The notes below the pieces were generated by a model. It made no database searches. It saw only the letters and a program-made list of their open reading frames with translations, and was not told where the DNA came from. 64,000 bases of DNA, taken from positions 17,174 to 81,173 of the forward strand of contig ADNK01001423.1 of the NCBI GenBank assembly GCA_000320545.1, given 5' to 3'. Position numbers and translations under genes: made by a program. Below are positions 1 through 64,000 of this stretch, in pieces (position 1 is the stretch's first letter; the number at the start of each line of letters is the position of its first letter). The stretch comes from Bigelowiella natans CCMP2755. Its lineage: Eukaryota > Protista > Cercozoa.

Positions 1-3000
1 AATCTTTTACAGTGCGTATGTCGAACTGGTCTATGTTGATGAAGAGGGTGTTCTCGAGAAAGAGAAGCTGTTGCAAGACGGCAAAGAAGTTTATTTTAGA
101 AGGACAATTCGGCAAAATGGATCAGCAGTTTATTCCATTAATGGAAAGGAAGTCTCAGCTAAGGGGTATCAGGACGTGCTCAAAAATATAGGCATACTCG
201 TCAAAGCTCGCAATTTTCTCGTGTTTCAGGTTATTTACGATTTGTATTCATCGGTTAATGTGAGAATGATGTACCAAATCAACTTTCAATCAGGGTGATG
301 TTGCAAATATTGCTCAAAAGTCTCCCTCGGAAATCACAAAAATGGTAAAAAATTTTGCCCCTTAATGCTCTGACGCAGCTCATTGACATAATCACCAGTT
401 TGAGGAGATATCCGGATCAAATTTTTTGGCTGAAAAATATGCGGAAAAGCAAGAAGCGTGCGAAGCGGTAATCTTTGATTTGTTGCACATCGATGATTTT
501 GATATTGATAACCAATTTTCAGGCTGAAGAGGAGGTTCTTCGAACCTTCAACAAAAAAAAGAGTGTTGCGAAGGAGAAAAAGCAGGTTCAAGAACAAAAA
601 CAAGAAGCAGAAATGTTCCAGAAAATGGTTGAGGACTTAAATATCAAGAAGTCTGAATTTTTCTTGTGGCAACTTCATCACGCAGAGAAGAATCTGCAAG
701 CTAATGAACAGAAGTGTGACAATGTGAATGAGAACCTGGACATTTTAAACGAAGAGATTGAAGAGGTGCAATCGAAGTTGAAGGAACATCAACGAGCAAG
801 TGGAAAATTTCGGCGAGAAGCCTTGAGCTTGGAGAAAAAGATAACCAAACAAAAACGGCAGGTGGAAAAAGCTAATCCCCAAAAAATCAGTCTATCTGCT
901 CAAATTGCAAGTCTAAGAGAGGGCGCGAAGAAAGCGGAGAAGGAACGGAAGAAGTTAGAAAAAAGTGAGAAAAAGCAGAAGCAGAAGGTTGAATCTTTAA
1001 TGTCACAGTTGGAGGATATTCAAGAAGAGAAAAACAAATTTGAGGCTGAAGAATCACAAGATGAGAACATCATTCAGGCAGAGCGACTAGAAGAATATAA
1101 TAGGAAGAAGCAGGAGGTTGGAATAAAGACTGCACAAATTCAACAAGAACTTGATGAGGTCTTAAAAGCTTTCTCGCAGAAGGAAAAGGTTCGTGAGAAG
1201 ACCGAGACGGAGATCAAAGTGTTGAATGAGGCAAAGGAAAATTCAAAACAAGCTCATAAGTACAACAATGATAAGCGTTTGAAGCTGGAGAAACACTGTG
1301 CTGATCACCAGAAGAATTTGGATAACTTCAGCAGTTCTTTGGCGGGTTTGACGCGTACGAGCGAAGATGCCACAGAAAGGTTGAAGGAGGTACGGCAACA
1401 GCTTGAAAAGTACGATCAAAAATTATTCACCGCCCAAGAGCATCGGCAAAAATCTAAAAGGGAGGCGCAGAAGTCCGAGTGCATCGATACCTTAAAACGG
1501 GTATTTAAAGGGGTGCGTGGACGATTCCATGAACTCTGTGATCTCACCAGACGGGAATATGGAATGGCCGTTACAATCGCTCTCGGCAAAAATATGGACG
1601 CAATCGTTGTGGATGAGGAGAAGGTTGCAATCGAATGCATTAAATATCTCAAGGAGCAACGTCTTGGAAAAGAAATTTTCATACCATTAGATACTATAAG
1701 AATTCAAAACAAGAATCAGGATCATTTTAGGAAATTGGGTGGCAGCTTTAAGCTCCTTACTGACGTATTTAAGTATGACGAGGATAACCACAAGGCATTG
1801 CTTTATGCTTGTGGCAACATGCTACTCTGCGACACACAGGAAGAGGCGAAGGGACTTTGCTACGCACCTGGAAACGAGGGCAAATATAAGGTTATTACGA
1901 AAGATGGAACGATCTTTCACAAGTCTGGGTCGATGTCCGGTGGATTTTCAAAAAAAGATCAGCAAAGGACGAACAAATGGAATGATAAGGAAATTGCAAA
2001 AGTACAGCACAGTCGGAATAGACTTCGTGAGGAATTACTGACTCTGGAGAGGAAAGAACGTACAGAGCGACCATCCAGAGAGTTGCAAGCTCAAATTGAT
2101 GCCGTCAAACAAAGACTTCACTTCTCTAAGATGGATCTTGAGCATATAACTAAAAGAGTTACGCAATTTGAGAATGACATCACTCGAATGGATGAAGAGC
2201 TTGTAGAAAAAAAAACATCCTTGCAAAAAATGCAGGCTGAAATTGCGAAAGATCGACAAAAAATTGATGCATTTCGTAAGAGAATATCGAAAGTTAGCGT
2301 TACAGTTTTTGCTGAATTTAGTAAGTCCGTCGGAGTTAAAAATATCGCAGAGTATGAGGAAAAGCGCCTCGCGGCTGCAGAATCTCGCGCAAAACGAAAG
2401 ATAGAACTTGCTGAAGCGGAATCTAGACTTCTGGGAGATTTAGAATACCAAAAAAGCCGCGACAACGAAAAGGCTGCAAAGGAATTGAAGAAGAAAATAC
2501 AGAATCTAAAGGCAAAGCTTGATGAGAAAGAAAGGACCCTGGAAAATTTCGATGCAGACCAGGAGAAGAAGAAACAGGATATGAAACACGATGAGAAAAT
2601 ATTGAAGGAGCTCCGAAATAAGTTAGTTGATGCTGATGCAGAAGTTACTGGAGTCAAGAGTTCAGAACAGGAGTTAAAAAAGAAGCTGACGAAATTGGAG
2701 AGGAAGAAAATCTCTATTGAAGCCGAAAGTGAGAAGCTTGCTAGTCTGCGTAGTGAGGTGATTAAGCAAGCTGACATGAACCAAGTCCAGCTTCCCAGAG
2801 TGGAGCGCAAGCACAAAAAGGGTGTAAAAGATGCAGACCATGTGGAATTTGATTACAGTCTCGTCAAAGAAAATACGGACGTTAAAGACGAGAATGAGTA
2901 TGACCGGATCAAACAGAGATATATGGACGAAATAGCTTCCACTGAGACTGACATTCAGAAGATATCCCCAAATATGAAAGCTTTTGAACAATACAATGCC

Positions 3001-3993
3001 GTGGAGGAGCGTTTGAAATCAATGAAAGATGATTTTGACAAGAAACGAACCGGGCAGAAAGTAACATAACAAAAATAAATTATTTAATTTTTGTAACCTT
3101 GTTTCTGATGTAGTTGTTTTATAATTAGGACATCGTGACAGAATTTGAGGCGGTTCTTCAAGAACGAACAGAGACATTCATGCGAATGTTTACTCATGTT
3201 AAAGAAAACATCGATGTACATCTCATACCACATTAATATTGCATTTATATACTCAAACAATTTATCCTTAAAATGGCAGGACGTTTATAAGGCTCTCACA
3301 AAAAGCCAAAAACATCCTTTGGGGGGGAATGCGTACCTAAACTTAGAGGACGAAGAGGTTTGAACAGAGCATAGAACGTTAAGTATTTTATCATAAATAT
3401 TTCATTCTTTCAGAAACCTTTCCTTAGTGGCATAAAATACAATGCTATGCCACCTGGCAAACGATTTCGGGATATGGACCAATTATCTGGCGGAGAGAAA
3501 ACGGTATTTGAGACAAATGATTGTAAGTGAGCATCATAGATACTCATTAAATATTGTGCATATAATTGCAGGTTGCGGCACTAGCTTTGCTATTTGCAAT
3601 TCATAGCTGCCATCCAGCTCCATTTTTTGTTCTCGACGAAGTAGACGCAGCTCTTGACAGCGCAAACGTCAACAAAGTGTCCAACTATGTTAGGTACGTT
3701 TTTGTTAATTGGGGATGACGGCATTTTAAATAAAGTTTTTGTGTAGGTCGAGAACAAGAGAAGAGGCCCTCCAGTGTATAGTGATTTCTTTGAAAGATAC
3801 CTTCTATCACAAGGCGGACGCATTAGTTGGCATATATAAAGACCAGGAAGAAGAGACATCAGGATCACTTACAGTTGATCTTTCTCAATATGGAAAGAAT
3901 GTGAAGTTGTCCCATAGTGCAATATTTGGAACCCAGGATTCCAGCTTACAAGACTCGGCCGAATTAAAGGTAGGAACAGATTCAACATTATGA
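1..3993 (+). CDS. SMC1: Cohesin subunit SMC1 (multi-exon, 5' partial; start lies upstream of the window)
   Basis: The N-terminal head reads [12 protein letters not shown]|[17 protein letters not shown]|FEEISGS across GT-AG introns (230-293, 345-397, 467-522). A 2.5-kb exon (about 523-3060) encodes coiled coil and hinge ([35 protein letters not shown]). C-terminal exons give [21 protein letters not shown]|[26 protein letters not shown] and [20 protein letters not shown]. Stop at 3991-3993. Confidence 0.96.
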
Positions 3994-4721
3994 GTTTAGG
4001 GCGCTGAAATATCTATGTAATAGGCATCCCCAACTCCCAGTCGTTCATCTAGAAAACGTCACCGATGAAATTCATCTTCAGATTAAGAAAGTTAAGATAT
4101 CTGGATGTGTAAAAATCCGAGTCTAAAATATCGTTGGTGAAGATGCTTCTATGAACTGAAATATGAAAGATATTCTCATCAACGTAACGTTCATATGCCA
4201 ACATTATGTGTAAAATAGAAATTCACAGATGTGCTGCCAACGTAAGATGGCGCTATACATTGCGTACCAAAGCAGGCCCATCAGTCATTTTTAAAACGAT
4301 GAGGTAGCGGCATTGCGGCGGCAACTTACTATTATTGCTATTTACATAAGTGTGCTGCGCTGCGAGTGCTACTACTCTTGTCGCCCTGCGGTAACTAAAT
4401 CTTTGCATGAATGCACACTTACACTAGGCAGCTTGAGTCTGTTTAGCTGTCTCCAATGCTTTGCATATCTGCATCTTATAGTCTTCGCGCTTTCTTTGCG
4501 TAATTGCTCATGCACAGCGCTAGACGAAGCGCCGACGCATGTGCTAGTATGTGACAAACATTACTAGATTATTATGATACAAATATCGGTCATGTAAGCT
4601 TGTCGAGCGCTACTTCACACCACTAGACTAGTAAACTACTGAAAAAATGCAGGAATATATTCCAGTAATTACTATCATGGATTTGCGCGTTTGAGTGTCT
4701 GTAGGCTTATATTATAGTCAT
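3994..4721. other. Convergent (tail-to-tail) spacer 1, SMC1 / RasGAP-PIPK; moderately CTAG/GCGC/CATG-rich core about 4250-4650
   Basis: Lies between the SMC1 stop (+) and the PIPK stop (-). Contains e.g. GCGCTAGACG, GCATGTGCTAG, CACTAGACTAG. This is the weakest example of the spacer class. Confidence 0.6.
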
Positions 4722-7700
4722 CTACTGGTTGCAAGCAGGTATAAAGTATTCCTTTACATAATCAAAAAGTAGTTTGCCGCAGTTGTTTGCGTCTGACAAA
4801 CTACTCTTTACCGGCCGGAAAATCACCATTTCAAATGCTGGGACACAAACCTTATCATTCGTTCGCCATAGGACTGGTGTTAAGGAGATTGTGTCGTAAG
4901 TAAAATAGCAACAATTGATTTTCACACTATGAACATGTACCTTTGGCGCTATTGCAGAATGTTGGTCTCCCTCCCATAGTATTGTACGCCTCCAAAAATT
5001 TTCAAGCTTTCTCTTCGTGTTGTACCTGGAAAGAAAACTCAGCTTGAAGATAGGAGAAAAAATTAACGTATTGAGGTTACTTACTCGCGCATTATATCAA
5101 TGATGCCTACGTAAACGACTCTCTTCCTCATTCTGCCCTTTCTTTCAACTGGTGTGCTAGGGATTCCATGGAAAATTGTCGATTCTCTCAATGTGCTATC
5201 GGCCATTCCACTAGATTTGGACCCCTACTCGTCGTTTAGAATCGAGTTGTTAACAATATAACACCATATTCCACCCCACCATCCCCATCATCACAATCAT
5301 CACGACGCATTCATTTACGGAGGTCCACTCACTGATTCATGTGATGTTGATGTTGATGATGATGATGATGAGGATGAGGATGATGATGATATCGAACAAA
5401 ATGATGATCACGAAATAGTATTTTTACTCTTAAGTTCTCTGATTCTTGCATCAGCTTTTGCTGTAGCCTAACAACAACATTCCATTATATCTTAGCTTGT
5501 AGCATTAGTACACTGAAAGAGATGGAATTTACCGCAAGCTCATCTTGTAGATAAGAGCACGTTGCTTACGCAGTCTGATACACAAATTATTAATAGGCTG
5601 CTGCTGAGTACGATGAGGTAAAGATTTTTATGGATTTATTGTGCACATACACGGAATTGTTTTGAAAGTCGTCCTCGTTCAGAGCCCAAACTTCCTGGTT
5701 GTTCAGTAGCCCGTAATGTCCATGGTGCTGTAGTATATAAACCATTCCAATAAGGACAGGATAGCGGAGGACCGGGACATACAAAATTTAGTGTAACGTG
5801 GCATTATGGATGATACCAATTTTGCTACGACTATATCTTCTTTTTCTTTATATTTTTCCTTACTCCGCTTTCTTCGAACAACTTTCGCTGTGACTCCATA
5901 GTACGTTCAACGTATACTCCCACAATAAGTCGGTATCCCTACCAGCACCATTATACCGGTGACCACCACTCAGATTAGAAATTAGTAGCATGAGAAAAAC
6001 GACAACAAGGACACGTTGCTACATCGATGAAATTATACCTGAATCCGATGTTTAACTAGCCATTTGATATCGTTCTTTAGCTGTTGAACGACCTTACCAC
6101 CTGCATGGGCGAGTCGTAGCCCTTCATCCTGGAAGTCTCTGTCTTTGAGAACCTGCACTGCTTGCCTGTACCATGTTTCATTAAAAAAAATGACTCGCTC
6201 AAACTTTGTCATTATTAGAGGAAGAAACGAAAAACCATCATCAGCTTTTATAGCAGTAGTCTCACCGTCTCTCCATCTCAGAAGAAGTGCGGTCGCTTGT
6301 TGCTTTGAGGTCGTAACGACTGTGGAGAATCTGCTGTCCGTAACATACATTCGCCATGACAACCCAATAGCTTGTTTTTCCATGATATGTGATTTCATAC
6401 ATGCCCAGGATTCTTGCAAGGAGTGAATCTTTGTTGTCGCGCACATGCTGGTAATACGGTTTCAGAAGAGAAAGAAAGTATTTAAACTCTGTTTCAGACT
6501 GGTTCTTAATGATAAATCGTTTATCATACGTGTAAATGAAAGCTCCTCCACTCTTTTTGCTGTGAACAATGTCGGCGTAAGGTAAGTTAATGGCCAGTGA
6601 CACCATTATTTGCTCCATCAATACACCGAAGACGTTCTGTAGCTTCATAAATATCATTGGCGCATGTGCAAGTACTACGTAATTAGAACGTTGTCCACTC
6701 TCTGCCTCTTCCTTGATTTTTTCCTCCACCATGTCAGAAGTTACACTCATTTTTGCTTCAAACTCACTGTCCTTTGTCCCCCTAGGAATATTTCTCTCCA
6801 AGCTCAAACTCACATATTCCATCCCAGATAATAGCATGAATATTTCTTGTAGTATCCTTGCTGTTCTATTGTTCTTCTGCTTAATTTCAGCTTCAGTGAT
6901 AAATATTCTCACTTTCCGTAAATTTCCCTCTCTTGATACTCCAGGCATCATATTTTTCTTCATATTTTCTCCCCCACCACCACCCCCATCATCATCATCA
7001 CCTCCTCCTTCTTTATCACAGGGTTGCTGCATTGTCCTCCCTTCCTCGGGAAGCAGTAGTAACAAGTACTGGCGTAAATCCTTTCGCATTTGGAGCAAGT
7101 GATATGAAGCTAGCTTGTTATTCTGATTGCTTTCCAAGTGCGAGAGATGTTCATCTGGTAGCCTGCAAAACTGTGCAAGATACATGTCCATTCTAGATCT
7201 TGCTCCTCTCAACCATGGATTCAAAAATGCTAGGTGGCTGGAAGAAGGATATAGTTTGTTATTGCTGGAAGTCATCAAAACTTTACACAGTAGCTTGATA
7301 TTCGTTCTCATAGCATCTCCTTCTAGAGCTTCCAAGACTCGTTGAGGGTTGTAGAAGCCGTTTTCTTCATCAGGAGCCTCAAGAAGGCCTGATGGATATA
7401 GTAATTTCGGGTTGAGAAGTCGGAGGAACACAAACCCACCGATCAGCCGCAACACACCCGAATCAACTCCATGCGAGCTTGTTCTTGGGGTTGCTGGGAC
7501 GGATTTTATACCAGTACTGTTGGTACTTCCTCTAGAAATCACCACATCGTCGTTTCTCATCTGCAGAATATTCGGTTTGAGGAAGCCTCCCCCCCCTTGC
7601 GTCGACGATCTTGGAGTAGTAGTAGCGTTTCCAGGTGGTGGAAACTTCTTACTCACAGCGGCGAATAAAGAGTTGACGACAAGCTGAAAATCTGAACTTC

Positions 7701-8742
7701 CCGAACCAGAATCTACTATGGCTGTAACCATCTTATCACACCATTGCAGCAATTCTTGCTGGTTGCGTTCTAAAATCTCTTTATCGCTCACCTTTTCCGG
7801 ATCTACTTCAAGAATCCGTGCTTCAACTGATGAATGTGCAGGGGTTAAAGATTGTGTGATATCAACTAAGAATGAGCTGAGACTGCGATTTAGGTGAGAC
7901 ATAGAATTCACCGCAGCACATAGAGCAAGCTCAGTCCCATACGACGTAGTTCTCAATGCACTTCCATGGGATTTTGCTTCATTTAATTCCTTCATAAGTT
8001 GACCGTATAGTAGTCGAACTCGCCAGGCAGGAGACAGCAAATTAATAAATGCTGCCACAGCATGTGGACGTATAAGATGTGGATCTCCAGATATCATATC
8101 AATCCTTTTCCTGTGTTGCATGGTGAGCACGCTCATTCGCACGTTTCTGCGGCCATGTTTTATTGACTTCCCCAGCATTCTGTTGATTGTCCATACTGCT
8201 GCCCAATCCTGTGCCATTTGTTGCAAGACGGCGTCTAATTTGCTCTCAGTTTCAGGTATGGAGGATGATTCTTCCAGAACCTTAAGCTCCTCGTGCGATG
8301 GGAGCGAAGAAGTCCGGTCTTTAAATTCTATATCTTGCTCCTCTTCAATTGCCATTAGAGGGTTGGTAAGCGACTTTTTGCCTTTCTCAACAGCAGAGTG
8401 TCGTTCAGATCCCTCTGCAAATCTACTACTATCCCCTTTCGCAGCCGACGATGATGATTCAGTAAAACCATGTTCATCATGATTCCACAAGCTTTCCTCA
8501 TCTACAATTTCAAATGAACTTGCTTCGATCCAGCGCGAAACCACTCCCTTGTAGATATCACTGTTCTTATCTTTTATCATCTCCTGAAGTTTTCTTGATA
8601 GTTCCAGGCAACTTTCCGCATTTCCCCCACTGTCTCCGGGAAGAACGTCGAGCACAAATGTTGTCGACTCCTCGCTATTATTGTTATTCAACGGCCCTCT
8701 ATGCTCACCATAAGAGGACGCAGATTTGTCGCGATTTTTCAT
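4722..8742 (-). CDS. RasGAP-domain + phosphatidylinositol-phosphate kinase (PIPK/PIP5K)-domain fusion protein; multi-exon, 5' end unresolved (may extend to about 9480)
   Basis: One open frame (6262-8742) carries RasGAP motifs (LIGGFVFLRLLNPKLLYP; NIKLLCKVLMTSSNN; HLAFLNPWL), then PIPK motifs (SKKSGGAFIYTYDKRFIIK; SLLARILGMY; VVMANV; HSRYDLKAT). Downstream minus-strand exons give VLKDRDF, QQLKNDIKWLVKHRIQ|GYRLIVGV, VYVGIIDIMRE|YNTKRKLENFL and a last exon ending PACNQ* at 4722. Confidence 0.88.
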
Positions 8743-9095
8743 ATGAAACTGTGATATGTCTTACAGGCCACAAGATTTATATAGACGCCTTGGTGCAGAT
8801 TCATTCAGGTACATCAGAAATGTGCTCAATATTGCCATGGATCTAACACTCCTCGGTGCGGTTCTTGTGATAATATGGAAGAGTGAATGTGTTTGAGTGC
8901 CCCCCAATGAGTTCGGATAGCAACATCCAGTACTTATTTAGTGCCAGCGGATAGGATGGCAATTTGACACCAATGGATACAAGTCATCAATTGTATCTAT
9001 CCTTCATCAATCCTATCTATCTATGTATTGTTGTGAATAACAAATGCTTTCCTACAGGACGAAGATGAAGTCTCCTCCTCTCCTCCTCCTCCTCC

Positions 9096-9126
<31 letters not shown>

Positions 9127-9501
9127 AACTAGCAACTATCTAATTAGAAATAGAACTATGAGAATTGACGAAGAGGGCACTTTTTTTTAAATTTTATACT
9201 AAGTTGTCGCTCCTCAAAACCATAGGGGAATTTTCCGTCCTTTGCAAATTAGCCGTGGGTAAACTCGAATGTGTGGGGGACTGCATTGTAACATTTTTGC
9301 AACGATTACATTAAAAATTACGAATGTGTCAATGCCCGAGATTCGCGCATCTACAGAGTGTTCTATCCTTACGACAAGCGCTATATTGTAAAGTTCAGTA
9401 AAAGCGCTCCCACTTCCAGTCTCAGCAGGCCCCGAGACGAAGGCGGCCCGCTTCCCTCGCTCCCTAGTACAAAACACCAATTGGCAAGCTCATTCGGAGC
9501 A

Positions 9502-10707
9502 ATGGCAGAAGGCGAACAGATAACTGAGAGAAGAAAACGACATAGCTCGAAAGAGAAATCTGGAAAGTCTCATAAGATTCCACCGTGCTCTCATCACATC
9601 AAACGGAGACATTGTAGAAAAAGAGGGCGTGAGGAAAAGAATGTTGTTCATCTTACCCGGTTGATTCACCGAGGGCCTAAATTTGAAGTATGGTCTGGTA
9701 TTGGCGGTAGAAGTGCAGCGATGGCCGTCAAGTTGATCTCTCCAAAGCTTGAAGGAAAAGAAAAAATTATCAATAAAAATGTCATTAGACATGAGGCAGA
9801 GCTTCTACGTTCATTGCCTTCACATCCGCATATTATTTCATTTTATTCTTACTGTGATCAATCTACCTGGATGACAAAGACTAGCATTTACGAGACTTCT
9901 GCGCTTGTTGTCGAGCTGGGGGAATTTGATATCTTGGAAGTTCTTAAGTTTAGTAAGGGCTTCACTGAAGGGGTAGCCTATATTGTAAGCATGTCGCTTC
10001 TCTCAGCAATCAAGCACTTACATTCAGAGGGGGTAGCTCATGTTGATATAAAGCCCGAACAATTGGTTGTTACATCAAAATCAGTTGTGAAGCTAATTGA
10101 CTTTGGCACTGGCTCAAGGTCGCAATTTGTAGAAAAGCCCACGGGAACAGAGGGATATCTCGCTCCTGAGATGATGAATGTCCGATATAAGAAAAGGGTA
10201 GATCTGCTAGCCGCTGATATGTGGTCTATTGGTGTAGTCATATTCACTTTAGTGTGCGGCTTTCCACCATTTCGGGTACCAAGTTTGCAGGACCCCCTCT
10301 TTTCTCTATTCCACAAGAAAAGACGAAAATTTTGGATGTTAGTTCGTTCACGTGGAATTAAAATATCTTCTCTTGCCCAAAAATTTATCGATGATCTTTT
10401 GAAAGTTCCAACTGGTAAGCGATTAACAGCACCAAAAGCCCTTACCCACCAATGGATGCAACGCCACCAATTACTCCAAGAACAAAATGGACGGGAGTTT
10501 CGAATTCTTCTTCAAAAATATCGATCATCTATGAAAGGTAAGCTCAAATATCTCGATGGTAAGAAGAGTGGAAAATTAACACTGGTTCGTCAAATGTTCA
10601 AGAGGAACTGCCTCAAAAAGCGTAAAGCGGTTATGCAAAATAGTTTTGAATGTGCTCGCAACCGGCAATCTCGAAAGGTCGTACGAAGGAAATGCTCCAA
10701 GCAATAA
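9502..10707 (+). CDS. Intronless Ser/Thr protein kinase (CAMK-group-like) with basic C-terminal tail
   Basis: Uninterrupted ORF (frame open from 9358, first ATG at 9502). Motifs: AVK, HEAELL, HPHII, HVDIKPEQ, KLIDFG, GTEGYLAPE, DMWSIGVVIFTLVCGFPPF and KRLTAPKALTHQW. Confidence 0.9.
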   Translation: MAEGEQITERRKRHSSKEKSGKSHKIPPCSHHIKRRHCRKRGREEKNVVHLTRLIHRGPKFEVWSGIGGRSAAMAVKLISPKLEGKEKIINKNVIRHEAELLRSLPSHPHIISFYSYCDQSTWMTKTSIYETSALVVELGEFDILEVLKFSKGFTEGVAYIVSMSLLSAIKHLHSEGVAHVDIKPEQLVVTSKSVVKLIDFGTGSRSQFVEKPTGTEGYLAPEMMNVRYKKRVDLLAADMWSIGVVIFTLVCGFPPFRVPSLQDPLFSLFHKKRRKFWMLVRSRGIKISSLAQKFIDDLLKVPTGKRLTAPKALTHQWMQRHQLLQEQNGREFRILLQKYRSSMKGKLKYLDGKKSGKLTLVRQMFKRNCLKKRKAVMQNSFECARNRQSRKVVRRKCSKQ

Positions 10708-11762
10708 AATCAAATTAAGTTTTAATCTTCTCAAGAAATCCTGACATTTTGCAATTTTCATTTTATTGACTTCTTCTCATGAATTAATCAACTGTCATCA
10801 GCAAATTTTCCTGAGAAAATACGATTGGCATCAAATATTATAGGAATTTCCCAATAAATGTAACAAAAATGCAGCTGTCTTGTCTGGAAGCAGACTTGCA
10901 TGAGCGGCTACAGTCTGAGAATATAAGAAACAAGAAATGTGAAGTTAGGATAATTTGTTTTATTTTTAGTTGAAATGACTCAAAGGAGCTGCTGATTTCG
11001 CAGTCGTAGGACCCGCCATTATCGCCATGCTAGCATGTGCTGGAATTTCTCTAGTTCTGTTTGACCAATCTAGCAATGTTGAATTGTTACGAAGTGATAT
11101 CAAAGTGTACCATCATGTGGTTAAGGCAATGCTAGGATGGCTTATTTTCCCCAAGCCAACTTGTTCTCGATGTGCTCAATGCATGTGCACTCTAGCTAGC
11201 TTAGAGGCTATTCTTACATGCTAGCATGAACAATGTGTGAGATGTCTCTGTTGTGATGAGCTAGCTAGACACTGCGATGCATATATGCATCTAATATGGA
11301 ACGCCGTAGCGCACAATGAGATATTTGTGAACATTGCACGTGATTCACATCTAGCAGACATGCTAGCATGGCTAGATGGTAGCATAGGCGTAAAAGGTTT
11401 GTCGCATCACACCCTCTGATGATAGGCAGATAGGCCTAGAGAATGCAACGTAGATAGTGCCAACGATACTAGTAAGTATTCGCAGTATGGCATAACGCCA
11501 TAATCAGCTCGTCATGCTTATTCTAGTATTACATAGCAGCATCATATCCCCACATAATAAGCACACGCTAGCGTAGCATGCTAGCATGTTATGTGTTTAC
11601 ATCAATCAACGGGAAGACGAATATTCACGTCGGCAAATACATTCGTCTAGTCAATGCATACCAGTTTATCCACAAAGTAACGCACGGAACGTGCGTCCTA
11701 CTATCTAAAATAGGTGAACACGAAAAACGTCCATCTTCCTCAAAGATCTTTTCTGCTCGTTT
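10708..11762. repeat. Convergent spacer 2, kinase / hydrolase; palindrome-rich core about 10890-11660
   Basis: Four exact CATGCTAGCATG copies (11026, 11217, 11359, 11577), plus many CTAG, GCTAGC and TGCA words. No credible coding exons. Confidence 0.8.
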
Positions 11763-14028
11763 TTACACAACTGTTGAATGTTTTGTCGCTTTGCTCTCTC
11801 TTTCTTTCTTTCTCTCAACGCTATTTCGTTGCCAAATTCGGATGAGCTCTTCGTAGTTTCTCATAAATTCGCTGGGCAACTCCTCATGCGGAACATGCCC
11901 ACAACGCTTTATCCGACACACTCTGACTCCTTCTCCTGAACTCGTCGCTTTTTGCCCTTGCTTCTGCTCTATGGCATCACCACGTATTCGCTGGAGACTG
12001 GACTCGAGTCTCGTTGAGTTTGAGATCGGAACAATCTTGTCCTTCTCGCCGTGAATTATGCCGACAGGGCATGTTAGGCTGGCTAGATGTGCAGGACCGA
12101 TCTTGAGCGGCTCAGCGCGCGAAAGTTCTATAAGCGCTGCGTGCCAGTTTCGGACTTTGACCAGTTGCTGGTAGTGTTGAAGAGCCTCTTTGGGTATCTT
12201 CCTTTTGTCAAACCAAGCTTTTCGCAACACAAGCTCACCGATCTGTGAACGCACTAGCGCTACAAGGAGTTCCTTCATCACTGAGGTCCTTAGAACGTCG
12301 CGGATGAGCTTCGGAAATGGGTCCATAAAGACCATTGGTGAAATGAGCGTTAGCATTGATACCCTAGAAGGGTACAATGTAGCGGCGTAAACCGCCAGGC
12401 AACCTCCCATGCCATGTCCCACCATCCTGCAAGACGAGATGCCGAGTTTATCCAACACCGCGAATAACAACTGGCACGCATATTTCTGCGAAAACGGATT
12501 TGAGGCCATGCGAGCAGCACCGATCTGAAACAGTAGTTGTAATGGAAGAGGGAGGGTAGGAAAATTCGTCTTTAAATATCATCTTGGATGTGCTTGATCT
12601 TTGTGTTCCGAGCGATACGTGTAGTGAATGAGATGAGAATAGGGAGAATAAAAGGAATAATGGGAAGTGGAGCATGCAGTTTACAGCTGGATCATCTTTT
12701 TAAAATATAAGGTTCTACAATACCGCTCTCCTTGTGGTATTCGTTTCCTTTCTCATCTACGTATTACCGGTCTGCTTGTGAGGCCTGCACCAGGCATATC
12801 TAACGCCAGTAAACATGAGCAACCCTTCTGTAGTGGCTGCCAAACCTAAGAACCAGGACCCAGATAAAGCAGAAATATGTGGGAAAACCGAGGGAGGCCG
12901 TGACGAAGGACGATGGTTGATATTTTCAAACTAGGCTCGACACAGCACAAACGCACACATTTACATAATAATCAAAATCTCATATCATATGAGTTTATTG
13001 AAATTTCGTATTAGTAAAAATATAATTTTTATAGCAACCTCACGCCAAGTGTACGTGCTCCCTCCGAATCCGTGCAACAAAACTGTAGTAGCGGCAGAAG
13101 AACTGGTGTCATTCTTCGAGTCCTCCTCCATACCCTCGGCACGCCATAGCTTGTAGTGTAAACGCACATCCATAATATCCATAAACAAGCTATCACCATC
13201 TTTCAAGCTCTCCGGTTCAATACCTCCCCCGTCCTTAAAAGTATGTTCGGTCTCCACATAAGCCATGTGGTCCTGCTTTGCCTCTGCTCCAGGTGTTGGA
13301 ATAGACTTTTCACATTGGGAATTCTCTTCTCCGATCTCGATTTCAGCATCAGAATATTCATCACCGAGTTGCTGCATCCTTGTACCATCGCTTCCACCTT
13401 CGAAACCGAAATCAATACTTTTACCTTTAATCCGTCGCCTCCTGAAAGCAAGAAAGAGCACGATCTGTGCTACGCTTATGAGAACACCAAATAAAGCCAC
13501 CGCCACAGTGGCTGTCTCATTGTTTGCCCAAAGATACAGCAGCTTTACAAGCAAGTACATCACGCTGACGGCGAATGTAACGGAAGCAATGTGTAGTGCG
13601 CGCACAGTCTTGCTTCGATTATACTCAAAACACCAATACTGGATCGAAGCTCTAATAAGCGACAAAACCATCACATCAACCCCCGTGGTACCGAAGCTTC
13701 CAGAAAACTGCATGCTTGCCCAATTGTCATCCGCATCCCGAGCAAAACACCATAAGAATATAGTAATAAAAGGATCTACGATGCATGCGAGCCGTGGGAG
13801 CGAAATTCCAACTATTGAGCAGATACAGCACCAAAGGAACCAGCAGTGAGTCCCTGTGCGCTCGCAGCAACCATCCGCCTCACAGCAGCTCATTGTAGTA
13901 TCTATTTTCTTATTAAACGCTTCGTGGAATAATCCGCTAATGCCATCATCATTTTCATCGTTCTCTTTGTGGCGTGGAAGTGGTATTGGGGAGACAGGCT
14001 CGAATTTGTCTTGCCTCCTGTCGCTCAT
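11763..14028 (-). CDS. Membrane protein: N-terminal 4-helix (MENTAL-like) region + alpha/beta-hydrolase fold domain
   Basis: Exon 14028-13039 encodes hydrophobic helices then VLLHGFGGSTYTWRE. Exon about 12845-12770 gives VWQPLQKGCSCLLALDMPGAGLTSRP. The last exon (about 12525-11763) gives MVGHGMGG, IIHGEKDKIVP and CGHVPHEE. Junctions are GT-AG and in frame. Confidence 0.87.
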
Positions 14029-15061
14029 GATCCGCGTACTGCTTGTTGTGATGCTGGCGACAAGCTATGGGAAAAGATAATATAGCAATGGGAGTGCCTA
14101 TAGAAAATCTCGTCGAAGGGGAGGGTCGTAAGTGGGAGGATCTAGTGGAGGAAGGCAAGCGACAATGCTCTAACTGCTCCTCCTCCTTCTCCTCCTCCTC
14201 CTCCTCGGATGATTGGACTTTGCTCCTCGATACCGGTCGTGGTGTAAACGAGCCGAGCTAAATTACACCTTTCCTCCAATTTTGATATCTACATTAGATT
14301 ATAAGGTGATAAGGCAAGTAAATTAGTGAAAGCTCTATCCGTTGTGGAAAGCTACACAGTAACACATGGAATTGCAAGCGCATCTGCGCCCAAGAGCCAC
14401 ATCGTCATCACTACCCAACTTCATCATATTAGGCACATATATAATTGTCTATTGCATTGCAATTGTCAGTAGTAAACGTTGTGTTGACCGTGAGCACCTC
14501 CTGCGCTTTGGCGATTAGGTGGAAGGGGATGCAATAATACGTCAAGTAATGAGAGACAAAGAGGGGCAAACACGTACAATTACATCGAAGAATCTTTAAA
14601 AATACATGCTGAATTAGTGCATTGTACACTGTTCTTTCATGTCGTACAAAATTATAAAACTTACACCAACATCGATCATAAAGGTCGCAAATCTGAAAAG
14701 CAGGCACCGACGTGATCATTTTCACTCCACGGATATTCGGAATTTTTCCTTTATTTATCATGTCGCATGAAGAAGACGGAACGTGTTATAGCTGCTTCTA
14801 GACGACGTACCTATCCTTCGAAGTGAGTAAGTCATATCTGCTATGAATTCTTCCTAAAATTGCCTTGTTTTAAGCTAAAAAGCAAGGCTAGATCTATTTC
14901 TGTACAAAGAAAGAAAGACGACTAATAATCTTCTTCTTCGGTTCCGAGTCGCCACCCTGTCATCGGAACCTAGACTAGACCGACGAGTAGCTAGCCAGCC
15001 ACACTGCTTTTCTCAAGGGAAGGGGATCAGTAGTAGCAGGTTTGATGTTGGGGTGAAAGCA

Positions 15062-15804
15062 ATGCCTAAAGCAAAGATTGAGGTCATCGGTGCCAGGGGT
15101 TTGACTCACAAGAGCGGGCAGTGGACCGCTTTTGCAACGGTATTATTCGAGAGTTCATCAAAAATGGAGACTGTTCGTTTTGGTGTTCTTGCCGTTCCTC
15201 TGTCAGCTTGTTACAATAAAACTAAACACCAGGTGAGCCTTTGTGGAAGCGTGAAGATAACTCGACGTGTCGTCGGACAGTAAGATTTTTCCATGTTAAA
15301 ACCTCAATTTGAGCATTTGTGTAAGGGTACTCCACATAATTAGGGTATCACCTGAATGGAAGGAAAAATTCGAATTTGCAATACCCAAGGTCTTTCTCAC
15401 ATTTGACATCGTGAAGGATAGTCTATTCTTAATGCAGCAGCTGTTTGTTTCGTATTTAATTAACACCCTATTTCAAACTATTCTTTCTATTGTAGCTCAC
15501 GCTTTTTTGTTTCCATCAGATCGAGGAAGCGAAAGTCCATTTGGCTATTTGGCAGCAAAGGAAAGGGAAGAGGGCCGTTCTTCGTGGCCAAACTGAGGTA
15601 ATATGCAGCCTCGAAGCTAGGCTCGATAATTGTTTATTCCCGGGGAAGAGAACGATCGACAATAAATATGTTCTTTTCTTGAATCATTTCACTCTTCCTT
15701 CCATATAAGATCGACCTCAACCAGCCAAAGTGGGGAGCTCGTGCAAGGCGAGGGTGGTAAGAATGCTAATGATTATGTTGGCTGCTGCAGTGATAATGAG
15801 AATG

Positions 15805-15835
<31 letters not shown>

Positions 15836-18567
15836 TCTTGTAAGACTCGCTTCTGAAGTGAACAGTTCCATTCTCATTAGGTACGACCTCGAAAGTAACA
15901 AAGGCGCGATCGAGATTAAAGTAGTCGTTGTGGGGAAACAAAAGGGATCCACGCGTCGAAGAAGTTCCATACCTCCTACTGCAAAGGTGCTTTCTCTCTC
16001 TTCTCGAAGAGCGAATTCACCACAAACGCAAGCTAAGGCCGCACCAAGGTTTGAAATAATATATCGGAAAATACGAAAACAATATGAAAATATTTCTTAA
16101 TTATTATGGTGCTCTTTCTAACAAAAGAGATGTGGACGTAGCCAAGGATGTTGCGAAAAACGCTAAAGTTTCAACTGAGGAAAAACGGAAACAACCTATT
16201 GCAGAGCTATGTAGCACACTTGAAAACAAGAACATTTATTTGGAGCAAAGCAGCAAAAGCAGCAGCTTACATCATGTAGAAGACTCACCTCCTCCTCCTT
16301 CTCCTCCTCATCCTCCTATGGATAAGCTTCAGGATGAGACAACGACCTTTATTGTAGAGAACTGCAGGTCTGAAAATGTGAGTTCAACGTCAAGTCCAGC
16401 TGCCAGTCCCCAAAAATATGATGGTGGTAAAATAGATTCTTCTTCGACTCCTCGTTCGGAGAACCTGTCAATTATTGGATTGCCCCATGAAATGGCGGCA
16501 AACATCAGAAGTGGATCGTCATCCATCAAAGCTACAGAAGAAGAAGAAGAAGAAGAAGAAGAAGAAGAAGAAGAAAAAGAGGAGGTGCACAAAACGCCGC
16601 AGCGGCAGCCTCAATTTGACCTCTCAAATATTGAGGATGATAACAATATCGGTGCTGCTGGTGGAGGTGGTGGTGGTGCTGCTGCTGCTGGTGGTGGTGT
16701 GCAATTCCCAGCAACCAACGATTTCCTTCACAGCTTTGTCGCAGGGCAACATCCCAACAAGGGTTTCGACTCCCCCCAAATCACAACTCCATACATTGAT
16801 GATGAAGGATCTCAAGGGAGAGAAATCTCACGTAGCCAAGGCGATTTTACCCAGAGCCTCTTAGATTCTTCTTCTTCTCCACGTGCGTGCGTTAGGAGGC
16901 ACAGCAGAGATTTTGATAGAGAACAACCACTCTCCTCGCCGGAGGGCAGTCCACGCAACAGCACTACTAACAACTCCATCAGTACTGGTCTTGAAGCTAC
17001 TATCAGCGCGGATTATGCGGATGATGATGCACAGAGGGGTATGAATTCCTACTACCACTATTACAATAGCACAGATCATCATCATTTTACTTCTAAAGAG
17101 CAGCCTCATCCTCATACAATTACTGGTCATCTAGAAGATTCACAGCTTGCAGAAACTTCATATGCCTCCATTCTTGCGAGCTCGGGAGTTGGGGTGTTTC
17201 TTGACCCAGATCTCCTGAATCACAACAATGCTACGCGAATACTAGAAGAGTATCTTCCTGATATCATCGCAGATAGCAAAGATTCGAGGGCCAGTCAAGA
17301 TAATCGTGATGGCGACCATATCATCAGTCGTCTTGGTAATGAAATGAGAGCCAACGTCTCTACTTCGCTGACCTCCCCTGCGCGCCCTACAACGAGAGGG
17401 TCGCAGAACACAACATTCACAGTATATGAATACAAAAATGGACATCCATATCCCTTCCGGATAAATGACGGGCGACGAGATATTCCAAGCAATATGTACC
17501 TTGAGGAAGAGCCAAATTTTACCCATCATATTCTTGATAGTGCGAGTGAGAATGAGACTGCATACCTTCGACGTTCCTCTTTAATTCTACACCAGAAAAG
17601 AAAAGATGAAGAGAAATGGGAAGGGTTGCATCATAACCACAGCCGAAATCAAAGAAAATGGAAGGTAAGCTAATTTTAATTTTGTTATTTGAAATAATCG
17701 TCCGATGGAAATTTTATGAAAGATTCTGTGTGGATTGATCGCAACTATCTAACTAGAAAGGAAATGAATGCATGCTTGATAATAGGAAAGTTTAAGGCAA
17801 AAAGACAATAGAAGAAATTTATCGGAATCAAGGCTGAAGGTCATTTTAGCCGGAAAGACAGATGAGCACAGAGTGAAATTGAGAACTCCCGGGTAAATGA
17901 AGTTATTGCTACTTCTCATGAGTATTTATTTTTTATATTTATTGAGCTCAATCTTGTAATTTCATCTAAAGGTGTGCTGAGGCTATTCAACGGATGAGAA
18001 AAGCTCATCGTAACCGTGTACACGTTAAGGTATTCTCTTCGGAAAAAGCATTTTTTCGTCTATGTTGTGTAACTCGCAAGTAATCATGATTCCTTCCTTT
18101 TTCAACAGACACATTATGAAAAAGAGGCGGCAAAGCTCCAACAGTCATGGCAAAAGAGAAGGCAAAAAAATATAAAGGAAAATAATGAAATGAGAAAGTT
18201 GAGTTACGATTGTCAGAAAGACTCAAGGGTGGGGACTTCATCTTCGGCAGCTATGGGTTCAGCGCTATCACACAAAGAAGAAATGCGTACAAACATCAAA
18301 GATGGTAGACAAATAATAAAGAACTATGCAGGGAGGAGGCACGAGAAAGGATCGGTTTACTTAGATATACAAATACCAGTCACAGGGCAAGAAGTGCGCA
18401 TTGCCCTACTGGAAAATGTTCAACCTGAAGAGCTTGCTCAGAAATTAGGAACGGAGTACAATCTCAGCAACGACATAATATTGAGGCTGCAACATGAGAT
18501 TCGAGCACAAATTGCTCTTTTAGGACAACTACCGATATCTGAGAAGTCGGATGAGTGCGACAACTAA
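15062..18567 (+). CDS. C2-domain protein with long low-complexity middle and uncharacterised C-terminal domain
   Basis: Small exons assemble a C2 domain: MPKAKIEVIGARGL...MET|LVTIKLNTR|VSPEWKEKFEFAIPK|IEEAKVHLAIWQQR...LRGQTE|IDL...W|YDLESNKGAIEIKVVV. A long S/E/G-rich exon (about 16120-17664) follows. The last exon is ...GSVYLDIQIP...LQHEIRAQI...* at 18567. Confidence 0.75.
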
Positions 18568-19502
18568 ACCATGTGCGCAACGAAACTTAATATCATCCTT
18601 GTTAATGAGCATTGTACATTTTCACTAAATTGGGCATGGTGAACTGGAGCGCCTTGAGTAGATCTAGATATTGCATAGCTACATTAGGATGACTATTGAA
18701 AAGATTTAATCATATCATTACATCCGTCTCATAATGTGCGCATGCGAAGAGAATTATCGAGCTTCGTAGGAGTACGCCGCGTACTCTTCTATCATCTATT
18801 CGGCAAAAGCTACGAGCGAGCATGGGCCTACATTTTGCGACATGCTAGCATGCTTCTCAGGCTGTTACGTTATTCATTAGACACTGCTAGCTCTCGCTGG
18901 CTGGCTTCTGGCTTGCATGGCTCACTACAACATGTCTTTTTGGTGCATGTGTGTGCATCGCTATATAGCTAGATCGCACAACAGCCCGTGCTCCGTTTGC
19001 CATGCTAGCATGGCTAGACAGGCTAGCAGCAGGCTGATTATGCTGAGGCTGGCGTGAGCATATTCGCCAAGTTCACATCACTTCTTCAAGCAGTGTAGCC
19101 ATGCTAGCATGTCTAGCAGATGCTGCACGTGCTTCATGCTGCTAGCTAGCTAGCTAGCATGCCCACAGCACAGCTTGGGCTGACGTACGCATGCTATCAT
19201 GCGCTTCCAGTCAAGCTAGCAATAGGCTCTATAGGATAGCTCTCATCTTGTCATTTATATTTGCTGCATGCTGCATGACAGACTGCGCCGATTTATATAA
19301 CATTTTGCAACGCAAGGCCACAGAGCGAGAGGCAGCTAGCGCGGATGATAGAAAAGCACGACTAGATGTGACATGCAATGCTAGAATGGCCACATTGCAA
19401 ATTACCGATGAATAATAGAAAGAATACGTGTGCGCACAAGCTGTGAATTATGTCTACTCGAGTGTGGACTCTTGGGCAAGCAAAGGTTGTCCATCGTTTC
19501 CT
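18568..19502. repeat. Convergent spacer 3, C2 protein / importin; palindrome-rich core about 18650-19390
   Basis: CATGCTAGCATG at 18841, 19001 and 19100. (GCTA)n run at about 19141-19158. Also holds copy 1 of the 57-bp dispersed repeat. Confidence 0.8.
18675..18732 (+). repeat. Dispersed repeat, copy 1 (about 57 bp; second copy at 33950-34006)
   Basis: ATAGCTACATTAGGATGACTATTGAAAAGATTTAATCATATCATTACATCCGTCTCAT aligns with ATAGCTACATTAGGATGACAATTGAAAAAATGTTATAATTTTATTACATCGTCTCAT. The first 19 nt are identical and the 3' end is conserved. Confidence 0.85.
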
Positions 19503-22500
19503 TCAGGAGAATGGTGCCTTGATCAATTTGTCAATACTGTTCCAAAGCTGCCCAAATTTCTGTTGTCCCAATCGATTAGATATTTTTTTAAGTGCCTCGA
19601 TTGTCGCTCCTCTAACTTTTATCTTAAGGGCTGGGTCGTTGGAGATGAGAATGAGTTTTCGGTGACTTTCTATCCTTTGCTTCTCAGGAATCTGTCTGAC
19701 AGCAGAGAAGTCAGGAATGTAGTTTTTGGTTTCACCGGCTGCCTCCTCCGCCACTACTCCACCACAATAGGCGAGAACGGCGGCGAGATGAGCGCCCACA
19801 AGCCGATCGCTAGGAATGTCCATAAGGCACTTAAGCATCGCTAGTGCCGCTACACGCCGTTTGTACAGCTCCCAGGAATCACCAAGCCGATCAAGCCAGA
19901 TTCCTATTATGGTTCCCAGTACTTGTACCACCTTTTCGTTGCTCCCCGCTACTTGTTTACCGATCAGATCTATGATCCCTTTAGTGTCTTGGAACAACAA
20001 TCGTGTGAGAAGACGTGAGTAGACTCGCAGTGTCTTGTCATTCGATATCCCTACTACTACCCCCCTAGGTGCGTTATTTTTCCTCTCTCCGCTTGCTGCT
20101 GCTGCTGAATCTAGTAACGCCTTAATGATGGTAGAGATCATTGGCTCCATGACTTTCGTGAATTGACAGGGCAATCTTTCAGCCAAGTGCTCGATATTTT
20201 TTACCACCATGACGCGACCTTCGTCCCTTACATCTGCGAAGAGTCGGCACAAGGAGTTCTTCAACAGGTCGCCATGCTTATTCAGAAAGGCGGGTGTAGC
20301 AAGCAAAATATATGAGTTGACGACGGGCAAAGAAGCCATCATGATGTCTATGCCGGTGGTGACGTGGTGTGGCCAGGCGGCGAAAAGATTCGTCAGATCC
20401 TGACTTAGAGAAGGCGTGTTCTGTAGTATCTCGTGCCATAATTCCATGGCAAACCTGAGTTCATTATATTTCTATTAGAGACGCAGCAACGGAATATGTT
20501 ATGAGTAATAATGACAAAGATGTTTGACAAAGAGAGGACATGTACGACACCAATGGCAACGATGACTACCACTACTACTACTACTACTACTACAACAAAT
20601 TACTACTACTACTACGACGACGACGACGACGACGATGAGACAATACTCGATAAGATAGGCTCGGTTTGCCCTTGGATCGAGTGAGTGGTGCAGTACGGTC
20701 ATGAGAAATGGGTGAAGTCTCACACTTTCCCATTCGAGAGCACTGACAATAGCCTTGAGTATCATGATGATGATAGGCCTGAGCTCATCTGGATCTCCAC
20801 ACCGCTTCCATAATTCAGGCAGAAACTTCATCAGCATGGCTACGATTGGCTTGACGTACGTTCCTACAGCCTCAACTATTATCCGGAGTGTCTCTGCCAC
20901 CTTCTGTCGTGCTTGAAGTGTACGGCAGTCGGTGATAAGACCAAGAAGCTGTGCTACATGACCTTGTAGAAATTCCCTGCAATAGCCCTCAAGCCCGTCC
21001 TTGAATGCGAAGTCGTTGACCAGCGATTGGAGGCAGTTGGCGCCCATCAATCTCACTACTGCATCGGTGGATTTTAGTGCACTGCTAACGATGGAATATC
21101 TAATCGAACGTAGAACATAAGATAAGGAGCAAAGGAAAGAAGAGTACGGTTAGTTTGCCTCACGTTTTTGTTGTACTCTACATGTGTAACATTCTATCTG
21201 TTTGGTTTTGGTGAGTGTTGCATGTGTCTCGGTATGCTGCGTCGTTGTTGTCAGCATCATCCATCATGGTCATCATAAGAAGCTGCTTTACGTACGCGGA
21301 GGGCCTCATCTGTGGTTTGACTTGATCCACCCACTCTCCTAAACACCAAACAGCCCTGGCACGCACTATAATGCCCTCATTTTTCCGATCTGATGATGAT
21401 GCGACTATGCCGCCACTAACAGCATCCCTTAGCAAGGCTTTTTTGTACCACTCTTCAAATGGTGCCCGATGCTGCTTTTCTAGTCGCTCAGACACTATGA
21501 AACTCACAGCGCCGAGGGCTTGATAAAGCGCACTCTTTGTGAGCGCATTTTCGAGGGTATTGTTTGCCATTTTATTGGCGATTAGCTTCTTGAGAGCTTC
21601 AAACAACATCGGGCAAATGATATCAGGAAACACGCTGGTGAGCCGTCCAAACAGATTTTCGGCCGCCTTACCAGGATGCTCGTCGTATCTCACATTCTCA
21701 ACTTCTAAGAAGTACTCCTCGCCATCAGAGTTCCACTCTTCTATCTCGGAAGGCTGCAACATCATCAGACGGTACAGGGTTATATTCGCAAGCGTTACTA
21801 CAAACTTCGGTCCGAAAATCTCTCGTAGGATGTTTCTGGCACGCTCTGCAGCTTTGGGGTCTGCTTGAAAGCCTGTTTTATTATTGACGATGATATTAGT
21901 GATGGTAATGATAGCCGCAGAAACACGCTATTGGTTAAAGATAAGATATTTTGACATAAAATGACGAGCTGTCTGCATAAAGAAGAAGAAGAAGAAGAAG
22001 AAGATTAAGGAGAAGAAAGAGAAGATAGAGAAGAAAAAAAGTGTGGGGCAGAGGAGGAGCAGATGGAGAAATCACTGCGAAGAGAATCAAGCCGATGATT
22101 GCTCTTGTGATCCACTTTGTGTCCACGTCATCTTGCTGATAATCGATTTCCGTCTCTGTCTGTGACACTAGTATAATACCTACGCTCGCGTTGAAGACAA
22201 TAGCAACAGCCTCACCGAATTTCGTATACCTTGAAGAAATACATACGGGAAAAAATGTCTGAAACCATCACCATCATCTCCAACTGATGGAATGAGAAAC
22301 ATCATTAGTATCCATTCTTCAAAATCTTACTGTGGGGAGGAGAGGATAGTAGAGAAGAATGTGATAGCTTGCGTCGTCTGCTTCTCGAATATCAATTCTC
22401 GATTAGAACTGAATGGCTTCGTAAGTGACTCCGCATAAAATTGAGCGAAAGGCTTGAGAAATCCAGCAAATCCTATAGGATGCCTTTTAATACATCCTAT

Positions 22501-24409
22501 AATCGTACTGCCAATTACGAGAACCATCGTTCGAAAGGCGTTTGCCAGAGCATGTTGTTTTTGTTGCTGGTCACGACACCTGACAGATGGTAATGATGAT
22601 GATAGTAGTGATGTGATGACATAATCATGATGATTCTTACTTAGGTAGAAGGAGCTTAGAGATCTGCAAGAATCCCTCGAATAAACCGCGTGCATGTTTT
22701 GAATCGTTTAACTTCGCAATGCCGTAGGCAACGAGCACGTTCAGGCAACGCAACAGCTGGAGAGAACGTTCTGACATCGCCTTTGCTTGCTGAAAGTTTC
22801 CTTGTGAGACTGCGCTTATTAGCTGCTGTGTCGTTTTGAACCATGCGGGACGAAGAAAATCCAGCAATGGCCCCGCGGCTTTGTGGAACGCCTTTATCGA
22901 AACGAAAAAATGAGAACTTCATACTATTGTTTGATAACATCATGCGAAATTCATATCTCAGCAGCGGTGACAGCAACCTGATTCTTCCCTCATTATTATC
23001 ATAATCATCATCATCATCATCTGTGCTGTGTACCTACCTTTCTGAGCATGAAGATTCGACGGGAACTCAGCTCTCTCAGCACCTCGAGGAGTAAATGCAA
23101 AGCGCGAATAACCTGAACCTCTGAACCTTTGCTGATCACTTCCAGCGTTGCAGGAAATAAGGTGGGCCATTTTTTGGGCCAATCGAAGCTACACCGACGA
23201 TGATAAAGCAAAAGTAGGAAACTAAATAAGTACTCTCTAAAAATAATTTGAACACGGAACTAGACCGAAGGTAGATAAAGAGGAATAGGGAAACAAAACA
23301 TCACAATAAACTGTCGAAGCGCAGCAGTGAGCGTTGGACGACTACCAAATAATCATCACAACCGCCATTATAATATTATCATCAGATCATAAGGAATAGA
23401 AGATGAAAATATTAGAAGGGGAAAATTAAAATATTGAGAAAAATAGAAGGGGAAAGAATTAGCATCTCTTCGGTGCATGATTGGGCTCAATTGTCTAGTA
23501 TTTTAAGGAAGATGGTAAAAGCTGCCATTTTTCCATTTTATTGCGCAATATCAACTTTTATACGACTCATTGTTCTCTACCGTGCGACTTTAGCTACAGC
23601 AACTGCTACTTGGCGGTAAACCTGGACATTAATGTTTAGCACTTTGCGCTGCTCTTTCAACATATCCACGGGGTCATTAACATGTACGCAACATTATGCA
23701 TACAAATTATATTCATATAAACTACACACCAAGATGTTTTTCTCCGAGAAGGCCGATTTTGATAGTATCTGTTTTTTCAAGTGTTCCTTTTCGTCGTCAC
23801 TGATGTAATACCTATTTTTTTTAGTCATTATTCTTAATCAATCCAGTCTATATCACCATGAGCACCAAGAAGCGAACGATAACAATTTAGCACCATTTCG
23901 CTTCTGAGGCGCCGACTACTAACTAAAGCTTTTGTACTAACCCTCCGCGCTTGTTCCAGTACTTCGCAACCGTGTTTTTAAACTTTAAATAAAAAAGAAG
24001 AATCAATACTGAATATCGTTACCATATATAGAGCAATCGAGAGAATGATGACATGAGCGTGGTGACCTGAATCGCTGCATTCTGCCTCACTTCAAGCTTC
24101 AGCTCCTCCCGGGAGTATATAACCTTTCATTTGATTAGTTGTATTCTAAAAAATGCAACCACAGCAGTAGAAGCAACACAAACAGACCTGGAGGCAGCTC
24201 GTATAACCAGGTGTCACCTCCAATTTCTTAATTTGAGCCTCTGCTGGCTTTCTAATCGCATCCTAAATTGTTCAAAAAACCTGTGTCATAAATATTTTAT
24301 AGAACTCTCTTCTCAATGCCATTGCTGAACTTACCTCAGGCGAGATGCACGCCTGAAGGACGTTGACCAGCCGGCTAAGATTCTCAGGGTTAGGCCTCAG
24401 GGCCGCCAT
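19503..24409 (-). CDS. IPO11: Importin-beta family protein, importin-11 (Kap120)-like; multi-exon, exact 3' end uncertain
   Basis: Start MAALRPNPENLSRLVNVLQACISPE (ATG at 24409). Following exons: DAIRKPAEAQIKKLEVTPGYTSCLQ; EVRQNAAIQ|FKNTVAKYW; VAVAVAKVAR|FDWPKKWPTLF; LHLLLEVLRELSSRRI; EIEEWNSDGEEYF; VRARAVWCLGEW; long HEAT-like exons to about 19503. Confidence 0.82.
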
Positions 24410-24736
24410 AATACCATTCGACCAGTGCTTCTTCTTCCTTGTTCTCGTTGCGTTCGTTGATCTAAAAAGTGTTGCAGGAGTTGTTTTACTGCCGAGTAGT
24501 AAATTTGTCGGAATTATTTCTCACAGAATAAATCCGAGTACTACTGTACGGTTGGCATGTGCGTACGACAAGACACGTGTTAGGTCTACACGTGATAATC
24601 CCTTCAATTGTAACACAAAAAGCACAAAAAGCATAAGAAGAAGACCTTCCCAATCTCTTTTACCTCCCGCCAAACCATAGGAGAGTGATACGAGTGCAGC
24701 TATAGATCTAGCCGTGCGAAGCGGGTTGAGTTTCGG
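24410..24736. promoter_or_regulatory. Probable bidirectional promoter, IPO11 / RAD50 (327 bp between the ATGs)
   Basis: Divergent start codons at 24409 (-) and 24737 (+). Promoter function is inferred from geometry only. Confidence 0.6.
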
Positions 24737-27700
24737 ATGTCGACTATCAAAAAACTAAGGATCCAAGGTGTGCGATCGTACGCAGCAAACAAGGCTGGAA
24801 CTATAGAGGTTTCATTCGCATTCATCTTCTCGATTCTGGTTGACACTAGATGATGATGGCTTAGTTCTTTAAACCTCTGACGATCATCGTTGGCGCAAAC
24901 GGTTCAGGAAAGACGGTAGATATTTCAACTGTTTTGCTGTATTTTTTTGACAATTTTCTATGACAGACGATAATCGAATGTTTAAAATTCGCAACCACTG
25001 GGGATCTGCCTCCACTAAGTGATAAGGGTAAAAGCTTTGTTCACGATCCCAAGGTTGAAAACGGGCCATTCGATTCATTTTGGAGGTACTCTGGTAACTT
25101 TAGCTTTCTACGGCACAGATTCGTGGTGTTCCTGTAGTCAAAGGAAAAGTTATGCTTGGATTTCAAACCGGAGATGAGAAGACATTCGTAGCAACGCGCG
25201 CCTTTCAGTTGACTCAAAAGACCAAATTAAAGCGCGAGTACAAGTTGATAGACAGCGTCATACGAACCAGAACGGCTGAAGGAGAGGTACGCCGAAGTTG
25301 TTCTTAGGATTTTGTTGATATTAACTTTCTGTTCAGGAAAAAGCTGTTAGTCAAAGATGTGCAGACTTTGAGAAACAAATTCCGCTTCTGTTGGGAGTCT
25401 CGAAAGCTGTTTTGGAGAATGTTGTATTTTGCCACCAGGTTGGGTCTTTGATAGATATAAGTTTCTATTACTGGACATATTTTCCCGGAACGAACATATT
25501 CGCTAAAATACATAGGAGGATTCCAACTGGCCTCTAAGTGACTCTAAAACATTGAAAAGCAAATTTGACGATATCTTTGCTGCAACAAGGTACGATACCA
25601 ATACAGAAGAAATGGCCCAACCGTGATATACATTCCTAATTCTCAGGTGGACACAGGCACAAGATCGAATTTATAAACTTCGAAAGAAAAAATCTAAACA
25701 AATAAAGGAATTAGACAACGAGATGAAGGTTATGGAAGTAAGCCTCCAGACTGCGAAAAAGGTTTACTTTCGAATGAAGTTATAGATTGACACCATTGTG
25801 ATTTGTATAAGCTATCCGCAGATCCAATCCAACAATATTCTTCTGGGGCGTGACATCAAGGCCCACAAAGAGAAAGCCGACAAACTGTCCGAAGATCGAA
25901 ATCGATATATGGAAAAGCTTCAGGATCTGCAAAAAACAGGCAAAGATATCGAGAATCTGAGACTGAAAAGAGACCTTGAGAAGCGTAATCTTATGGAACG
26001 AATCAAAGAGAAGGAAGAAGCTCGGAACCAAGTTAAAGAGGATCTCGAAGGCACTACCAAACAACTGAAGGATGCGAAGGTTGAGGTTCAAGGTCAGATA
26101 TCAAAGTTAGAAAATCGGATTCAAAACTTGAATGAGAAATATTCTGCGCTAATCGACGAGAAATCCAACATGGAAAGGGAATTAAACAGTGTGACGATGG
26201 CTATCGGACAGGCTCAGGCCGAGCAGGTGCAGTACGATAAGGATAAAAAGCAGTGTGAAATCACAACCATACAGTGCTGCCGTAGATACAAGCTCGCTGG
26301 GATTGATGTGGACGGTTCAATGACGGTACAGACATTTGAGCACGTTGCAGAAAGCCTCAAGAGGCTCACAGAAGAAAATACCATCAGAGAGAAGAAGCAT
26401 AAGAAGCAGGCGACGGATGCGGATGCTGAGTTTGAGCGCGAGATCGCAATGATTAGTGAAAATATGAGGCGCGTGAGTCAAGACGAGAGTTATCGTAGAG
26501 AGGAAAAGAAGAAATTATCGGTTCAGCTGCGAAATATCGAAGATGAAAAAAGACTTATAGCTGCTCAATTAGGAAGCGAATCGGATGTGAATGTGAACGT
26601 TCAGGTTGTGAAATTGGAGGCGGAGCTCAAAAAGCTCAAGGATATGGAGGACTCGAGTTCTTGTCAAAACCAAATAAATGCCAAGATGCGGAGACTGGAG
26701 ACCGGAAATAGCGACCTGGAGCTTCTTAAGATGCAGCAACAGGAGTTTCAAGGAGCCTCGGAGGCTCGGATGCAGCTCAAACTTCGTCAACAAGGTTTCA
26801 AACATCGCAAGAGCGAGCTGGAACAGAAGTTTAACGAGAAGAAAATCGAGTTTTGTGACTTGTATAAGGTCGAGCAAGTTACGCCGGAAACCATTATAGC
26901 TGAGAACAAGCGTGGTCTTCAATGCCTAAGTGCTGAAATTGTCAAGGATGATGCCCAGCATGCAGAACTCGACCGGCAAGTATCTTCGTTTGAGGGCGAG
27001 TTACATTCAACGAAAAGTCAAGTTGATACAATACGAAAAGAAATATTCAGAGAAAAGGAATTGTTCGAGGCAAAGAGCATCTGCATAGAAGAAAAAGGCC
27101 TTCCTGAGCTAATCTCAGAGTTTGAGAAGCAACACAAGAATGTCAAGGAGGAAGTCGATATGTGGGAGCCGTTCCTCAAGATCTACAATATCCTTAAAAT
27201 GCAAGCCCACAAAAGCCACAAATGTTCCTTGTGCGAGCGTAGCTTGGATGAGGGACAACTTCGGGAATTTGACAGCCTAGTCGACAAAAAAATCCGAAGT
27301 TTGAGCAAGAGTGACCAAAAACGTAAGTTTATGGAAAAGGAGGCCAAGCTTGCATCAAAACTCTCCACACACCGTAACATGCTGGGAAACTGGACCAACT
27401 ACCAACAGCTCTCCCGCCAGCTGCCTCAGGCAAAGAAAAAGATGGTTGAGCTAGAGAACAAAGTTATCAGCGCTAAGAAGGCACGGGAAGCTAAATCTAT
27501 AATGAGAAACACACGGCGCCGTCGTATGCAAAAAATGGAGGCCTTGCAACCAGTTATCACTAAAATAGGGTTGCTCATGGAAAAGTGCAGGGATGATGAG
27601 AGAAAAATTCAACAGGAGAAAGAAGCACTCCCTGCAGGATTTAGCGAAGAAGATGTAGCCAAGGTTGAAGCTGACATTGATAGGATTAGTAGGGAGAATA

Positions 27701-29091
27701 CGAATCTCAGAAGGGAGATCAATGATCTTATAGCACGGCAAAGAACGACTTTGAAACGTCGAGAAGAGCTGCAGAGCAAGGTCAACGAACTGCGCGAGAA
27801 GCAAGCTGCTCATCAACGTCTACATCTAAAGCTCGAGGCCCTTGATAAGGAAACGTTTCAGAAAGAAAAACGGATATTGGAACTTGATGCGAAGATGAAA
27901 ACCCTCAAAGAGGAACTGCAACCTATTAGAGACAAACTTGAAAGGGTCAATCGTGCACGAAAGGACTGTCGTGAGAAGCATGGAAAACAGGAGAAGATGT
28001 TACAGAAATGGCGCCAGGACTTATTAGGCGAGTTTAATATTCTGAGAGGGAAAATAGTTTCCTTGAAGGAGCTGGGATCTGTCGAGAAGCGATCTGAACG
28101 TGAGAACCTCTTTCGTCAAAAGGTGCGTTTCCAAAAAGCCATTGCAGAGACTGATGAGAAGCGCAAGAATTTAATTCGTACCAAAGAAAAGTGTACTAAA
28201 TTAATAAAAACAAAAGAGGACTCCCAACACAAAATAGATACGATGTTGAATTATAAGGAGAAATGTGAAAAAGTTGTAGTGGCCCGCAAAAGGGCGGAGG
28301 AGTTGCATGTTCAATTAAAAGAACATGGTGGATTGGACCTGGAAGGATCGACAGAGAAAGTGCGGGAGAGAATAAGTTTACTTCAAAGCCGTGTGGATAA
28401 GTTACAGGGAAAGATCGCTGCCAAGAAACAGCAAATTACCCGCAATGACGAGGAACTAGCAACCCCGAGGCTATTTGATGTTGAAGAGAAACATCGCAAG
28501 CTGATGATAGAAACATATATCAATAAGAAGGCACTGAAAGACCTGGAAGTGTACTCAAATGCCCTTGAGTTAGCCCTGATGGAGTACCACTCTGCAAAAA
28601 TGGAGGAGATCAACGATGTACTCCGAGACTATTGGTCGACCACCTACTGTGGTCGGGACATAGAAGAAATTCGAATAGAGTCCAATCACACTACAGAACT
28701 CAAGGGACGACGGCAGTACAACTATCGTGTGGTTATGAAGCAGCGTGACACGTTACTGGATATGCGTGGACGGTGCAGCGCTGGACAAAAGGTCCTAGCG
28801 TCGTTGCTAATACGACTTGCATTGGCAGAAACCTTCTGCACTAAATGTGGAGTTCTGGCCTTGGACGAGCCCACTACCAACCTTGATCAGGCAAACATCC
28901 GTCAATTTGCACGGGCTCTTAATGAAATCATTCAACGGCGTTTGGAGCAGAAAAACTTTCAGCTCATCATAATTACGCACGATGAAGAGTTTGTAGATAT
29001 GCTTGGGCAGCGGGACCATTGTGACTATTACTACCGAGTTTACAAGGATGAGGAACAGAATAGTCGAATCAAACAACAACCTTTCGAGTAA
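24737..29091 (+). CDS. RAD50: DNA repair protein RAD50
   Basis: [15 protein letters not shown]; Walker [11 protein letters not shown]; FVHDPK; Q-loop VVFCHQEDSNWPL; zinc hook CSLC; signature [25 protein letters not shown]; Walker [11 protein letters not shown]; H-loop IITHDEEF. Seven short 5' introns, then one exon of about 3.27 kb. Confidence 0.97.
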
Positions 29092-30033
29092 CCCCAAACC
29101 TATATGCAACTTGAAACTATAGACAGGTTCACATATGACGTGATGAATGTAGAATGTCGTTCGTTCGTACTGATAGTATTTGCAATGTTGGGACGCTACA
29201 TGCTCTGTATGTCACCAATGCTATTAAGCGATATCATAGATGAGTGGATCGTATCTTTCAAGCCTCGAAACTATACACAAGATGCGAATGCTGGCTCGCT
29301 GGTGGCTGATGATGGCGCCTTTTTTTATGCCATACCGGTGCCTAGTACGGGTATCATCGCTGGTCGGTTGCTGTTGCTGTTGTTGTGTCTACTTGCTTAG
29401 TTACGGTAGAGCGCATCAGATCTAGACAACAGAGAGGTGAACGGATTGTGTGATCATTTTTGACTGCCCATGCTATGTACATGTACAATTTGACCACATG
29501 CATCTATGCTCGACATCTAGACATCCTTGATATGCTTTCATGCACATGTGTGGAAATCAGCACACATGTGGCACATCTCTAGATCTAGACATGCACGTTT
29601 ATGTCTAGACGCATGCTATGATAGAATACGCACATAAAACACAGCTAGATAGCGCCGTGCGTAGTTGTTATGCTCTAGTGTTGAAGAATGTGGTGTAAGC
29701 GACAAGCATGCTAGCTAGCTAGCACTAGAGCATGGGTCGAGTCCGCTACACGCTAGCACGTGTGAAACATGGAAGATACTTTCGATCACAACACATTGCT
29801 GTCTATTAACATGTACTAGTGTACCATACGAACTCATTGACTGGTGCATGACGCTGCTGACACGGGGGGTGTCTAGGTGTGTCCGCATACATCTAGTCAT
29901 GATTTTTCTCAACGCTCTAATAACATGGTATCCGATGTATCTATATCTAGGTATAAACATGTTGGCGTGCATGGAATACATCGAACGATACACCTATTTG
30001 CCTTGTGTTTTTTGCGTATATGAACTACAGACA

Positions 30034-30090
<57 letters not shown>

Positions 30091-30449
30091 AAAAAGACAG
30101 CGTGCAAGATCTATCAAGCTACAATGACGAGCGCTAGCTAGCTAGAGCGTAGTATGGCAGATCCCTGATACGATCGTGGCATTGTTTCTAAAAGGAAAAA
30201 TTGTGTAACATGGGAGGCTTCCGCAACCCATCTTTATTCGCTCGAGTTCTTGGCGATGGGTCTATATGTACTTGCTAAATGGCGAAATTGCACATATTGT
30301 CTCTACTTCTGGGAACAGCCCAACAGCAGGGACGGTTAAGCTGCTGTGTTCATTAGACATTCACATCGGAACCACTGTGAAATATACCCTACTTTAGTTG
30401 CATCGATTCCTGTGCTTTGTGATGTCCTTTGTTTGCAATTTAGAGTTGG
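29092..30449. repeat. Convergent spacer 4, RAD50 / cold-shock protein; palindrome-rich core about 29400-30160
   Basis: Dense CATG/CTAG words (TCTAGATCTAGAC, GCATGCTAGCTAGCTAGCACTAG at about 29706, GCGCTAGCTAGCTAG at about 30131), with a (TA)n tract inside. Confidence 0.8.
30036..30087. repeat. (TA)n microsatellite
   Basis: Uninterrupted TA dinucleotide run of about 50 bp. Confidence 0.95.
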
Positions 30450-30951
30450 TTAACGGGTACTCAAAGTAACATCCTCAGCTACGGGCCCTTTCTCTGAATC
30501 TGCGATTACAAACTCTACACGTTGGCCAGTCTCCAATGCACGGTAACCCTGTCCACGGATGTTTGTGTAATGAACGAACAAGTCTGATCCATTCTCCCTC
30601 ATAAGAAAGCCAAATCCCTGACATCATTCCAATCCTCACAATAAGTTAATTGGGCATTTCTTGCGATGATATGATTAGATTACCTTCGATGGGTCAAACC
30701 ACTTCACTGTGCCGTGCTCCCTATCAGACGGTCGCTCGGTACAAAGGCTTCGAGTGATAGGTGCCTTCAAGATCTAAAAATATTGTCCATTTCATGTTTC
30801 AGCTGTCAATGAAGAGTCGTACTTACTTCGTAAAATTTACCTGCGGATTTATGTGTATATTCATAGTCTTAATCAGCGGTCTTGGAGTGAATGCAGACGC
30901 TCGTCGAACTAGCATCCTGAGAACTACACGATTTATAATTCGATGTGCCAT
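30450..30951 (-). CDS. Single cold-shock-domain protein (CspA-like) with Arg-rich N-terminal presequence; 3 exons
   Basis: Exon 1 (30951-30841) MAHRIINRVVLRMLVRRASAFTPRPLIKTMNIHINPQ. Exon 2 ILKAPITRSLCTERPSDREHGTVKWFDPSK. Exon 3 GFGFLMRENGSDLFVHYTNIRGQGYRALETGQRVEFVIADSEKGPVAEDVTLSTR*. RNP1 (KGFGF) and RNP2 (LFVHY) are present. Confidence 0.9.
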
Positions 30952-31410
30952 TTTCTTTCGCGATCTGCCCTTATTCTGCTTTATGTGAACGAATCCCCCG
31001 CTTCGGAATGCATCTACGGGGGGGCAGAGTACGATCAATTTTGCCGAAAAAATAAGGTTTCATATAATAGGACAAACGACATGCATTTCTACTAATTTAC
31101 ACAACAAAATAATACTGATAAATCTTAAATAAAGCCTTCTTAGCGGGCAGCGTACCTTCCGTGCTACTACTTGCGGGGAGGGATTTTCCTTGCTTCATTT
31201 CTTTAAAAAGGTTGCACGTTGAACTTCTAATATCAATGACAGAAAAAAAAAGAGGGGCGGGGGGATGGAAAAATACCAAGAGAGGAGGGAATGATAGCGC
31301 AACATGGTTGTAGATAGGATAAAATGAAAAGCTGATCTAGTCAATGAGACGAAACGATGTAAAAGTGGACGTCAACTTTCGTTCTTGATAATTCTTTGTC
31401 AGAAGGTCCA
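30952..31410. promoter_or_regulatory. Probable bidirectional promoter, cold-shock protein / CWC15 (459 bp between the ATGs)
   Basis: Divergent start codons at 30951 (-) and 31411 (+). Promoter function is inferred from geometry. Confidence 0.55.
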
Positions 31411-32660
31411 ATGACCACTGCTCATAAACCAACATTCCATCCTGCTGTGGGAAGCGCCAATCCAGGTGGATATAGATACTATGCTCCCAGGGCACAGTAT
31501 TCTTCCCGTGACATGCCTGGACAGCTCACTCTCAAAACAAGGTACAAATATGGACTTCACTATCATAAGTACTAATTGCAGTAGTAGTAGTGGTAGTAGT
31601 AGTCGTAGTAACAGTAGTAGTATTAGTATCAGCAAAGGAGTCAATGATAGAAATAATTTTCAATGGTGCAGAGGAGTTGGACAAGGCAGTGCGCAAGAAA
31701 TCAACCAGCGCGACCTCAAGGCTGAGCTTTTGAAGAAAGAAAAGGAACACTTCGACAAAAAAGAAAACGGTGAATATCAGTAGCGTATAAAGAAATTGTG
31801 GATTATGTTTACCATTTGATTGAATTCTGAGTTAATTTGTGTCAATATCTAGAGAGGAGAAAGAAGCTAGGACTTCCCCCACTCGCAGGAAATGAAGAAG
31901 GTAACTTCATTGTTTATCGAAGGGAAAAAAATACATCCAATCGTGTCTAAACGATAATTGTGTGCAGTTGCCCCAACATTGACGCTGGAGAATGTGGATT
32001 TATCGAAGTACGATGATGACGACGATGATGACGACGAGTCGGATAATTCAGATGACGACGACGACAGGTAGAGAGTACAAGTTAACATTTTGTTGAAGTT
32101 GCAAGATTAAAGATAAGTTTTGAAATAAGGAAACTGGAAAACTTAAAGTTTTGTAGCTACAAACTGCTATGTCAGATCTTTAATTTCTTGTGTCTTATTT
32201 CCAGCGATGATGACGAGGACGAAAAAGCGGAGTTAGAGCGTGAGTTGGCGCGCATTAAAAAGGAGAGGGAGGAAGCAAAATTACGTCAGGTTTGTATTCT
32301 GAAAATGAACATGCCCATGCCCTGCTTAAACGCGAAAATAAATATTCCAGCAAATGGAGGAGGCATCTAAAAGAGACCATGAGAGGACATTGGCGGCATC
32401 ACGGGGTAACCCATTATTGAATTTGGGTGGCAAGTCGAATTTCAATGTCAAAAAGAGGTCTGTTAATTTTCTTGCTGTTAGAAATCTACACTTTTCGTGT
32501 GATTCAACATCGGTGATCCCGTCTATTTCTTATTAGATGGTACGAAGACGTCGTTTTCAAAAATCAAGCTAGGGATGCACCAAAGGCACAGAAAACCTTC
32601 GTTAACGACACAATTAGGAATGCATTCCATAGGAAATTCTTAAGTAAATACATGAAATGA
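31411..32660 (+). CDS. CWC15: Spliceosome-associated protein CWC15 (multi-exon)
   Basis: [14 protein letters not shown]...[16 protein letters not shown]; acidic middle; [20 protein letters not shown]; RGNPLLN; final exon [13 protein letters not shown]...[20 protein letters not shown]. Confidence 0.95.
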
Positions 32661-34048
32661 CCGTATTTGGTGTCACAGTTTTTGTATCTAGCGAAAATAA
32701 GCACCTCCCGACAATTGGATGCTACTAGCCCTGATAACAGTGGGGTGAATGTTATAGAGTTGTGCACGTGGATAACCGACAGCAGGAAGGTTGCTGGCTT
32801 GGTTAAATCTTATTCGCCGAATGTGCATGAATCGTGCACGAAGTTTTTTTTCAATATCATTTCGACTATTTATATCACTCGATCAAACTAACTATATGAA
32901 GTGTACACGTTGCTCCGGCAACTCTAGTTCATATACGTATTCTAACCTACCTACCTGTCGAATCATTTTGCTGAAGAATACTGCATTTAGAGGTGCCCAG
33001 TGCAACGTGCAGCCGTATTAGTGCAGAATGGCCATTAGTATAGATTACGCCTTATTTCGTAACGACTCAGCCGTCTACGCTAAGACATGTCTAGATGTAC
33101 TTGCATGCGGCCACGCGCTACACTGACCAAATTAACTTGCGTGCAGCCCACCATGCATGCACTGTAATAATTGAGGCACCTAGGCACGACTACGACGAAA
33201 GCACGATGCGTTTCAGGTCGTATCCTGTCGTCAATCACGAGCAGCATGCATAGCATGCAATGCCTTGTTCTTCGCAGTATTTGTTATTGTTTTTAGCTTG
33301 AGCAGCAACATGCACTTGAGTCATTAGTTGCGGCAACGATGCTCCTGCTTGTAGATGCGAGGCTCTAGCACTAGAGCATAGCTGCTGTGTCATTGTTCCG
33401 CACAGCAACATGCTAGCATGTACGCACAGCCTAGATTATGAACTTGCCTAGTGGGACAAAAGCTAGAGAAAGTACCGGCATACCGACATTAGTAGATCAC
33501 TAGATCAATCGATCCAGCTAGCCAGGCGAACATAGCAGTGCTAGAGTAGCTAGATTGCCCTAGCTAGCTAGCGCATCAACCTTAGTGCCAGCTAGCTAGA
33601 GCTAGACTGAGACGTATGTTTAAACATGCATGTCTGTACGGACTGAGTGGACTAATTCAGGCTGGCTATGCACAGCTAGACAGCTACATCTTAGCTCTAG
33701 ACACATGGCTAGCTAGATATAGGCAGGGCTACTCTAGTACCATAGCGTGGCATGCTCGCTGCGGCGTGCATTCACGTACGACGATGTGGCGTGCAACAAG
33801 AACACATAGCGCATAGCTGCAGCGGCATATACATGTCTAGATGTACCTAGCTTCTGTAGACGTACATGCTAGCATGTTGAGTACATAACTGATAACATAA
33901 ATAGCTCGCTAGCATATCTATACATGCATGCGCGGCTCTGCATAGCTAGATAGCTACATTAGGATGACAATTGAAAAAATGTTATAATTTTATTACATCG
34001 TCTCATGTATGCATCGCATAGCAGTGTAGTAGCCACACACGCTGCTAC

Positions 34049-34089
<41 letters not shown>

Positions 34090-34226
34090 CAAATGAACAC
34101 ATTAGTCTAGAAGTATATATCTAGATATGTGCTAGCGCTGGCCCAGACAATGTATGTATCAACTGACATCTTGACATTTTGTCGAAGTGAAAAGAAGCAA
34201 GATGCAACTGTTTTTGGGCAAATTAC
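32661..34226. repeat. Convergent spacer 5, CWC15 / sorting nexin; palindrome-rich core about 32980-34140
   Basis: CATGCTAGCATG at 33409 and 33865. ACATGTCTAGATGTAC occurs twice (about 33086 and 33832). (CTAG)n runs at about 33560-33605. Holds copy 2 of the 57-bp repeat. Confidence 0.8.
33950..34006 (+). repeat. Dispersed repeat, copy 2 (homologous to 18675-18732)
   Basis: Same-strand copy sharing ATAGCTACATTAGGATGAC...ATTGAAAA...ATTACATC(C)GTCTCAT. Confidence 0.85.
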
Positions 34227-35442
34227 TTAAATTATATCGTTTTTAATGTTCTTTCCTTCGTGTTCTAGAGTCACGAGTACGGATTTCCAGGCTTGTGCGG
34301 TGGCTTCTGCTTCCTTTATTTGCAACTGCACAAACGATCTGAGAGCATGCTTTATATCCTGCACAGAATGAACAGCAAAATAAAAGTTTTGTAAAGCCTA
34401 ATATATAACCATATTGCGTAATTAAGACACTATATGGTAATCCTTCCTTGCAAGGTAGTATCATGATGCAATTAAGAATTCGCTACACTTTGTGTGACAA
34501 AATTGCAACTTTCCTTTTCCATTTATACCTTTTGTTTTTCAACTTTAAAGCGGTTTTTCTCATTCAGGGCCGATCTTGTGATCTATAGAACCATGGTAAT
34601 AGCAATAGTAGCGCACACACGCACGCACACACGTACAGGCACGAAGACGTCATACTTGTAGCATAGCCGATCTACTAGAAATATTAATGTGATCTTACCT
34701 CTTTAAGTTCTTGTTGGGTTTCATCTACATTGTTCTGAGCATTCTTCAAAGCCTTGATATCATCATAAGTTAGGCCGACATCTCAACGTCATCAGAAAAG
34801 TGTATAAGTATTCAAGGTAGGCGGCGCATGATTGTTATCTCTCTCTCTCCTCACCGCTGTAGCAGCTTCTATGGAGCGTTTGTCAGCCGTGGACGCAGCC
34901 TTAATCGCATCTAGAAAAGCAATAATGGTGATGGCGGCACAATATGTGAAAATCAATATATTGATGGTGGGAATTAGAAGGAAGGATAAGAGGAACTCAA
35001 TAATAATACATTGGTTATCTTTATGCGCACCACAATATATCATATCCCCCAGTGTTTGATGTGCTGTAAGATGCTCTATATGATGATGGTGTGACTATAC
35101 TTAGAGAGGCCTTCTTCTTGCTTTGTATGCTCAAAGCTATCTGATGTGTGTCTAGTGCCCTCTCACGATTCAGCAAGATCTTCTTCATAGAGCTTGACAG
35201 CGAAATATAGTCCTAATTCATATCAATAAGAAGATGAAACACGTAAGTAAGAAGAAGATATTGTAGTAGTATTGCGGTTAGCCTTAACTTCTAAGGGTAT
35301 GCGTCTTTGCTAACAGAAATACACTCTCTCCCCTCCACCTGATCATCATTTTCTCTATTCTTTCTGGTACGTAAAATATCACTACCACTATCACTACAAT
35401 TACTAGCTTTACTGGTAATCCATTGATACCATCACCACAAAA

Positions 35443-35474
<32 letters not shown>

Positions 35475-36007
35475 TTACTGGTAGTACCTTCAATGGTTCG
35501 GCAAAATTCTCGATGCTCATGTCCACGGTTTGGGCCAAGATTACGGGCATGCGATCACAACATCGAGCAACCTTTGCCAGCAGACCTTGTGGATATTATG
35601 TGCAAGTAGCAGTAGAAGGAGGAGGAGGAGGAGGAGGAGGGGGGGGGAGGAACGAAGTACGAGTAGTAGTAGTAGTGGTAGTAGAAGTAGTAGCAGTAGC
35701 AGAATGAGTCATTCTCAACGTGCTGATTGATTGTACTTGCTTCTTCAGTACCTCCAAGTGAAAATGATGATGATGATGACGACTGGTCTTTATAATCATC
35801 ATTCTCCTCCTCCTCCTCCTCTTTGTCATCTTCCTTTTCAGATTTTGCAATACCCATGAGGCAACGTCCCAGAGCTAACCACGACTTACCCTCCTCCTTG
35901 CGGCGTTCCAATAACTCTATTGAGGTCGCAAATGTGCTGCTGAACAGATGCTCTAGTTCGGAGCCTAGATATTATGACACGAATGTCTCCTCTTGTAGGT
36001 TCATCAC

Positions 36008-36042
<35 letters not shown>

Positions 36043-36318
36043 TCATTATCATGATCATATATATATACTTACAATGATGAGTTTCCCGACTGCACAGTTC
36101 ATCTTCAGATGTTTTTGGCCTGAGATGACTAGAAGCGGGCTTGGCACGTAGGATAAATGGCTTGAGCATAGCAGATCCAAATCCTGACAGCAGAGATCCG
36201 AGTGCTGCTGCTGCGGTGGTGCTACTATTCCCAGTACTACTACTACTACTACTACTACTACTTATGTTGCTGTTACTGATGCTGCTGGAGGAAGAGGGAG
36301 AGCGAACTCCAGTGTTAT

Positions 36319-36352
<34 letters not shown>

Positions 36353-36816
36353 GGTTTTGGTCATGCTAGCTGAGGAGGAGGAGGAGGAGGAGGGGGAACT
36401 TGCAGCCAAAAACGTCTTTGCTTTCTCACCTGTGAATGTACCCTTTTGTGCCACATGCACATATGTGAAACAATTAGTCTTTGGTAACTATTTTGGTTTG
36501 ATTTTAGTGATTTTCATCTTCCTTTCTACTTAAAAGAGTTCCCCTTATTCCCCCCCCCCCCCCCTCTCTCTCTCGATGTGTATGATTACGCGTTTTGCTT
36601 GCGTGGTGCATGCTGGATAATTAATTATATTATGATATCTTTCATCCTCACCATCACCTCAACATCTTACTGAAAATCACCATCATCATGGTGTTCATCA
36701 TATTCCGCTGCTATTCCTTACCTCCATCCGGAGAAATAGTCTCAGGAGAGGATCGGGTCTAACGATATTGGTGATGATGGACACACACACACACACACAC
36801 ACACACTTTTTTCATC

Positions 36817-36847
<31 letters not shown>

Positions 36848-36857
36848 CGCTGATTTG

Positions 36858-36890
<33 letters not shown>

Positions 36891-38929
36891 TAATACCTTA
36901 GGATAGAATGGCCCAGCACCCTTATGAGGAATCGTTGCAATCCACGCATACGACTACTTACGAATTCAGCTTGGAATCTTCCTAAAACGGCCTTCTCAGG
37001 AAGGGGGGGTATGATGTAGCCAGGGTACCTACGGGGTATGGAAGAAGAAGAAGAACAACAACAACAACAATAAAAGAAATGATTATCATGAGCAGGGCAA
37101 CATATCATGCCATAGTTAGCAAGTACTTCACGTTAATTGTTCAATTGTCTCCTTCCTCTATGGCATCCGAAAATAATTCCGTGGTCATGCACTGCTGCTG
37201 CAATGTGAATGAAGCTCCTGTGGCCCTCTCCTCCCCCTCTTCTATGTTTTTACGAACTTGGATTCGAGAGTATGCTTGAGCCACACAAAGTCGCTATAAC
37301 GGCGAAACACCCGTACTTGTTCCAATTTATGGTGCTGGTGCTCCTCCTCTTCCTCCTCGTCGGCATCATCATGTTTTCCACCAGCAAATGACACAACGAT
37401 CGTGTACATCTAAATGATGAGGGGCAACCAAATAAAGGAAGGCATAAATTATCTACGCCTCAAAACAAAGAGGGCTACATCGAGCAGCATCGTCACCACC
37501 ACCATCACCACAGCCGCTACTGCAACAAGTACTACAACTACTACTTGTACACTACTACTACTACCATGTAGCTTCTATATCGGTCCACGTGCTTCGACGG
37601 ATCTAACAAACAAGTGGTAACAACCAAAAGATACTATTATCGACTCAATTATGATAAAGGATGATTCTTCAAGGCATTATCAAAAATTTATTAGGTCTTA
37701 AAGACATTTGTTCTTTCAGCCTTTCCTGTATTACCGCACACTCGGACCGATGAAGCTATGGGAAGGGTGTGGTACCTCAGAGTTCCCCTCGCTCGATCTA
37801 AACGAAAACATAATAATTCAATATATTTTCAATGACAACGATACGATTGGCATTGACAATTCATTCGTCGTCTTCCTTTCTTTCTTTCTTTCTATCATAG
37901 CAGCACCTTTCTCTTCTTGCATTCCTTCTCTCAATTTCGTCTTATGCATTGTCAATCCATCCTTCACCACATCTCTTGAGATATGTATAATGTCGTTATT
38001 GATGGCGGTGGTGGTGTCATTAGGATCAGAAGCAGCAGCACTGGTTTCGGTGACATCATTCACCACGTTTCGGGAATTTAGCGAAGCATGAGACTCGCCT
38101 TTAAGCTCGTTTGCAGCTACCACATCAATGGGATCTTCCACGATGCGTTTTTTCTCTTCATTACACGTAGCGCTCTCCTCTCTCATAGTTGCTGCTGCTA
38201 TTACGTGCTTGGTCTGTGATGATGAGAACCAACCCCTCAAACCGGAACAAAGGAGGAGGATGATAAGGAGAAGTGGGGTTTACGTGGTGGTGTATGACAG
38301 TACATTTTTACGTATTATTTGGCTGATAATCGAGTCGCAGTCAACCTTGACAAGCGATTTGTTGAAAGAATAACAATCCCCCGAATACTACCGGATACTC
38401 ACTACATGTGTGCCAATAACTCGGGGTAAGAATTGAAAGGAACTTAATGATGATGATGATGATGATGATGATAAGGAGGAGGAGGAGGAGAAGGCTGTGA
38501 TCAACAGCAGCAAATGGACTCCACCGTTGCTACTACCTGAAATTACGACTACACGACTACAGTACCGTAGCAGCAGGTCCCTATTACCTTAGAAAATTCC
38601 TTCTCCACTTCCACATCTCGTACTGTTATTAATATTCACATTCCTAACTCTAGCCTATCCACGAATAATGAGCGGTGCAAGTGATGACTGGCACACTGTG
38701 TCGCTGAGAAGGACTGAGGAAGAGCTCAGGTCAGTTGCTCTGTTCAAAACCACCACCACGAAAGGATAGTGTCACAATTATATCTAAAATAGATATGAAA
38801 TAGGCCTAAATTGAACACCAAAAAGGAGCTCTTCAACACGCCATCAAGGAAGGATGGCATCGATGAGAAAACTGAAAACAAGATTAGGAGGTTTGTGCTT
38901 CCTCCACCTCCTCCTTCTCCTCCTCTCAC
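34227..38929 (-). CDS. Sorting nexin, PX + BAR type (SNX1/Vps5-like); many exons, 5' end approximate
   Basis: PX motifs VFRRYSDFVWLKHTLESK (about 37260-37318) and YPGYIIPPLPEKAVLGRFQAEFVSSRMRGLQRFLIRVLGHSILR (about 36895-37035). BAR helices SELEHLFSS...ELLERRKEEG, SIENFAEPLK, LDAIKAASTAD. Final exon DIKHALRSFVQLQIKEAEATAQAWKSVL...* at 34227. Confidence 0.85.
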
Positions 38930-38997
38930 TTCTAGCCCTCATTCGTAATCATCGACTATGACGACTTCTCATGACCCTATTATTCTGATGAAAGGGG

Positions 38998-39001
<4 letters not shown>

Positions 39002-39051
<50 letters not shown>
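39002..39051. repeat. (GA)n microsatellite in the SNX / cyclin divergent region
   Basis: Uninterrupted GA run of about 50 bp. Confidence 0.93.
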
Positions 39052-39053
<2 letters not shown>

Positions 39054-39136
39054 AAAACGACAACCTAATCTAGTGGTTATTGTAGAGAAATTTTAAATTT
39101 GGTTGCGTTATAAACAATGTGCCTGAATAAATACAG

Positions 39137-41008
39137 GAAATCTGTCGCTTTAATTCAAGAAGCTGGGATCCGGCTAGAACTGTACGATGATACGAAGAAC
39201 TTGAATAATACCCTAACTACTACATTTACACCAACTACACTACTTTCTTATCAATGCAATCAACAACTATATATGATAAGGGTCCTATTATGTCGCAAAG
39301 ATGATGATACTTACTTTTAGAGTTTGATCATTTTCGCCACCACCCCAGCACACTTCTGATGTAGTACCAATTTTGAACTACTACTACTACTCTGATCTGA
39401 ACGACAAAGTGGAGAATCACTCAAGAAAAGATGAATGCTTCCAAATTCCTCCAGATCTGTTCTATTTCTCTGATTTTCGTTTTCAATAATTTCTTTCTTT
39501 TGTTCTTTGAGAAAGGCCGTGCCAAGCAATCTGCACGGCAATTCACTTCTTCCATCAGTTCTATGCCAAATGTAGCCTCAAAAAGTATCCGCATTTGGTA
39601 GGTATTAGCTACTAGTTTTGAAGGAGAATCTATTAGTCGGTAGTTTTAAAGGAGAATGAACCAATTGCTTCAAAACAAGTTGGATTGTGATGTTGATGTT
39701 TATAATGATGATTATTATGATTACGATGGATTGCTTCATATCACCACGATCATCATCATCATCATCATCATTATTATCATCATCTTCCCGTACATTTGCT
39801 GTATGCACAATACAGCTGACTGCCCAAACCTGTCTCTTTCTGGCCTCAAAAGTAGAAGAAACGAGTAGGAGGATCAGAGGTGGTTCATGCGTTAATTGAT
39901 TTGATACATATTAGTAATAATTATCAAGTTGTCATATTACTCTAGATTCGATAATAATAATAATTATTATTATTAACAAATAATAATAGATGTAATGAAT
40001 ACCACATACCGGTTGCGACACCCAGACAAGCCCCCTCTTCAAGTCACCGACACGGAGGTGGGTATAAGTACTGCAACGATTCATAGTTTTCTTATCATCA
40101 AACGACAACAACAACAACAACTGCTAACACACACCAGGGCTATTGGCAAATGAAGGATACCGTCGTGAGACATGAGCAGCTTGTGCTTAGAGTCTTGGGG
40201 TTCAATATGTCATCGCGACATCCCCATCAGTATGCATTGCATTTTCTACAGGATCTTAATGGTTATTACTTATATTCGTACATGACGTTGTTACATGATG
40301 AATCATGATGACGATGATGATGATGATGATGACTGCTGATAATCATCAATAACCATCAAGAAAATGCTCATAATAACCGGATGAGTCGCCTCCCTTTCTC
40401 ACTCACCCTCTTTCTTCCCCCCCCCCTTCCTCTCTCTCTATGTATGTGTGGATGTGGGTGTGCTGAGCATGTGGCATCATCATCCATCATTTCAGTGGGA
40501 AAATCTATTTGATTTTGCAGGACGTAAGAATAGCGAATGATTTCTTGGTCTTCTTCTCGTTGTTGTTGTTATTGTTTGTCTCTCATCATACGGAGTCAGG
40601 TTCCGAGGAATTAGCCATTCTTACATGGAGTCTGCTCAATGATAGGTATTGTTTGTTAATTGATAATAATAATGTACAACAACAAAAGCAACTCGATAAA
40701 ATGCTAAGATTGAAAGGCTAAACAGCAGTTGCAAATGATAAAAAGAAGAAGAAGAAGAAGAAGAAGAAGAAGAAGAAGAAGAAGACTGCGTCGTCGTCTT
40801 GTAGCCGTGTGCTTTTTGTGCTTAGTGACCCGTGTCTCCTTCTATCTCATATATAATATGATGTAGTTGATAAGTGCTGAATCTATCGTCGTCGTGATCT
40901 TACCTACATACTACGACTACATTGCAGCCTTCGTACGACTCTCTGTCTTCAGTACAAGCCCGGTAGGTCTTTCTTTAGTCCCTCCCCCCATCTCTCTCTC
41001 CTCTCTCT

Positions 41009-41057
<49 letters not shown>

Positions 41058-41713
41058 CACATCGAAAAAGAGAGGAAAGGGGATGTGTGTATTTGGATGA
41101 TCATTTGTTATGTTAACAGAGATGCTATTTTGCGATCGAAAATTATTATATTCGTGATTATAATCACCATCAAATTGTTTTTCATCATCATCATCAGAAC
41201 CTATTGCATGCGCCGCAATATATCTTGCAGCTGAGATGATGAACCAGCAGGTTGTGATCATCATTTCTTCCGAAGAAAAACCCATCATCATCGAAGAAAT
41301 CAATTAATCAATTTGTTTATTCTCATTTTTTAACTCCAATATTAAAATATAAAGTGCATGCAAGTTATGATTCTAAAGTGTAGGAAATATTGATGATACT
41401 GCTACTTCTACTAGATATAGTACACATCATCAACATCATCATCATCATCATCATCATCATAATGACATCATTCTTAGATTGGGCGTGATGGAGAATGGTG
41501 GCACAAGTTCGGCACAAATCGTCATGAAATTGAAGATATTTGCATGCAGGTGATGCTTGCTGTATAGCAAGTACTGATACAGAATGATGCAATCAGTGGA
41601 TACATGGATGGATACATGCATAATTTTCAATAAATGCCAACTCCTTTTCGCTCTCTCTTTCTCTCTGTCTTCCTCTTCTCTTCCTCTTTTCTTCCATACC
41701 TAGCTGCACGTAA

Positions 41714-41758
<45 letters not shown>

Positions 41759-41824
41759 TCTTTCACACAAATACACACGCACATATTTTTTTTATCATAT
41801 AGTATATATGTATAAATACAAATA

Positions 41825-41860
<36 letters not shown>

Positions 41861-42074
41861 TATTTTACGTGTACAATTTTCACTCACTCTCCAATGTATT
41901 TTCACCTTTCGACAGATGCTGAACTTATACGAGGAAAGCGATTCTGTTTTGTGTGAGGCGGACATGGGTAGCAATCTTAAATATAAGGATCTTTTCTCAG
42001 AGAAGAATATCTCGCTTAAAGTAGCAGTCCCTGCCGATCGTAAGCAGTCCAAGAATTCAAAGCTAGATTCATAG
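39137..42074 (+). CDS. CCNQ: Cyclin Q (FAM58/cyclin M)-like transcriptional cyclin; many short exons, first exon not resolved
   Basis: Exons: KSVALIQEAGIRLEL; FYAKCSLKKYP; TAQTCLFLASKVEETSRRIR; YWQMKDTVVRHEQLVLRVLGFNMSSRHPHQYALHFLQDL; LAILTWSLLNDS; TTLCLQYKP|EPIACAAIYLA; WWHKFGTNRHEIEDICMQ|MLNLYEE...DS*. The YW-x-KD-x-VV-x-HE-x-LVLRVL-x-F motif fits cyclin Q better than cyclin K/L, from recollection. Confidence 0.8.
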
Positions 42075-42930
42075 CAGAACGAGATTCTGGTGGCAGCAGC
42101 AAGAGTCTAACATGAAAATGTTGCATTCTTTTTGTCGTAGCATGCACGAAAACAGTTGAGTAATTGATTTACATTTGCCTCTGGATACAGTCGACATTAG
42201 AGCAGGATACTAATAGCTTGCAATTTTCCTTCTCATTCATTGAAATAATTCGCCGAGACTCACGCCGCTAACATGCTGCACCATACTAGCATAGAATGCG
42301 TGCATATTTCACAACACACAATTAAAATGTGGCCAATGGGCGACCCTCTATTTCCGGCTCCTGACAACTGGCACTCACAAGCATCATAATTAATTGCGAT
42401 GGCTAGCACGCGTCGTAGCTCGTAAGGCAAGTTTGCATCGCATATGCGCAATTTGCAATAATACCAAGGCGCTATAGTTAGCTAGCTAGCTAGTTATTAG
42501 TCTCCTACGTACAGGCCTTATAATACGATGCCCGAATTAGATACAATAACGACATAGAAAACATTGTTTAAATGAGATATTGGCGTTGTTATCGCCAGCG
42601 GCAACACTTTAACTTAGCGCATCGTAGCAAGCAAGCAAATGTGAAGGCGCGTACGCTTAACACAAGCCGAGCTCGTCACGCGCGACGCCTTCTAGCCTCG
42701 CTAGCTCGCAGCTAAGAGCACGTTTGTTGCCATGCATGCAGCATCATCACAATGCAATGAGAGAAGCTAGGAATGTGGAAGCATCGATCGCGCATTGCCT
42801 TATCATATAAAATAAATGCACTTATGCAACGGAGTATTTTATCGAGCTACTACTAGTACAAGTACTACTACTAGTAGCAGAAACTAATTTGTTTCAGATA
42901 CAACTATCTCTGCTTAAGAATCAACTTTTA
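42075..42930. repeat. Convergent spacer 6, cyclin / SSL1; palindrome-rich core about 42260-42800
   Basis: GCTAGCACGCGT, AGCTAGCTAGCTAG (about 42480), CTAGCCTCGCTAGCTCG, GCCATGCATGC. No long trinucleotide runs in the core despite microsatellite-rich flanking genes. Confidence 0.72.
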
Positions 42931-43251
42931 CTACATCGTCATCGATAAACAACCTAACAACAAATCATTGCAATTAACGCCTTAGCGAAAACCCACAGCC
43001 ATGCCATAATTCGACAAACACAGGCAAAAACACACAAACGCATAATGGCTATGTCTCTTCTCTTACAATAATAATAATAATGATAATAATGGTAGCTTGA
43101 ATGACCTGGGCAGTTATGCAACGATTCGTGGATATATATGTCGCAGTCCACACAGAAGCGTTCATTGCACTGAGATTAGTAGGGGGGCTGCTATTAGGAT
43201 TTCATAACATACATAAAAAATAATATTACAAATAAAATAAAAATGTCCATG

Positions 43252-43289
<38 letters not shown>

Positions 43290-46115
43290 GCCTCTGTGTG
43301 ATATGTTTGTTTGGTTACCTTTGGACATCTTACAACCACACGTTCGAAAGTATTTAATTTTCGTTGGCAACCAAAACAATCTCCTTCCCAGAAATGATGG
43401 AGCAGCTCATTGTTTTCTTCTTCTTCGCCTTGTACCTTTTTTCCTTCTTTCTTGTTCAAAGATATACTATTATTTACGCTTCTCTTATCTGCTGCTACGC
43501 CATTCCCATCGGCCCCTCCTTCATCAATTTTTCCTTTAATCTTTCCTGTAGCTACTGCACTCTGAACATCATCGCGAAGAACGAGGAGGAGGAGGAGGAG
43601 GATCACACACCATCATCATAATCATCATCATCATCATCACTATGGTCATCCATGTCATCACTACTATACCAACGGAGGAACACACGACCGAGAATGAATC
43701 AAATAAGGAAAAGGGTGATTGATAATAAAGGGAAAATATAATGAGACTACTGGCTACGCGGGTTCTTCTTCTTCTTCTTCTTCTCCTCCCTCTCTTTCTT
43801 CTCCTCATTTTCTCCCAACCAACCAACTAAATCTTTCCTTTGCCATAACCACTACTATGACATTTACAAGATCTTGCTTATTCTTTTTCATATTCCTCCC
43901 CACATGCACACTACTACTACTACTACTACTACTACTATGTTCAAACTGCTATTCTTATTGATAGTACTTGCGGTAGAGAAGGACGAGGAGGAGGAGTCTT
44001 GTTTATTTCCACAAATTCATTCACAGGAAATAAGTGGTGGTAGCAACGGGCAAGATGTTGTGATGACACCTTATTATTATTATAATTCTTAATATCAATC
44101 TTCATTCTTGATTCGTTCAGAAGAGGATATCACGGGTAATAACATGACTCAGGAGATTCAATTGACATATGACGATGATGATGATGATGATGATGATTGA
44201 TGATGAGGATGATGCTTCTGCAGCAGGACATATATGGCACGAAACAAGAGCAAGAAAGGACAAAGATAGAATCATCGGTGAGAACAGTTCAAGTGATGAT
44301 GATAGCAGCGTAAAAATTTTATTTGAGATTATCATACATGACGATAACGACAAGTGATAGCGTAAACATTTTCATTGAGATTATGATACATGACGATGAC
44401 ACAAGAACAACAAACAACACAGGGATAATGTAAGAAACAAATGCTGATAAAAAATGTCTTCTTCTTCTTCTTATTATTATTTCTTTTCTTGTTACGAGTG
44501 TTCTTCCGCAGATGTGGCAAGTTGTCGGCAATTCGCACGACTTCGATTTGCATTTTGGACAAAAATAGCCGGTGTAACTGAACTCATCGTGGCACTGATA
44601 GTAGTAGTAGAAGTAGCAGGAGCAGCAGTAGTAGTAGTAGTAGTAATAGTAGCAGAAGTAGCGTTGAAAATATTAGAATCAACATCATCATCACAATCAT
44701 GTGCGGTATTGCGGCATGATAATATCTGTTGTAGCAGTAGCAATTCTACTGGATAAAGCTTACACTGCATAGGGTCGGGTAGTTGGTAGTTTTCTTCCTT
44801 GGAAACCCCATTCGAATCCATTTCCTTAACTTTCGGCCAGTACCAGCGCCCTGAGTCAGTCACAGTCAGTGATTCGTTGCAATATACATCATGTTTGTTC
44901 TTTGAATACTACGAGATTATATGAATAGTTGTGGGGGAAAGAACAAAGTAGACCACGATACAAACTAAGAACAAAATAGATCACGATACAAACTAAAAGG
45001 GCAAAATCATCAATTAAATGATGCGAATGTTGATAGAGGAGCGGACGACTTTCCTACAGCGGAAGAGACACGATTCCTTTCTCCCTCCTCTCTATCTTCT
45101 TCGTGATTATTATTCGTGATAATCTCTTCCATGCACTACTCCAAGATGTATAATCCTTCTTCATCTGTCTTCTACCTGTTGGTTGGTAGAGGAAATCTCG
45201 ATTCCAAATGGCTTTACATGTGCAAGTACACAGTCCTCGTAGCAGTTGTCCGAAGAAGTCTGGCTGCTCTTTCTCACGACGTCGTAGCGACCTAGTAGTA
45301 GTAGTAGCAGTGATAGTGAGACATAACACATATCATATTCATTCATCACCACTATGAGATCAGAGAGATGGTACACCTACCAGCTCCTCCCTACACTGCT
45401 ACATCTACAGCAACTACATATTAATTCTAAATGTTATCATTATTGTTGTAAATTACTACCTTTTGTGCATTCAGTGAGCTTCTTACATACATGCATCTGC
45501 GCCGCAAGACCGATCACTGAGACTCTAACGAAAAGGAATTGGAACAATAATATTACATGTTAAAGAAAGAGAAAATGTCAATATTATTTACCATATATTC
45601 AATCTATCTTCTGCGTGAAGGGCGACGACGACACCGACGACGACAAGCTATTATCATTACAGGTGTCGTCGTAATTGATCATACATAGTCACACCACCAC
45701 CTTATCTTGTGTTCCTGTAGCGTCTTAAAGGTCTCAAAGATATTTCCAGGATCGCAAGTACTCAATGACCCCATCACGACCAGAATCTTTAATTAAATAA
45801 CGTTAGTACCAATACCACTGTTTTTTTCCATTTATTTTCACCGCCTCGTCCTTTCCCTTCTACAACAACTTATTTCTATTACCTCCCGACTGCCGTATGG
45901 AGGAATATGTCGCAACGATGCAATAGCACACTCAAGCGTATTCTGAAGTGAGAATTCTCCTCCGGAGTGCAAATAGCCTTTGGTGACTCGCTTTAGATTC
46001 AAGAGTTGCTGTGTTGGATTTCCAGAGAGCTCAGTGATCTTGTGCGCTATCCTGTCACATCCAATCACAAGGCCTGGCAGTACAAAATTAATCACGGGAC
46101 TATAACAACTCGCAA

Positions 46116-46148
<33 letters not shown>

Positions 46149-46880
46149 GAAGTTTGTTCATATTATTATTCTTTATAGAATTAAGTACTACCTAGCTGAG
46201 AGATAGGGTTTTGGTTGAAGTACTCCTTAATAAACTTGCTAATAACTTTCTCGGTCGCAAGCTTCCTCGTCGGCTTTAAGTCTCGTGAATTCATAGCTAA
46301 TCATGAATAATGCATAGATTGAGTACATATAAGGAATGCACGTCTGTACTTCATCAACTAACGGTTTATTGACTTTTCTTTCACGAGTAGAATCAGCGAA
46401 CAACCACACTACTCACCTTTTGAAAAGTCAAGAATGATCGTGAGGTATCTGACCATTCCTTTCTCTACGTTCTCTAGTCGTGATATCTTCATCCTATTTG
46501 AAACCATCCATCGTGACCAATCCAACCACCCACACACACGCACAAGCGGCCATTGTTATAAATTTGAAGGGATGTTAAATAATATAATTTAAGCATAACG
46601 AGGGAACACAATCAATTGCAGATTCTAGCTGTACACATACATACCTCTTCCTCTTCTCGCGATCGATGCTGATCTGCCTCGCCTTCAGCTCTCCTTTGCG
46701 GCTCTCTGGGACGTTCTCCCATGTCCGTTCAAGGTCGCGCTCCCATGCGTGATTATCCTCCTTAGTCAGCATACAAGCTTCAATATTGAGCCAGAACGTA
46801 GTATGATCGTTTAGCTGTTATTATTACCTCAACATCCGAGTCTATAAGATCTACGAAGTTCTTGTGGAACTCCGTTGGGT
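42931..46880 (-). CDS. GTF2H2: TFIIH subunit p44 (GTF2H2/SSL1); multi-exon, first exon(s) unresolved upstream
   Basis: HAWERDLERTWENV; MVRYLTIILDFSK|AMNSRDLKPTR...KEYFNQNPISQLG; KITELSGNP; GEFSLQNTL...HIPPYGSRE|ILVVMGSLSTCDPGNIF (vWA domain); CKSKSCELPTTCHICGRTLV; CFGCQ; FCVDCDIYIHESLHNCPG|CLSMTM*. Confidence 0.93.
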
Positions 46881-47914
46881 TGTTGAACTTCGTTGAAGGA
46901 AGGAAGGAAGGAAGGAAGGAAGGAAGGGGAGAAAAGGTTAATGATAATGCTTATAGCACGAGCATCAGTATAAGTAAGGATGAGACTGCACACTTGCTGC
47001 TCTACTAGGAACTGCCTGTCCTTTCCTCTCTTCTCAGTGGGGTGGTGGATTGTGCCCTTTCTCTCTTTTCATTTTTTGTGTTCGGGGTCATGGATTGTTC
47101 CCTTTCTTCCTTTTATTTTTGTGTTTGATCTAAATTATTTGGTGAAACGATAATGTTTCTCCTCTCGCATGCATACAACGCTGCTACTTAAAAGCATTAA
47201 AAACTTCTTCGTCACTTCGTATCTGTCAGCCCCCTTGCCGTCTGCCCCGTGCTGATCCATCATTCCACTCTTCGTGTCCAAGAAACCTCTACGTCTTTAC
47301 TTAAGCCGTCTTTGCCTAAGTTTTGCATGTAGCTCTGAGAGTTTGAAGTGTTTACCGAGTTAAAAATTCTGCCACTTGTCAGGTTAGAAGGAGAGTCCGT
47401 CCCTAGTTATTTTCATGATGCAGAAGGTCTCAACATACCATTCTTGCGAAATTCGTATTGTGGGTGTGTTGATGAATTCTCTGGTTTCAATAGGCGTCGG
47501 GTTACTCCATTTGTTCGTAGAGGAGAATGGAAAATGTTCAAGGACAGCCGTCGTGAACTTATTGTTGTTGTTGTTGTTGTTAGTTATTCTGTTCGTCCTT
47601 GTTGTTGTTGTTGTCGTTGTCGTTGTTGTTGTTGCTGTTGTTTCTATTAGGTTTCAAAATAATGTTGAAGATTTCCTAGGATTTCCTACCAAAGAATGTG
47701 CCTCTGTCTGCCGGTTCTGCTAGCTGCTGTTGCTGCTATTTTCCCCCACACACACACCACTGTGTAGGTAGGTACTCCTAGTAGTAGTAGTAGTAGATCT
47801 AGTAGTAGTAGTAGTAGTAGTAGTAGCACGCAGATCTACTACTTGCTGTGTGTTCTTCTCCTTTCTTTTTGGCTCACAACACAACTTCTGTCGTCACCAT
47901 TTACTACTTCGAAT

Positions 47915-48030
47915 CTCACAACAATGTATGATGTCGTTCCCATCAAATCAATGGGGATTTCCTGCCCTCACAACAATGTATGATGTCGTTCCCATCAAAT
48001 CAAAGGGGATTTCCTAGGATTTCCTGCCCT
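47915..48030. repeat. Tandem duplication with 52-bp period (2 copies)
   Basis: CTCACAACAATGTATGATGTCGTTCCCATCAAATCAA(T/A)GGGGATTTCCT starts at 47915 and again at 47967. Confidence 0.9.
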
Positions 48031-48343
48031 CGAAAAAGCCTTCCACGTGAGTTGAGATCTCCTCACATACAGACAGAGAGAGAGAGGTGAAGGACCCCTT
48101 CTACCTCACCTCTATAAAGAGGTCGCTCTCCCTCAACGAATCAGGGGTTCGGTGGTTGCGGCACCTGCACCCATAATCCATTTCATCCTATTATTTGGAA
48201 GAAAAGGTGAGAAAGACCAATCTTATTTACATAGTAGCCTTCATATCTGGGTGCTCCTTGGTAGTTAGCGCTTCTGGGATACAGTCACATAGATACATAT
48301 TTTTGAACGCACGTATGAACGCACGCACGCACGCACGTACGCA

Positions 48344-48379
<36 letters not shown>

Positions 48380-48462
48380 GAAAGAAAGAAAGAGAAGAGA
48401 GAGAGAGAGAGATGTCTTGATGTAAGTAAGAAAAGGATATCCTCCTTAGGTGTAGTTCTGCA

Positions 48463-48699
48463 ATGGGAGCGGGCTCTTCCTCTAGTTCAGAAGGATGGAA
48501 AGGCATGGATAGAGTGGACGAGAAAGCACATACATCCCCCCAAAAACAAAAGATCCTAATGGATCTGTATAAAGCCTATGCGAGGACCGATCACATTGGT
48601 TTGTTTGTAGGATAATTACAAAGCCACTGACTGCTGCAGCGCTAATGCTTACAATAAGATGATGAGGATGATGATAACTATAGTGATTAACTGGCTGAC

Positions 48700-48734
<35 letters not shown>

Positions 48735-49750
48735 CATAGATATGGGAGGACTTTTAAAATTTTCATTTTAGATGCTATACACCAGATGACCAACTGCATC
48801 CATACTATAATTAGATGCTACCCACCAGCATGACCAACTGCGTCCATACTATAATTAGATGCTACCCATCAGCATGACCAACTGCATCCATACTATAATT
48901 AGGCAAGTCGCGGACACGCGACTTTGCAAGGGATTTGGTGCGATGGCATGTTAAAAAGAAACATCTTCGTGGCGATGATATCGACGTGAAAAAGGAGGTA
49001 GCTAGCTAGCACAGGGTGGTGCAAGGGGGGAGGATAAGGAGGAAGAAGGGAAGTAGTAAAAGGTGGTAGTGACGGAATTAACAAAATATTCATTCTAAAT
49101 CGATGATGGGGTTCTTCTCGTATCCTGTTGGTAAAAAAATGAGCGGCCAACCGCAGTATCCAGTCGCTACAACCTAGTCATTCTAGCTGCACTCCCTAAT
49201 AATGCTGAGATGTACATCTCGGTTGATCTCAAAATTTACAACTTCCACATACTACATACATCTAGGTTTATCGGATAATCAATTTCTTCGACGTGGGTAG
49301 AGAGGGTAGAATTTATAAAGGAGCTCTTTTAACGCAAGTGGGAGGACAGGTGCTGCTGAACTACAACTTTAACCACACTTACAACCGTCGGAGGACTCAA
49401 CACGTTCTACAGGCAACAATGCATGTAAGAGTAGTAGTAGTAGTAGTAGTAATGTGATCTGAGCTGCTCGCTGATGATGACAACTAACTAAAATTTGGAT
49501 GATGAATCAATCACTAGAATGCTTCGTTGAGGCTACTACTACTACTATTACTTTGAATTTCTTATACTGCTGCTGTGATTGGGTATTTATTATTATGAAA
49601 TAACAGGACATATTAGGGAAAAAGGAGGTGGAGATTATTCTCTCTTACACGCAAGAATGGGGACACCACAAGGGAGCCTATATCGGGTGGGTGGGTTGTT
49701 GCCTAATTTTCGCCGACGTGCATGTTTGAATTCATTCTCTATTATTTAGA

Positions 49751-49793
<43 letters not shown>

Positions 49794-50312
49794 TCTCTCT
49801 CACACACACACACACACAACGCATAAACAAATTTCCTCCTCTAAGAAAAATTCCGATGATAAATGCAATGGTTGGTTCCCTCCACTGGGAATAGATATGG
49901 AGTCAAAAATGGATATTGGCGTAATGGGTGGGGGTGGGATACGTTCAATACGGCCACTCCCCACAAATCACACGCAAGAAGTCACGGGAGAAAGGGAGAT
50001 GGTCTCAGTCACTGGTTAGCGATATGATAATATCAATAATACTGATGATGATGAGCATAACGAAAATGACGACAATGATGACAACATAACATATCAATAT
50101 AAGGATGAGTAATGTGATGATAAACTACAACAACAACAACAATTAGGTCTTGCTGTGGTAACGTAGACAAATTCGACAAGTTTTGCTACAACTACAGCAT
50201 ACCACTAGTACAACCACCATCACCACTGTCATCATCATCATCAGCAGCAGCAGCAGCAGTGCCAATTTATTCTTCACGTGCGGTAGTTGCTGATCCACCG
50301 CCTATTGGACCC

Positions 50313-50345
<33 letters not shown>

Positions 50346-50719
50346 TCGCACCGATATAAAGCAGCAGTAGCAGTAGGTCCATCATCACCATCTTCATCAT
50401 CCTCTTCCAGGGCCAATAATAGCCAGGTATATAGCTTGTACAACAACTTGTTCATCACCAACACCACCACCACCACCAGCATTAATTTACCGTACTAGAT
50501 AGAAAGCTTGCTTCTAAGATTATTGCCAAACTTGAATAATAAAGTCGATTTATCACTATGACTATGACTATCACTGTCTTAATCTCTATCTATCTTTTTA
50601 ACTGCTGCTGCTGTGATTGAGGTCTCACCTCCTGAGAATGAAGCACGTTTGAGCCCAATAGTTCTTCCTCGTGTAGCTAGAAAGGTAATGATATTAAGAA
50701 CATAACATTACTATATTAT

Positions 50720-50756
<37 letters not shown>

Positions 50757-50763
50757 TTCCACA

Positions 50764-50805
<42 letters not shown>

Positions 50806-51320
50806 CCTTGTTCCATTTATACTTCATCATGTACAGAGAGTAAGGGTATTAATATTGTTATCGATTATTATTATTATCACTACTACCACCGTCACAGGTA
50901 ACACCATCTTCACGAACTGATGACCCAACACCATTCCCCGAGCCGCTGCAGGCAGCACAGGCAGTACAAGTCCAAAAGCACCACCACCAGCAACAAAAGC
51001 AGCGTGAGCCATCACGTTGGTCTTAGTGAAAAACAAGAAGAAGAACACTATATTATAGGTCAGTAGTAGTACTAGCAATATCATTATGTGTGATTGTACA
51101 TACTTTGTAGTAGTAGTAGTAGTAGTAGTAGTAGCGAATAATGTGTAATTTCTTTGGCTAGAACACCTTAGACTTCTTCACTGTTTTTCTGTAATCTTGC
51201 TTTTAGGTTCTTCTTCCACATAGGATTGTGCATCAACATGAAGATTATCTTGGAAAAATAGCACACAGCAGACACGAATCAACAGTAATAACACTAGTCG
51301 ATATCCTGGGCATTACTTAG
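48463..51320 (+). CDS. Hypothetical protein with N-myristoylation-type start and degenerate EF-hand-like motifs; 3' exons tentative
   Basis: Exon 48463-48598 MGAGSSSSSEGWKG...ILMDLYKAYARTDHI. Exon from 48903 GKSRTRDFARDLVRWH...DVKKE. Exon from about 49266 VYRIINFFDVGREGRIYKGALL. These first three exons join in frame at GT-AG. Later exons and the stop at 51320 are guesses. Confidence 0.5.
48769..48902. repeat. Minisatellite, 3 copies of a 43-44-bp unit, inside an intron
   Basis: TAGATGCTACCCACCAGCATGACCAACTGCATCCATACTATAAT-type unit at 48769, 48812 and 48856, directly abutting with no spacers. Confidence 0.93.
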
Positions 51321-52510
51321 CTTTCCACTTGAGTCGTTAATTTTGTGCGTGCGCTGAATCAATTTCACACATGTTTTGTAATGAACACTAAGTTCTCCGC
51401 AGCCAGAACAACCGCTTCTATGCCATGTAATAGTTCCTGCAGTGATATTTGAGCAATCGATAGTCGGACATATGATGCAAAGATGCAATTAGGCTATCTA
51501 CCCATTTCTCTAGCTCGAACGTGCAAGGCACACAGCTCAGCTCCCCATAGACCTTAGACGACATACAGCCGTCGCCCACGCTCTAGCTAGCTAGCTAGCA
51601 TGGTACATAGTACGTAGTCTAGCTAGCTAGGTAGCAGTAGCGAAACTTACCAAGCACTAGAGCAATGTAGCAATGTTAGAATGGCTAGATGCGATAAACA
51701 TGTGGAATGTGCTGAGCTGGTGTTGACTCTGTTAGATCTCTAGATCTGGACATCGTTGAGCGGCACGCCGTCTCAGCTGTGAGCTCTGTAGCTAGCTAGA
51801 GCTGCACATGAAAGGCGAGAGCGAGAATAAGCTGGGCAGGCTAGCAGACAGGCTAGGCTACTAGGCTAGCTAGCTAGCTAGTCTAGTCTGGTGCGTAGTA
51901 GTGGGCAAGCTAGGCTGGTGTAGTCTAGTAGTGGACCGCTTTGCGTGTTGTCATGCATGCAACAGTTTTCGGTCCTCTTGTTAGGCATGCATGCTAGCAT
52001 GCGTCATGCACATGCGTCTAGACGTGCTAGGCCTGGGGCCACTCTAGCACTGCCAATGCACAGTTCTAGAGCTGTCTAACTGAGTTGCGATGTCATTTTG
52101 TTTGCGCCTTCTGGCTAGCTGGTGGTGGGCAAGCCTTCAGACCCGTGATCATCAAAATGTCCAGATGTGCATGCCTGTGCGCATGCGCATGTTCTAGTGT
52201 TGGCCTAGCTAGCTAGTCTAGTAGTGGCATGCATTCGATCGGTGTGCGATGCTCATGCAAAGTCTAGACGCATAGCATGTGCATGTCTAGACGCCGTGCT
52301 AGCGTGTGCTAGCTTGTGCTAGCTTGTGAGACACATGCATGTGAGCGCGGTGCAATGGCAATAACTAGATAAATGGCATTGCATTGTGACGCTGTTATAG
52401 TCTAGCACGCACGTGCACCGGCTTGCGCAACAAAAGGTTGTTGTACATGGAGTAAGTCGTACTGTTAAGCAATAATGATGTGTAATTTTAGTGGAAAACG
52501 CCCATGATGG
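51321..52510. repeat. Convergent spacer 7, orphan gene / TRAPPC10; strongest palindrome-rich core about 51500-52420
   Basis: (CTAG)n runs at about 51585, 51618, 51866 and 52205. CATGCTAGCATG at 51990. Repeated GTCTAGACG and GCATGC. No long trinucleotide microsatellites in the core. Confidence 0.8.
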
Positions 52511-53089
52511 TCATCTGACAAGCATCATGCTAGTCTTGATGCAACGTACTGGATGTACGATGACTTTAGGTTGTGAAGAAGGGTACCATCGTACACTACA
52601 GTTATTGGGATCTATCATGTCATCGCTCTGACTGCTCCCCATGCATTTTTTCGAAAATCCCTTTTCCATCGTATTCTCTGTCTTCTTCATCATAAGTCTA
52701 AATTTGGGAAGAGATTGATGTCCCTCTTTCAGGGGGATAAACCTTAGTTTCACTTCAGCCTCCGCATACTCGATAAAATTTCCTTTCTCACCATTATCAT
52801 TGTAATGGCCAGCACGAGAAGAATACTTCAACTCCAATTGAGAGCTCATAGTTTTCCCTGCAACGAGCCAAGTCTGGCAAATACACAGCAGCAGCCCTTA
52901 TTCTATTGAACAATACAATGTAAAAAATACTAATGGTATGATAGTCAATTTTTGAGCTCTATAGCTTAGCTTAGCTTACTGACGCAACCGAAGCATTCGG
53001 AAATAAAACACAAAATTAGCTTAAATATTTGGGGATGATGTTAGTGATAACAGGGAAACTATTACTGCTACTACTTCCCACTATACTTT

Positions 53090-53132
<43 letters not shown>

Positions 53133-54130
53133 ACTCCGCAAGATTTGTGATCGACCAACAACGATACTTGTCTTCTCCGGTAATTGCTGCTGCTGCTGCT
53201 GCTGCTGATGTATGATGTAAGTACTTTAATGTAAACATTAAACTCATCTCCCACGATGACTTGATGAGGAGCACGGATATTGATATTGAACAATATTGCC
53301 GATGATGATGATGATGGGCAATTCCTAGTAGTACTCTGTTTCTCTATGTAAGAACGAGAAATGGGGATGATGGTGGTGCTGGTAGGATCTTGAGTATTGC
53401 CATCATCTAAATTAGCAGCAGCAGCAGCAGCAGCCACCACCGTTTTACTATCTCTGCCGTCGTCTTTTTGATGGTGATGACCGGATATTAGCGTTCTCAC
53501 CGAGTGGGGTGTGGACATTAACATTCCAGAAGAAGGAAATGTTGTAGAAGTGGGAGGAGGAGGAGGAGGAATAGGAAATAAAATAGGTACTTGGTAGCAT
53601 ATATAATATCGCTCCAAGTTTCGAGAAGAAGTTTTTCCAGAAACGAATTTATTTTTTTGAATAGCAGTGTATGAGATGATAAACTTTGCAGTAGTTTTGG
53701 CGTAATAACCGCCAACGTTGTTACCACCAGTAGCGATAGTAGCTGCTGTTACAGCAGCAGCAGCAGCAGCGCCACGAGTTTCGTGTGAAATAAGAAACAA
53801 GAAATGGTGCGGCAAGTTTGGATGAGTCACCGGTTCTCTTGATATTGGTGATGATGAATTGACTCCAATAGTTGTATCATCATCATCTTGGTAATTCTTA
53901 TGATTCGGATCCAAATCAGTTATGTTGAAATAGCCCTGCTTTGAAGTAGCAGCAGCAGCAGCAGTCCATTTGTACGTCCTCAGACTGAAAGCAGTGGTGC
54001 TTGGACCAAGAAGAGGAGGGGGAGGAATAACCGACAACTTCATTCTGACCAAAAACTGTTGGTGGTGCTGGTGGTGCTGTGGGTTTGACTTTTGCATTGT
54101 TTGACTGCTAGTAGCAGCAGCAGTAGCCGC

Positions 54131-54163
<33 letters not shown>

Positions 54164-55540
54164 TATAGTTGTGGTAGTAGCAGTAAGAGTGAATGGAAAT
54201 ATGAACCATAGAGGCTTGCATCCAACACACGATATAGTAGTGCTACTACTGCTGCTGCTGCTGCTACTATTACTACTACTACTAGTAGTAGCCTGATATC
54301 TCGCTATTGCATACAATTGACACTTTCCTCCTGCATTTGCTTTCTGCCGGTTTGATGGTTGATTTTCTTCCTCTTGATTATTATCACCACCAGCACCAGC
54401 ACCACCATTATCATCATACATCTTGTTTTCAAGTTGTAATGCGACGGGTTGTATTGTACGATTCAACCTCTTCACTTTAAACTTGACAGGTACCATTAGT
54501 GTCACAGCGGAGTGGGGGGGGATATGAGTATCTTCCAGAAATAAAATACAAGAAGAAGACAAAGACGAAGAAGAAGAAAAAGAAGAAGAGGTTGATGATC
54601 CAATATTACTGTTGCTGTTGAATTCTCTGCTAGTATTGCTGTTATCAGGTATTCCCTTGTTCTTCTTGTTCTTCTTCTTTCCCCCTTTATTCTTATTATC
54701 GGTAGCGTTGTAGATATGATACTCGACTCTGTCACCCATTGTCCCTCTTGCTGGAGGTGCAGCTTTAGAGGTAGTAGTAGTAACAGCAGCCACTTTGAAG
54801 ACAACTACTCTGCTGCTGTAGCACGATTTAGAAGAAGAAGAAGAAGAAGAAGAAGAAGAAGAAGAAGAAGATGATGAGGAAGAAAGAAATCCTTTGATGA
54901 CACTTGTCTTTTCTTCATTACGAGAGACGATGGTGCTTATGTTACTGTTGTTTGGGGTGCTGCTGCTGCTGGTGGTGGTGGTGTTGGTGGGGCTCTTGCT
55001 CTCCCGTACCAAAAATTCTAAACAGCCGTTAGTACTGCTGTTGATATTGCCAGCACCTTTGTCCATATGTGCGGCATCTTCATCATCATCATCATCAGCA
55101 CTACCACCATCATTAGCATCACCGTCATCATGCTTATCGTTGAGTACTATATCGTATGATGATGATATTAAGTGCAGCTGCATTCCAGCAGCCATTCCAC
55201 GTTGAGCAGTGCGAACGGTAATCGGGATCCATTGCATACTATTGACGCTCAATGTTTGCTTGGAAAAAGAAGAAGAAGAGGAAAAAGGAGCATCACCATC
55301 AAACATAGTACTACAACTCTTCTCGAGCTGCTGTCTCAAAGGAACAAGATCCGGATGTAAATGCCACGGAAACTCTGCAAACTACAAGTAAAAATAATAC
55401 GCAACAGCACAACAGCACAACAGCATTCGTGATCGTTGTCAGATGCGTTGTATTGAAGGAATAGAAGCTTTACTATTACCTCTACTACTACTACTGCTAC
55501 TACCACCACCACCTCTCTCTAAACACGAATACCACATTTG

Positions 55541-55582
<42 letters not shown>

Positions 55583-56431
55583 AAGCTATTACTCGACTCC
55601 TACGACGACTACTACAACTACTAGTACTACCTGTACTGGTGGTGGCTCTTTTATTGAATCTGCATCTTGTTTTTTTTTTGTGGTGGTACTTGTTCTTCTT
55701 GTTCTTGTTCTTGGTATCATCCTATTTGATCTACTAGCGGTACTTGCTGATGCTGTTGTTACACCAAATGATATTTTGGCGAAGCTACGATGAGAAAAGA
55801 GATGTGAGGGGTCAATCCGAACGGATAGTACTGAAGATAAGGACTTCAACTTGTGGGTAGTATAAGTAGGAGTAGCATTAGCACAGTAGTAGTAATTGTT
55901 ATCATCATCATCATCATCATCGTTTTTTGGTGTCCCTGAATCACAACGAAGAGGAGGAGGAGGAAGAAGAGGAGTATTATGTCCCCTCTGGATTGATAGA
56001 AGCTTAGTACTCTTCTTCTTGTTCTTCTTCATCCTCTGGATTGTAACATCATGCAACTGTAATACAATTGGAGAACATTCTTCCTTCTTCTCCTCCTTCA
56101 TCTTATCATCATTACTCCCTTTTTCATCAGCTTTATTTCTTTGTCCTGGTGGTGGTGGTGGTGGTGATGGTGGTGGTGATGATCCTCCCAATACGGCCCA
56201 CACTGCTAGTATCTTTGAATTCACGGACGATGAAGCACCAGGACTAAAAACACCACCACCATCACTACTGCTGCTGCCCACAGAGCCTCTTTTGTAGAAT
56301 TGGTGCACCGAAATAGTAGCAGAAGGAGCAGGAGGGAAAATCGCCTCGTTGAAATATCGAAGGAACGTTTGACGTGCTCGGTCGTAATCCACCAACAAAC
56401 GGCGCCTATATGTATACGTGTATACGTGTAT

Positions 56432-56468
<37 letters not shown>

Positions 56469-56685
56469 ATAATAATAATAATAAATAAATAATAATAGTA
56501 GACGTATAATGTTTGATGGCATTGGATGGTGATAATAATGCTATTGCTGATAATGATGACGATTATGATGATTTAGACGATAATACGAGAGAAAGAATGA
56601 AGCCGCTTTAACGATGATGCAACAACACAAACTGAAAATTGAGTATAATATTTTATGCTTTTTCCTCCCCCCCCCCACCCCCCCT

Positions 56686-56745
<60 letters not shown>

Positions 56746-56926
56746 TATGACGTATGTTTGATATTATTACTTGCTACCTTGCTTTTTTAGAAACAAATAG
56801 TTTAGTAGTAGGCCTCCTCCCCTTCTTTCTTGTATTATTCTTGAGGAGTTGTTGTGATGAAGGAGGAACATGCATCAAGTAAATCCAAGTTATCTTCCCT
56901 GCTGGCAGCAATTGTACCCCCTCTGT

Positions 56927-56994
<68 letters not shown>

Positions 56995-57094
56995 AAATCC
57001 TTATTTAAGGAAGTTATTCTAATGTGTATTATATTATCATCCTACACTTTTCTGCTGATCATCAGAGATAATAATAGTGAATGCATACACATAC

Positions 57095-57128
<34 letters not shown>

Positions 57129-57225
57129 CAATAGTCGTACCACATCGATATAACATGGGACGTATGTGTTGTCGCAGATAGCCCCTACAGTAGTAGTAGT
57201 AGCAGTAGTAGTAGTAAGTAGTTGT

Positions 57226-57256
<31 letters not shown>

Positions 57257-58180
57257 TGTTGTTGTAAAAAACCAGCAGCCGATAACGATAACAACATAAC
57301 AACAACAATAATAATATAAACACATTCCAGCAACGACAAGCAAAGGCGTACGTAACAGTGATGATGGCGAAGAAAGACGTATATTGCTGCACTATTACTG
57401 CTCTAACACTGTTACTGTTACTATTACAAGTGCTACGAATAGAATGATGAATGCCGACGACTACTATTACAACTAGATAATAATAGTAGCATTTATTATT
57501 GTCAATATGGGTAAGAATGAAAATGTACTACAAAACATTATGCTACTGTTTGCTGCTTTAAGACAGCAAAATAATAATAATAAATAATAATAGTAATAAT
57601 AATAATAATAATCATGCTGATGATGTTGGCAGATGATGATAAATAGCACACAAATAATAATTACGCTTTTGAAAGAAGTGGATTATGTTCCAGTTGTCCT
57701 CCAATTTTGGTAAAGGTTCCTCCTCCTCCTCCTCCTCCTCCTCTTCCGCCTGCCTTCTTATCGACGAAAACATGAAGATATGGTGCGGCTGGAGAGGGAG
57801 GAGGCATAGTGCCTCCTCCTGCTGCTGCTGCTGCTTCTACCCCATTATTTTTATGATCATCAGCGACAGCAGCAAGATTATCGCCCCCCTCCTTGTCATC
57901 ATCATCATCATCATCATATTCTTTGTTGTTGTCGTTGAGCTGATTGCGAATGAAATCACTATCCTGTAGTAGTAGCAGCAAACAAGAAGAACAACAACAG
58001 CATTGATATATTGCTAATAACTAGGTGCTTTGTAGGTTGAAACAAAGCTCATTGGCAGGTATCTAACTCAAATAATACTAGTACCAGTAACAATAATAAT
58101 AAGAAGAATACTAATAGTGAAAAATACCAAAAGTGAAAAATATTTATGAGATATGTATACTAATCTGAAAATACTACTAT

Positions 58181-58213
<33 letters not shown>

Positions 58214-59485
58214 CTTGTGCAATGTTTGTAGTAGTACGTTCATTTCCTTCAACTGAACCTACATAAGATAACGATGATGAAGATAAGTTAGTGGAATATA
58301 CAGGTATATAATAATACACAATATATTCAGATGATAGCAGCAGCAGCAGCAGCAGTATTGATGAGAAGAAACATCCTATTGTGTACGAATGCAAAGCTCG
58401 ATCATCATCGTTATATCATCGTCAGCAGCATTTTTGTCAGTGTCTATACACAACAAACAACTCTGATTATTATTCTTCCAGCTTTTCCCCCCCCCTCCCC
58501 CTCCTCATCCTCCTTCTTCCTCTATATAGAGACTTACTCATCGTGATACTAAAACTAACTACTACTAGGGTAATCAACTAACATGTGAAGGTAAAAGATT
58601 GGAAATCCCCATCTCTATTATGCCACTGTGTTTATGTCCTCCTCCTCCTTCTCCTGCTGCTGCTTGTGATTGTTTCTCATCGAGTGATGCGGGTAGTTTT
58701 GGCAGCGATCGTATTGACTCAACCTGCCATCGATCAATCGATCAATCAATCAATCAATCAATCATCATTTACGAGAACATGATAAATGATAAATCAAGAA
58801 CACAAGAAGAAATAGTAGATGTAGTAGCAGCGGCAGTAGTAGTAGTCAAGTTAATGTTTATTAAGATGGCAAACACAAACAAGATATTGATTCCGCTAAG
58901 TGCATCGTCATTGTACACTACACGATGGACATGTCATTGATGTGTTTATGGTGGTGATGCTGCTACTCATGTAGTAAGTTAAGTAGTAGTACACACTGTT
59001 GATCAAGCTGAATCTAAGAAATAAAAAACATCTTCCTCCTCCTCCTCCTCCTCCTCTTTCTTCTTCTTGTAGGTGGATTTACTTTAAAGAATCCTTCCGT
59101 AGATGTTGCGAATGTTGGTGGCTTCGGTGCTGCTAGTGTATTCCTATCAACGTTTACCCCCTTAATGATATCGTCATCATCATCATCATTTTGATCTTTG
59201 TTGTCCTTATTCTCGCATAGTAGTTTCCCTCCTCCTCCTCCTCCTCCTCCTTCTCTTCCTTCTTCTTCTTTTATCATCATCGTCGTTCTCATCGTCTTTA
59301 GCTGCTGTTTCCTCCGCATAAGGAGGAGGAGGACTCGACGTCGTGGGAGGAGGTTTTGACTCATGAACAGTAGTTGTTGTTTAAGAAGACTTATTAATGC
59401 ATCATCGCCTCCTCCTCCTCCTCTTCCTCCTCCTGTTGTTGTTGTTGTTTACCCGGCGAGAATTAGGATTAGTAGGGTCCTTATT

Positions 59486-59522
<37 letters not shown>

Positions 59523-59849
59523 GCATCCATTCATCTCTAATCGATTCAATATTTTCATATATTGTCATCATCGCTACTACTACCGAAGAATATGGATGAT
59601 GGGCGGTATAGTGTATAGATACAGATCAATCGCATGTTGTGAGAAGAAGAAGAAGAAGAAGAAGAAGAAGAAGAAGAAGAAGCACACTCCGCCTCCTCCT
59701 CGTCCCCACCTTGCCGTGTAGCTGCAAGAATTAGATGCAAGATAGATTCGGTGTACTGTTTCCATATTCTTGTCGCTGCATTTTCATCAAAGTAATAATC
59801 ATCATATGCATCGAGCTGCTGCTGCTCGTTGTTGTTGGAAGATGATTCT

Positions 59850-59883
<34 letters not shown>

Positions 59884-60365
59884 CAGCAGCAGTAGTAGCA
59901 GTCTTTGCTATTGCAGGTGCTGCTACGGTATCAGTAGTCTCTGCTTTCTTTGCAGAATAACGATGATAACGATGAAGAAGTCGATGATTATAATGATCTT
60001 GAGGCCACCACCACCACCAACAGATGTATGATGATGTTGATGATGATGATCTCTCTACCCTTCCCTTCTTCTTCTTTTTGTTTTTGTTGTTGTTGTTCTT
60101 CTTCTTCTTGATCAGCATCTCCTTTTCAGTTTGGCTATAGCGTTTTGCCATCAAGAGCACCGATTGCTGAAGAACCACATTAGAAGTAGAAGTAGAAGTA
60201 GCAGTAATAGTGGTGTTGATGAGACCAATGTCGTAATAATGATAATAATATACATTGTTATTAGTGGTATAGTAGCTGTAGTAGTTGGTGTGTATATAGT
60301 AACAACGAACACCTTTGTAAGGCCTCTTAAGCATAAATGTATCTGAAAAACAATCGACATCAACA

Positions 60366-60397
<32 letters not shown>

Positions 60398-60713
60398 CTG
60401 CAATATCAATTTGATTGTTGTGATGAGAGCAATCTCCTCCTCTACCTCCATCATCATCGTCACACACTATTACATATAGCACATCTACCTTGAGCTGTGT
60501 GATGTGCAATAATTTGGCCCACCTGAGCATTAAAAGCAGCAGCAGCATTAGTGATGGTAAGAAGAGAGATTGAGCATAGTAGAAACAACTATAGGAAGGA
60601 ACACATCAATCATCACTATGTTTTGTACTACAACTACTACTACGGTACTACTAGTGCTGCTACTACCGCTCACTGTTGTATTCCTCTGCTTCAGAACGGA
60701 ACATCTATGATTA

Positions 60714-60755
<42 letters not shown>

Positions 60756-61091
60756 TCACCGATGACATAAAAGGAAAGAATAAAAATAGCCTCCTCAATG
60801 CTTACGACTATTTGCAACAACTATTACCATAGTGATCGCCGTCATTGTCATCATCATCATCATCATCGTCGTCGTCATCATATCAATATAGACCTTGAAT
60901 GCCTCGTAGAAATGACCTCTAAAGAATAGACCGTGTGCCATTATCGATAACACGCGCTGTATTATCATCATAATACAGATATCATCATCATCATCATCAA
61001 CAACAACAACAACTACAACAAAATGGAAATAGTACTGCAAGAAGAATGCTTGCAAACGAATGGTAAAACTACTACTACTTATTATGTATTC

Positions 61092-61125
<34 letters not shown>

Positions 61126-62213
61126 TATTCCAAACATAGAAACGCTCAATTTTCCTTCACTAGTTGTTTGATTGAATGATCTAATCAATACATCAATAAA
61201 TCAATATGTATTAGTGGTAGTAGTAGTAGTAGTAGTAGTACACATCACAGACATCTAATTGTGTGCCTCTTCTTATCTTCTTCTTCTTCTTTTATTTTCA
61301 TACTTGAATACTACTTCTTCTTCTCACTAACCCTCAAATGTCTTTTCGATCGAGCTTTCTTGAAGCAAAACGCCGCCACCTTTATTATTATTATTGTTAT
61401 TATCATTACCATAATCATTATCATTAAAACGAAGAAGCAAGAGTAAAGGAGGAGAGAGGACAAAAGAAGAAGAAGAAAATAATGATGAGGGCAGCACAGA
61501 TTCATCATAATGTGTGTGTGCTGTACACCTTTATCATCATCATTATCATCGATATTTGTTAGGGTTATTGGGGTGGTAAGAGTACGGTAGTAATGGTAGT
61601 CGTTGTAGTAGTAGTATTGGTAATAGTATTAGTAGTAGTAGAAGATACATACGATGACAGCAGTAGCAAGCAGCTGCAGTAGCATCACCATGAAGGACAA
61701 TAAAAGGAAATTGTAGTTACTTGAGCAACTTGAAGGAGGATGGTGTTGAATATACGAGGAGATTTAAGACCCAATATTGTTGTATTCATCCTAGTTTCAT
61801 GATTCCTTCGTTTTCCCTGCAATAGTTATTATTATTAGTAGTAGTAGTAGTCATTTGTTGTGCTAGTGGCAGTGTTTGTCTAAAATTGATATGAAAATAT
61901 AATGACAATAATAGGGTGTAATTATAAATAATGAATAACGTATATATATATATATATATATATGTATATAGTCTCCTTCCTCCACCATTCATACGTTCAT
62001 GCATTTACGTTGATTCTTGGTATAATTAGCAACAACTACTGACTTCAATAAAGAGAGGTGTCGTAGCGATTGTAATACTACTCACAACTTGGAACAAACG
62101 ATTAAAGATAACGACAATAATGACGACACAGAATACCTTAAAATGTTTTTCCTCGTCGGCGTTACACACTGCTAGTATGATTGAAGCTGCTGGTGCTGCT
62201 GCTGGTTTTTCGC

Positions 62214-62246
<33 letters not shown>

Positions 62247-62693
62247 CATGATCGTTTTGATACATCTCATCATGAAATTCGTCGTCTTGAATACCACCTC
62301 CTCTTCTGATTATTAGAGTGTTATACTACAAGTGAGAGTAGTTTTGAGGATGATAATGATTCATACAGTCTTTTTATCTTTACTACTTTTCCCCCTCCCT
62401 CTACTATATTCATCTAATACTCTCTCTCTCTCTCTCTCTCTTATTATCTCTTCTTTTCACTATCATCCTTATCAACATACTCTTGCTCTTCATGTTGATG
62501 TCTCTCATTTGTAGAAGTAGCAGCAGCAGCCGTTTGAAGTAGTGACTCGTAGTATTTTGATTCGTAGTCAATTTCGAGCTGATTATTATTATTTATCATT
62601 ATTTTCACATTTATATCAACCACCAGATAGTGTGATAATAGTATATGTCATGTTACTATTGCTTATCTAGGCTACTGCTACTGCTGCTGCTTT

Positions 62694-62733
<40 letters not shown>

Positions 62734-62980
62734 TAATAATAATAACAATAATTATAATAAGAATTTATGTTAACAAATTACCTCTGCACTTACGTTAAAC
62801 CAGCAGGGCAAATCATCATATTTTTCTTCTTCTTCCAGCCTTTTAGATTCTAGATGATCTTTCTTGCCGCTGCATACTTCGTCGTCGCAATCGTGATCGT
62901 GTTCTTGGAGTTTGAAATGATGGTCAAGATGACGACGCATTGAGGTGGTAGTGAGAGGAATGAACCCCTTCTTGCATCCC

Positions 62981-63015
<35 letters not shown>

Positions 63016-63329
63016 TATTAGCAGCACAACACATCGATATCCATTGTCAGCATGATGATGATTATCATTGTGATAACTGAATAACTGTTGTGTGTGTGTG
63101 TTTTCTTGTGAGTTTATATGGTGTGATTGGTTATTCCTGATTCATACTATAAGGTGAGTTTTTCCACCACCACCATCATCATCATCATCATCATCATTAT
63201 TATTATTATAAATTTAGAGTATAGATAACATACATAGCTTATCAGCATCCTGATGACTTGCATAGCCCTCAAGCTGTTGATTGTCGGCAGTAGTAAGTAG
63301 TAGAAGTACCACAACACACAACTTAGATT

Positions 63330-63362
<33 letters not shown>

Positions 63363-63512
63363 TGATCATCATCACCATCATCATCAAATCATCAAATCAT
63401 CATCATTGTTCCAAGAGAGAGAAGCTACGAAGTACTAACCCCATTTCCTGGTAAACAACTCTCTTTGAGCCCCCCACCTTAGGGTAGTAGTCCTCCCTGC
63501 GAGAAGAAGAAG

Positions 63513-63563
<51 letters not shown>

Positions 63564-64000
63564 GGATGGGTCAATAATGGTGATGATAATCATAATGATG
63601 GCGATCATGCTACATGTACTGGTTACTACCTACCGCATATTGCCTTCGATGAAGTTGCTACTACCAATGGCTACTTGTCTTTTTCTTCCTCTTTTTGTTA
63701 TCACAGTCGTTGTAGGTGTGTGAGCTGCTTGGAGGTCGTCTTTGCGGTTGGGCAACGCATTAGGGTAGAGAGGAATAATATGATGATGATGATGTGGGAT
63801 GTTTGTAGTAGTAGTGATGTTATTGCGGAGAATAGTACACGACGATGATGAGAATTTAGAGAGAGGTGGAAAAATTTTGGTGCAGATCATTGTAAATTTA
63901 TATCCCCCATTGCTGTGCGTGTTAGTAGAGGTTGATTTTGCCCCCTCTTTCGCAATATTTATTGCCAACTCTAAATGAATCGTGTGTCTTCAGAAAATGG
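52511..64000 (-). CDS. TRAPPC10: TRAPP II complex subunit TRAPPC10/Trs130-like; many exons, 5' partial (runs off the window)
   Basis: C-terminal EVKLRFIPLKEGHQSLPKFRL; NIRAPHQVIVGDEFNVYIKV; LSVNSMQWIPITVR (recalls plant TRS130 LLINExQWxGIIVR); YVPCYIDVVRLLS; LLSIQRGHNT. Coding-looking exons are scattered up to 63968. TRAPPC11 cannot be fully excluded. Confidence 0.62.

What the first reader, a model, noticed from the sequence alone, without database searches (positions are those of the whole stretch)
1..64000. Fourteen consecutive genes alternate strand strictly
Seen: the order is SMC1(+), RasGAP-PIPK(-), kinase(+), hydrolase(-), C2(+), IPO11(-), RAD50(+), CSP(-), CWC15(+), SNX(-), cyclin(+), SSL1(-), orphan(+), TRAPPC10(-). 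That is 13 of 13 adjacent pairs switching strand, about 1 in 8192 under independent random orientation. Inference: the chromosome is built as repeating modules of short shared promoter, divergent gene pair and palindromic convergent spacer. This is the opposite of the co-oriented arrays of kinetoplastids and dinoflagellates, and it may be mechanistically tied to the spacer element.
Basis: partly seen in the sequence, partly recalled or inferred. Interest (0 to 1): 0.78.

Follow-up and report, generated by a model that had tools for sequence, protein, structure and literature searches.

The report
Genes alternate strand one by one
In this 64-kb stretch of the alga Bigelowiella natans, all 14 genes point the opposite way from their neighbours, so gene starts share short promoter gaps and gene ends share CTAG-rich gaps; a far stronger alternation than the one known in brown algae, and probably genome-wide.

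Summary
The order is + - + - throughout, 13 switches in 13 junctions.

Four places could have hidden a same-strand gene. Each turned out to be part of a known gene: 46.9-48.4 kb, the ORF at 18.1-18.6 kb, the 347-aa ORF beside the hydrolase, and 43-45.7 kb.

One caveat remains. JGI annotates 57.7-62.9 kb as a separate minus-strand gene. It most likely belongs to the same TRAPPC10/11-like gene as 52.5-56.5 kb. If it does not, the count is 13 of 14.

The genome is Bigelowiella natans (Bigna1, scaffold 31). All 7 tail-to-tail gaps are CTAG-rich (17.9 per kb). The 6 head-to-head gaps are not (3.9 per kb).

In 126 kb from elsewhere in the genome, a strand caller found a strand change every 4.7-5.5 kb. 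The same caller gives 7.5-9.3 kb for randomly oriented genes.

This scan had already noted the same pattern on other DNA of this genome (s1-417407, s1-417628, s1-417707, s1-417449). I found no paper describing it.

The genome-wide frequency and the mechanism are not measured. The mechanism I propose is shared two-way promoters plus avoidance of read-through.

The parts
1..3993 (+). Gene 1, SMC1-like. It starts upstream of the window.
   Evidence: SMC hinge at 475-3069. Weak SMC_N hits at 71-298 and 3739-3993.
3994..4721 (.). Tail-to-tail spacer 1.
   Evidence: CTAG 9.7 per kb. CTAG cluster at 4049-4628.
4722..8742 (-). Gene 2, RasGAP-PIP5K fusion.
   Evidence: PIP5K and RasGAP both lie in the ORF 6262-8742.
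8743..9501 (.). Head-to-head spacer, 759 bp between coding starts.
   Evidence: CTAG 2.6 per kb and no inverted repeats.
9502..10707 (+). Gene 3, Ser/Thr protein kinase.
   Evidence: Pkinase, E = 7.5e-40.
10708..11762 (.). Tail-to-tail spacer 2.
   Evidence: 18 CTAGs, 17.1 per kb.
11763..14028 (-). Gene 4, alpha/beta-hydrolase with a long N-terminal region.
   Evidence: Abhydrolase hits. The hydrolase fold starts in the 347-aa ORF and continues through 12756-12845 into 11766-12578.
14029..15062 (.). Head-to-head spacer, 1034 bp.
   Evidence: Sequence read directly. No Pfam hit on its only ORF.
15063..18567 (+). Gene 5, C2-like protein.
   Evidence: MMETSP transcript protein P0010 maps to 16675-17670, 17786-17893 and 18085-18564. 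ATG at 15063.
18568..19502 (.). Tail-to-tail spacer 3.
   Evidence: 17 CTAGs, 18.2 per kb.
19503..23182 (-). Gene 6, importin-11.
   Evidence: TPR_IPO11, E = 2.5e-31.
23183..24736 (.). Head-to-head spacer, 1554 bp.
   Evidence: RAD50 start at 24737, from P0009. CTAG 1.9 per kb.
24737..29091 (+). Gene 7, RAD50.
   Evidence: SbcC/RAD50 Walker B. The 1312-aa transcript protein P0009 maps to exons 24737-29088.
29092..30449 (.). Tail-to-tail spacer 4, with a (TA)27 run at 30035-30088.
   Evidence: 20 CTAGs. Palindromic TA run.
30450..31059 (-). Gene 8, cold-shock-domain protein.
   Evidence: CSD, E = 2.1e-18, at 30453-30623.
31411..32660 (+). Gene 9, CWC15.
   Evidence: Cwf_Cwc_15 exons at window 31411-32657.
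32661..34229 (.). Tail-to-tail spacer 5.
   Evidence: 36 CTAGs in the cluster at 32569-34265.
34230..38279 (-). Gene 10, PX sorting nexin.
   Evidence: PX, E = 3.1e-10, at 36893-37132. PX and BAR-like exons read directly.
38660..42071 (+). Gene 11, cyclin. The end coordinates are approximate.
   Evidence: Cyclin_N, E = 8.8e-5. Cyclin-box-like exons at 39660-39896, 40087-40305 and 41164-41304.
42072..42956 (.). Tail-to-tail spacer 6.
   Evidence: CTAG cluster at 41411-42871, n = 13.
42957..47470 (-). Gene 12, SSL1 / TFIIH p44.
   Evidence: Ssl1 domain at 45700-46297. C1_4 finger at 43104-43175. CT..AC introns at 46072-47689 in RNA contigs.
47471..48022 (.). Head-to-head spacer between the RNA 5' ends, about 320-550 bp.
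   Evidence: Ends of RNA contigs.
48023..51400 (+). Gene 13, an expressed orphan with at least 9 exons.
   Evidence: Eight GT..AG joints in contigs from three studies.
51401..52510 (.). Tail-to-tail spacer 7, the richest in CTAG.
   Evidence: 36.9 CTAG per kb. Sequence read directly.
52511..64000 (-). Gene 14, TRAPPC10/11-like. It probably runs off the contig end. JGI splits off 57664-62940 as model 135974.
   Evidence: The 737-aa ORF resembles the Ig-like tails of large TRAPP subunits. P0008 resembles the Foie-gras_1 solenoid and maps to 62940-57664 on the minus strand.

Best explanation
This is a real feature of how the Bigelowiella natans nuclear genome is laid out, not a chance run. Protein-coding genes sit as head-to-head pairs around short promoter gaps (0.3-1.5 kb). 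Each pair meets the next tail-to-tail in a termination gap of about 0.7-1.6 kb. Nearly every gene junction is therefore a strand switch.

Shown here: the alternation itself, the two classes of spacer, and expression and splicing of two neighbouring genes from one short gap.

Inferred mechanism: each promoter gap is one nucleosome-free region that fires in both directions, and both directions are used by genes. Same-direction neighbours are selected against because read-through from an upstream gene would run into the next promoter. The tail-to-tail gaps are the only DNA free of such constraint, so insertion scars, microsatellites and CTAG/CATG-rich junk collect there.
For: All 14 strands are confirmed.

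No hidden gene was found in four suspect places.

RNA contigs show the SSL1 (-) and orphan (+) transcripts starting about 320-550 bp apart. The 3' ends of the orphan and the TRAPP-like gene nearly abut at 51.6-51.9 kb.

CTAG density is 17.9 per kb in the 7 convergent gaps and 3.9 per kb in the 6 divergent gaps.

I counted the strong CTAG clusters, 7 in the window and 7 elsewhere. I read all 14 as having a plus-strand ORF anchor on the left and a minus-strand one on the right. Chance for that is (1/4)^14, but some of those anchors are weak.

I trained a strand caller on the window; it gets 13 of 14 genes right when each is left out in turn. In 126 kb from two other contigs and the upstream 17 kb, it finds 23-27 strand runs, one per 4.7-5.5 kb. 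It finds one per 5.3-6.4 kb in this window, and one per 7.5-9.3 kb when the window's genes are shuffled and flipped at random.

Genome-wide gene density is about one per 4.2 kb: 21,708 CDS (bioRxiv 10.64898/2026.01.13.699255) over 91.4 Mb.

The caller made no false switch within a 41-kb giant gene. Across the 11.5-kb TRAPP-like region, on which it was trained and where the gene count is itself unsettled, it also called one run.
Against: The genome-wide figure is indirect. The sample is small, and the caller misses short or short-exon genes. The estimate also assumes average gene density.

A cruder ORF-length autocorrelation showed the expected negative lobe in the window but not clearly outside it.

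The genome's own annotation was withheld, so switches could not simply be counted.

JGI's annotation has a separate minus-strand model next to the TRAPP-like ORF.

No shared promoter motif emerged from the six divergent gaps.

Nothing here tests two-way promoter activity, read-through or selection.
Confidence: 0.6

Rival explanations
1. The run is a lucky stretch in a genome with only a moderate bias. On this reading, about 60-65% of neighbours lie on opposite strands, as in Ectocarpus-type brown algae.
For: Only one window was examined in full. About 1,400 windows of this size fit the genome, so rare runs will turn up somewhere. The autocorrelation outside the window is weak.
Against: At 62% per junction, a run of 13 of 13 has probability about 0.002. 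Run density in the independent 126 kb matches the alternating window, not the randomised control. Several other windows of this genome carry first-reader notes of 9-16 strictly alternating genes (these are unchecked leads).
Confidence: 0.1
2. The alternation is real but is a neutral by-product of how genes arise and move, not of selection for shared promoters. Possible routes are new genes born from divergent transcription at existing promoters, or inversions and insertions focused on the fragile CTAG-rich tail-to-tail DNA.
For: An expressed orphan gene with no recognisable family shares its promoter gap with the conserved SSL1 gene. The convergent gaps are full of self-complementary repeats. 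Earlier agents of this scan read those repeats as insertion scars.
Against: Most pairs in the window join two old, conserved genes, such as IPO11 with RAD50 or CSD with CWC15. Those pairs cannot be explained by recent gene birth. No rearrangement breakpoints were examined.
Confidence: 0.2
3. The pattern is strong but not strict: at least one same-strand junction exists in this window. The candidate is the junction between the TRAPP-like ORFs (52.5-56.5 kb) and JGI model 135974 (57.7-62.9 kb). Small unannotated genes in the 1-1.5 kb divergent gaps are another possibility.
For: P0008 is a separate JGI Augustus model with its own start and stop codons, all on the minus strand. The intervals 14050-15050 and 23200-24700 were not checked with RNA.
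Against: P0008 resembles the Foie-gras_1 solenoid found in TRAPPC10/11 (scores 0.92-0.93). The downstream 737-aa ORF resembles the Ig-like C-terminal parts of large TRAPP subunits. That is the domain order of a single TRAPPC10/11 protein. Another apparent tandem ORF, at 18073-18564, proved to be a last exon.
Confidence: 0.25

Closest known systems
Strand alternation bias in Ectocarpus and other brown algae
   Same: Adjacent genes lie on opposite strands more often than chance, and divergent pairs have short intergenic gaps. In Ectocarpus those gaps are tied to shared nucleosome-depleted regions (bioRxiv 10.1101/2024.02.19.579948).
   Different: There the proportion is reported only as 'can be greater than 60%'. 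Here it is 13 of 13 in the window, and my rough lower bound elsewhere is about 0.77-0.90. The organism is a rhizarian alga unrelated to brown algae. The convergent gaps carry a distinct CTAG-rich DNA class.
Bidirectional (head-to-head) promoters of animals, plants and yeast
   Same: Two genes are transcribed away from one short shared region. The usual definition puts the two start sites less than 1 kb apart (PMC2648788).
   Different: In those genomes such pairs are a minority of genes, about 10% by PMC4089025. Here every gene in the window belongs to one.
Strand-switch regions of kinetoplastid polycistronic arrays
   Same: Divergent regions act as transcription start zones and convergent regions as termination zones (from my own knowledge of the field).
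   Different: Kinetoplastids place tens to hundreds of co-oriented genes between switches. Here there is one gene between switches, and each gene has its own introns.
Bidirectional termination zones in yeast
   Same: Convergent gene ends share one zone where transcription from both sides stops (bioRxiv 10.1101/2022.11.02.514956; title and abstract only).
   Different: Yeast has about as many tandem as opposite-strand neighbours (my own knowledge). I know of no CTAG-rich spacer class there.

Membership tests
Head-to-head (bidirectional promoter) gene pair | Adjacent genes lie on opposite strands and are transcribed away from each other. | tested here: met
   Six such junctions lie in the window, with all strands confirmed.
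Head-to-head (bidirectional promoter) gene pair | The two transcription start sites are no more than 1 kb apart. | tested here: inconclusive
   This is met for SSL1 and the orphan, about 320-550 bp by RNA contig ends. For the other five junctions only the distances between coding starts are known, 351-1554 bp.
Head-to-head (bidirectional promoter) gene pair | One regulatory region drives both genes. | not testable with these tools
   This needs reporter assays or chromatin maps. No shared motif was found.
Ectocarpus-type strand alternation | The proportion of opposite-strand neighbours is significantly above 0.5 genome-wide, by binomial test on the annotation. | tested here: inconclusive
   In the window it is 13 of 13 (p = 1/8192). 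Elsewhere only the indirect run-density estimate is available. The annotation was withheld.
Ectocarpus-type strand alternation | Divergent gaps are shorter than same-strand gaps. | tested here: inconclusive
   No confirmed same-strand gap is available for comparison. The median divergent gap is 656 bp and the median convergent gap 1055 bp (coordinates and this report).
Co-oriented polycistronic arrays (kinetoplastid or dinoflagellate type) | Long runs of genes lie on one strand. | tested here: not met
   The longest confirmed run is a single gene. The possible exception is two minus-strand models at 52.5-62.9 kb.

The most novel reading that the evidence does not exclude
More than about 85-90% of all gene junctions in the 91-Mb B. 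natans nuclear genome are strand switches. The genome would then be tiled almost entirely by two-gene units sharing a promoter, separated by shared termination zones. That would be a mode of eukaryotic genome organisation opposite to polycistronic arrays and much more extreme than any reported alternation bias. It would imply that the alga's promoters are obligately two-way, or that its terminators are too weak for tandem genes.
Probability: 0.5. Interest if true: 0.8.

Novelty: new variant of a known kind. Interest (0 to 1): 0.66.

Why it matters
Gene orientation is close to random in most eukaryotes. The known exceptions are modest (about 60% in brown algae) or go the other way (polycistronic arrays).

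A medium-sized, intron-rich genome with near-perfect alternation would be a natural experiment on several questions:
- transcriptional interference between neighbours;
- two-way promoters;
- supercoiling between neighbouring genes;
- termination where polymerases converge.

It also has practical uses. It would help gene finding: strand and spacer type predict each other, and split or merged models stand out. It would help in designing expression cassettes for this alga. It also gives a frame for the CTAG-rich DNA and the hypermutation tracts seen elsewhere in this genome.

Tried and rejected
- Self-trained gene finders. I tried a codon-usage scorer and two versions of a hidden Markov model with splice sites. 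With only 231 kb to train on, they drifted into over-predicting tiny genes or introns. Only the first conservative pass and a simpler logistic strand caller were kept.
- Reading the public annotation. Look-ups of exact proteins were not on record or were withheld for this genome.
- Fetching more genome for a larger sample.
- Word-index protein search with the 737-aa ORF found nothing.
- Full-library search with the 302-aa ORF. That ORF proved mostly low-complexity, and only a 43-residue exon matched. The match did lead to JGI model 135974.
- A Beclin/Atg6 reading of 59555-60463, from a weak PDB hit. I rejected it because the genome's APG6 domain lies on another contig.
- Pfam families TRAPPC10 and Vps5 BAR gave no hit. 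TRAPPC10_1st gave only a weak hit on contig C2312.
- Pfam on 30 ORFs outside the window gave few hits: Raptor_N, WD40/EML and RCC1 only. Gene-by-gene annotation of the sample was therefore not possible.
- Relatives with annotated genomes could not be reached through RAD50, so the 'related species' test was not done.
Full report
**What the DNA is.** The window is an intron-rich eukaryotic sequence of about 41% GC. It has no tRNA or Rfam hits. It occupies bases 17174-81173 of an 81-kb contig (C2314) in a 91.4-Mb assembly of 3736 contigs, and it ends at the contig end. A full-library protein search returned P0008. The collection names it EukProt Bigelowiella_natans P016250 = jgi|Bigna1|135974|aug1.31_g10682. 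P0008 maps at up to 96-100% identity, lower on a few short exons, to ten minus-strand exons of the window. The genome is therefore Bigelowiella natans, scaffold 31, as earlier notes of this scan had said.

**Checking the observation.**
- Pfam on long ORFs gave SMC hinge (+), RasGAP plus PIP5K (-), Pkinase (+), alpha/beta-hydrolase (-), importin-11 (-) and RAD50 (+).
- Exon-by-exon family searches of the genome placed CWC15 at window 31411-32657 (+). They placed Ssl1 at 45700-46297 (-) and the TFIIH p44 C1_4 finger at 43104-43175 (-).
- Pfam on short ORFs gave the cold-shock domain at 30453-30623 (-) and PX at 36893-37132 (-). It gave a weak Cyclin_N hit at 39660-39896 (+).
- For the cyclin, three plus-strand exons read like cyclin-box helices. 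Ten minus-strand ORFs in that region gave no significant hit (one chance-level match, E = 0.02).

**RNA evidence.** RNA contigs of three studies, laid on 46001-52000, show six or seven CT..AC introns between 46072 and 47689. These belong to SSL1 on the minus strand and reach about 47,470-47,700. The same contigs show eight GT..AG introns between 48204 and 51204. The 'orphan' is thus a real, expressed plus-strand gene of at least nine exons, starting at about 48,023.

**Places where a same-strand gene could hide.**
1. It holds only SSL1's 5' exons, a gap of 320-550 bp and the orphan's first exon.
2. The plus-strand ORF at 18073-18564, just after the C2 gene's long ORF. My first gene finder called it a separate gene. 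A transcript-derived protein (P0010) joins 16675-17670, 17786-17893 and 18085-18564, so it is the last exon.
3. The 347-aa ORF upstream of the hydrolase domain. It ends with the opening of the alpha/beta-hydrolase fold. The fold continues through a small exon at 12756-12845 into the domain ORF, so this is one gene.
4. 43-45.7 kb. The p44 zinc finger at 43.1 kb shows that SSL1 fills it.
5. 34.2-36.5 kb. BAR-like exons continue the PX protein down to 34,230 (my own reading, since the Vps5 family search was blank).
6. 23.2-24.7 kb. RAD50's first exon lies at 24737, from transcript protein P0009, which leaves a divergent gap of 1.55 kb.
7. 14,029-15,062. The C2 gene's ATG is at 15063. The only ORF in the gap is AT-rich and scores as non-coding.

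**The last gene.** Every ORF from 52.5 to 64 kb lies on the minus strand. None hits Pfam, and much of the region is low-complexity. The 737-aa ORF resembles the Ig-like C-terminal parts of large TRAPP subunits (scores 0.86-0.89, a lead only). JGI's separate 386-aa model at 57664-62940 resembles the Foie-gras_1 solenoid of TRAPPC10/11 (0.92-0.93). Solenoid upstream and Ig-like tail downstream is the order within one TRAPPC10/11 protein. I therefore read this as one gene that Augustus split, at about 70-75%. The alternative is two tandem minus-strand genes, which would make the tally 13 of 14.

**Verdict on the observation.** It is confirmed: 13 switches in 13 junctions, probability 2^-13. On the contig's upstream 17 kb the pattern seems to continue. 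There is a Raptor gene (-), then a plus-strand run, a minus-strand run, and SMC1 (+). Gene counts within those two runs are not known.

**Spacers.**
- Head-to-head gaps measure 351-1554 bp between coding starts (median about 656 bp).
- Tail-to-tail gaps measure about 730-1570 bp (median about 1055 bp).
- The seven tail-to-tail gaps make up 13% of the window and hold 149 of its 259 CTAGs. That is 17.9 per kb, against 3.9 per kb in head-to-head gaps and 4.0 per kb overall. They are also enriched in CATG and GCATGC.
- Their inverted repeats are runs of (CTAG)n, (TA)n and GCATGC. Divergent gaps have none.
- 'Palindromic' is therefore right only in the sense of self-complementary short words. Other reports of this scan treat this DNA class in detail.
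- At 51.6-51.9 kb the 3' ends of the orphan and of the TRAPP-like gene nearly meet.

A giant gene occupies 41 kb of that, which leaves 126 kb.
- Self-trained gene finders were not reliable on so little data.
- A logistic strand caller was trained on the window. Its features are ORF length, coding score, splice-motif asymmetry and purine skew. It of 14 genes correctly when each is left out in turn.
- After two-state smoothing it finds 10-12 of the window's 14 runs, and it calls the giant gene as a single run.
- In the independent 126 kb it finds 23-27 runs, one per 4.7-5.5 kb.
- When the window's own genes are shuffled and flipped at random, it finds one run per 7.5-9.3 kb.
- With 21,708 CDS in 91.4 Mb, there is about one gene per 4.2 kb. 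That gives a rough lower bound of 0.77-0.90 for the switch fraction.
- With 29 junctions at p = 0.5, 22 or more switches has P = 0.004.
- As I read the strong CTAG clusters, all 14 (7 inside the window, 7 outside) have plus-strand ORFs on their left and minus-strand ORFs on their right, though some anchor ORFs are weak.
- Against this, a cruder ORF-length autocorrelation shows the expected negative lobe at 3-7 kb in the window but not clearly outside it.
- First readers noted strictly alternating runs of 9-16 genes in at least four other windows of this genome, and one of those notes was followed up. These are leads, not evidence.

**How it most likely works.** What is shown: alternation, two spacer classes, and two spliced transcripts leaving one short gap in opposite directions. 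What is inferred: each divergent gap is one two-way promoter. Tandem neighbours are disfavoured because read-through would hit the next promoter. The convergent gaps, which serve only for termination, collect neutral insertions and repeats. A neutral origin is a live rival, whether by gene birth from divergent transcription or by rearrangements focused on the fragile convergent DNA. No shared promoter motif was found.

**Comparison with what is known.** Brown algae show the same tendency, but the reported proportion only 'can be greater than 60%' in the Ectocarpales. There it comes with shorter divergent gaps and shared nucleosome-depleted regions (bioRxiv 10.1101/2024.02.19.579948). Full-text searches pairing Bigelowiella or chlorarachniophytes with orientation terms found no description of this layout. 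The 2012 genome paper is not in the held library, so I cannot exclude a remark there.

**Rating.** I rate this a new, extreme variant of a known kind of bias. The single most useful next step is a trivial count on the public GFF.

Noticed in passing
L004-L008 (G000:C2862:155240-196078), + strand: A giant gene. Three near-contiguous ORFs of 2,837, 10,314 and 399 aa have very high coding scores, for more than 13,000 aa across about 41 kb.
   Followed up: no
window 46072-51206: The 14 RNA-supported introns share exon-side signals: ..AG|GT at the donor and ..TAG|G at the acceptor. They are 60-304 nt long. This is useful for gene finding in this genome.
   Followed up: partly
window 47314-47689: SSL1's 5' region is alternatively spliced. 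One acceptor (intron end near 47316, minus strand) pairs with alternative donor ends near 47375 and 47438, and there is a further joint 47401 to 47689. One run's contig keeps 47216-47420 unspliced.
   Followed up: no
window 57664-62940 (-) and G000:C2312:5256-5393 (-): JGI model Bigna1 135974 looks like the mid-part of a TRAPPC10/11 gene that was split from its Ig-like tail at 52.5-56.5 kb. A weak TRAPPC10_1st match lies on another contig (C2312). The gene may therefore run across a scaffold gap.
   Followed up: partly
window 12300-12400 (-), within ORF 11766-12578: The hydrolase's nucleophile-elbow motif reads GHGMGG, with glycine where the catalytic serine is expected. The protein may be an inactive pseudo-enzyme with a long membrane-like N-terminal region.
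   Followed up: no
window 30035-30088 and 34049-34094: Long (TA)n microsatellites, one a perfect 54-nt run, sit inside convergent spacers next to the CTAG-rich DNA.
   Followed up: no
window 55592-56572, 59558-60466 and many exons: Trinucleotide-repeat low complexity (runs of Y, T, S, D, K and P residues) creates long false-looking ORFs. It also occurs inside real exons, and it broke RNA assemblies at 50123-50379.
   Followed up: no
window divergent gaps (e.g. near 9186): TTTAAAAA occurs six times in the window, and four of those are in the head-to-head gaps, which make up 7% of the DNA. It is a possible TATA-like element, but the sample is too small to judge.
   Followed up: partly
window -17172 to 0 (L002, L003): Upstream on the same contig lies a Raptor gene (-, Raptor_N at L002:1368-2216). 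It is followed by a plus-strand run of about 7 kb and a minus-strand run of about 4.5 kb before SMC1. If each run is one gene, the alternating series has 17 genes.
   Followed up: partly

Follow-up and report, generated by a model that had tools for sequence, protein, structure and literature searches.

Blocks of self-complementary words between converging genes

The 64,000-nt window analyzed here (Bigelowiella natans CCMP2755, GCA_000320545.1, contig ADNK01001423.1, 17,174-81,173, forward strand) raises the question of what has filled some of its intergenic regions with self-complementary words. Seven non-coding blocks (B1-B7), 0.5-1.2 kb each, are rich in CTAG, CATG and GCTAGC. The peaks of CTAG plus CATG in 500-bp and 200-bp scans (4351-4750, 10851-11750, 18551-19500, 29301-30300, 33001-34300, 41951-42900 and 51401-52700) coincide with all seven palindrome-rich cores of the original prediction, the signal being weaker in B1 and B6 than in the other blocks. 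The blocks, to which no strand is assigned, are listed below with their neighbors and with the numbers of CTAG and of perfect scars, i.e., CTAG flanked by perfect 4-bp direct repeats.

4250-4750, B1 (weak), between SMC (+) and RasGAP-PIP5K (-); 6 CTAG, 1 perfect and 3 one-mismatch scars
10851-11700, B2, between a protein kinase (+) and an abhydrolase gene (-); 18 CTAG, 8 perfect scars
18600-19450, B3, between gene 16060-18564 (+) and importin-11 (-); 17 CTAG, 5 perfect scars
29350-30200, B4, between Rad50 (+) and a cold-shock-domain gene (-); 19 CTAG, 11 perfect scars
30453-30623, - strand, cold-shock domain (CSD), right of B4
32086-32367, + strand, Cwc15, left of B5
33000-34200, B5, between Cwc15 (+) and gene 34230-38300 (-); 31 CTAG, 12 perfect scars
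39660-39896, + strand, Cyclin_N domain, left of B6
42000-42900, B6 (moderate), right neighbor TFIIH p44/SSL1 (-), left neighbor probably a (+) gene; 11 CTAG, 3 perfect scars
42957-43175 (C1_4 domain, C-terminus) and 45841-46191 (Ssl1), - strand, TFIIH p44/SSL1, right of B6
51480-52450, B7 (strongest), right neighbor gene 52514-55381 (-); 41 CTAG, 16 perfect scars

The blocks occupy the intervals between converging B. natans genes and take in the distal ends of the 3'UTRs of these genes. The tail-to-tail position that had been claimed for all seven is verified by Pfam or transcript evidence for B1-B5 and is probable for B6, which has the C-terminus of p44 (-) on its right and the cyclin (+) on its left, whereas for B7 it is confirmed on the right side only. 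To the left of B7, there are a - strand ORF without a genuine relative (50830-51177) and four sense TGTAA on the + strand (51144-51426). Window scans detect no block in head-to-head spacers or in the spacers at 55-62 kb that appear to separate same-strand (tandem) genes. The proposed position-specific, strand-symmetric character of the blocks holds within the window.

Compared with the remainder of the window, the blocks are enriched per base in CTAG (143 vs 116 copies, 11.6-fold), CATG (97 vs 195, 4.7-fold) and GCTAGC (52 vs 7, 66-fold); GCATGC (23 vs 13) and TCTAGA (16 vs 12) are enriched 16-fold and 12-fold, respectively, and perfect palindromes of at least 10 nt occur at 9.5 per kb vs 0.9 per kb. 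Outside the blocks, no 200-bp stretch of the 64-kb window contains more than five CTAG plus CATG, in agreement with the earlier claim that the texture is absent from other regions. The vocabulary itself stands only in part: CTAG (3.8-fold) and CATG (2-fold) alone exceed the first-order Markov expectation in the blocks, whereas TGCA and AGCT do not rise above the level given by block dinucleotide content.

Two familiar classes of repeats can be dismissed. A microsatellite or tandem repeat is rejected given that TRF reports a single array, of 33 bp, in the blocks (52296-52328, in B7) and that the CTAG flanks are diverse; the blocks are indeed not simple tandem repeats. A dispersed repeat or transposon family is rejected given that no alignment between blocks extends over the greater part of their length: as had been noted, they mostly fail to align end to end, and an all-vs-all blastn of the seven detects little in common, namely (TA)n, brief motifs and a single 58-bp element. 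No ORFs or protein remnants were found in the blocks, and (TA)n tracts adjoin B4, B5, B6 and B7. The 58-bp element, which has no significant fold and no Rfam match, is carried by only two of the seven blocks:

18675-18732, + strand, copy 1, in B3 (86% identity to the B5 copy)
33950-34006, + strand, copy 2, in B5

A uniform CTAG scar

Perfect 4-bp direct repeats (XXXX-CTAG-XXXX) flank 55 of the 143 CTAGs in the blocks and none of the 116 outside; flanks matching at three of four positions are found around 26 further CTAGs in the blocks vs 5 of 116 elsewhere. Every scar of the 64-kb window falls within one of the seven blocks. In effect, each scar is an 8-bp insertion that consists of CTAG and a second copy of the neighboring 4 bp. 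Dinucleotide-preserving shuffles yield 0.005-0.07 scars per block, block 4-mer frequencies predict about 0.9 by chance, and random re-pairing of the observed flanks gives an expectation of 6.5; as a control, 760 kb of unrelated metagenome DNA contains 13 such 12-mers. There is no direct-repeat effect around the cores CATG, TGCA, AGCT, GATC, GTAC and TTAA, and none for repeat lengths other than 4 bp: the repeats are direct and exactly 4 bp long, and do not reach the fifth base. Typical examples, again without strand, are:

11026-11037, CATG-CTAG-CATG, the most frequent type (10 copies in the window)
11047-11058, TTCT-CTAG-TTCT, a non-palindromic target with flanks that are direct, not inverted
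11359-11379, nested scars, CATG-CTAG-CATG overlapped by ATGG-CTAG-ATGG
29709-29732, nested scars, AGCA-CTAG-AGCA after a (CTAG)3 array

As the last two examples illustrate, some scars sit within older ones. The target preference is palindromic, M-W-W-K (A/C in 34 of 43, A/T in 32 of 43, then G/T in 33 of 43), and the favorite targets among 56 events are CATG (11 times) and CTAG (9). Because 32 events have targets other than these two, the scars are not copies of one dispersed 12-mer, and because the 195 CATG outside the blocks are scar-free, local sequence preference does not explain where scars are located. Decayed scars, with a core one step away from CTAG, number nine, 4.7 times the density outside the blocks, and 58% of the mismatches in one-mismatch scars are transitions. 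The scar at 11577-11588 is present, in identical form, in transcripts from three samples and therefore is not an assembly artefact.

Cryptic microsatellites, in which (CTAG)n and (CATG)n would slip and then acquire point mutations, are suggested by the (CTAG)2-5 and (CATG)2 runs and by the raised base identity at lags 4 and 8 in the blocks. Slippage, however, cannot yield direct-repeat flanks for the 32 events with other targets, and the flank diversity, together with the lack of notable TRF arrays in the blocks, makes this explanation highly improbable.

The CTAG-centred palindromes are scars rather than a motif, and account for most of the palindromes of the original prediction. The prediction could point to no standard feature class for the texture. 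Given that the CTAG-based vocabulary (CTAG, GCTAGC, TCTAGA, AGCT, CATGCTAGCATG) traces to a stereotyped 8-bp insertion that duplicates 4 bp of the target site, a standard class, target-site duplication with a footprint, does name this part, whereas CATG, GCATGC, TGCA and the restriction to converging junctions extend beyond it.

Excision footprints as the probable origin of the scars

Target-site duplication is a standard mark of transposition, and the scars bear the signature of insertion via a 4-bp staggered cut, with a variable 4-bp target and a constant CTAG. A flanking direct repeat of fixed length (4 bp), a constant residue and a palindromic target preference are features that the scars share with a footprint, and on balance the scars are most simply, and probably, excision footprints of a cut-and-paste element or transposase-like nuclease with a 4-bp stagger that leaves CTAG behind. 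Such an element or nuclease would integrate via a 4-bp staggered cut and, on exit, the two filled-in target copies would be joined across the last nucleotides of the element ends. The residual CTAG could derive from ends of the form CT...AG, from CTA...TAG annealed at TA, or from a cohesive CTAG overhang; repeated cycles would produce GCTAGC, TCTAGA, CATGCTAGCATG and (CTAG)n. Confinement to converging junctions might reflect directed integration that follows a chromatin or termination-linked cue or, alternatively, selection that eliminates insertions at all other sites of a gene-dense genome.

Several observations weigh on the other side. A footprint so uniform is unusual for end-joining repair. 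The 64-kb window contains no intact element that combines CT...AG ends and inverted termini with a 4-bp duplication, and the sole scar visible in transcripts shows no presence/absence polymorphism among the three samples. A published mutation-accumulation experiment over 3,132 generations yielded 21 de novo indels, and CTAG-scar insertions are not among them.

The uniformity of the scar, the exact 4-bp duplication, the strict confinement to converging junctions and the lack of an element in the window are also compatible with a host process that involves no mobile element, namely, 4-bp staggered breaks made by a domesticated transposase or another nuclease at stalled converging transcription, with repair that leaves the duplication and CTAG. 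Filling in a 4-bp staggered break, however, gives XXXXXXXX without an insert, and among plain tandem 4-mers only CTAG and CATG show such doubling; moreover, we know of no repair route that adds a constant CTAG. We regard a host-driven origin as unlikely. An analogy for it is topoisomerase II, which cuts with a 4-bp stagger, acts where supercoils accumulate between converging genes, and induces 2-4-bp duplications in yeast top2 mutants and in the cancer indel signature ID17. As proposed for the B. natans scars, joining of a filled-in 4-bp staggered break produces a 4-bp duplication, but the products are plain tandem duplications with no constant insert.

Among mobile elements, Tc1/mariner transposons leave footprints (TA-CA-TG-TA for Tc1, TA-C(A/T)G-TA for Sleeping Beauty) in which the target duplication survives in both copies, separated by the last 2-3 nucleotides of each transposon end. 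The resemblance to the scars in B. natans lies in a short, stereotyped, often palindromic scar between retained target copies; the duplication, however, is a fixed TA in Tc1/mariner, whereas in B. natans it is 4 bp long, variable and of the M-W-W-K type, and no element or transposase was linked to the scars in the present analysis. The Sola, Ginger and CMC-Chapaev superfamilies, which make 4-bp target duplications according to the Repbase literature, are likened to the B. natans scars by that length, and no members were found in the 64-kb window. With respect to confinement, directed or safe-haven integration is familiar from compact genomes, e.g., Ty5 in heterochromatin and the Dictyostelium TRE elements beside tRNA genes. 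There, too, traces of mobile elements are limited to one class of intergenic position, but these are retroelements that stay put, whereas B. natans has just 8-bp scars, at converging gene junctions. The piggyBac transposon (PMC7351741) combines a TTAA target, 4-nt staggered cuts and seamless excision. It shares with the scars the 4-nt stagger and a self-complementary tetranucleotide able to rejoin as cohesive ends, and rejoining of this kind would account for the uniform B. natans scar; in piggyBac, however, the tetranucleotide is the target and leaves no residue, whereas in B. natans the target is variable and CTAG comes in addition to it.

Read as excision footprints, the scars would amount to a record of hundreds of transposition cycles per 64 kb, all directed at a single class of intergenic sites. 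On this reading, a protist DNA transposon would clearly show position-specific targeting, or occupy a safe haven, and one would expect an element that makes 4-bp duplications and has CTAG-compatible ends.

Texture beyond the scars

The excess of CATG, GCATGC and TGCA, the scarcity of homodinucleotides and the purine/pyrimidine alternation form a separate background that does not fully follow from the scars. A growth simulation with scars only yields 1-3 CATG per kb vs 16 per kb observed, and produces neither the CpA/TpG excess nor the alternation; after removal of the perfect scars, CATG still occurs at 15 per kb.

One known process in this organism leaves such a bias: integrated viral DNA undergoes TpA>CpA/TpG hypermutation (Mettrop et al. 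2026, bioRxiv 10.64898/2026.01.13.699255), for which the published thresholds, per 1-kb window, are TpA rho <=0.43 and CpA+TpG rho >=1.52. One region inside the strongest block matches this signature:

51951-52350, no strand, TpA-poor island in B7 (4 non-CTAG TpA vs 21.8 expected; 16 CTAG; CpA+TpG rho 1.70; 53% G+C)

The blocks could, accordingly, be decayed foreign or repeated DNA hit by this hypermutation, with CTAG spared or added later. Besides the island and the (TA)n tracts beside B4-B7, the CpA+TpG rho of 1.3-1.4 in most blocks (range 1.1-1.4), compared with 1.15 for the window, speaks for this possibility. However, none of the seven blocks passes the thresholds, and the island does so only with CTAG set aside; the TpA rho of the blocks is 1.0-1.4 and, outside the island, non-CTAG TpA is not depleted (rho about 0.83 vs 0.81 elsewhere). 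Furthermore, random conversion of TA units predicts equal numbers of CATG, TGCA, CACA and TGTG, the counts being 97, 78, 45 and 48; the blocks lack coding remnants; and hypermutation cannot make 4-bp direct repeats around CTAG. As an explanation of the blocks, it is quite unlikely. The likeness to hypermutated viral DNA consists in the organism and the signature of the island. CTAG, footprints and converging spacers are not mentioned in the report (Mettrop et al. 2026, bioRxiv 10.64898/2026.01.13.699255), and a 1-kb screen would miss the blocks because the scars restore TpA. The scar reading separates the texture from the hypermutation recently described in B. natans.

Transcript ends and possible roles of the blocks

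Two transcripts bear on the relationship between the blocks and the 3' ends of the genes:

11569-11766, - strand, 3'UTR of the abhydrolase gene (transcripts L121-L125, three samples)
24689-29295, + strand, Rad50 mRNA, 7 exons, introns of 46-63 nt (transcript L001 aligned to the window)

The former ends in poly(A) at 11569, within a CTAG inside B2, the one poly(A) site mapped in the window, and its 3'UTR includes the scar at 11577-11588. The assembled Rad50 transcript carries no poly(A) and stops some 125 nt short of the first CTAG in B4, the mRNA ending at 29295 or farther on. These ends, the occurrence of blocks only where two 3' ends meet, and a CATG/GCATGC enrichment that the scars do not account for could indicate that the blocks are selected zones of bidirectional termination or 3'-end processing, with palindromic words, identical in both converging transcripts, allowing one block to serve both genes and the scars being incidental or raw material. 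This is an unlikely reading given that the blocks are unalignable and share no motif at a set distance from stop codons or the poly(A) site, that the scars begin 200-400 bp past the stop codons, mostly outside the mapped 3'UTR, and that the same-strand spacers at 55-62 kb also hold 3' ends and yet lack the texture. Of the candidates originally proposed (terminator, boundary, modification domain or decayed family), a conserved terminator, boundary or modification motif finds no support because the blocks have neither an alignable element in common nor a motif at a constant position; the decayed family comes nearest.

A role of this kind might also have been acquired secondarily. It is conceivable, if unlikely, that a B. 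natans system acts specifically between converging poly(A) sites and writes the CTAG scars there, the block DNA having been co-opted as a spacer or terminator. Such a system, either a domesticated transposase or an active element whose targeting module is linked to chromatin or termination, would make repeated 4-bp staggered cuts, and its palindrome-rich, stop-codon-dense product would separate colliding transcription units in the role of spacer or terminator. A special chromatin state at the converging junctions of B. natans becomes testable with the same data.

Composition and genomic context of the blocks

The seven palindrome-rich cores of the original prediction are confirmed as real: when CTAG and CATG are tallied per 500-bp and per 200-bp window, sharp peaks appear at the same seven places (blocks B1 to B7, listed below with their neighbors). 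The window is eukaryotic DNA with a G+C content of 41.5% and includes genes for SMC, RasGAP-PIP5K, a protein kinase, importin-11 and Rad50.

Blocks, CTAG+CATG peaks and neighboring genes (left / right)
B1, 4250-4750, weak peak: SMC (+) / PIP5K (-)
B2, 10851-11700, peak: kinase (+) / abhydrolase (-), transcript 14538 to 11569
B3, 18600-19450, peak: gene 16060-18564 (+) / importin-11 (-)
B4, 29350-30200, peak: Rad50 (+), spliced transcript 24689-29295 / cold-shock-domain gene (-) at 30453-30623
B5, 33000-34200, peak: Cwc15 32086-32367 (+) / gene 34230-38300 (-)
B6, 42000-42900, moderate peak: cyclin box 39660-39896 (+) and a plus-strand ORF ending at 42071 / TFIIH p44/SSL1 C-terminal zinc finger 42957-43175 (-)
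B7, 51480-52450, peak: right neighbor only, gene 52514-55381 (-), facing the block

Palindrome counts in the blocks and in the rest of the window
CTAG: 143 in blocks, 116 outside, 11.6-fold enrichment per base
CATG: 97 in blocks, 195 outside, 4.7-fold
GCTAGC: 52 in blocks, 7 outside, 66-fold
GCATGC: 23 in blocks, 13 outside, 16-fold
TCTAGA: 16 in blocks, 12 outside, 12-fold

Perfect palindromes of at least 10 nt are ten times as dense in the blocks as in the rest of the window. As predicted, this texture is confined to the blocks: the head-to-head spacers lack it, as do the spacers between what appear to be same-strand genes at 55-62 kb. The blocks are not simple tandem repeats (TRF finds no arrays of note inside them) and mostly do not align with one another: apart from short motifs, (TA)n and a single 58-bp element, an all-vs-all blastn search returns no homology. 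The proposed shared vocabulary holds for CTAG and CATG, which exceed the first-order expectation 3.8-fold and 2-fold, respectively; TGCA and AGCT occur no more often than the dinucleotide composition of the blocks predicts.

The 58-bp element, the only real homology between blocks, is shared by B3 and B5 in the same orientation (18675-18732 and 33950-34006, 86% identity) and contains the motif GACGGATGTAATGA on the minus strand. It has no Rfam match, its RNA folds are not significant (z-scores of -0.7 to -1.3), and a metagenome scan with a 14-mer derived from it yielded chance matches only.

The tail-to-tail arrangement claimed for all seven spacers is borne out on both sides of B1 to B5, on the right side of B6, with the left side probable, and on the right side only of B7. 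The zinc finger to the right of B6 is encoded on the minus strand, so that the 3' end of its gene faces the block; the left neighbor is a probable plus-strand gene. Four sense-strand TGTAA motifs (51144-51426) are a weak hint of a plus-strand gene to the left of B7; protein searches with the neighbors of this block gave no useful match. At 47-51.4 kb, neither strand encodes a recognisable protein domain. Codon and Markov coding scores lacked the sensitivity to orient the genes at 38-52 kb. Conservation of intron boundaries was too weak for strand assignment, and TGTAA is inconsistent as a poly(A) signal, being found downstream of about 5 of 11 known stop codons. The window matches transcript contigs from three JGI/MMETSP samples at 99.7-99.9% identity, and exact look-ups of transcripts gave matches for the abhydrolase and Rad50 genes only. 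By exact look-up, the ORF at 12988-14028 falls into a 90% cluster with the B. natans protein jgi/Bigna1/88417. The RasGAP and PIP5K domains share a single reading frame (4722-8760, minus strand), which served for gene orientation. The TFIIH p44 gene region and its immediate surroundings contain five short tandem repeats (44307-44405, 44939-44996, 47039-47125, 47915-48015 and 48768-48902), whose periods are 28-52 bp.

CTAG scars

Within the blocks, 55 of the 143 CTAGs are flanked by perfect 4-bp direct repeats (XXXX-CTAG-XXXX, hereinafter called a scar and read as an 8-bp insertion of CTAG plus one copy of XXXX; e.g., TTCT-CTAG-TTCT, CAAT-CTAG-CAAT and TGTA-CTAG-TGTA), compared to none of the 116 outside. 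A further 26 CTAGs in the blocks match at three of the four flanking positions, vs 5 of 116 outside, which is the chance level. Blocks B1 to B7 contain 1, 8, 5, 11, 12, 3 and 16 perfect scars, respectively, where dinucleotide-preserving shuffles predict 0.005-0.07 per block; about 0.9 scars are expected from the 4-mer frequencies of the blocks and 6.5 from random re-pairing of the observed flanks, and 760 kb of unrelated metagenome DNA contains 13 such 12-mers. The effect is absent for the alternative cores CATG, TGCA, AGCT, GATC, GTAC and TTAA as well as for repeat lengths of 3, 5 and 6, and the fifth base is not repeated. Comparing how well the flanks match within the blocks and elsewhere gives an estimate of about 90 recognisable scars among the 143 in-block CTAGs.

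Palindrome growth through hairpin formation or snap-back synthesis is rejected because the scar flanks are direct rather than inverted. A second, CATG-centered type of scar is likewise rejected, with flank matches at chance level. Plain tandem duplications of 4 bp are rejected as another form of the footprint, as they occur for CTAG and CATG only.

The scar targets vary, 32 events being at sites other than CATG or CTAG, and show a palindromic preference (A/C, A/T, any base, G/T), CATG being used 11 times. The palindromic hexamers follow from the scars: a C..G target yields G-CTAG-C and an A..T target yields T-CTAG-A, and insertion at CATG creates the 12-nt palindrome CATG-CTAG-CATG, which occurs ten times. 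Newer scars are nested within earlier ones at 11359-11379 and 29709-29732, and nine decayed scars have a core one step away from CTAG; among the 26 scars with one mismatch, the difference is a transition in 58%.

Proposed origin of the scars

The signature itself is very probably a scar of the transposition type. A symmetric enzyme would cut a palindromic target with a 4-bp stagger, and filling of the gaps would create the direct 4-bp duplication; the constant tetranucleotide between the copies would then be the residue of an inserted element after its departure. These steps are inferred by analogy with Tc1 and Sleeping Beauty, whose footprints consist of the duplication and 2-3 terminal nucleotides of each end. 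The element might have ended in CT...AG, or in CTA...TAG annealed at TA, or might have left a cohesive CTAG overhang, comparable to the cohesive TTAA overhang of piggyBac; all three options predict the same XXXX-CTAG-XXXX, and the present data do not separate them. A search of the 64-kb window for an intact element (a 4-bp repeat with CT...AG and inverted termini, 12 of 14 positions matching, 30-12,000 bp apart) returned only artefacts made of the scars themselves, and in a general repeat search, trinucleotide repeats swamped the output. As a whole, transposon excision appears a somewhat probable explanation of the scars.

Confinement to converging junctions

No scars were found in the introns or other spacers of the window. 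Local sequence preference is insufficient to account for this location because none of the 195 CATGs outside the blocks has a scar. Integration might be directed to the zone between converging genes; alternatively, selection might remove insertions elsewhere in this gene-dense genome, and one window cannot separate the two. The interpretation in the original prediction is partly supported: the feature is position-specific but, as far as seen, is no conserved functional motif.

The poly(A) site of the abhydrolase gene, the right-hand neighbor of B2, maps to 11569 (minus strand), inside the block and within a CTAG, in agreement among transcripts of three samples. In this single case, the tail follows ...GCTACGCT(A), with TGTAA about 30 nt upstream. 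The 3'UTR contains one scar, and hence the outer rim of B2 is transcribed; judging from this one mapped site, the poly(A) sites of the two genes enclose most scars.

The abhydrolase gene (11569-14538, minus strand; contigs L121, L122 and L125) has three transcript forms: one is left unspliced across 12526-12767, another is spliced, and the third is spliced and contains an additional 80-nt exon (12768-12847). These forms account for the products of 347, 263, 215 and 609 residues in the collection. Another contig matching this region, L123, is probably a chimeric assembly: its 5' part (1-1330) does not map to the window, the junction falls at a (GAG)n tract, and the contig is interrupted by a run of N.

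Texture beyond the scars and current activity

With perfect scars removed, CATG still occurs at 15/kb and GCATGC at 3.4/kb. Scars alone are rejected as the source of the texture: when growth by scars is simulated with the target preference seen here, it runs away into (CTAG)n, with CATG at 1-3/kb and neither the CpA/TpG excess nor the purine/pyrimidine alternation. In the blocks, the rho values are 1.86 for GpC, 0.51 for CC/GG, 0.76 for AA/TT and 1.33 for CpA/TpG; identical neighboring bases make up 16.7% of steps, vs 27% in head-to-head spacers, and purine/pyrimidine alternation is 0.59 vs 0.48.

The TpA>CpA/TpG hypermutation described for B. natans (Mettrop et al. 2026, bioRxiv 10.64898/2026.01.13.699255) may account for part of this residual texture. 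A 400-bp segment of B7 (51951-52350; 16 CTAGs, 53% G+C) is consistent with this process, with 4 non-CTAG TpA vs 21.8 expected and a CpA+TpG rho of 1.70; elsewhere in the blocks, there is no depletion of non-CTAG TpA. Random conversion of TA units predicts equal numbers of CATG, TGCA, CACA and TGTG, whereas the blocks contain 97, 78, 45 and 48, respectively, and the published thresholds would not flag the blocks. The scars and this process together leave the remainder of the texture unexplained. At about 52161, the core of one scar is CCAG (ATGT-CCAG-ATGT), as if the scar itself had been hit by hypermutation.

No earlier description of the blocks or scars was found in the literature searched, and the hypermutation preprint is silent on CTAG, footprints and converging spacers. 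The B. natans mutation-accumulation lines acquired 21 de novo indels, none of which is a CTAG scar (bioRxiv 10.64898/2026.01.13.699255), and hence nothing points to current activity on that time scale. The de novo insertions, for which the preprint offers no discussion, mostly end in ACA (GACA, CAACA, ACA, TGTTTGTAACA, ACACA, TACGCGCAACA and CATTACA; supplementary Table S2) and may have arisen by templated or stereotyped insertion; the same table includes one multinucleotide change, TGGC>AACA.
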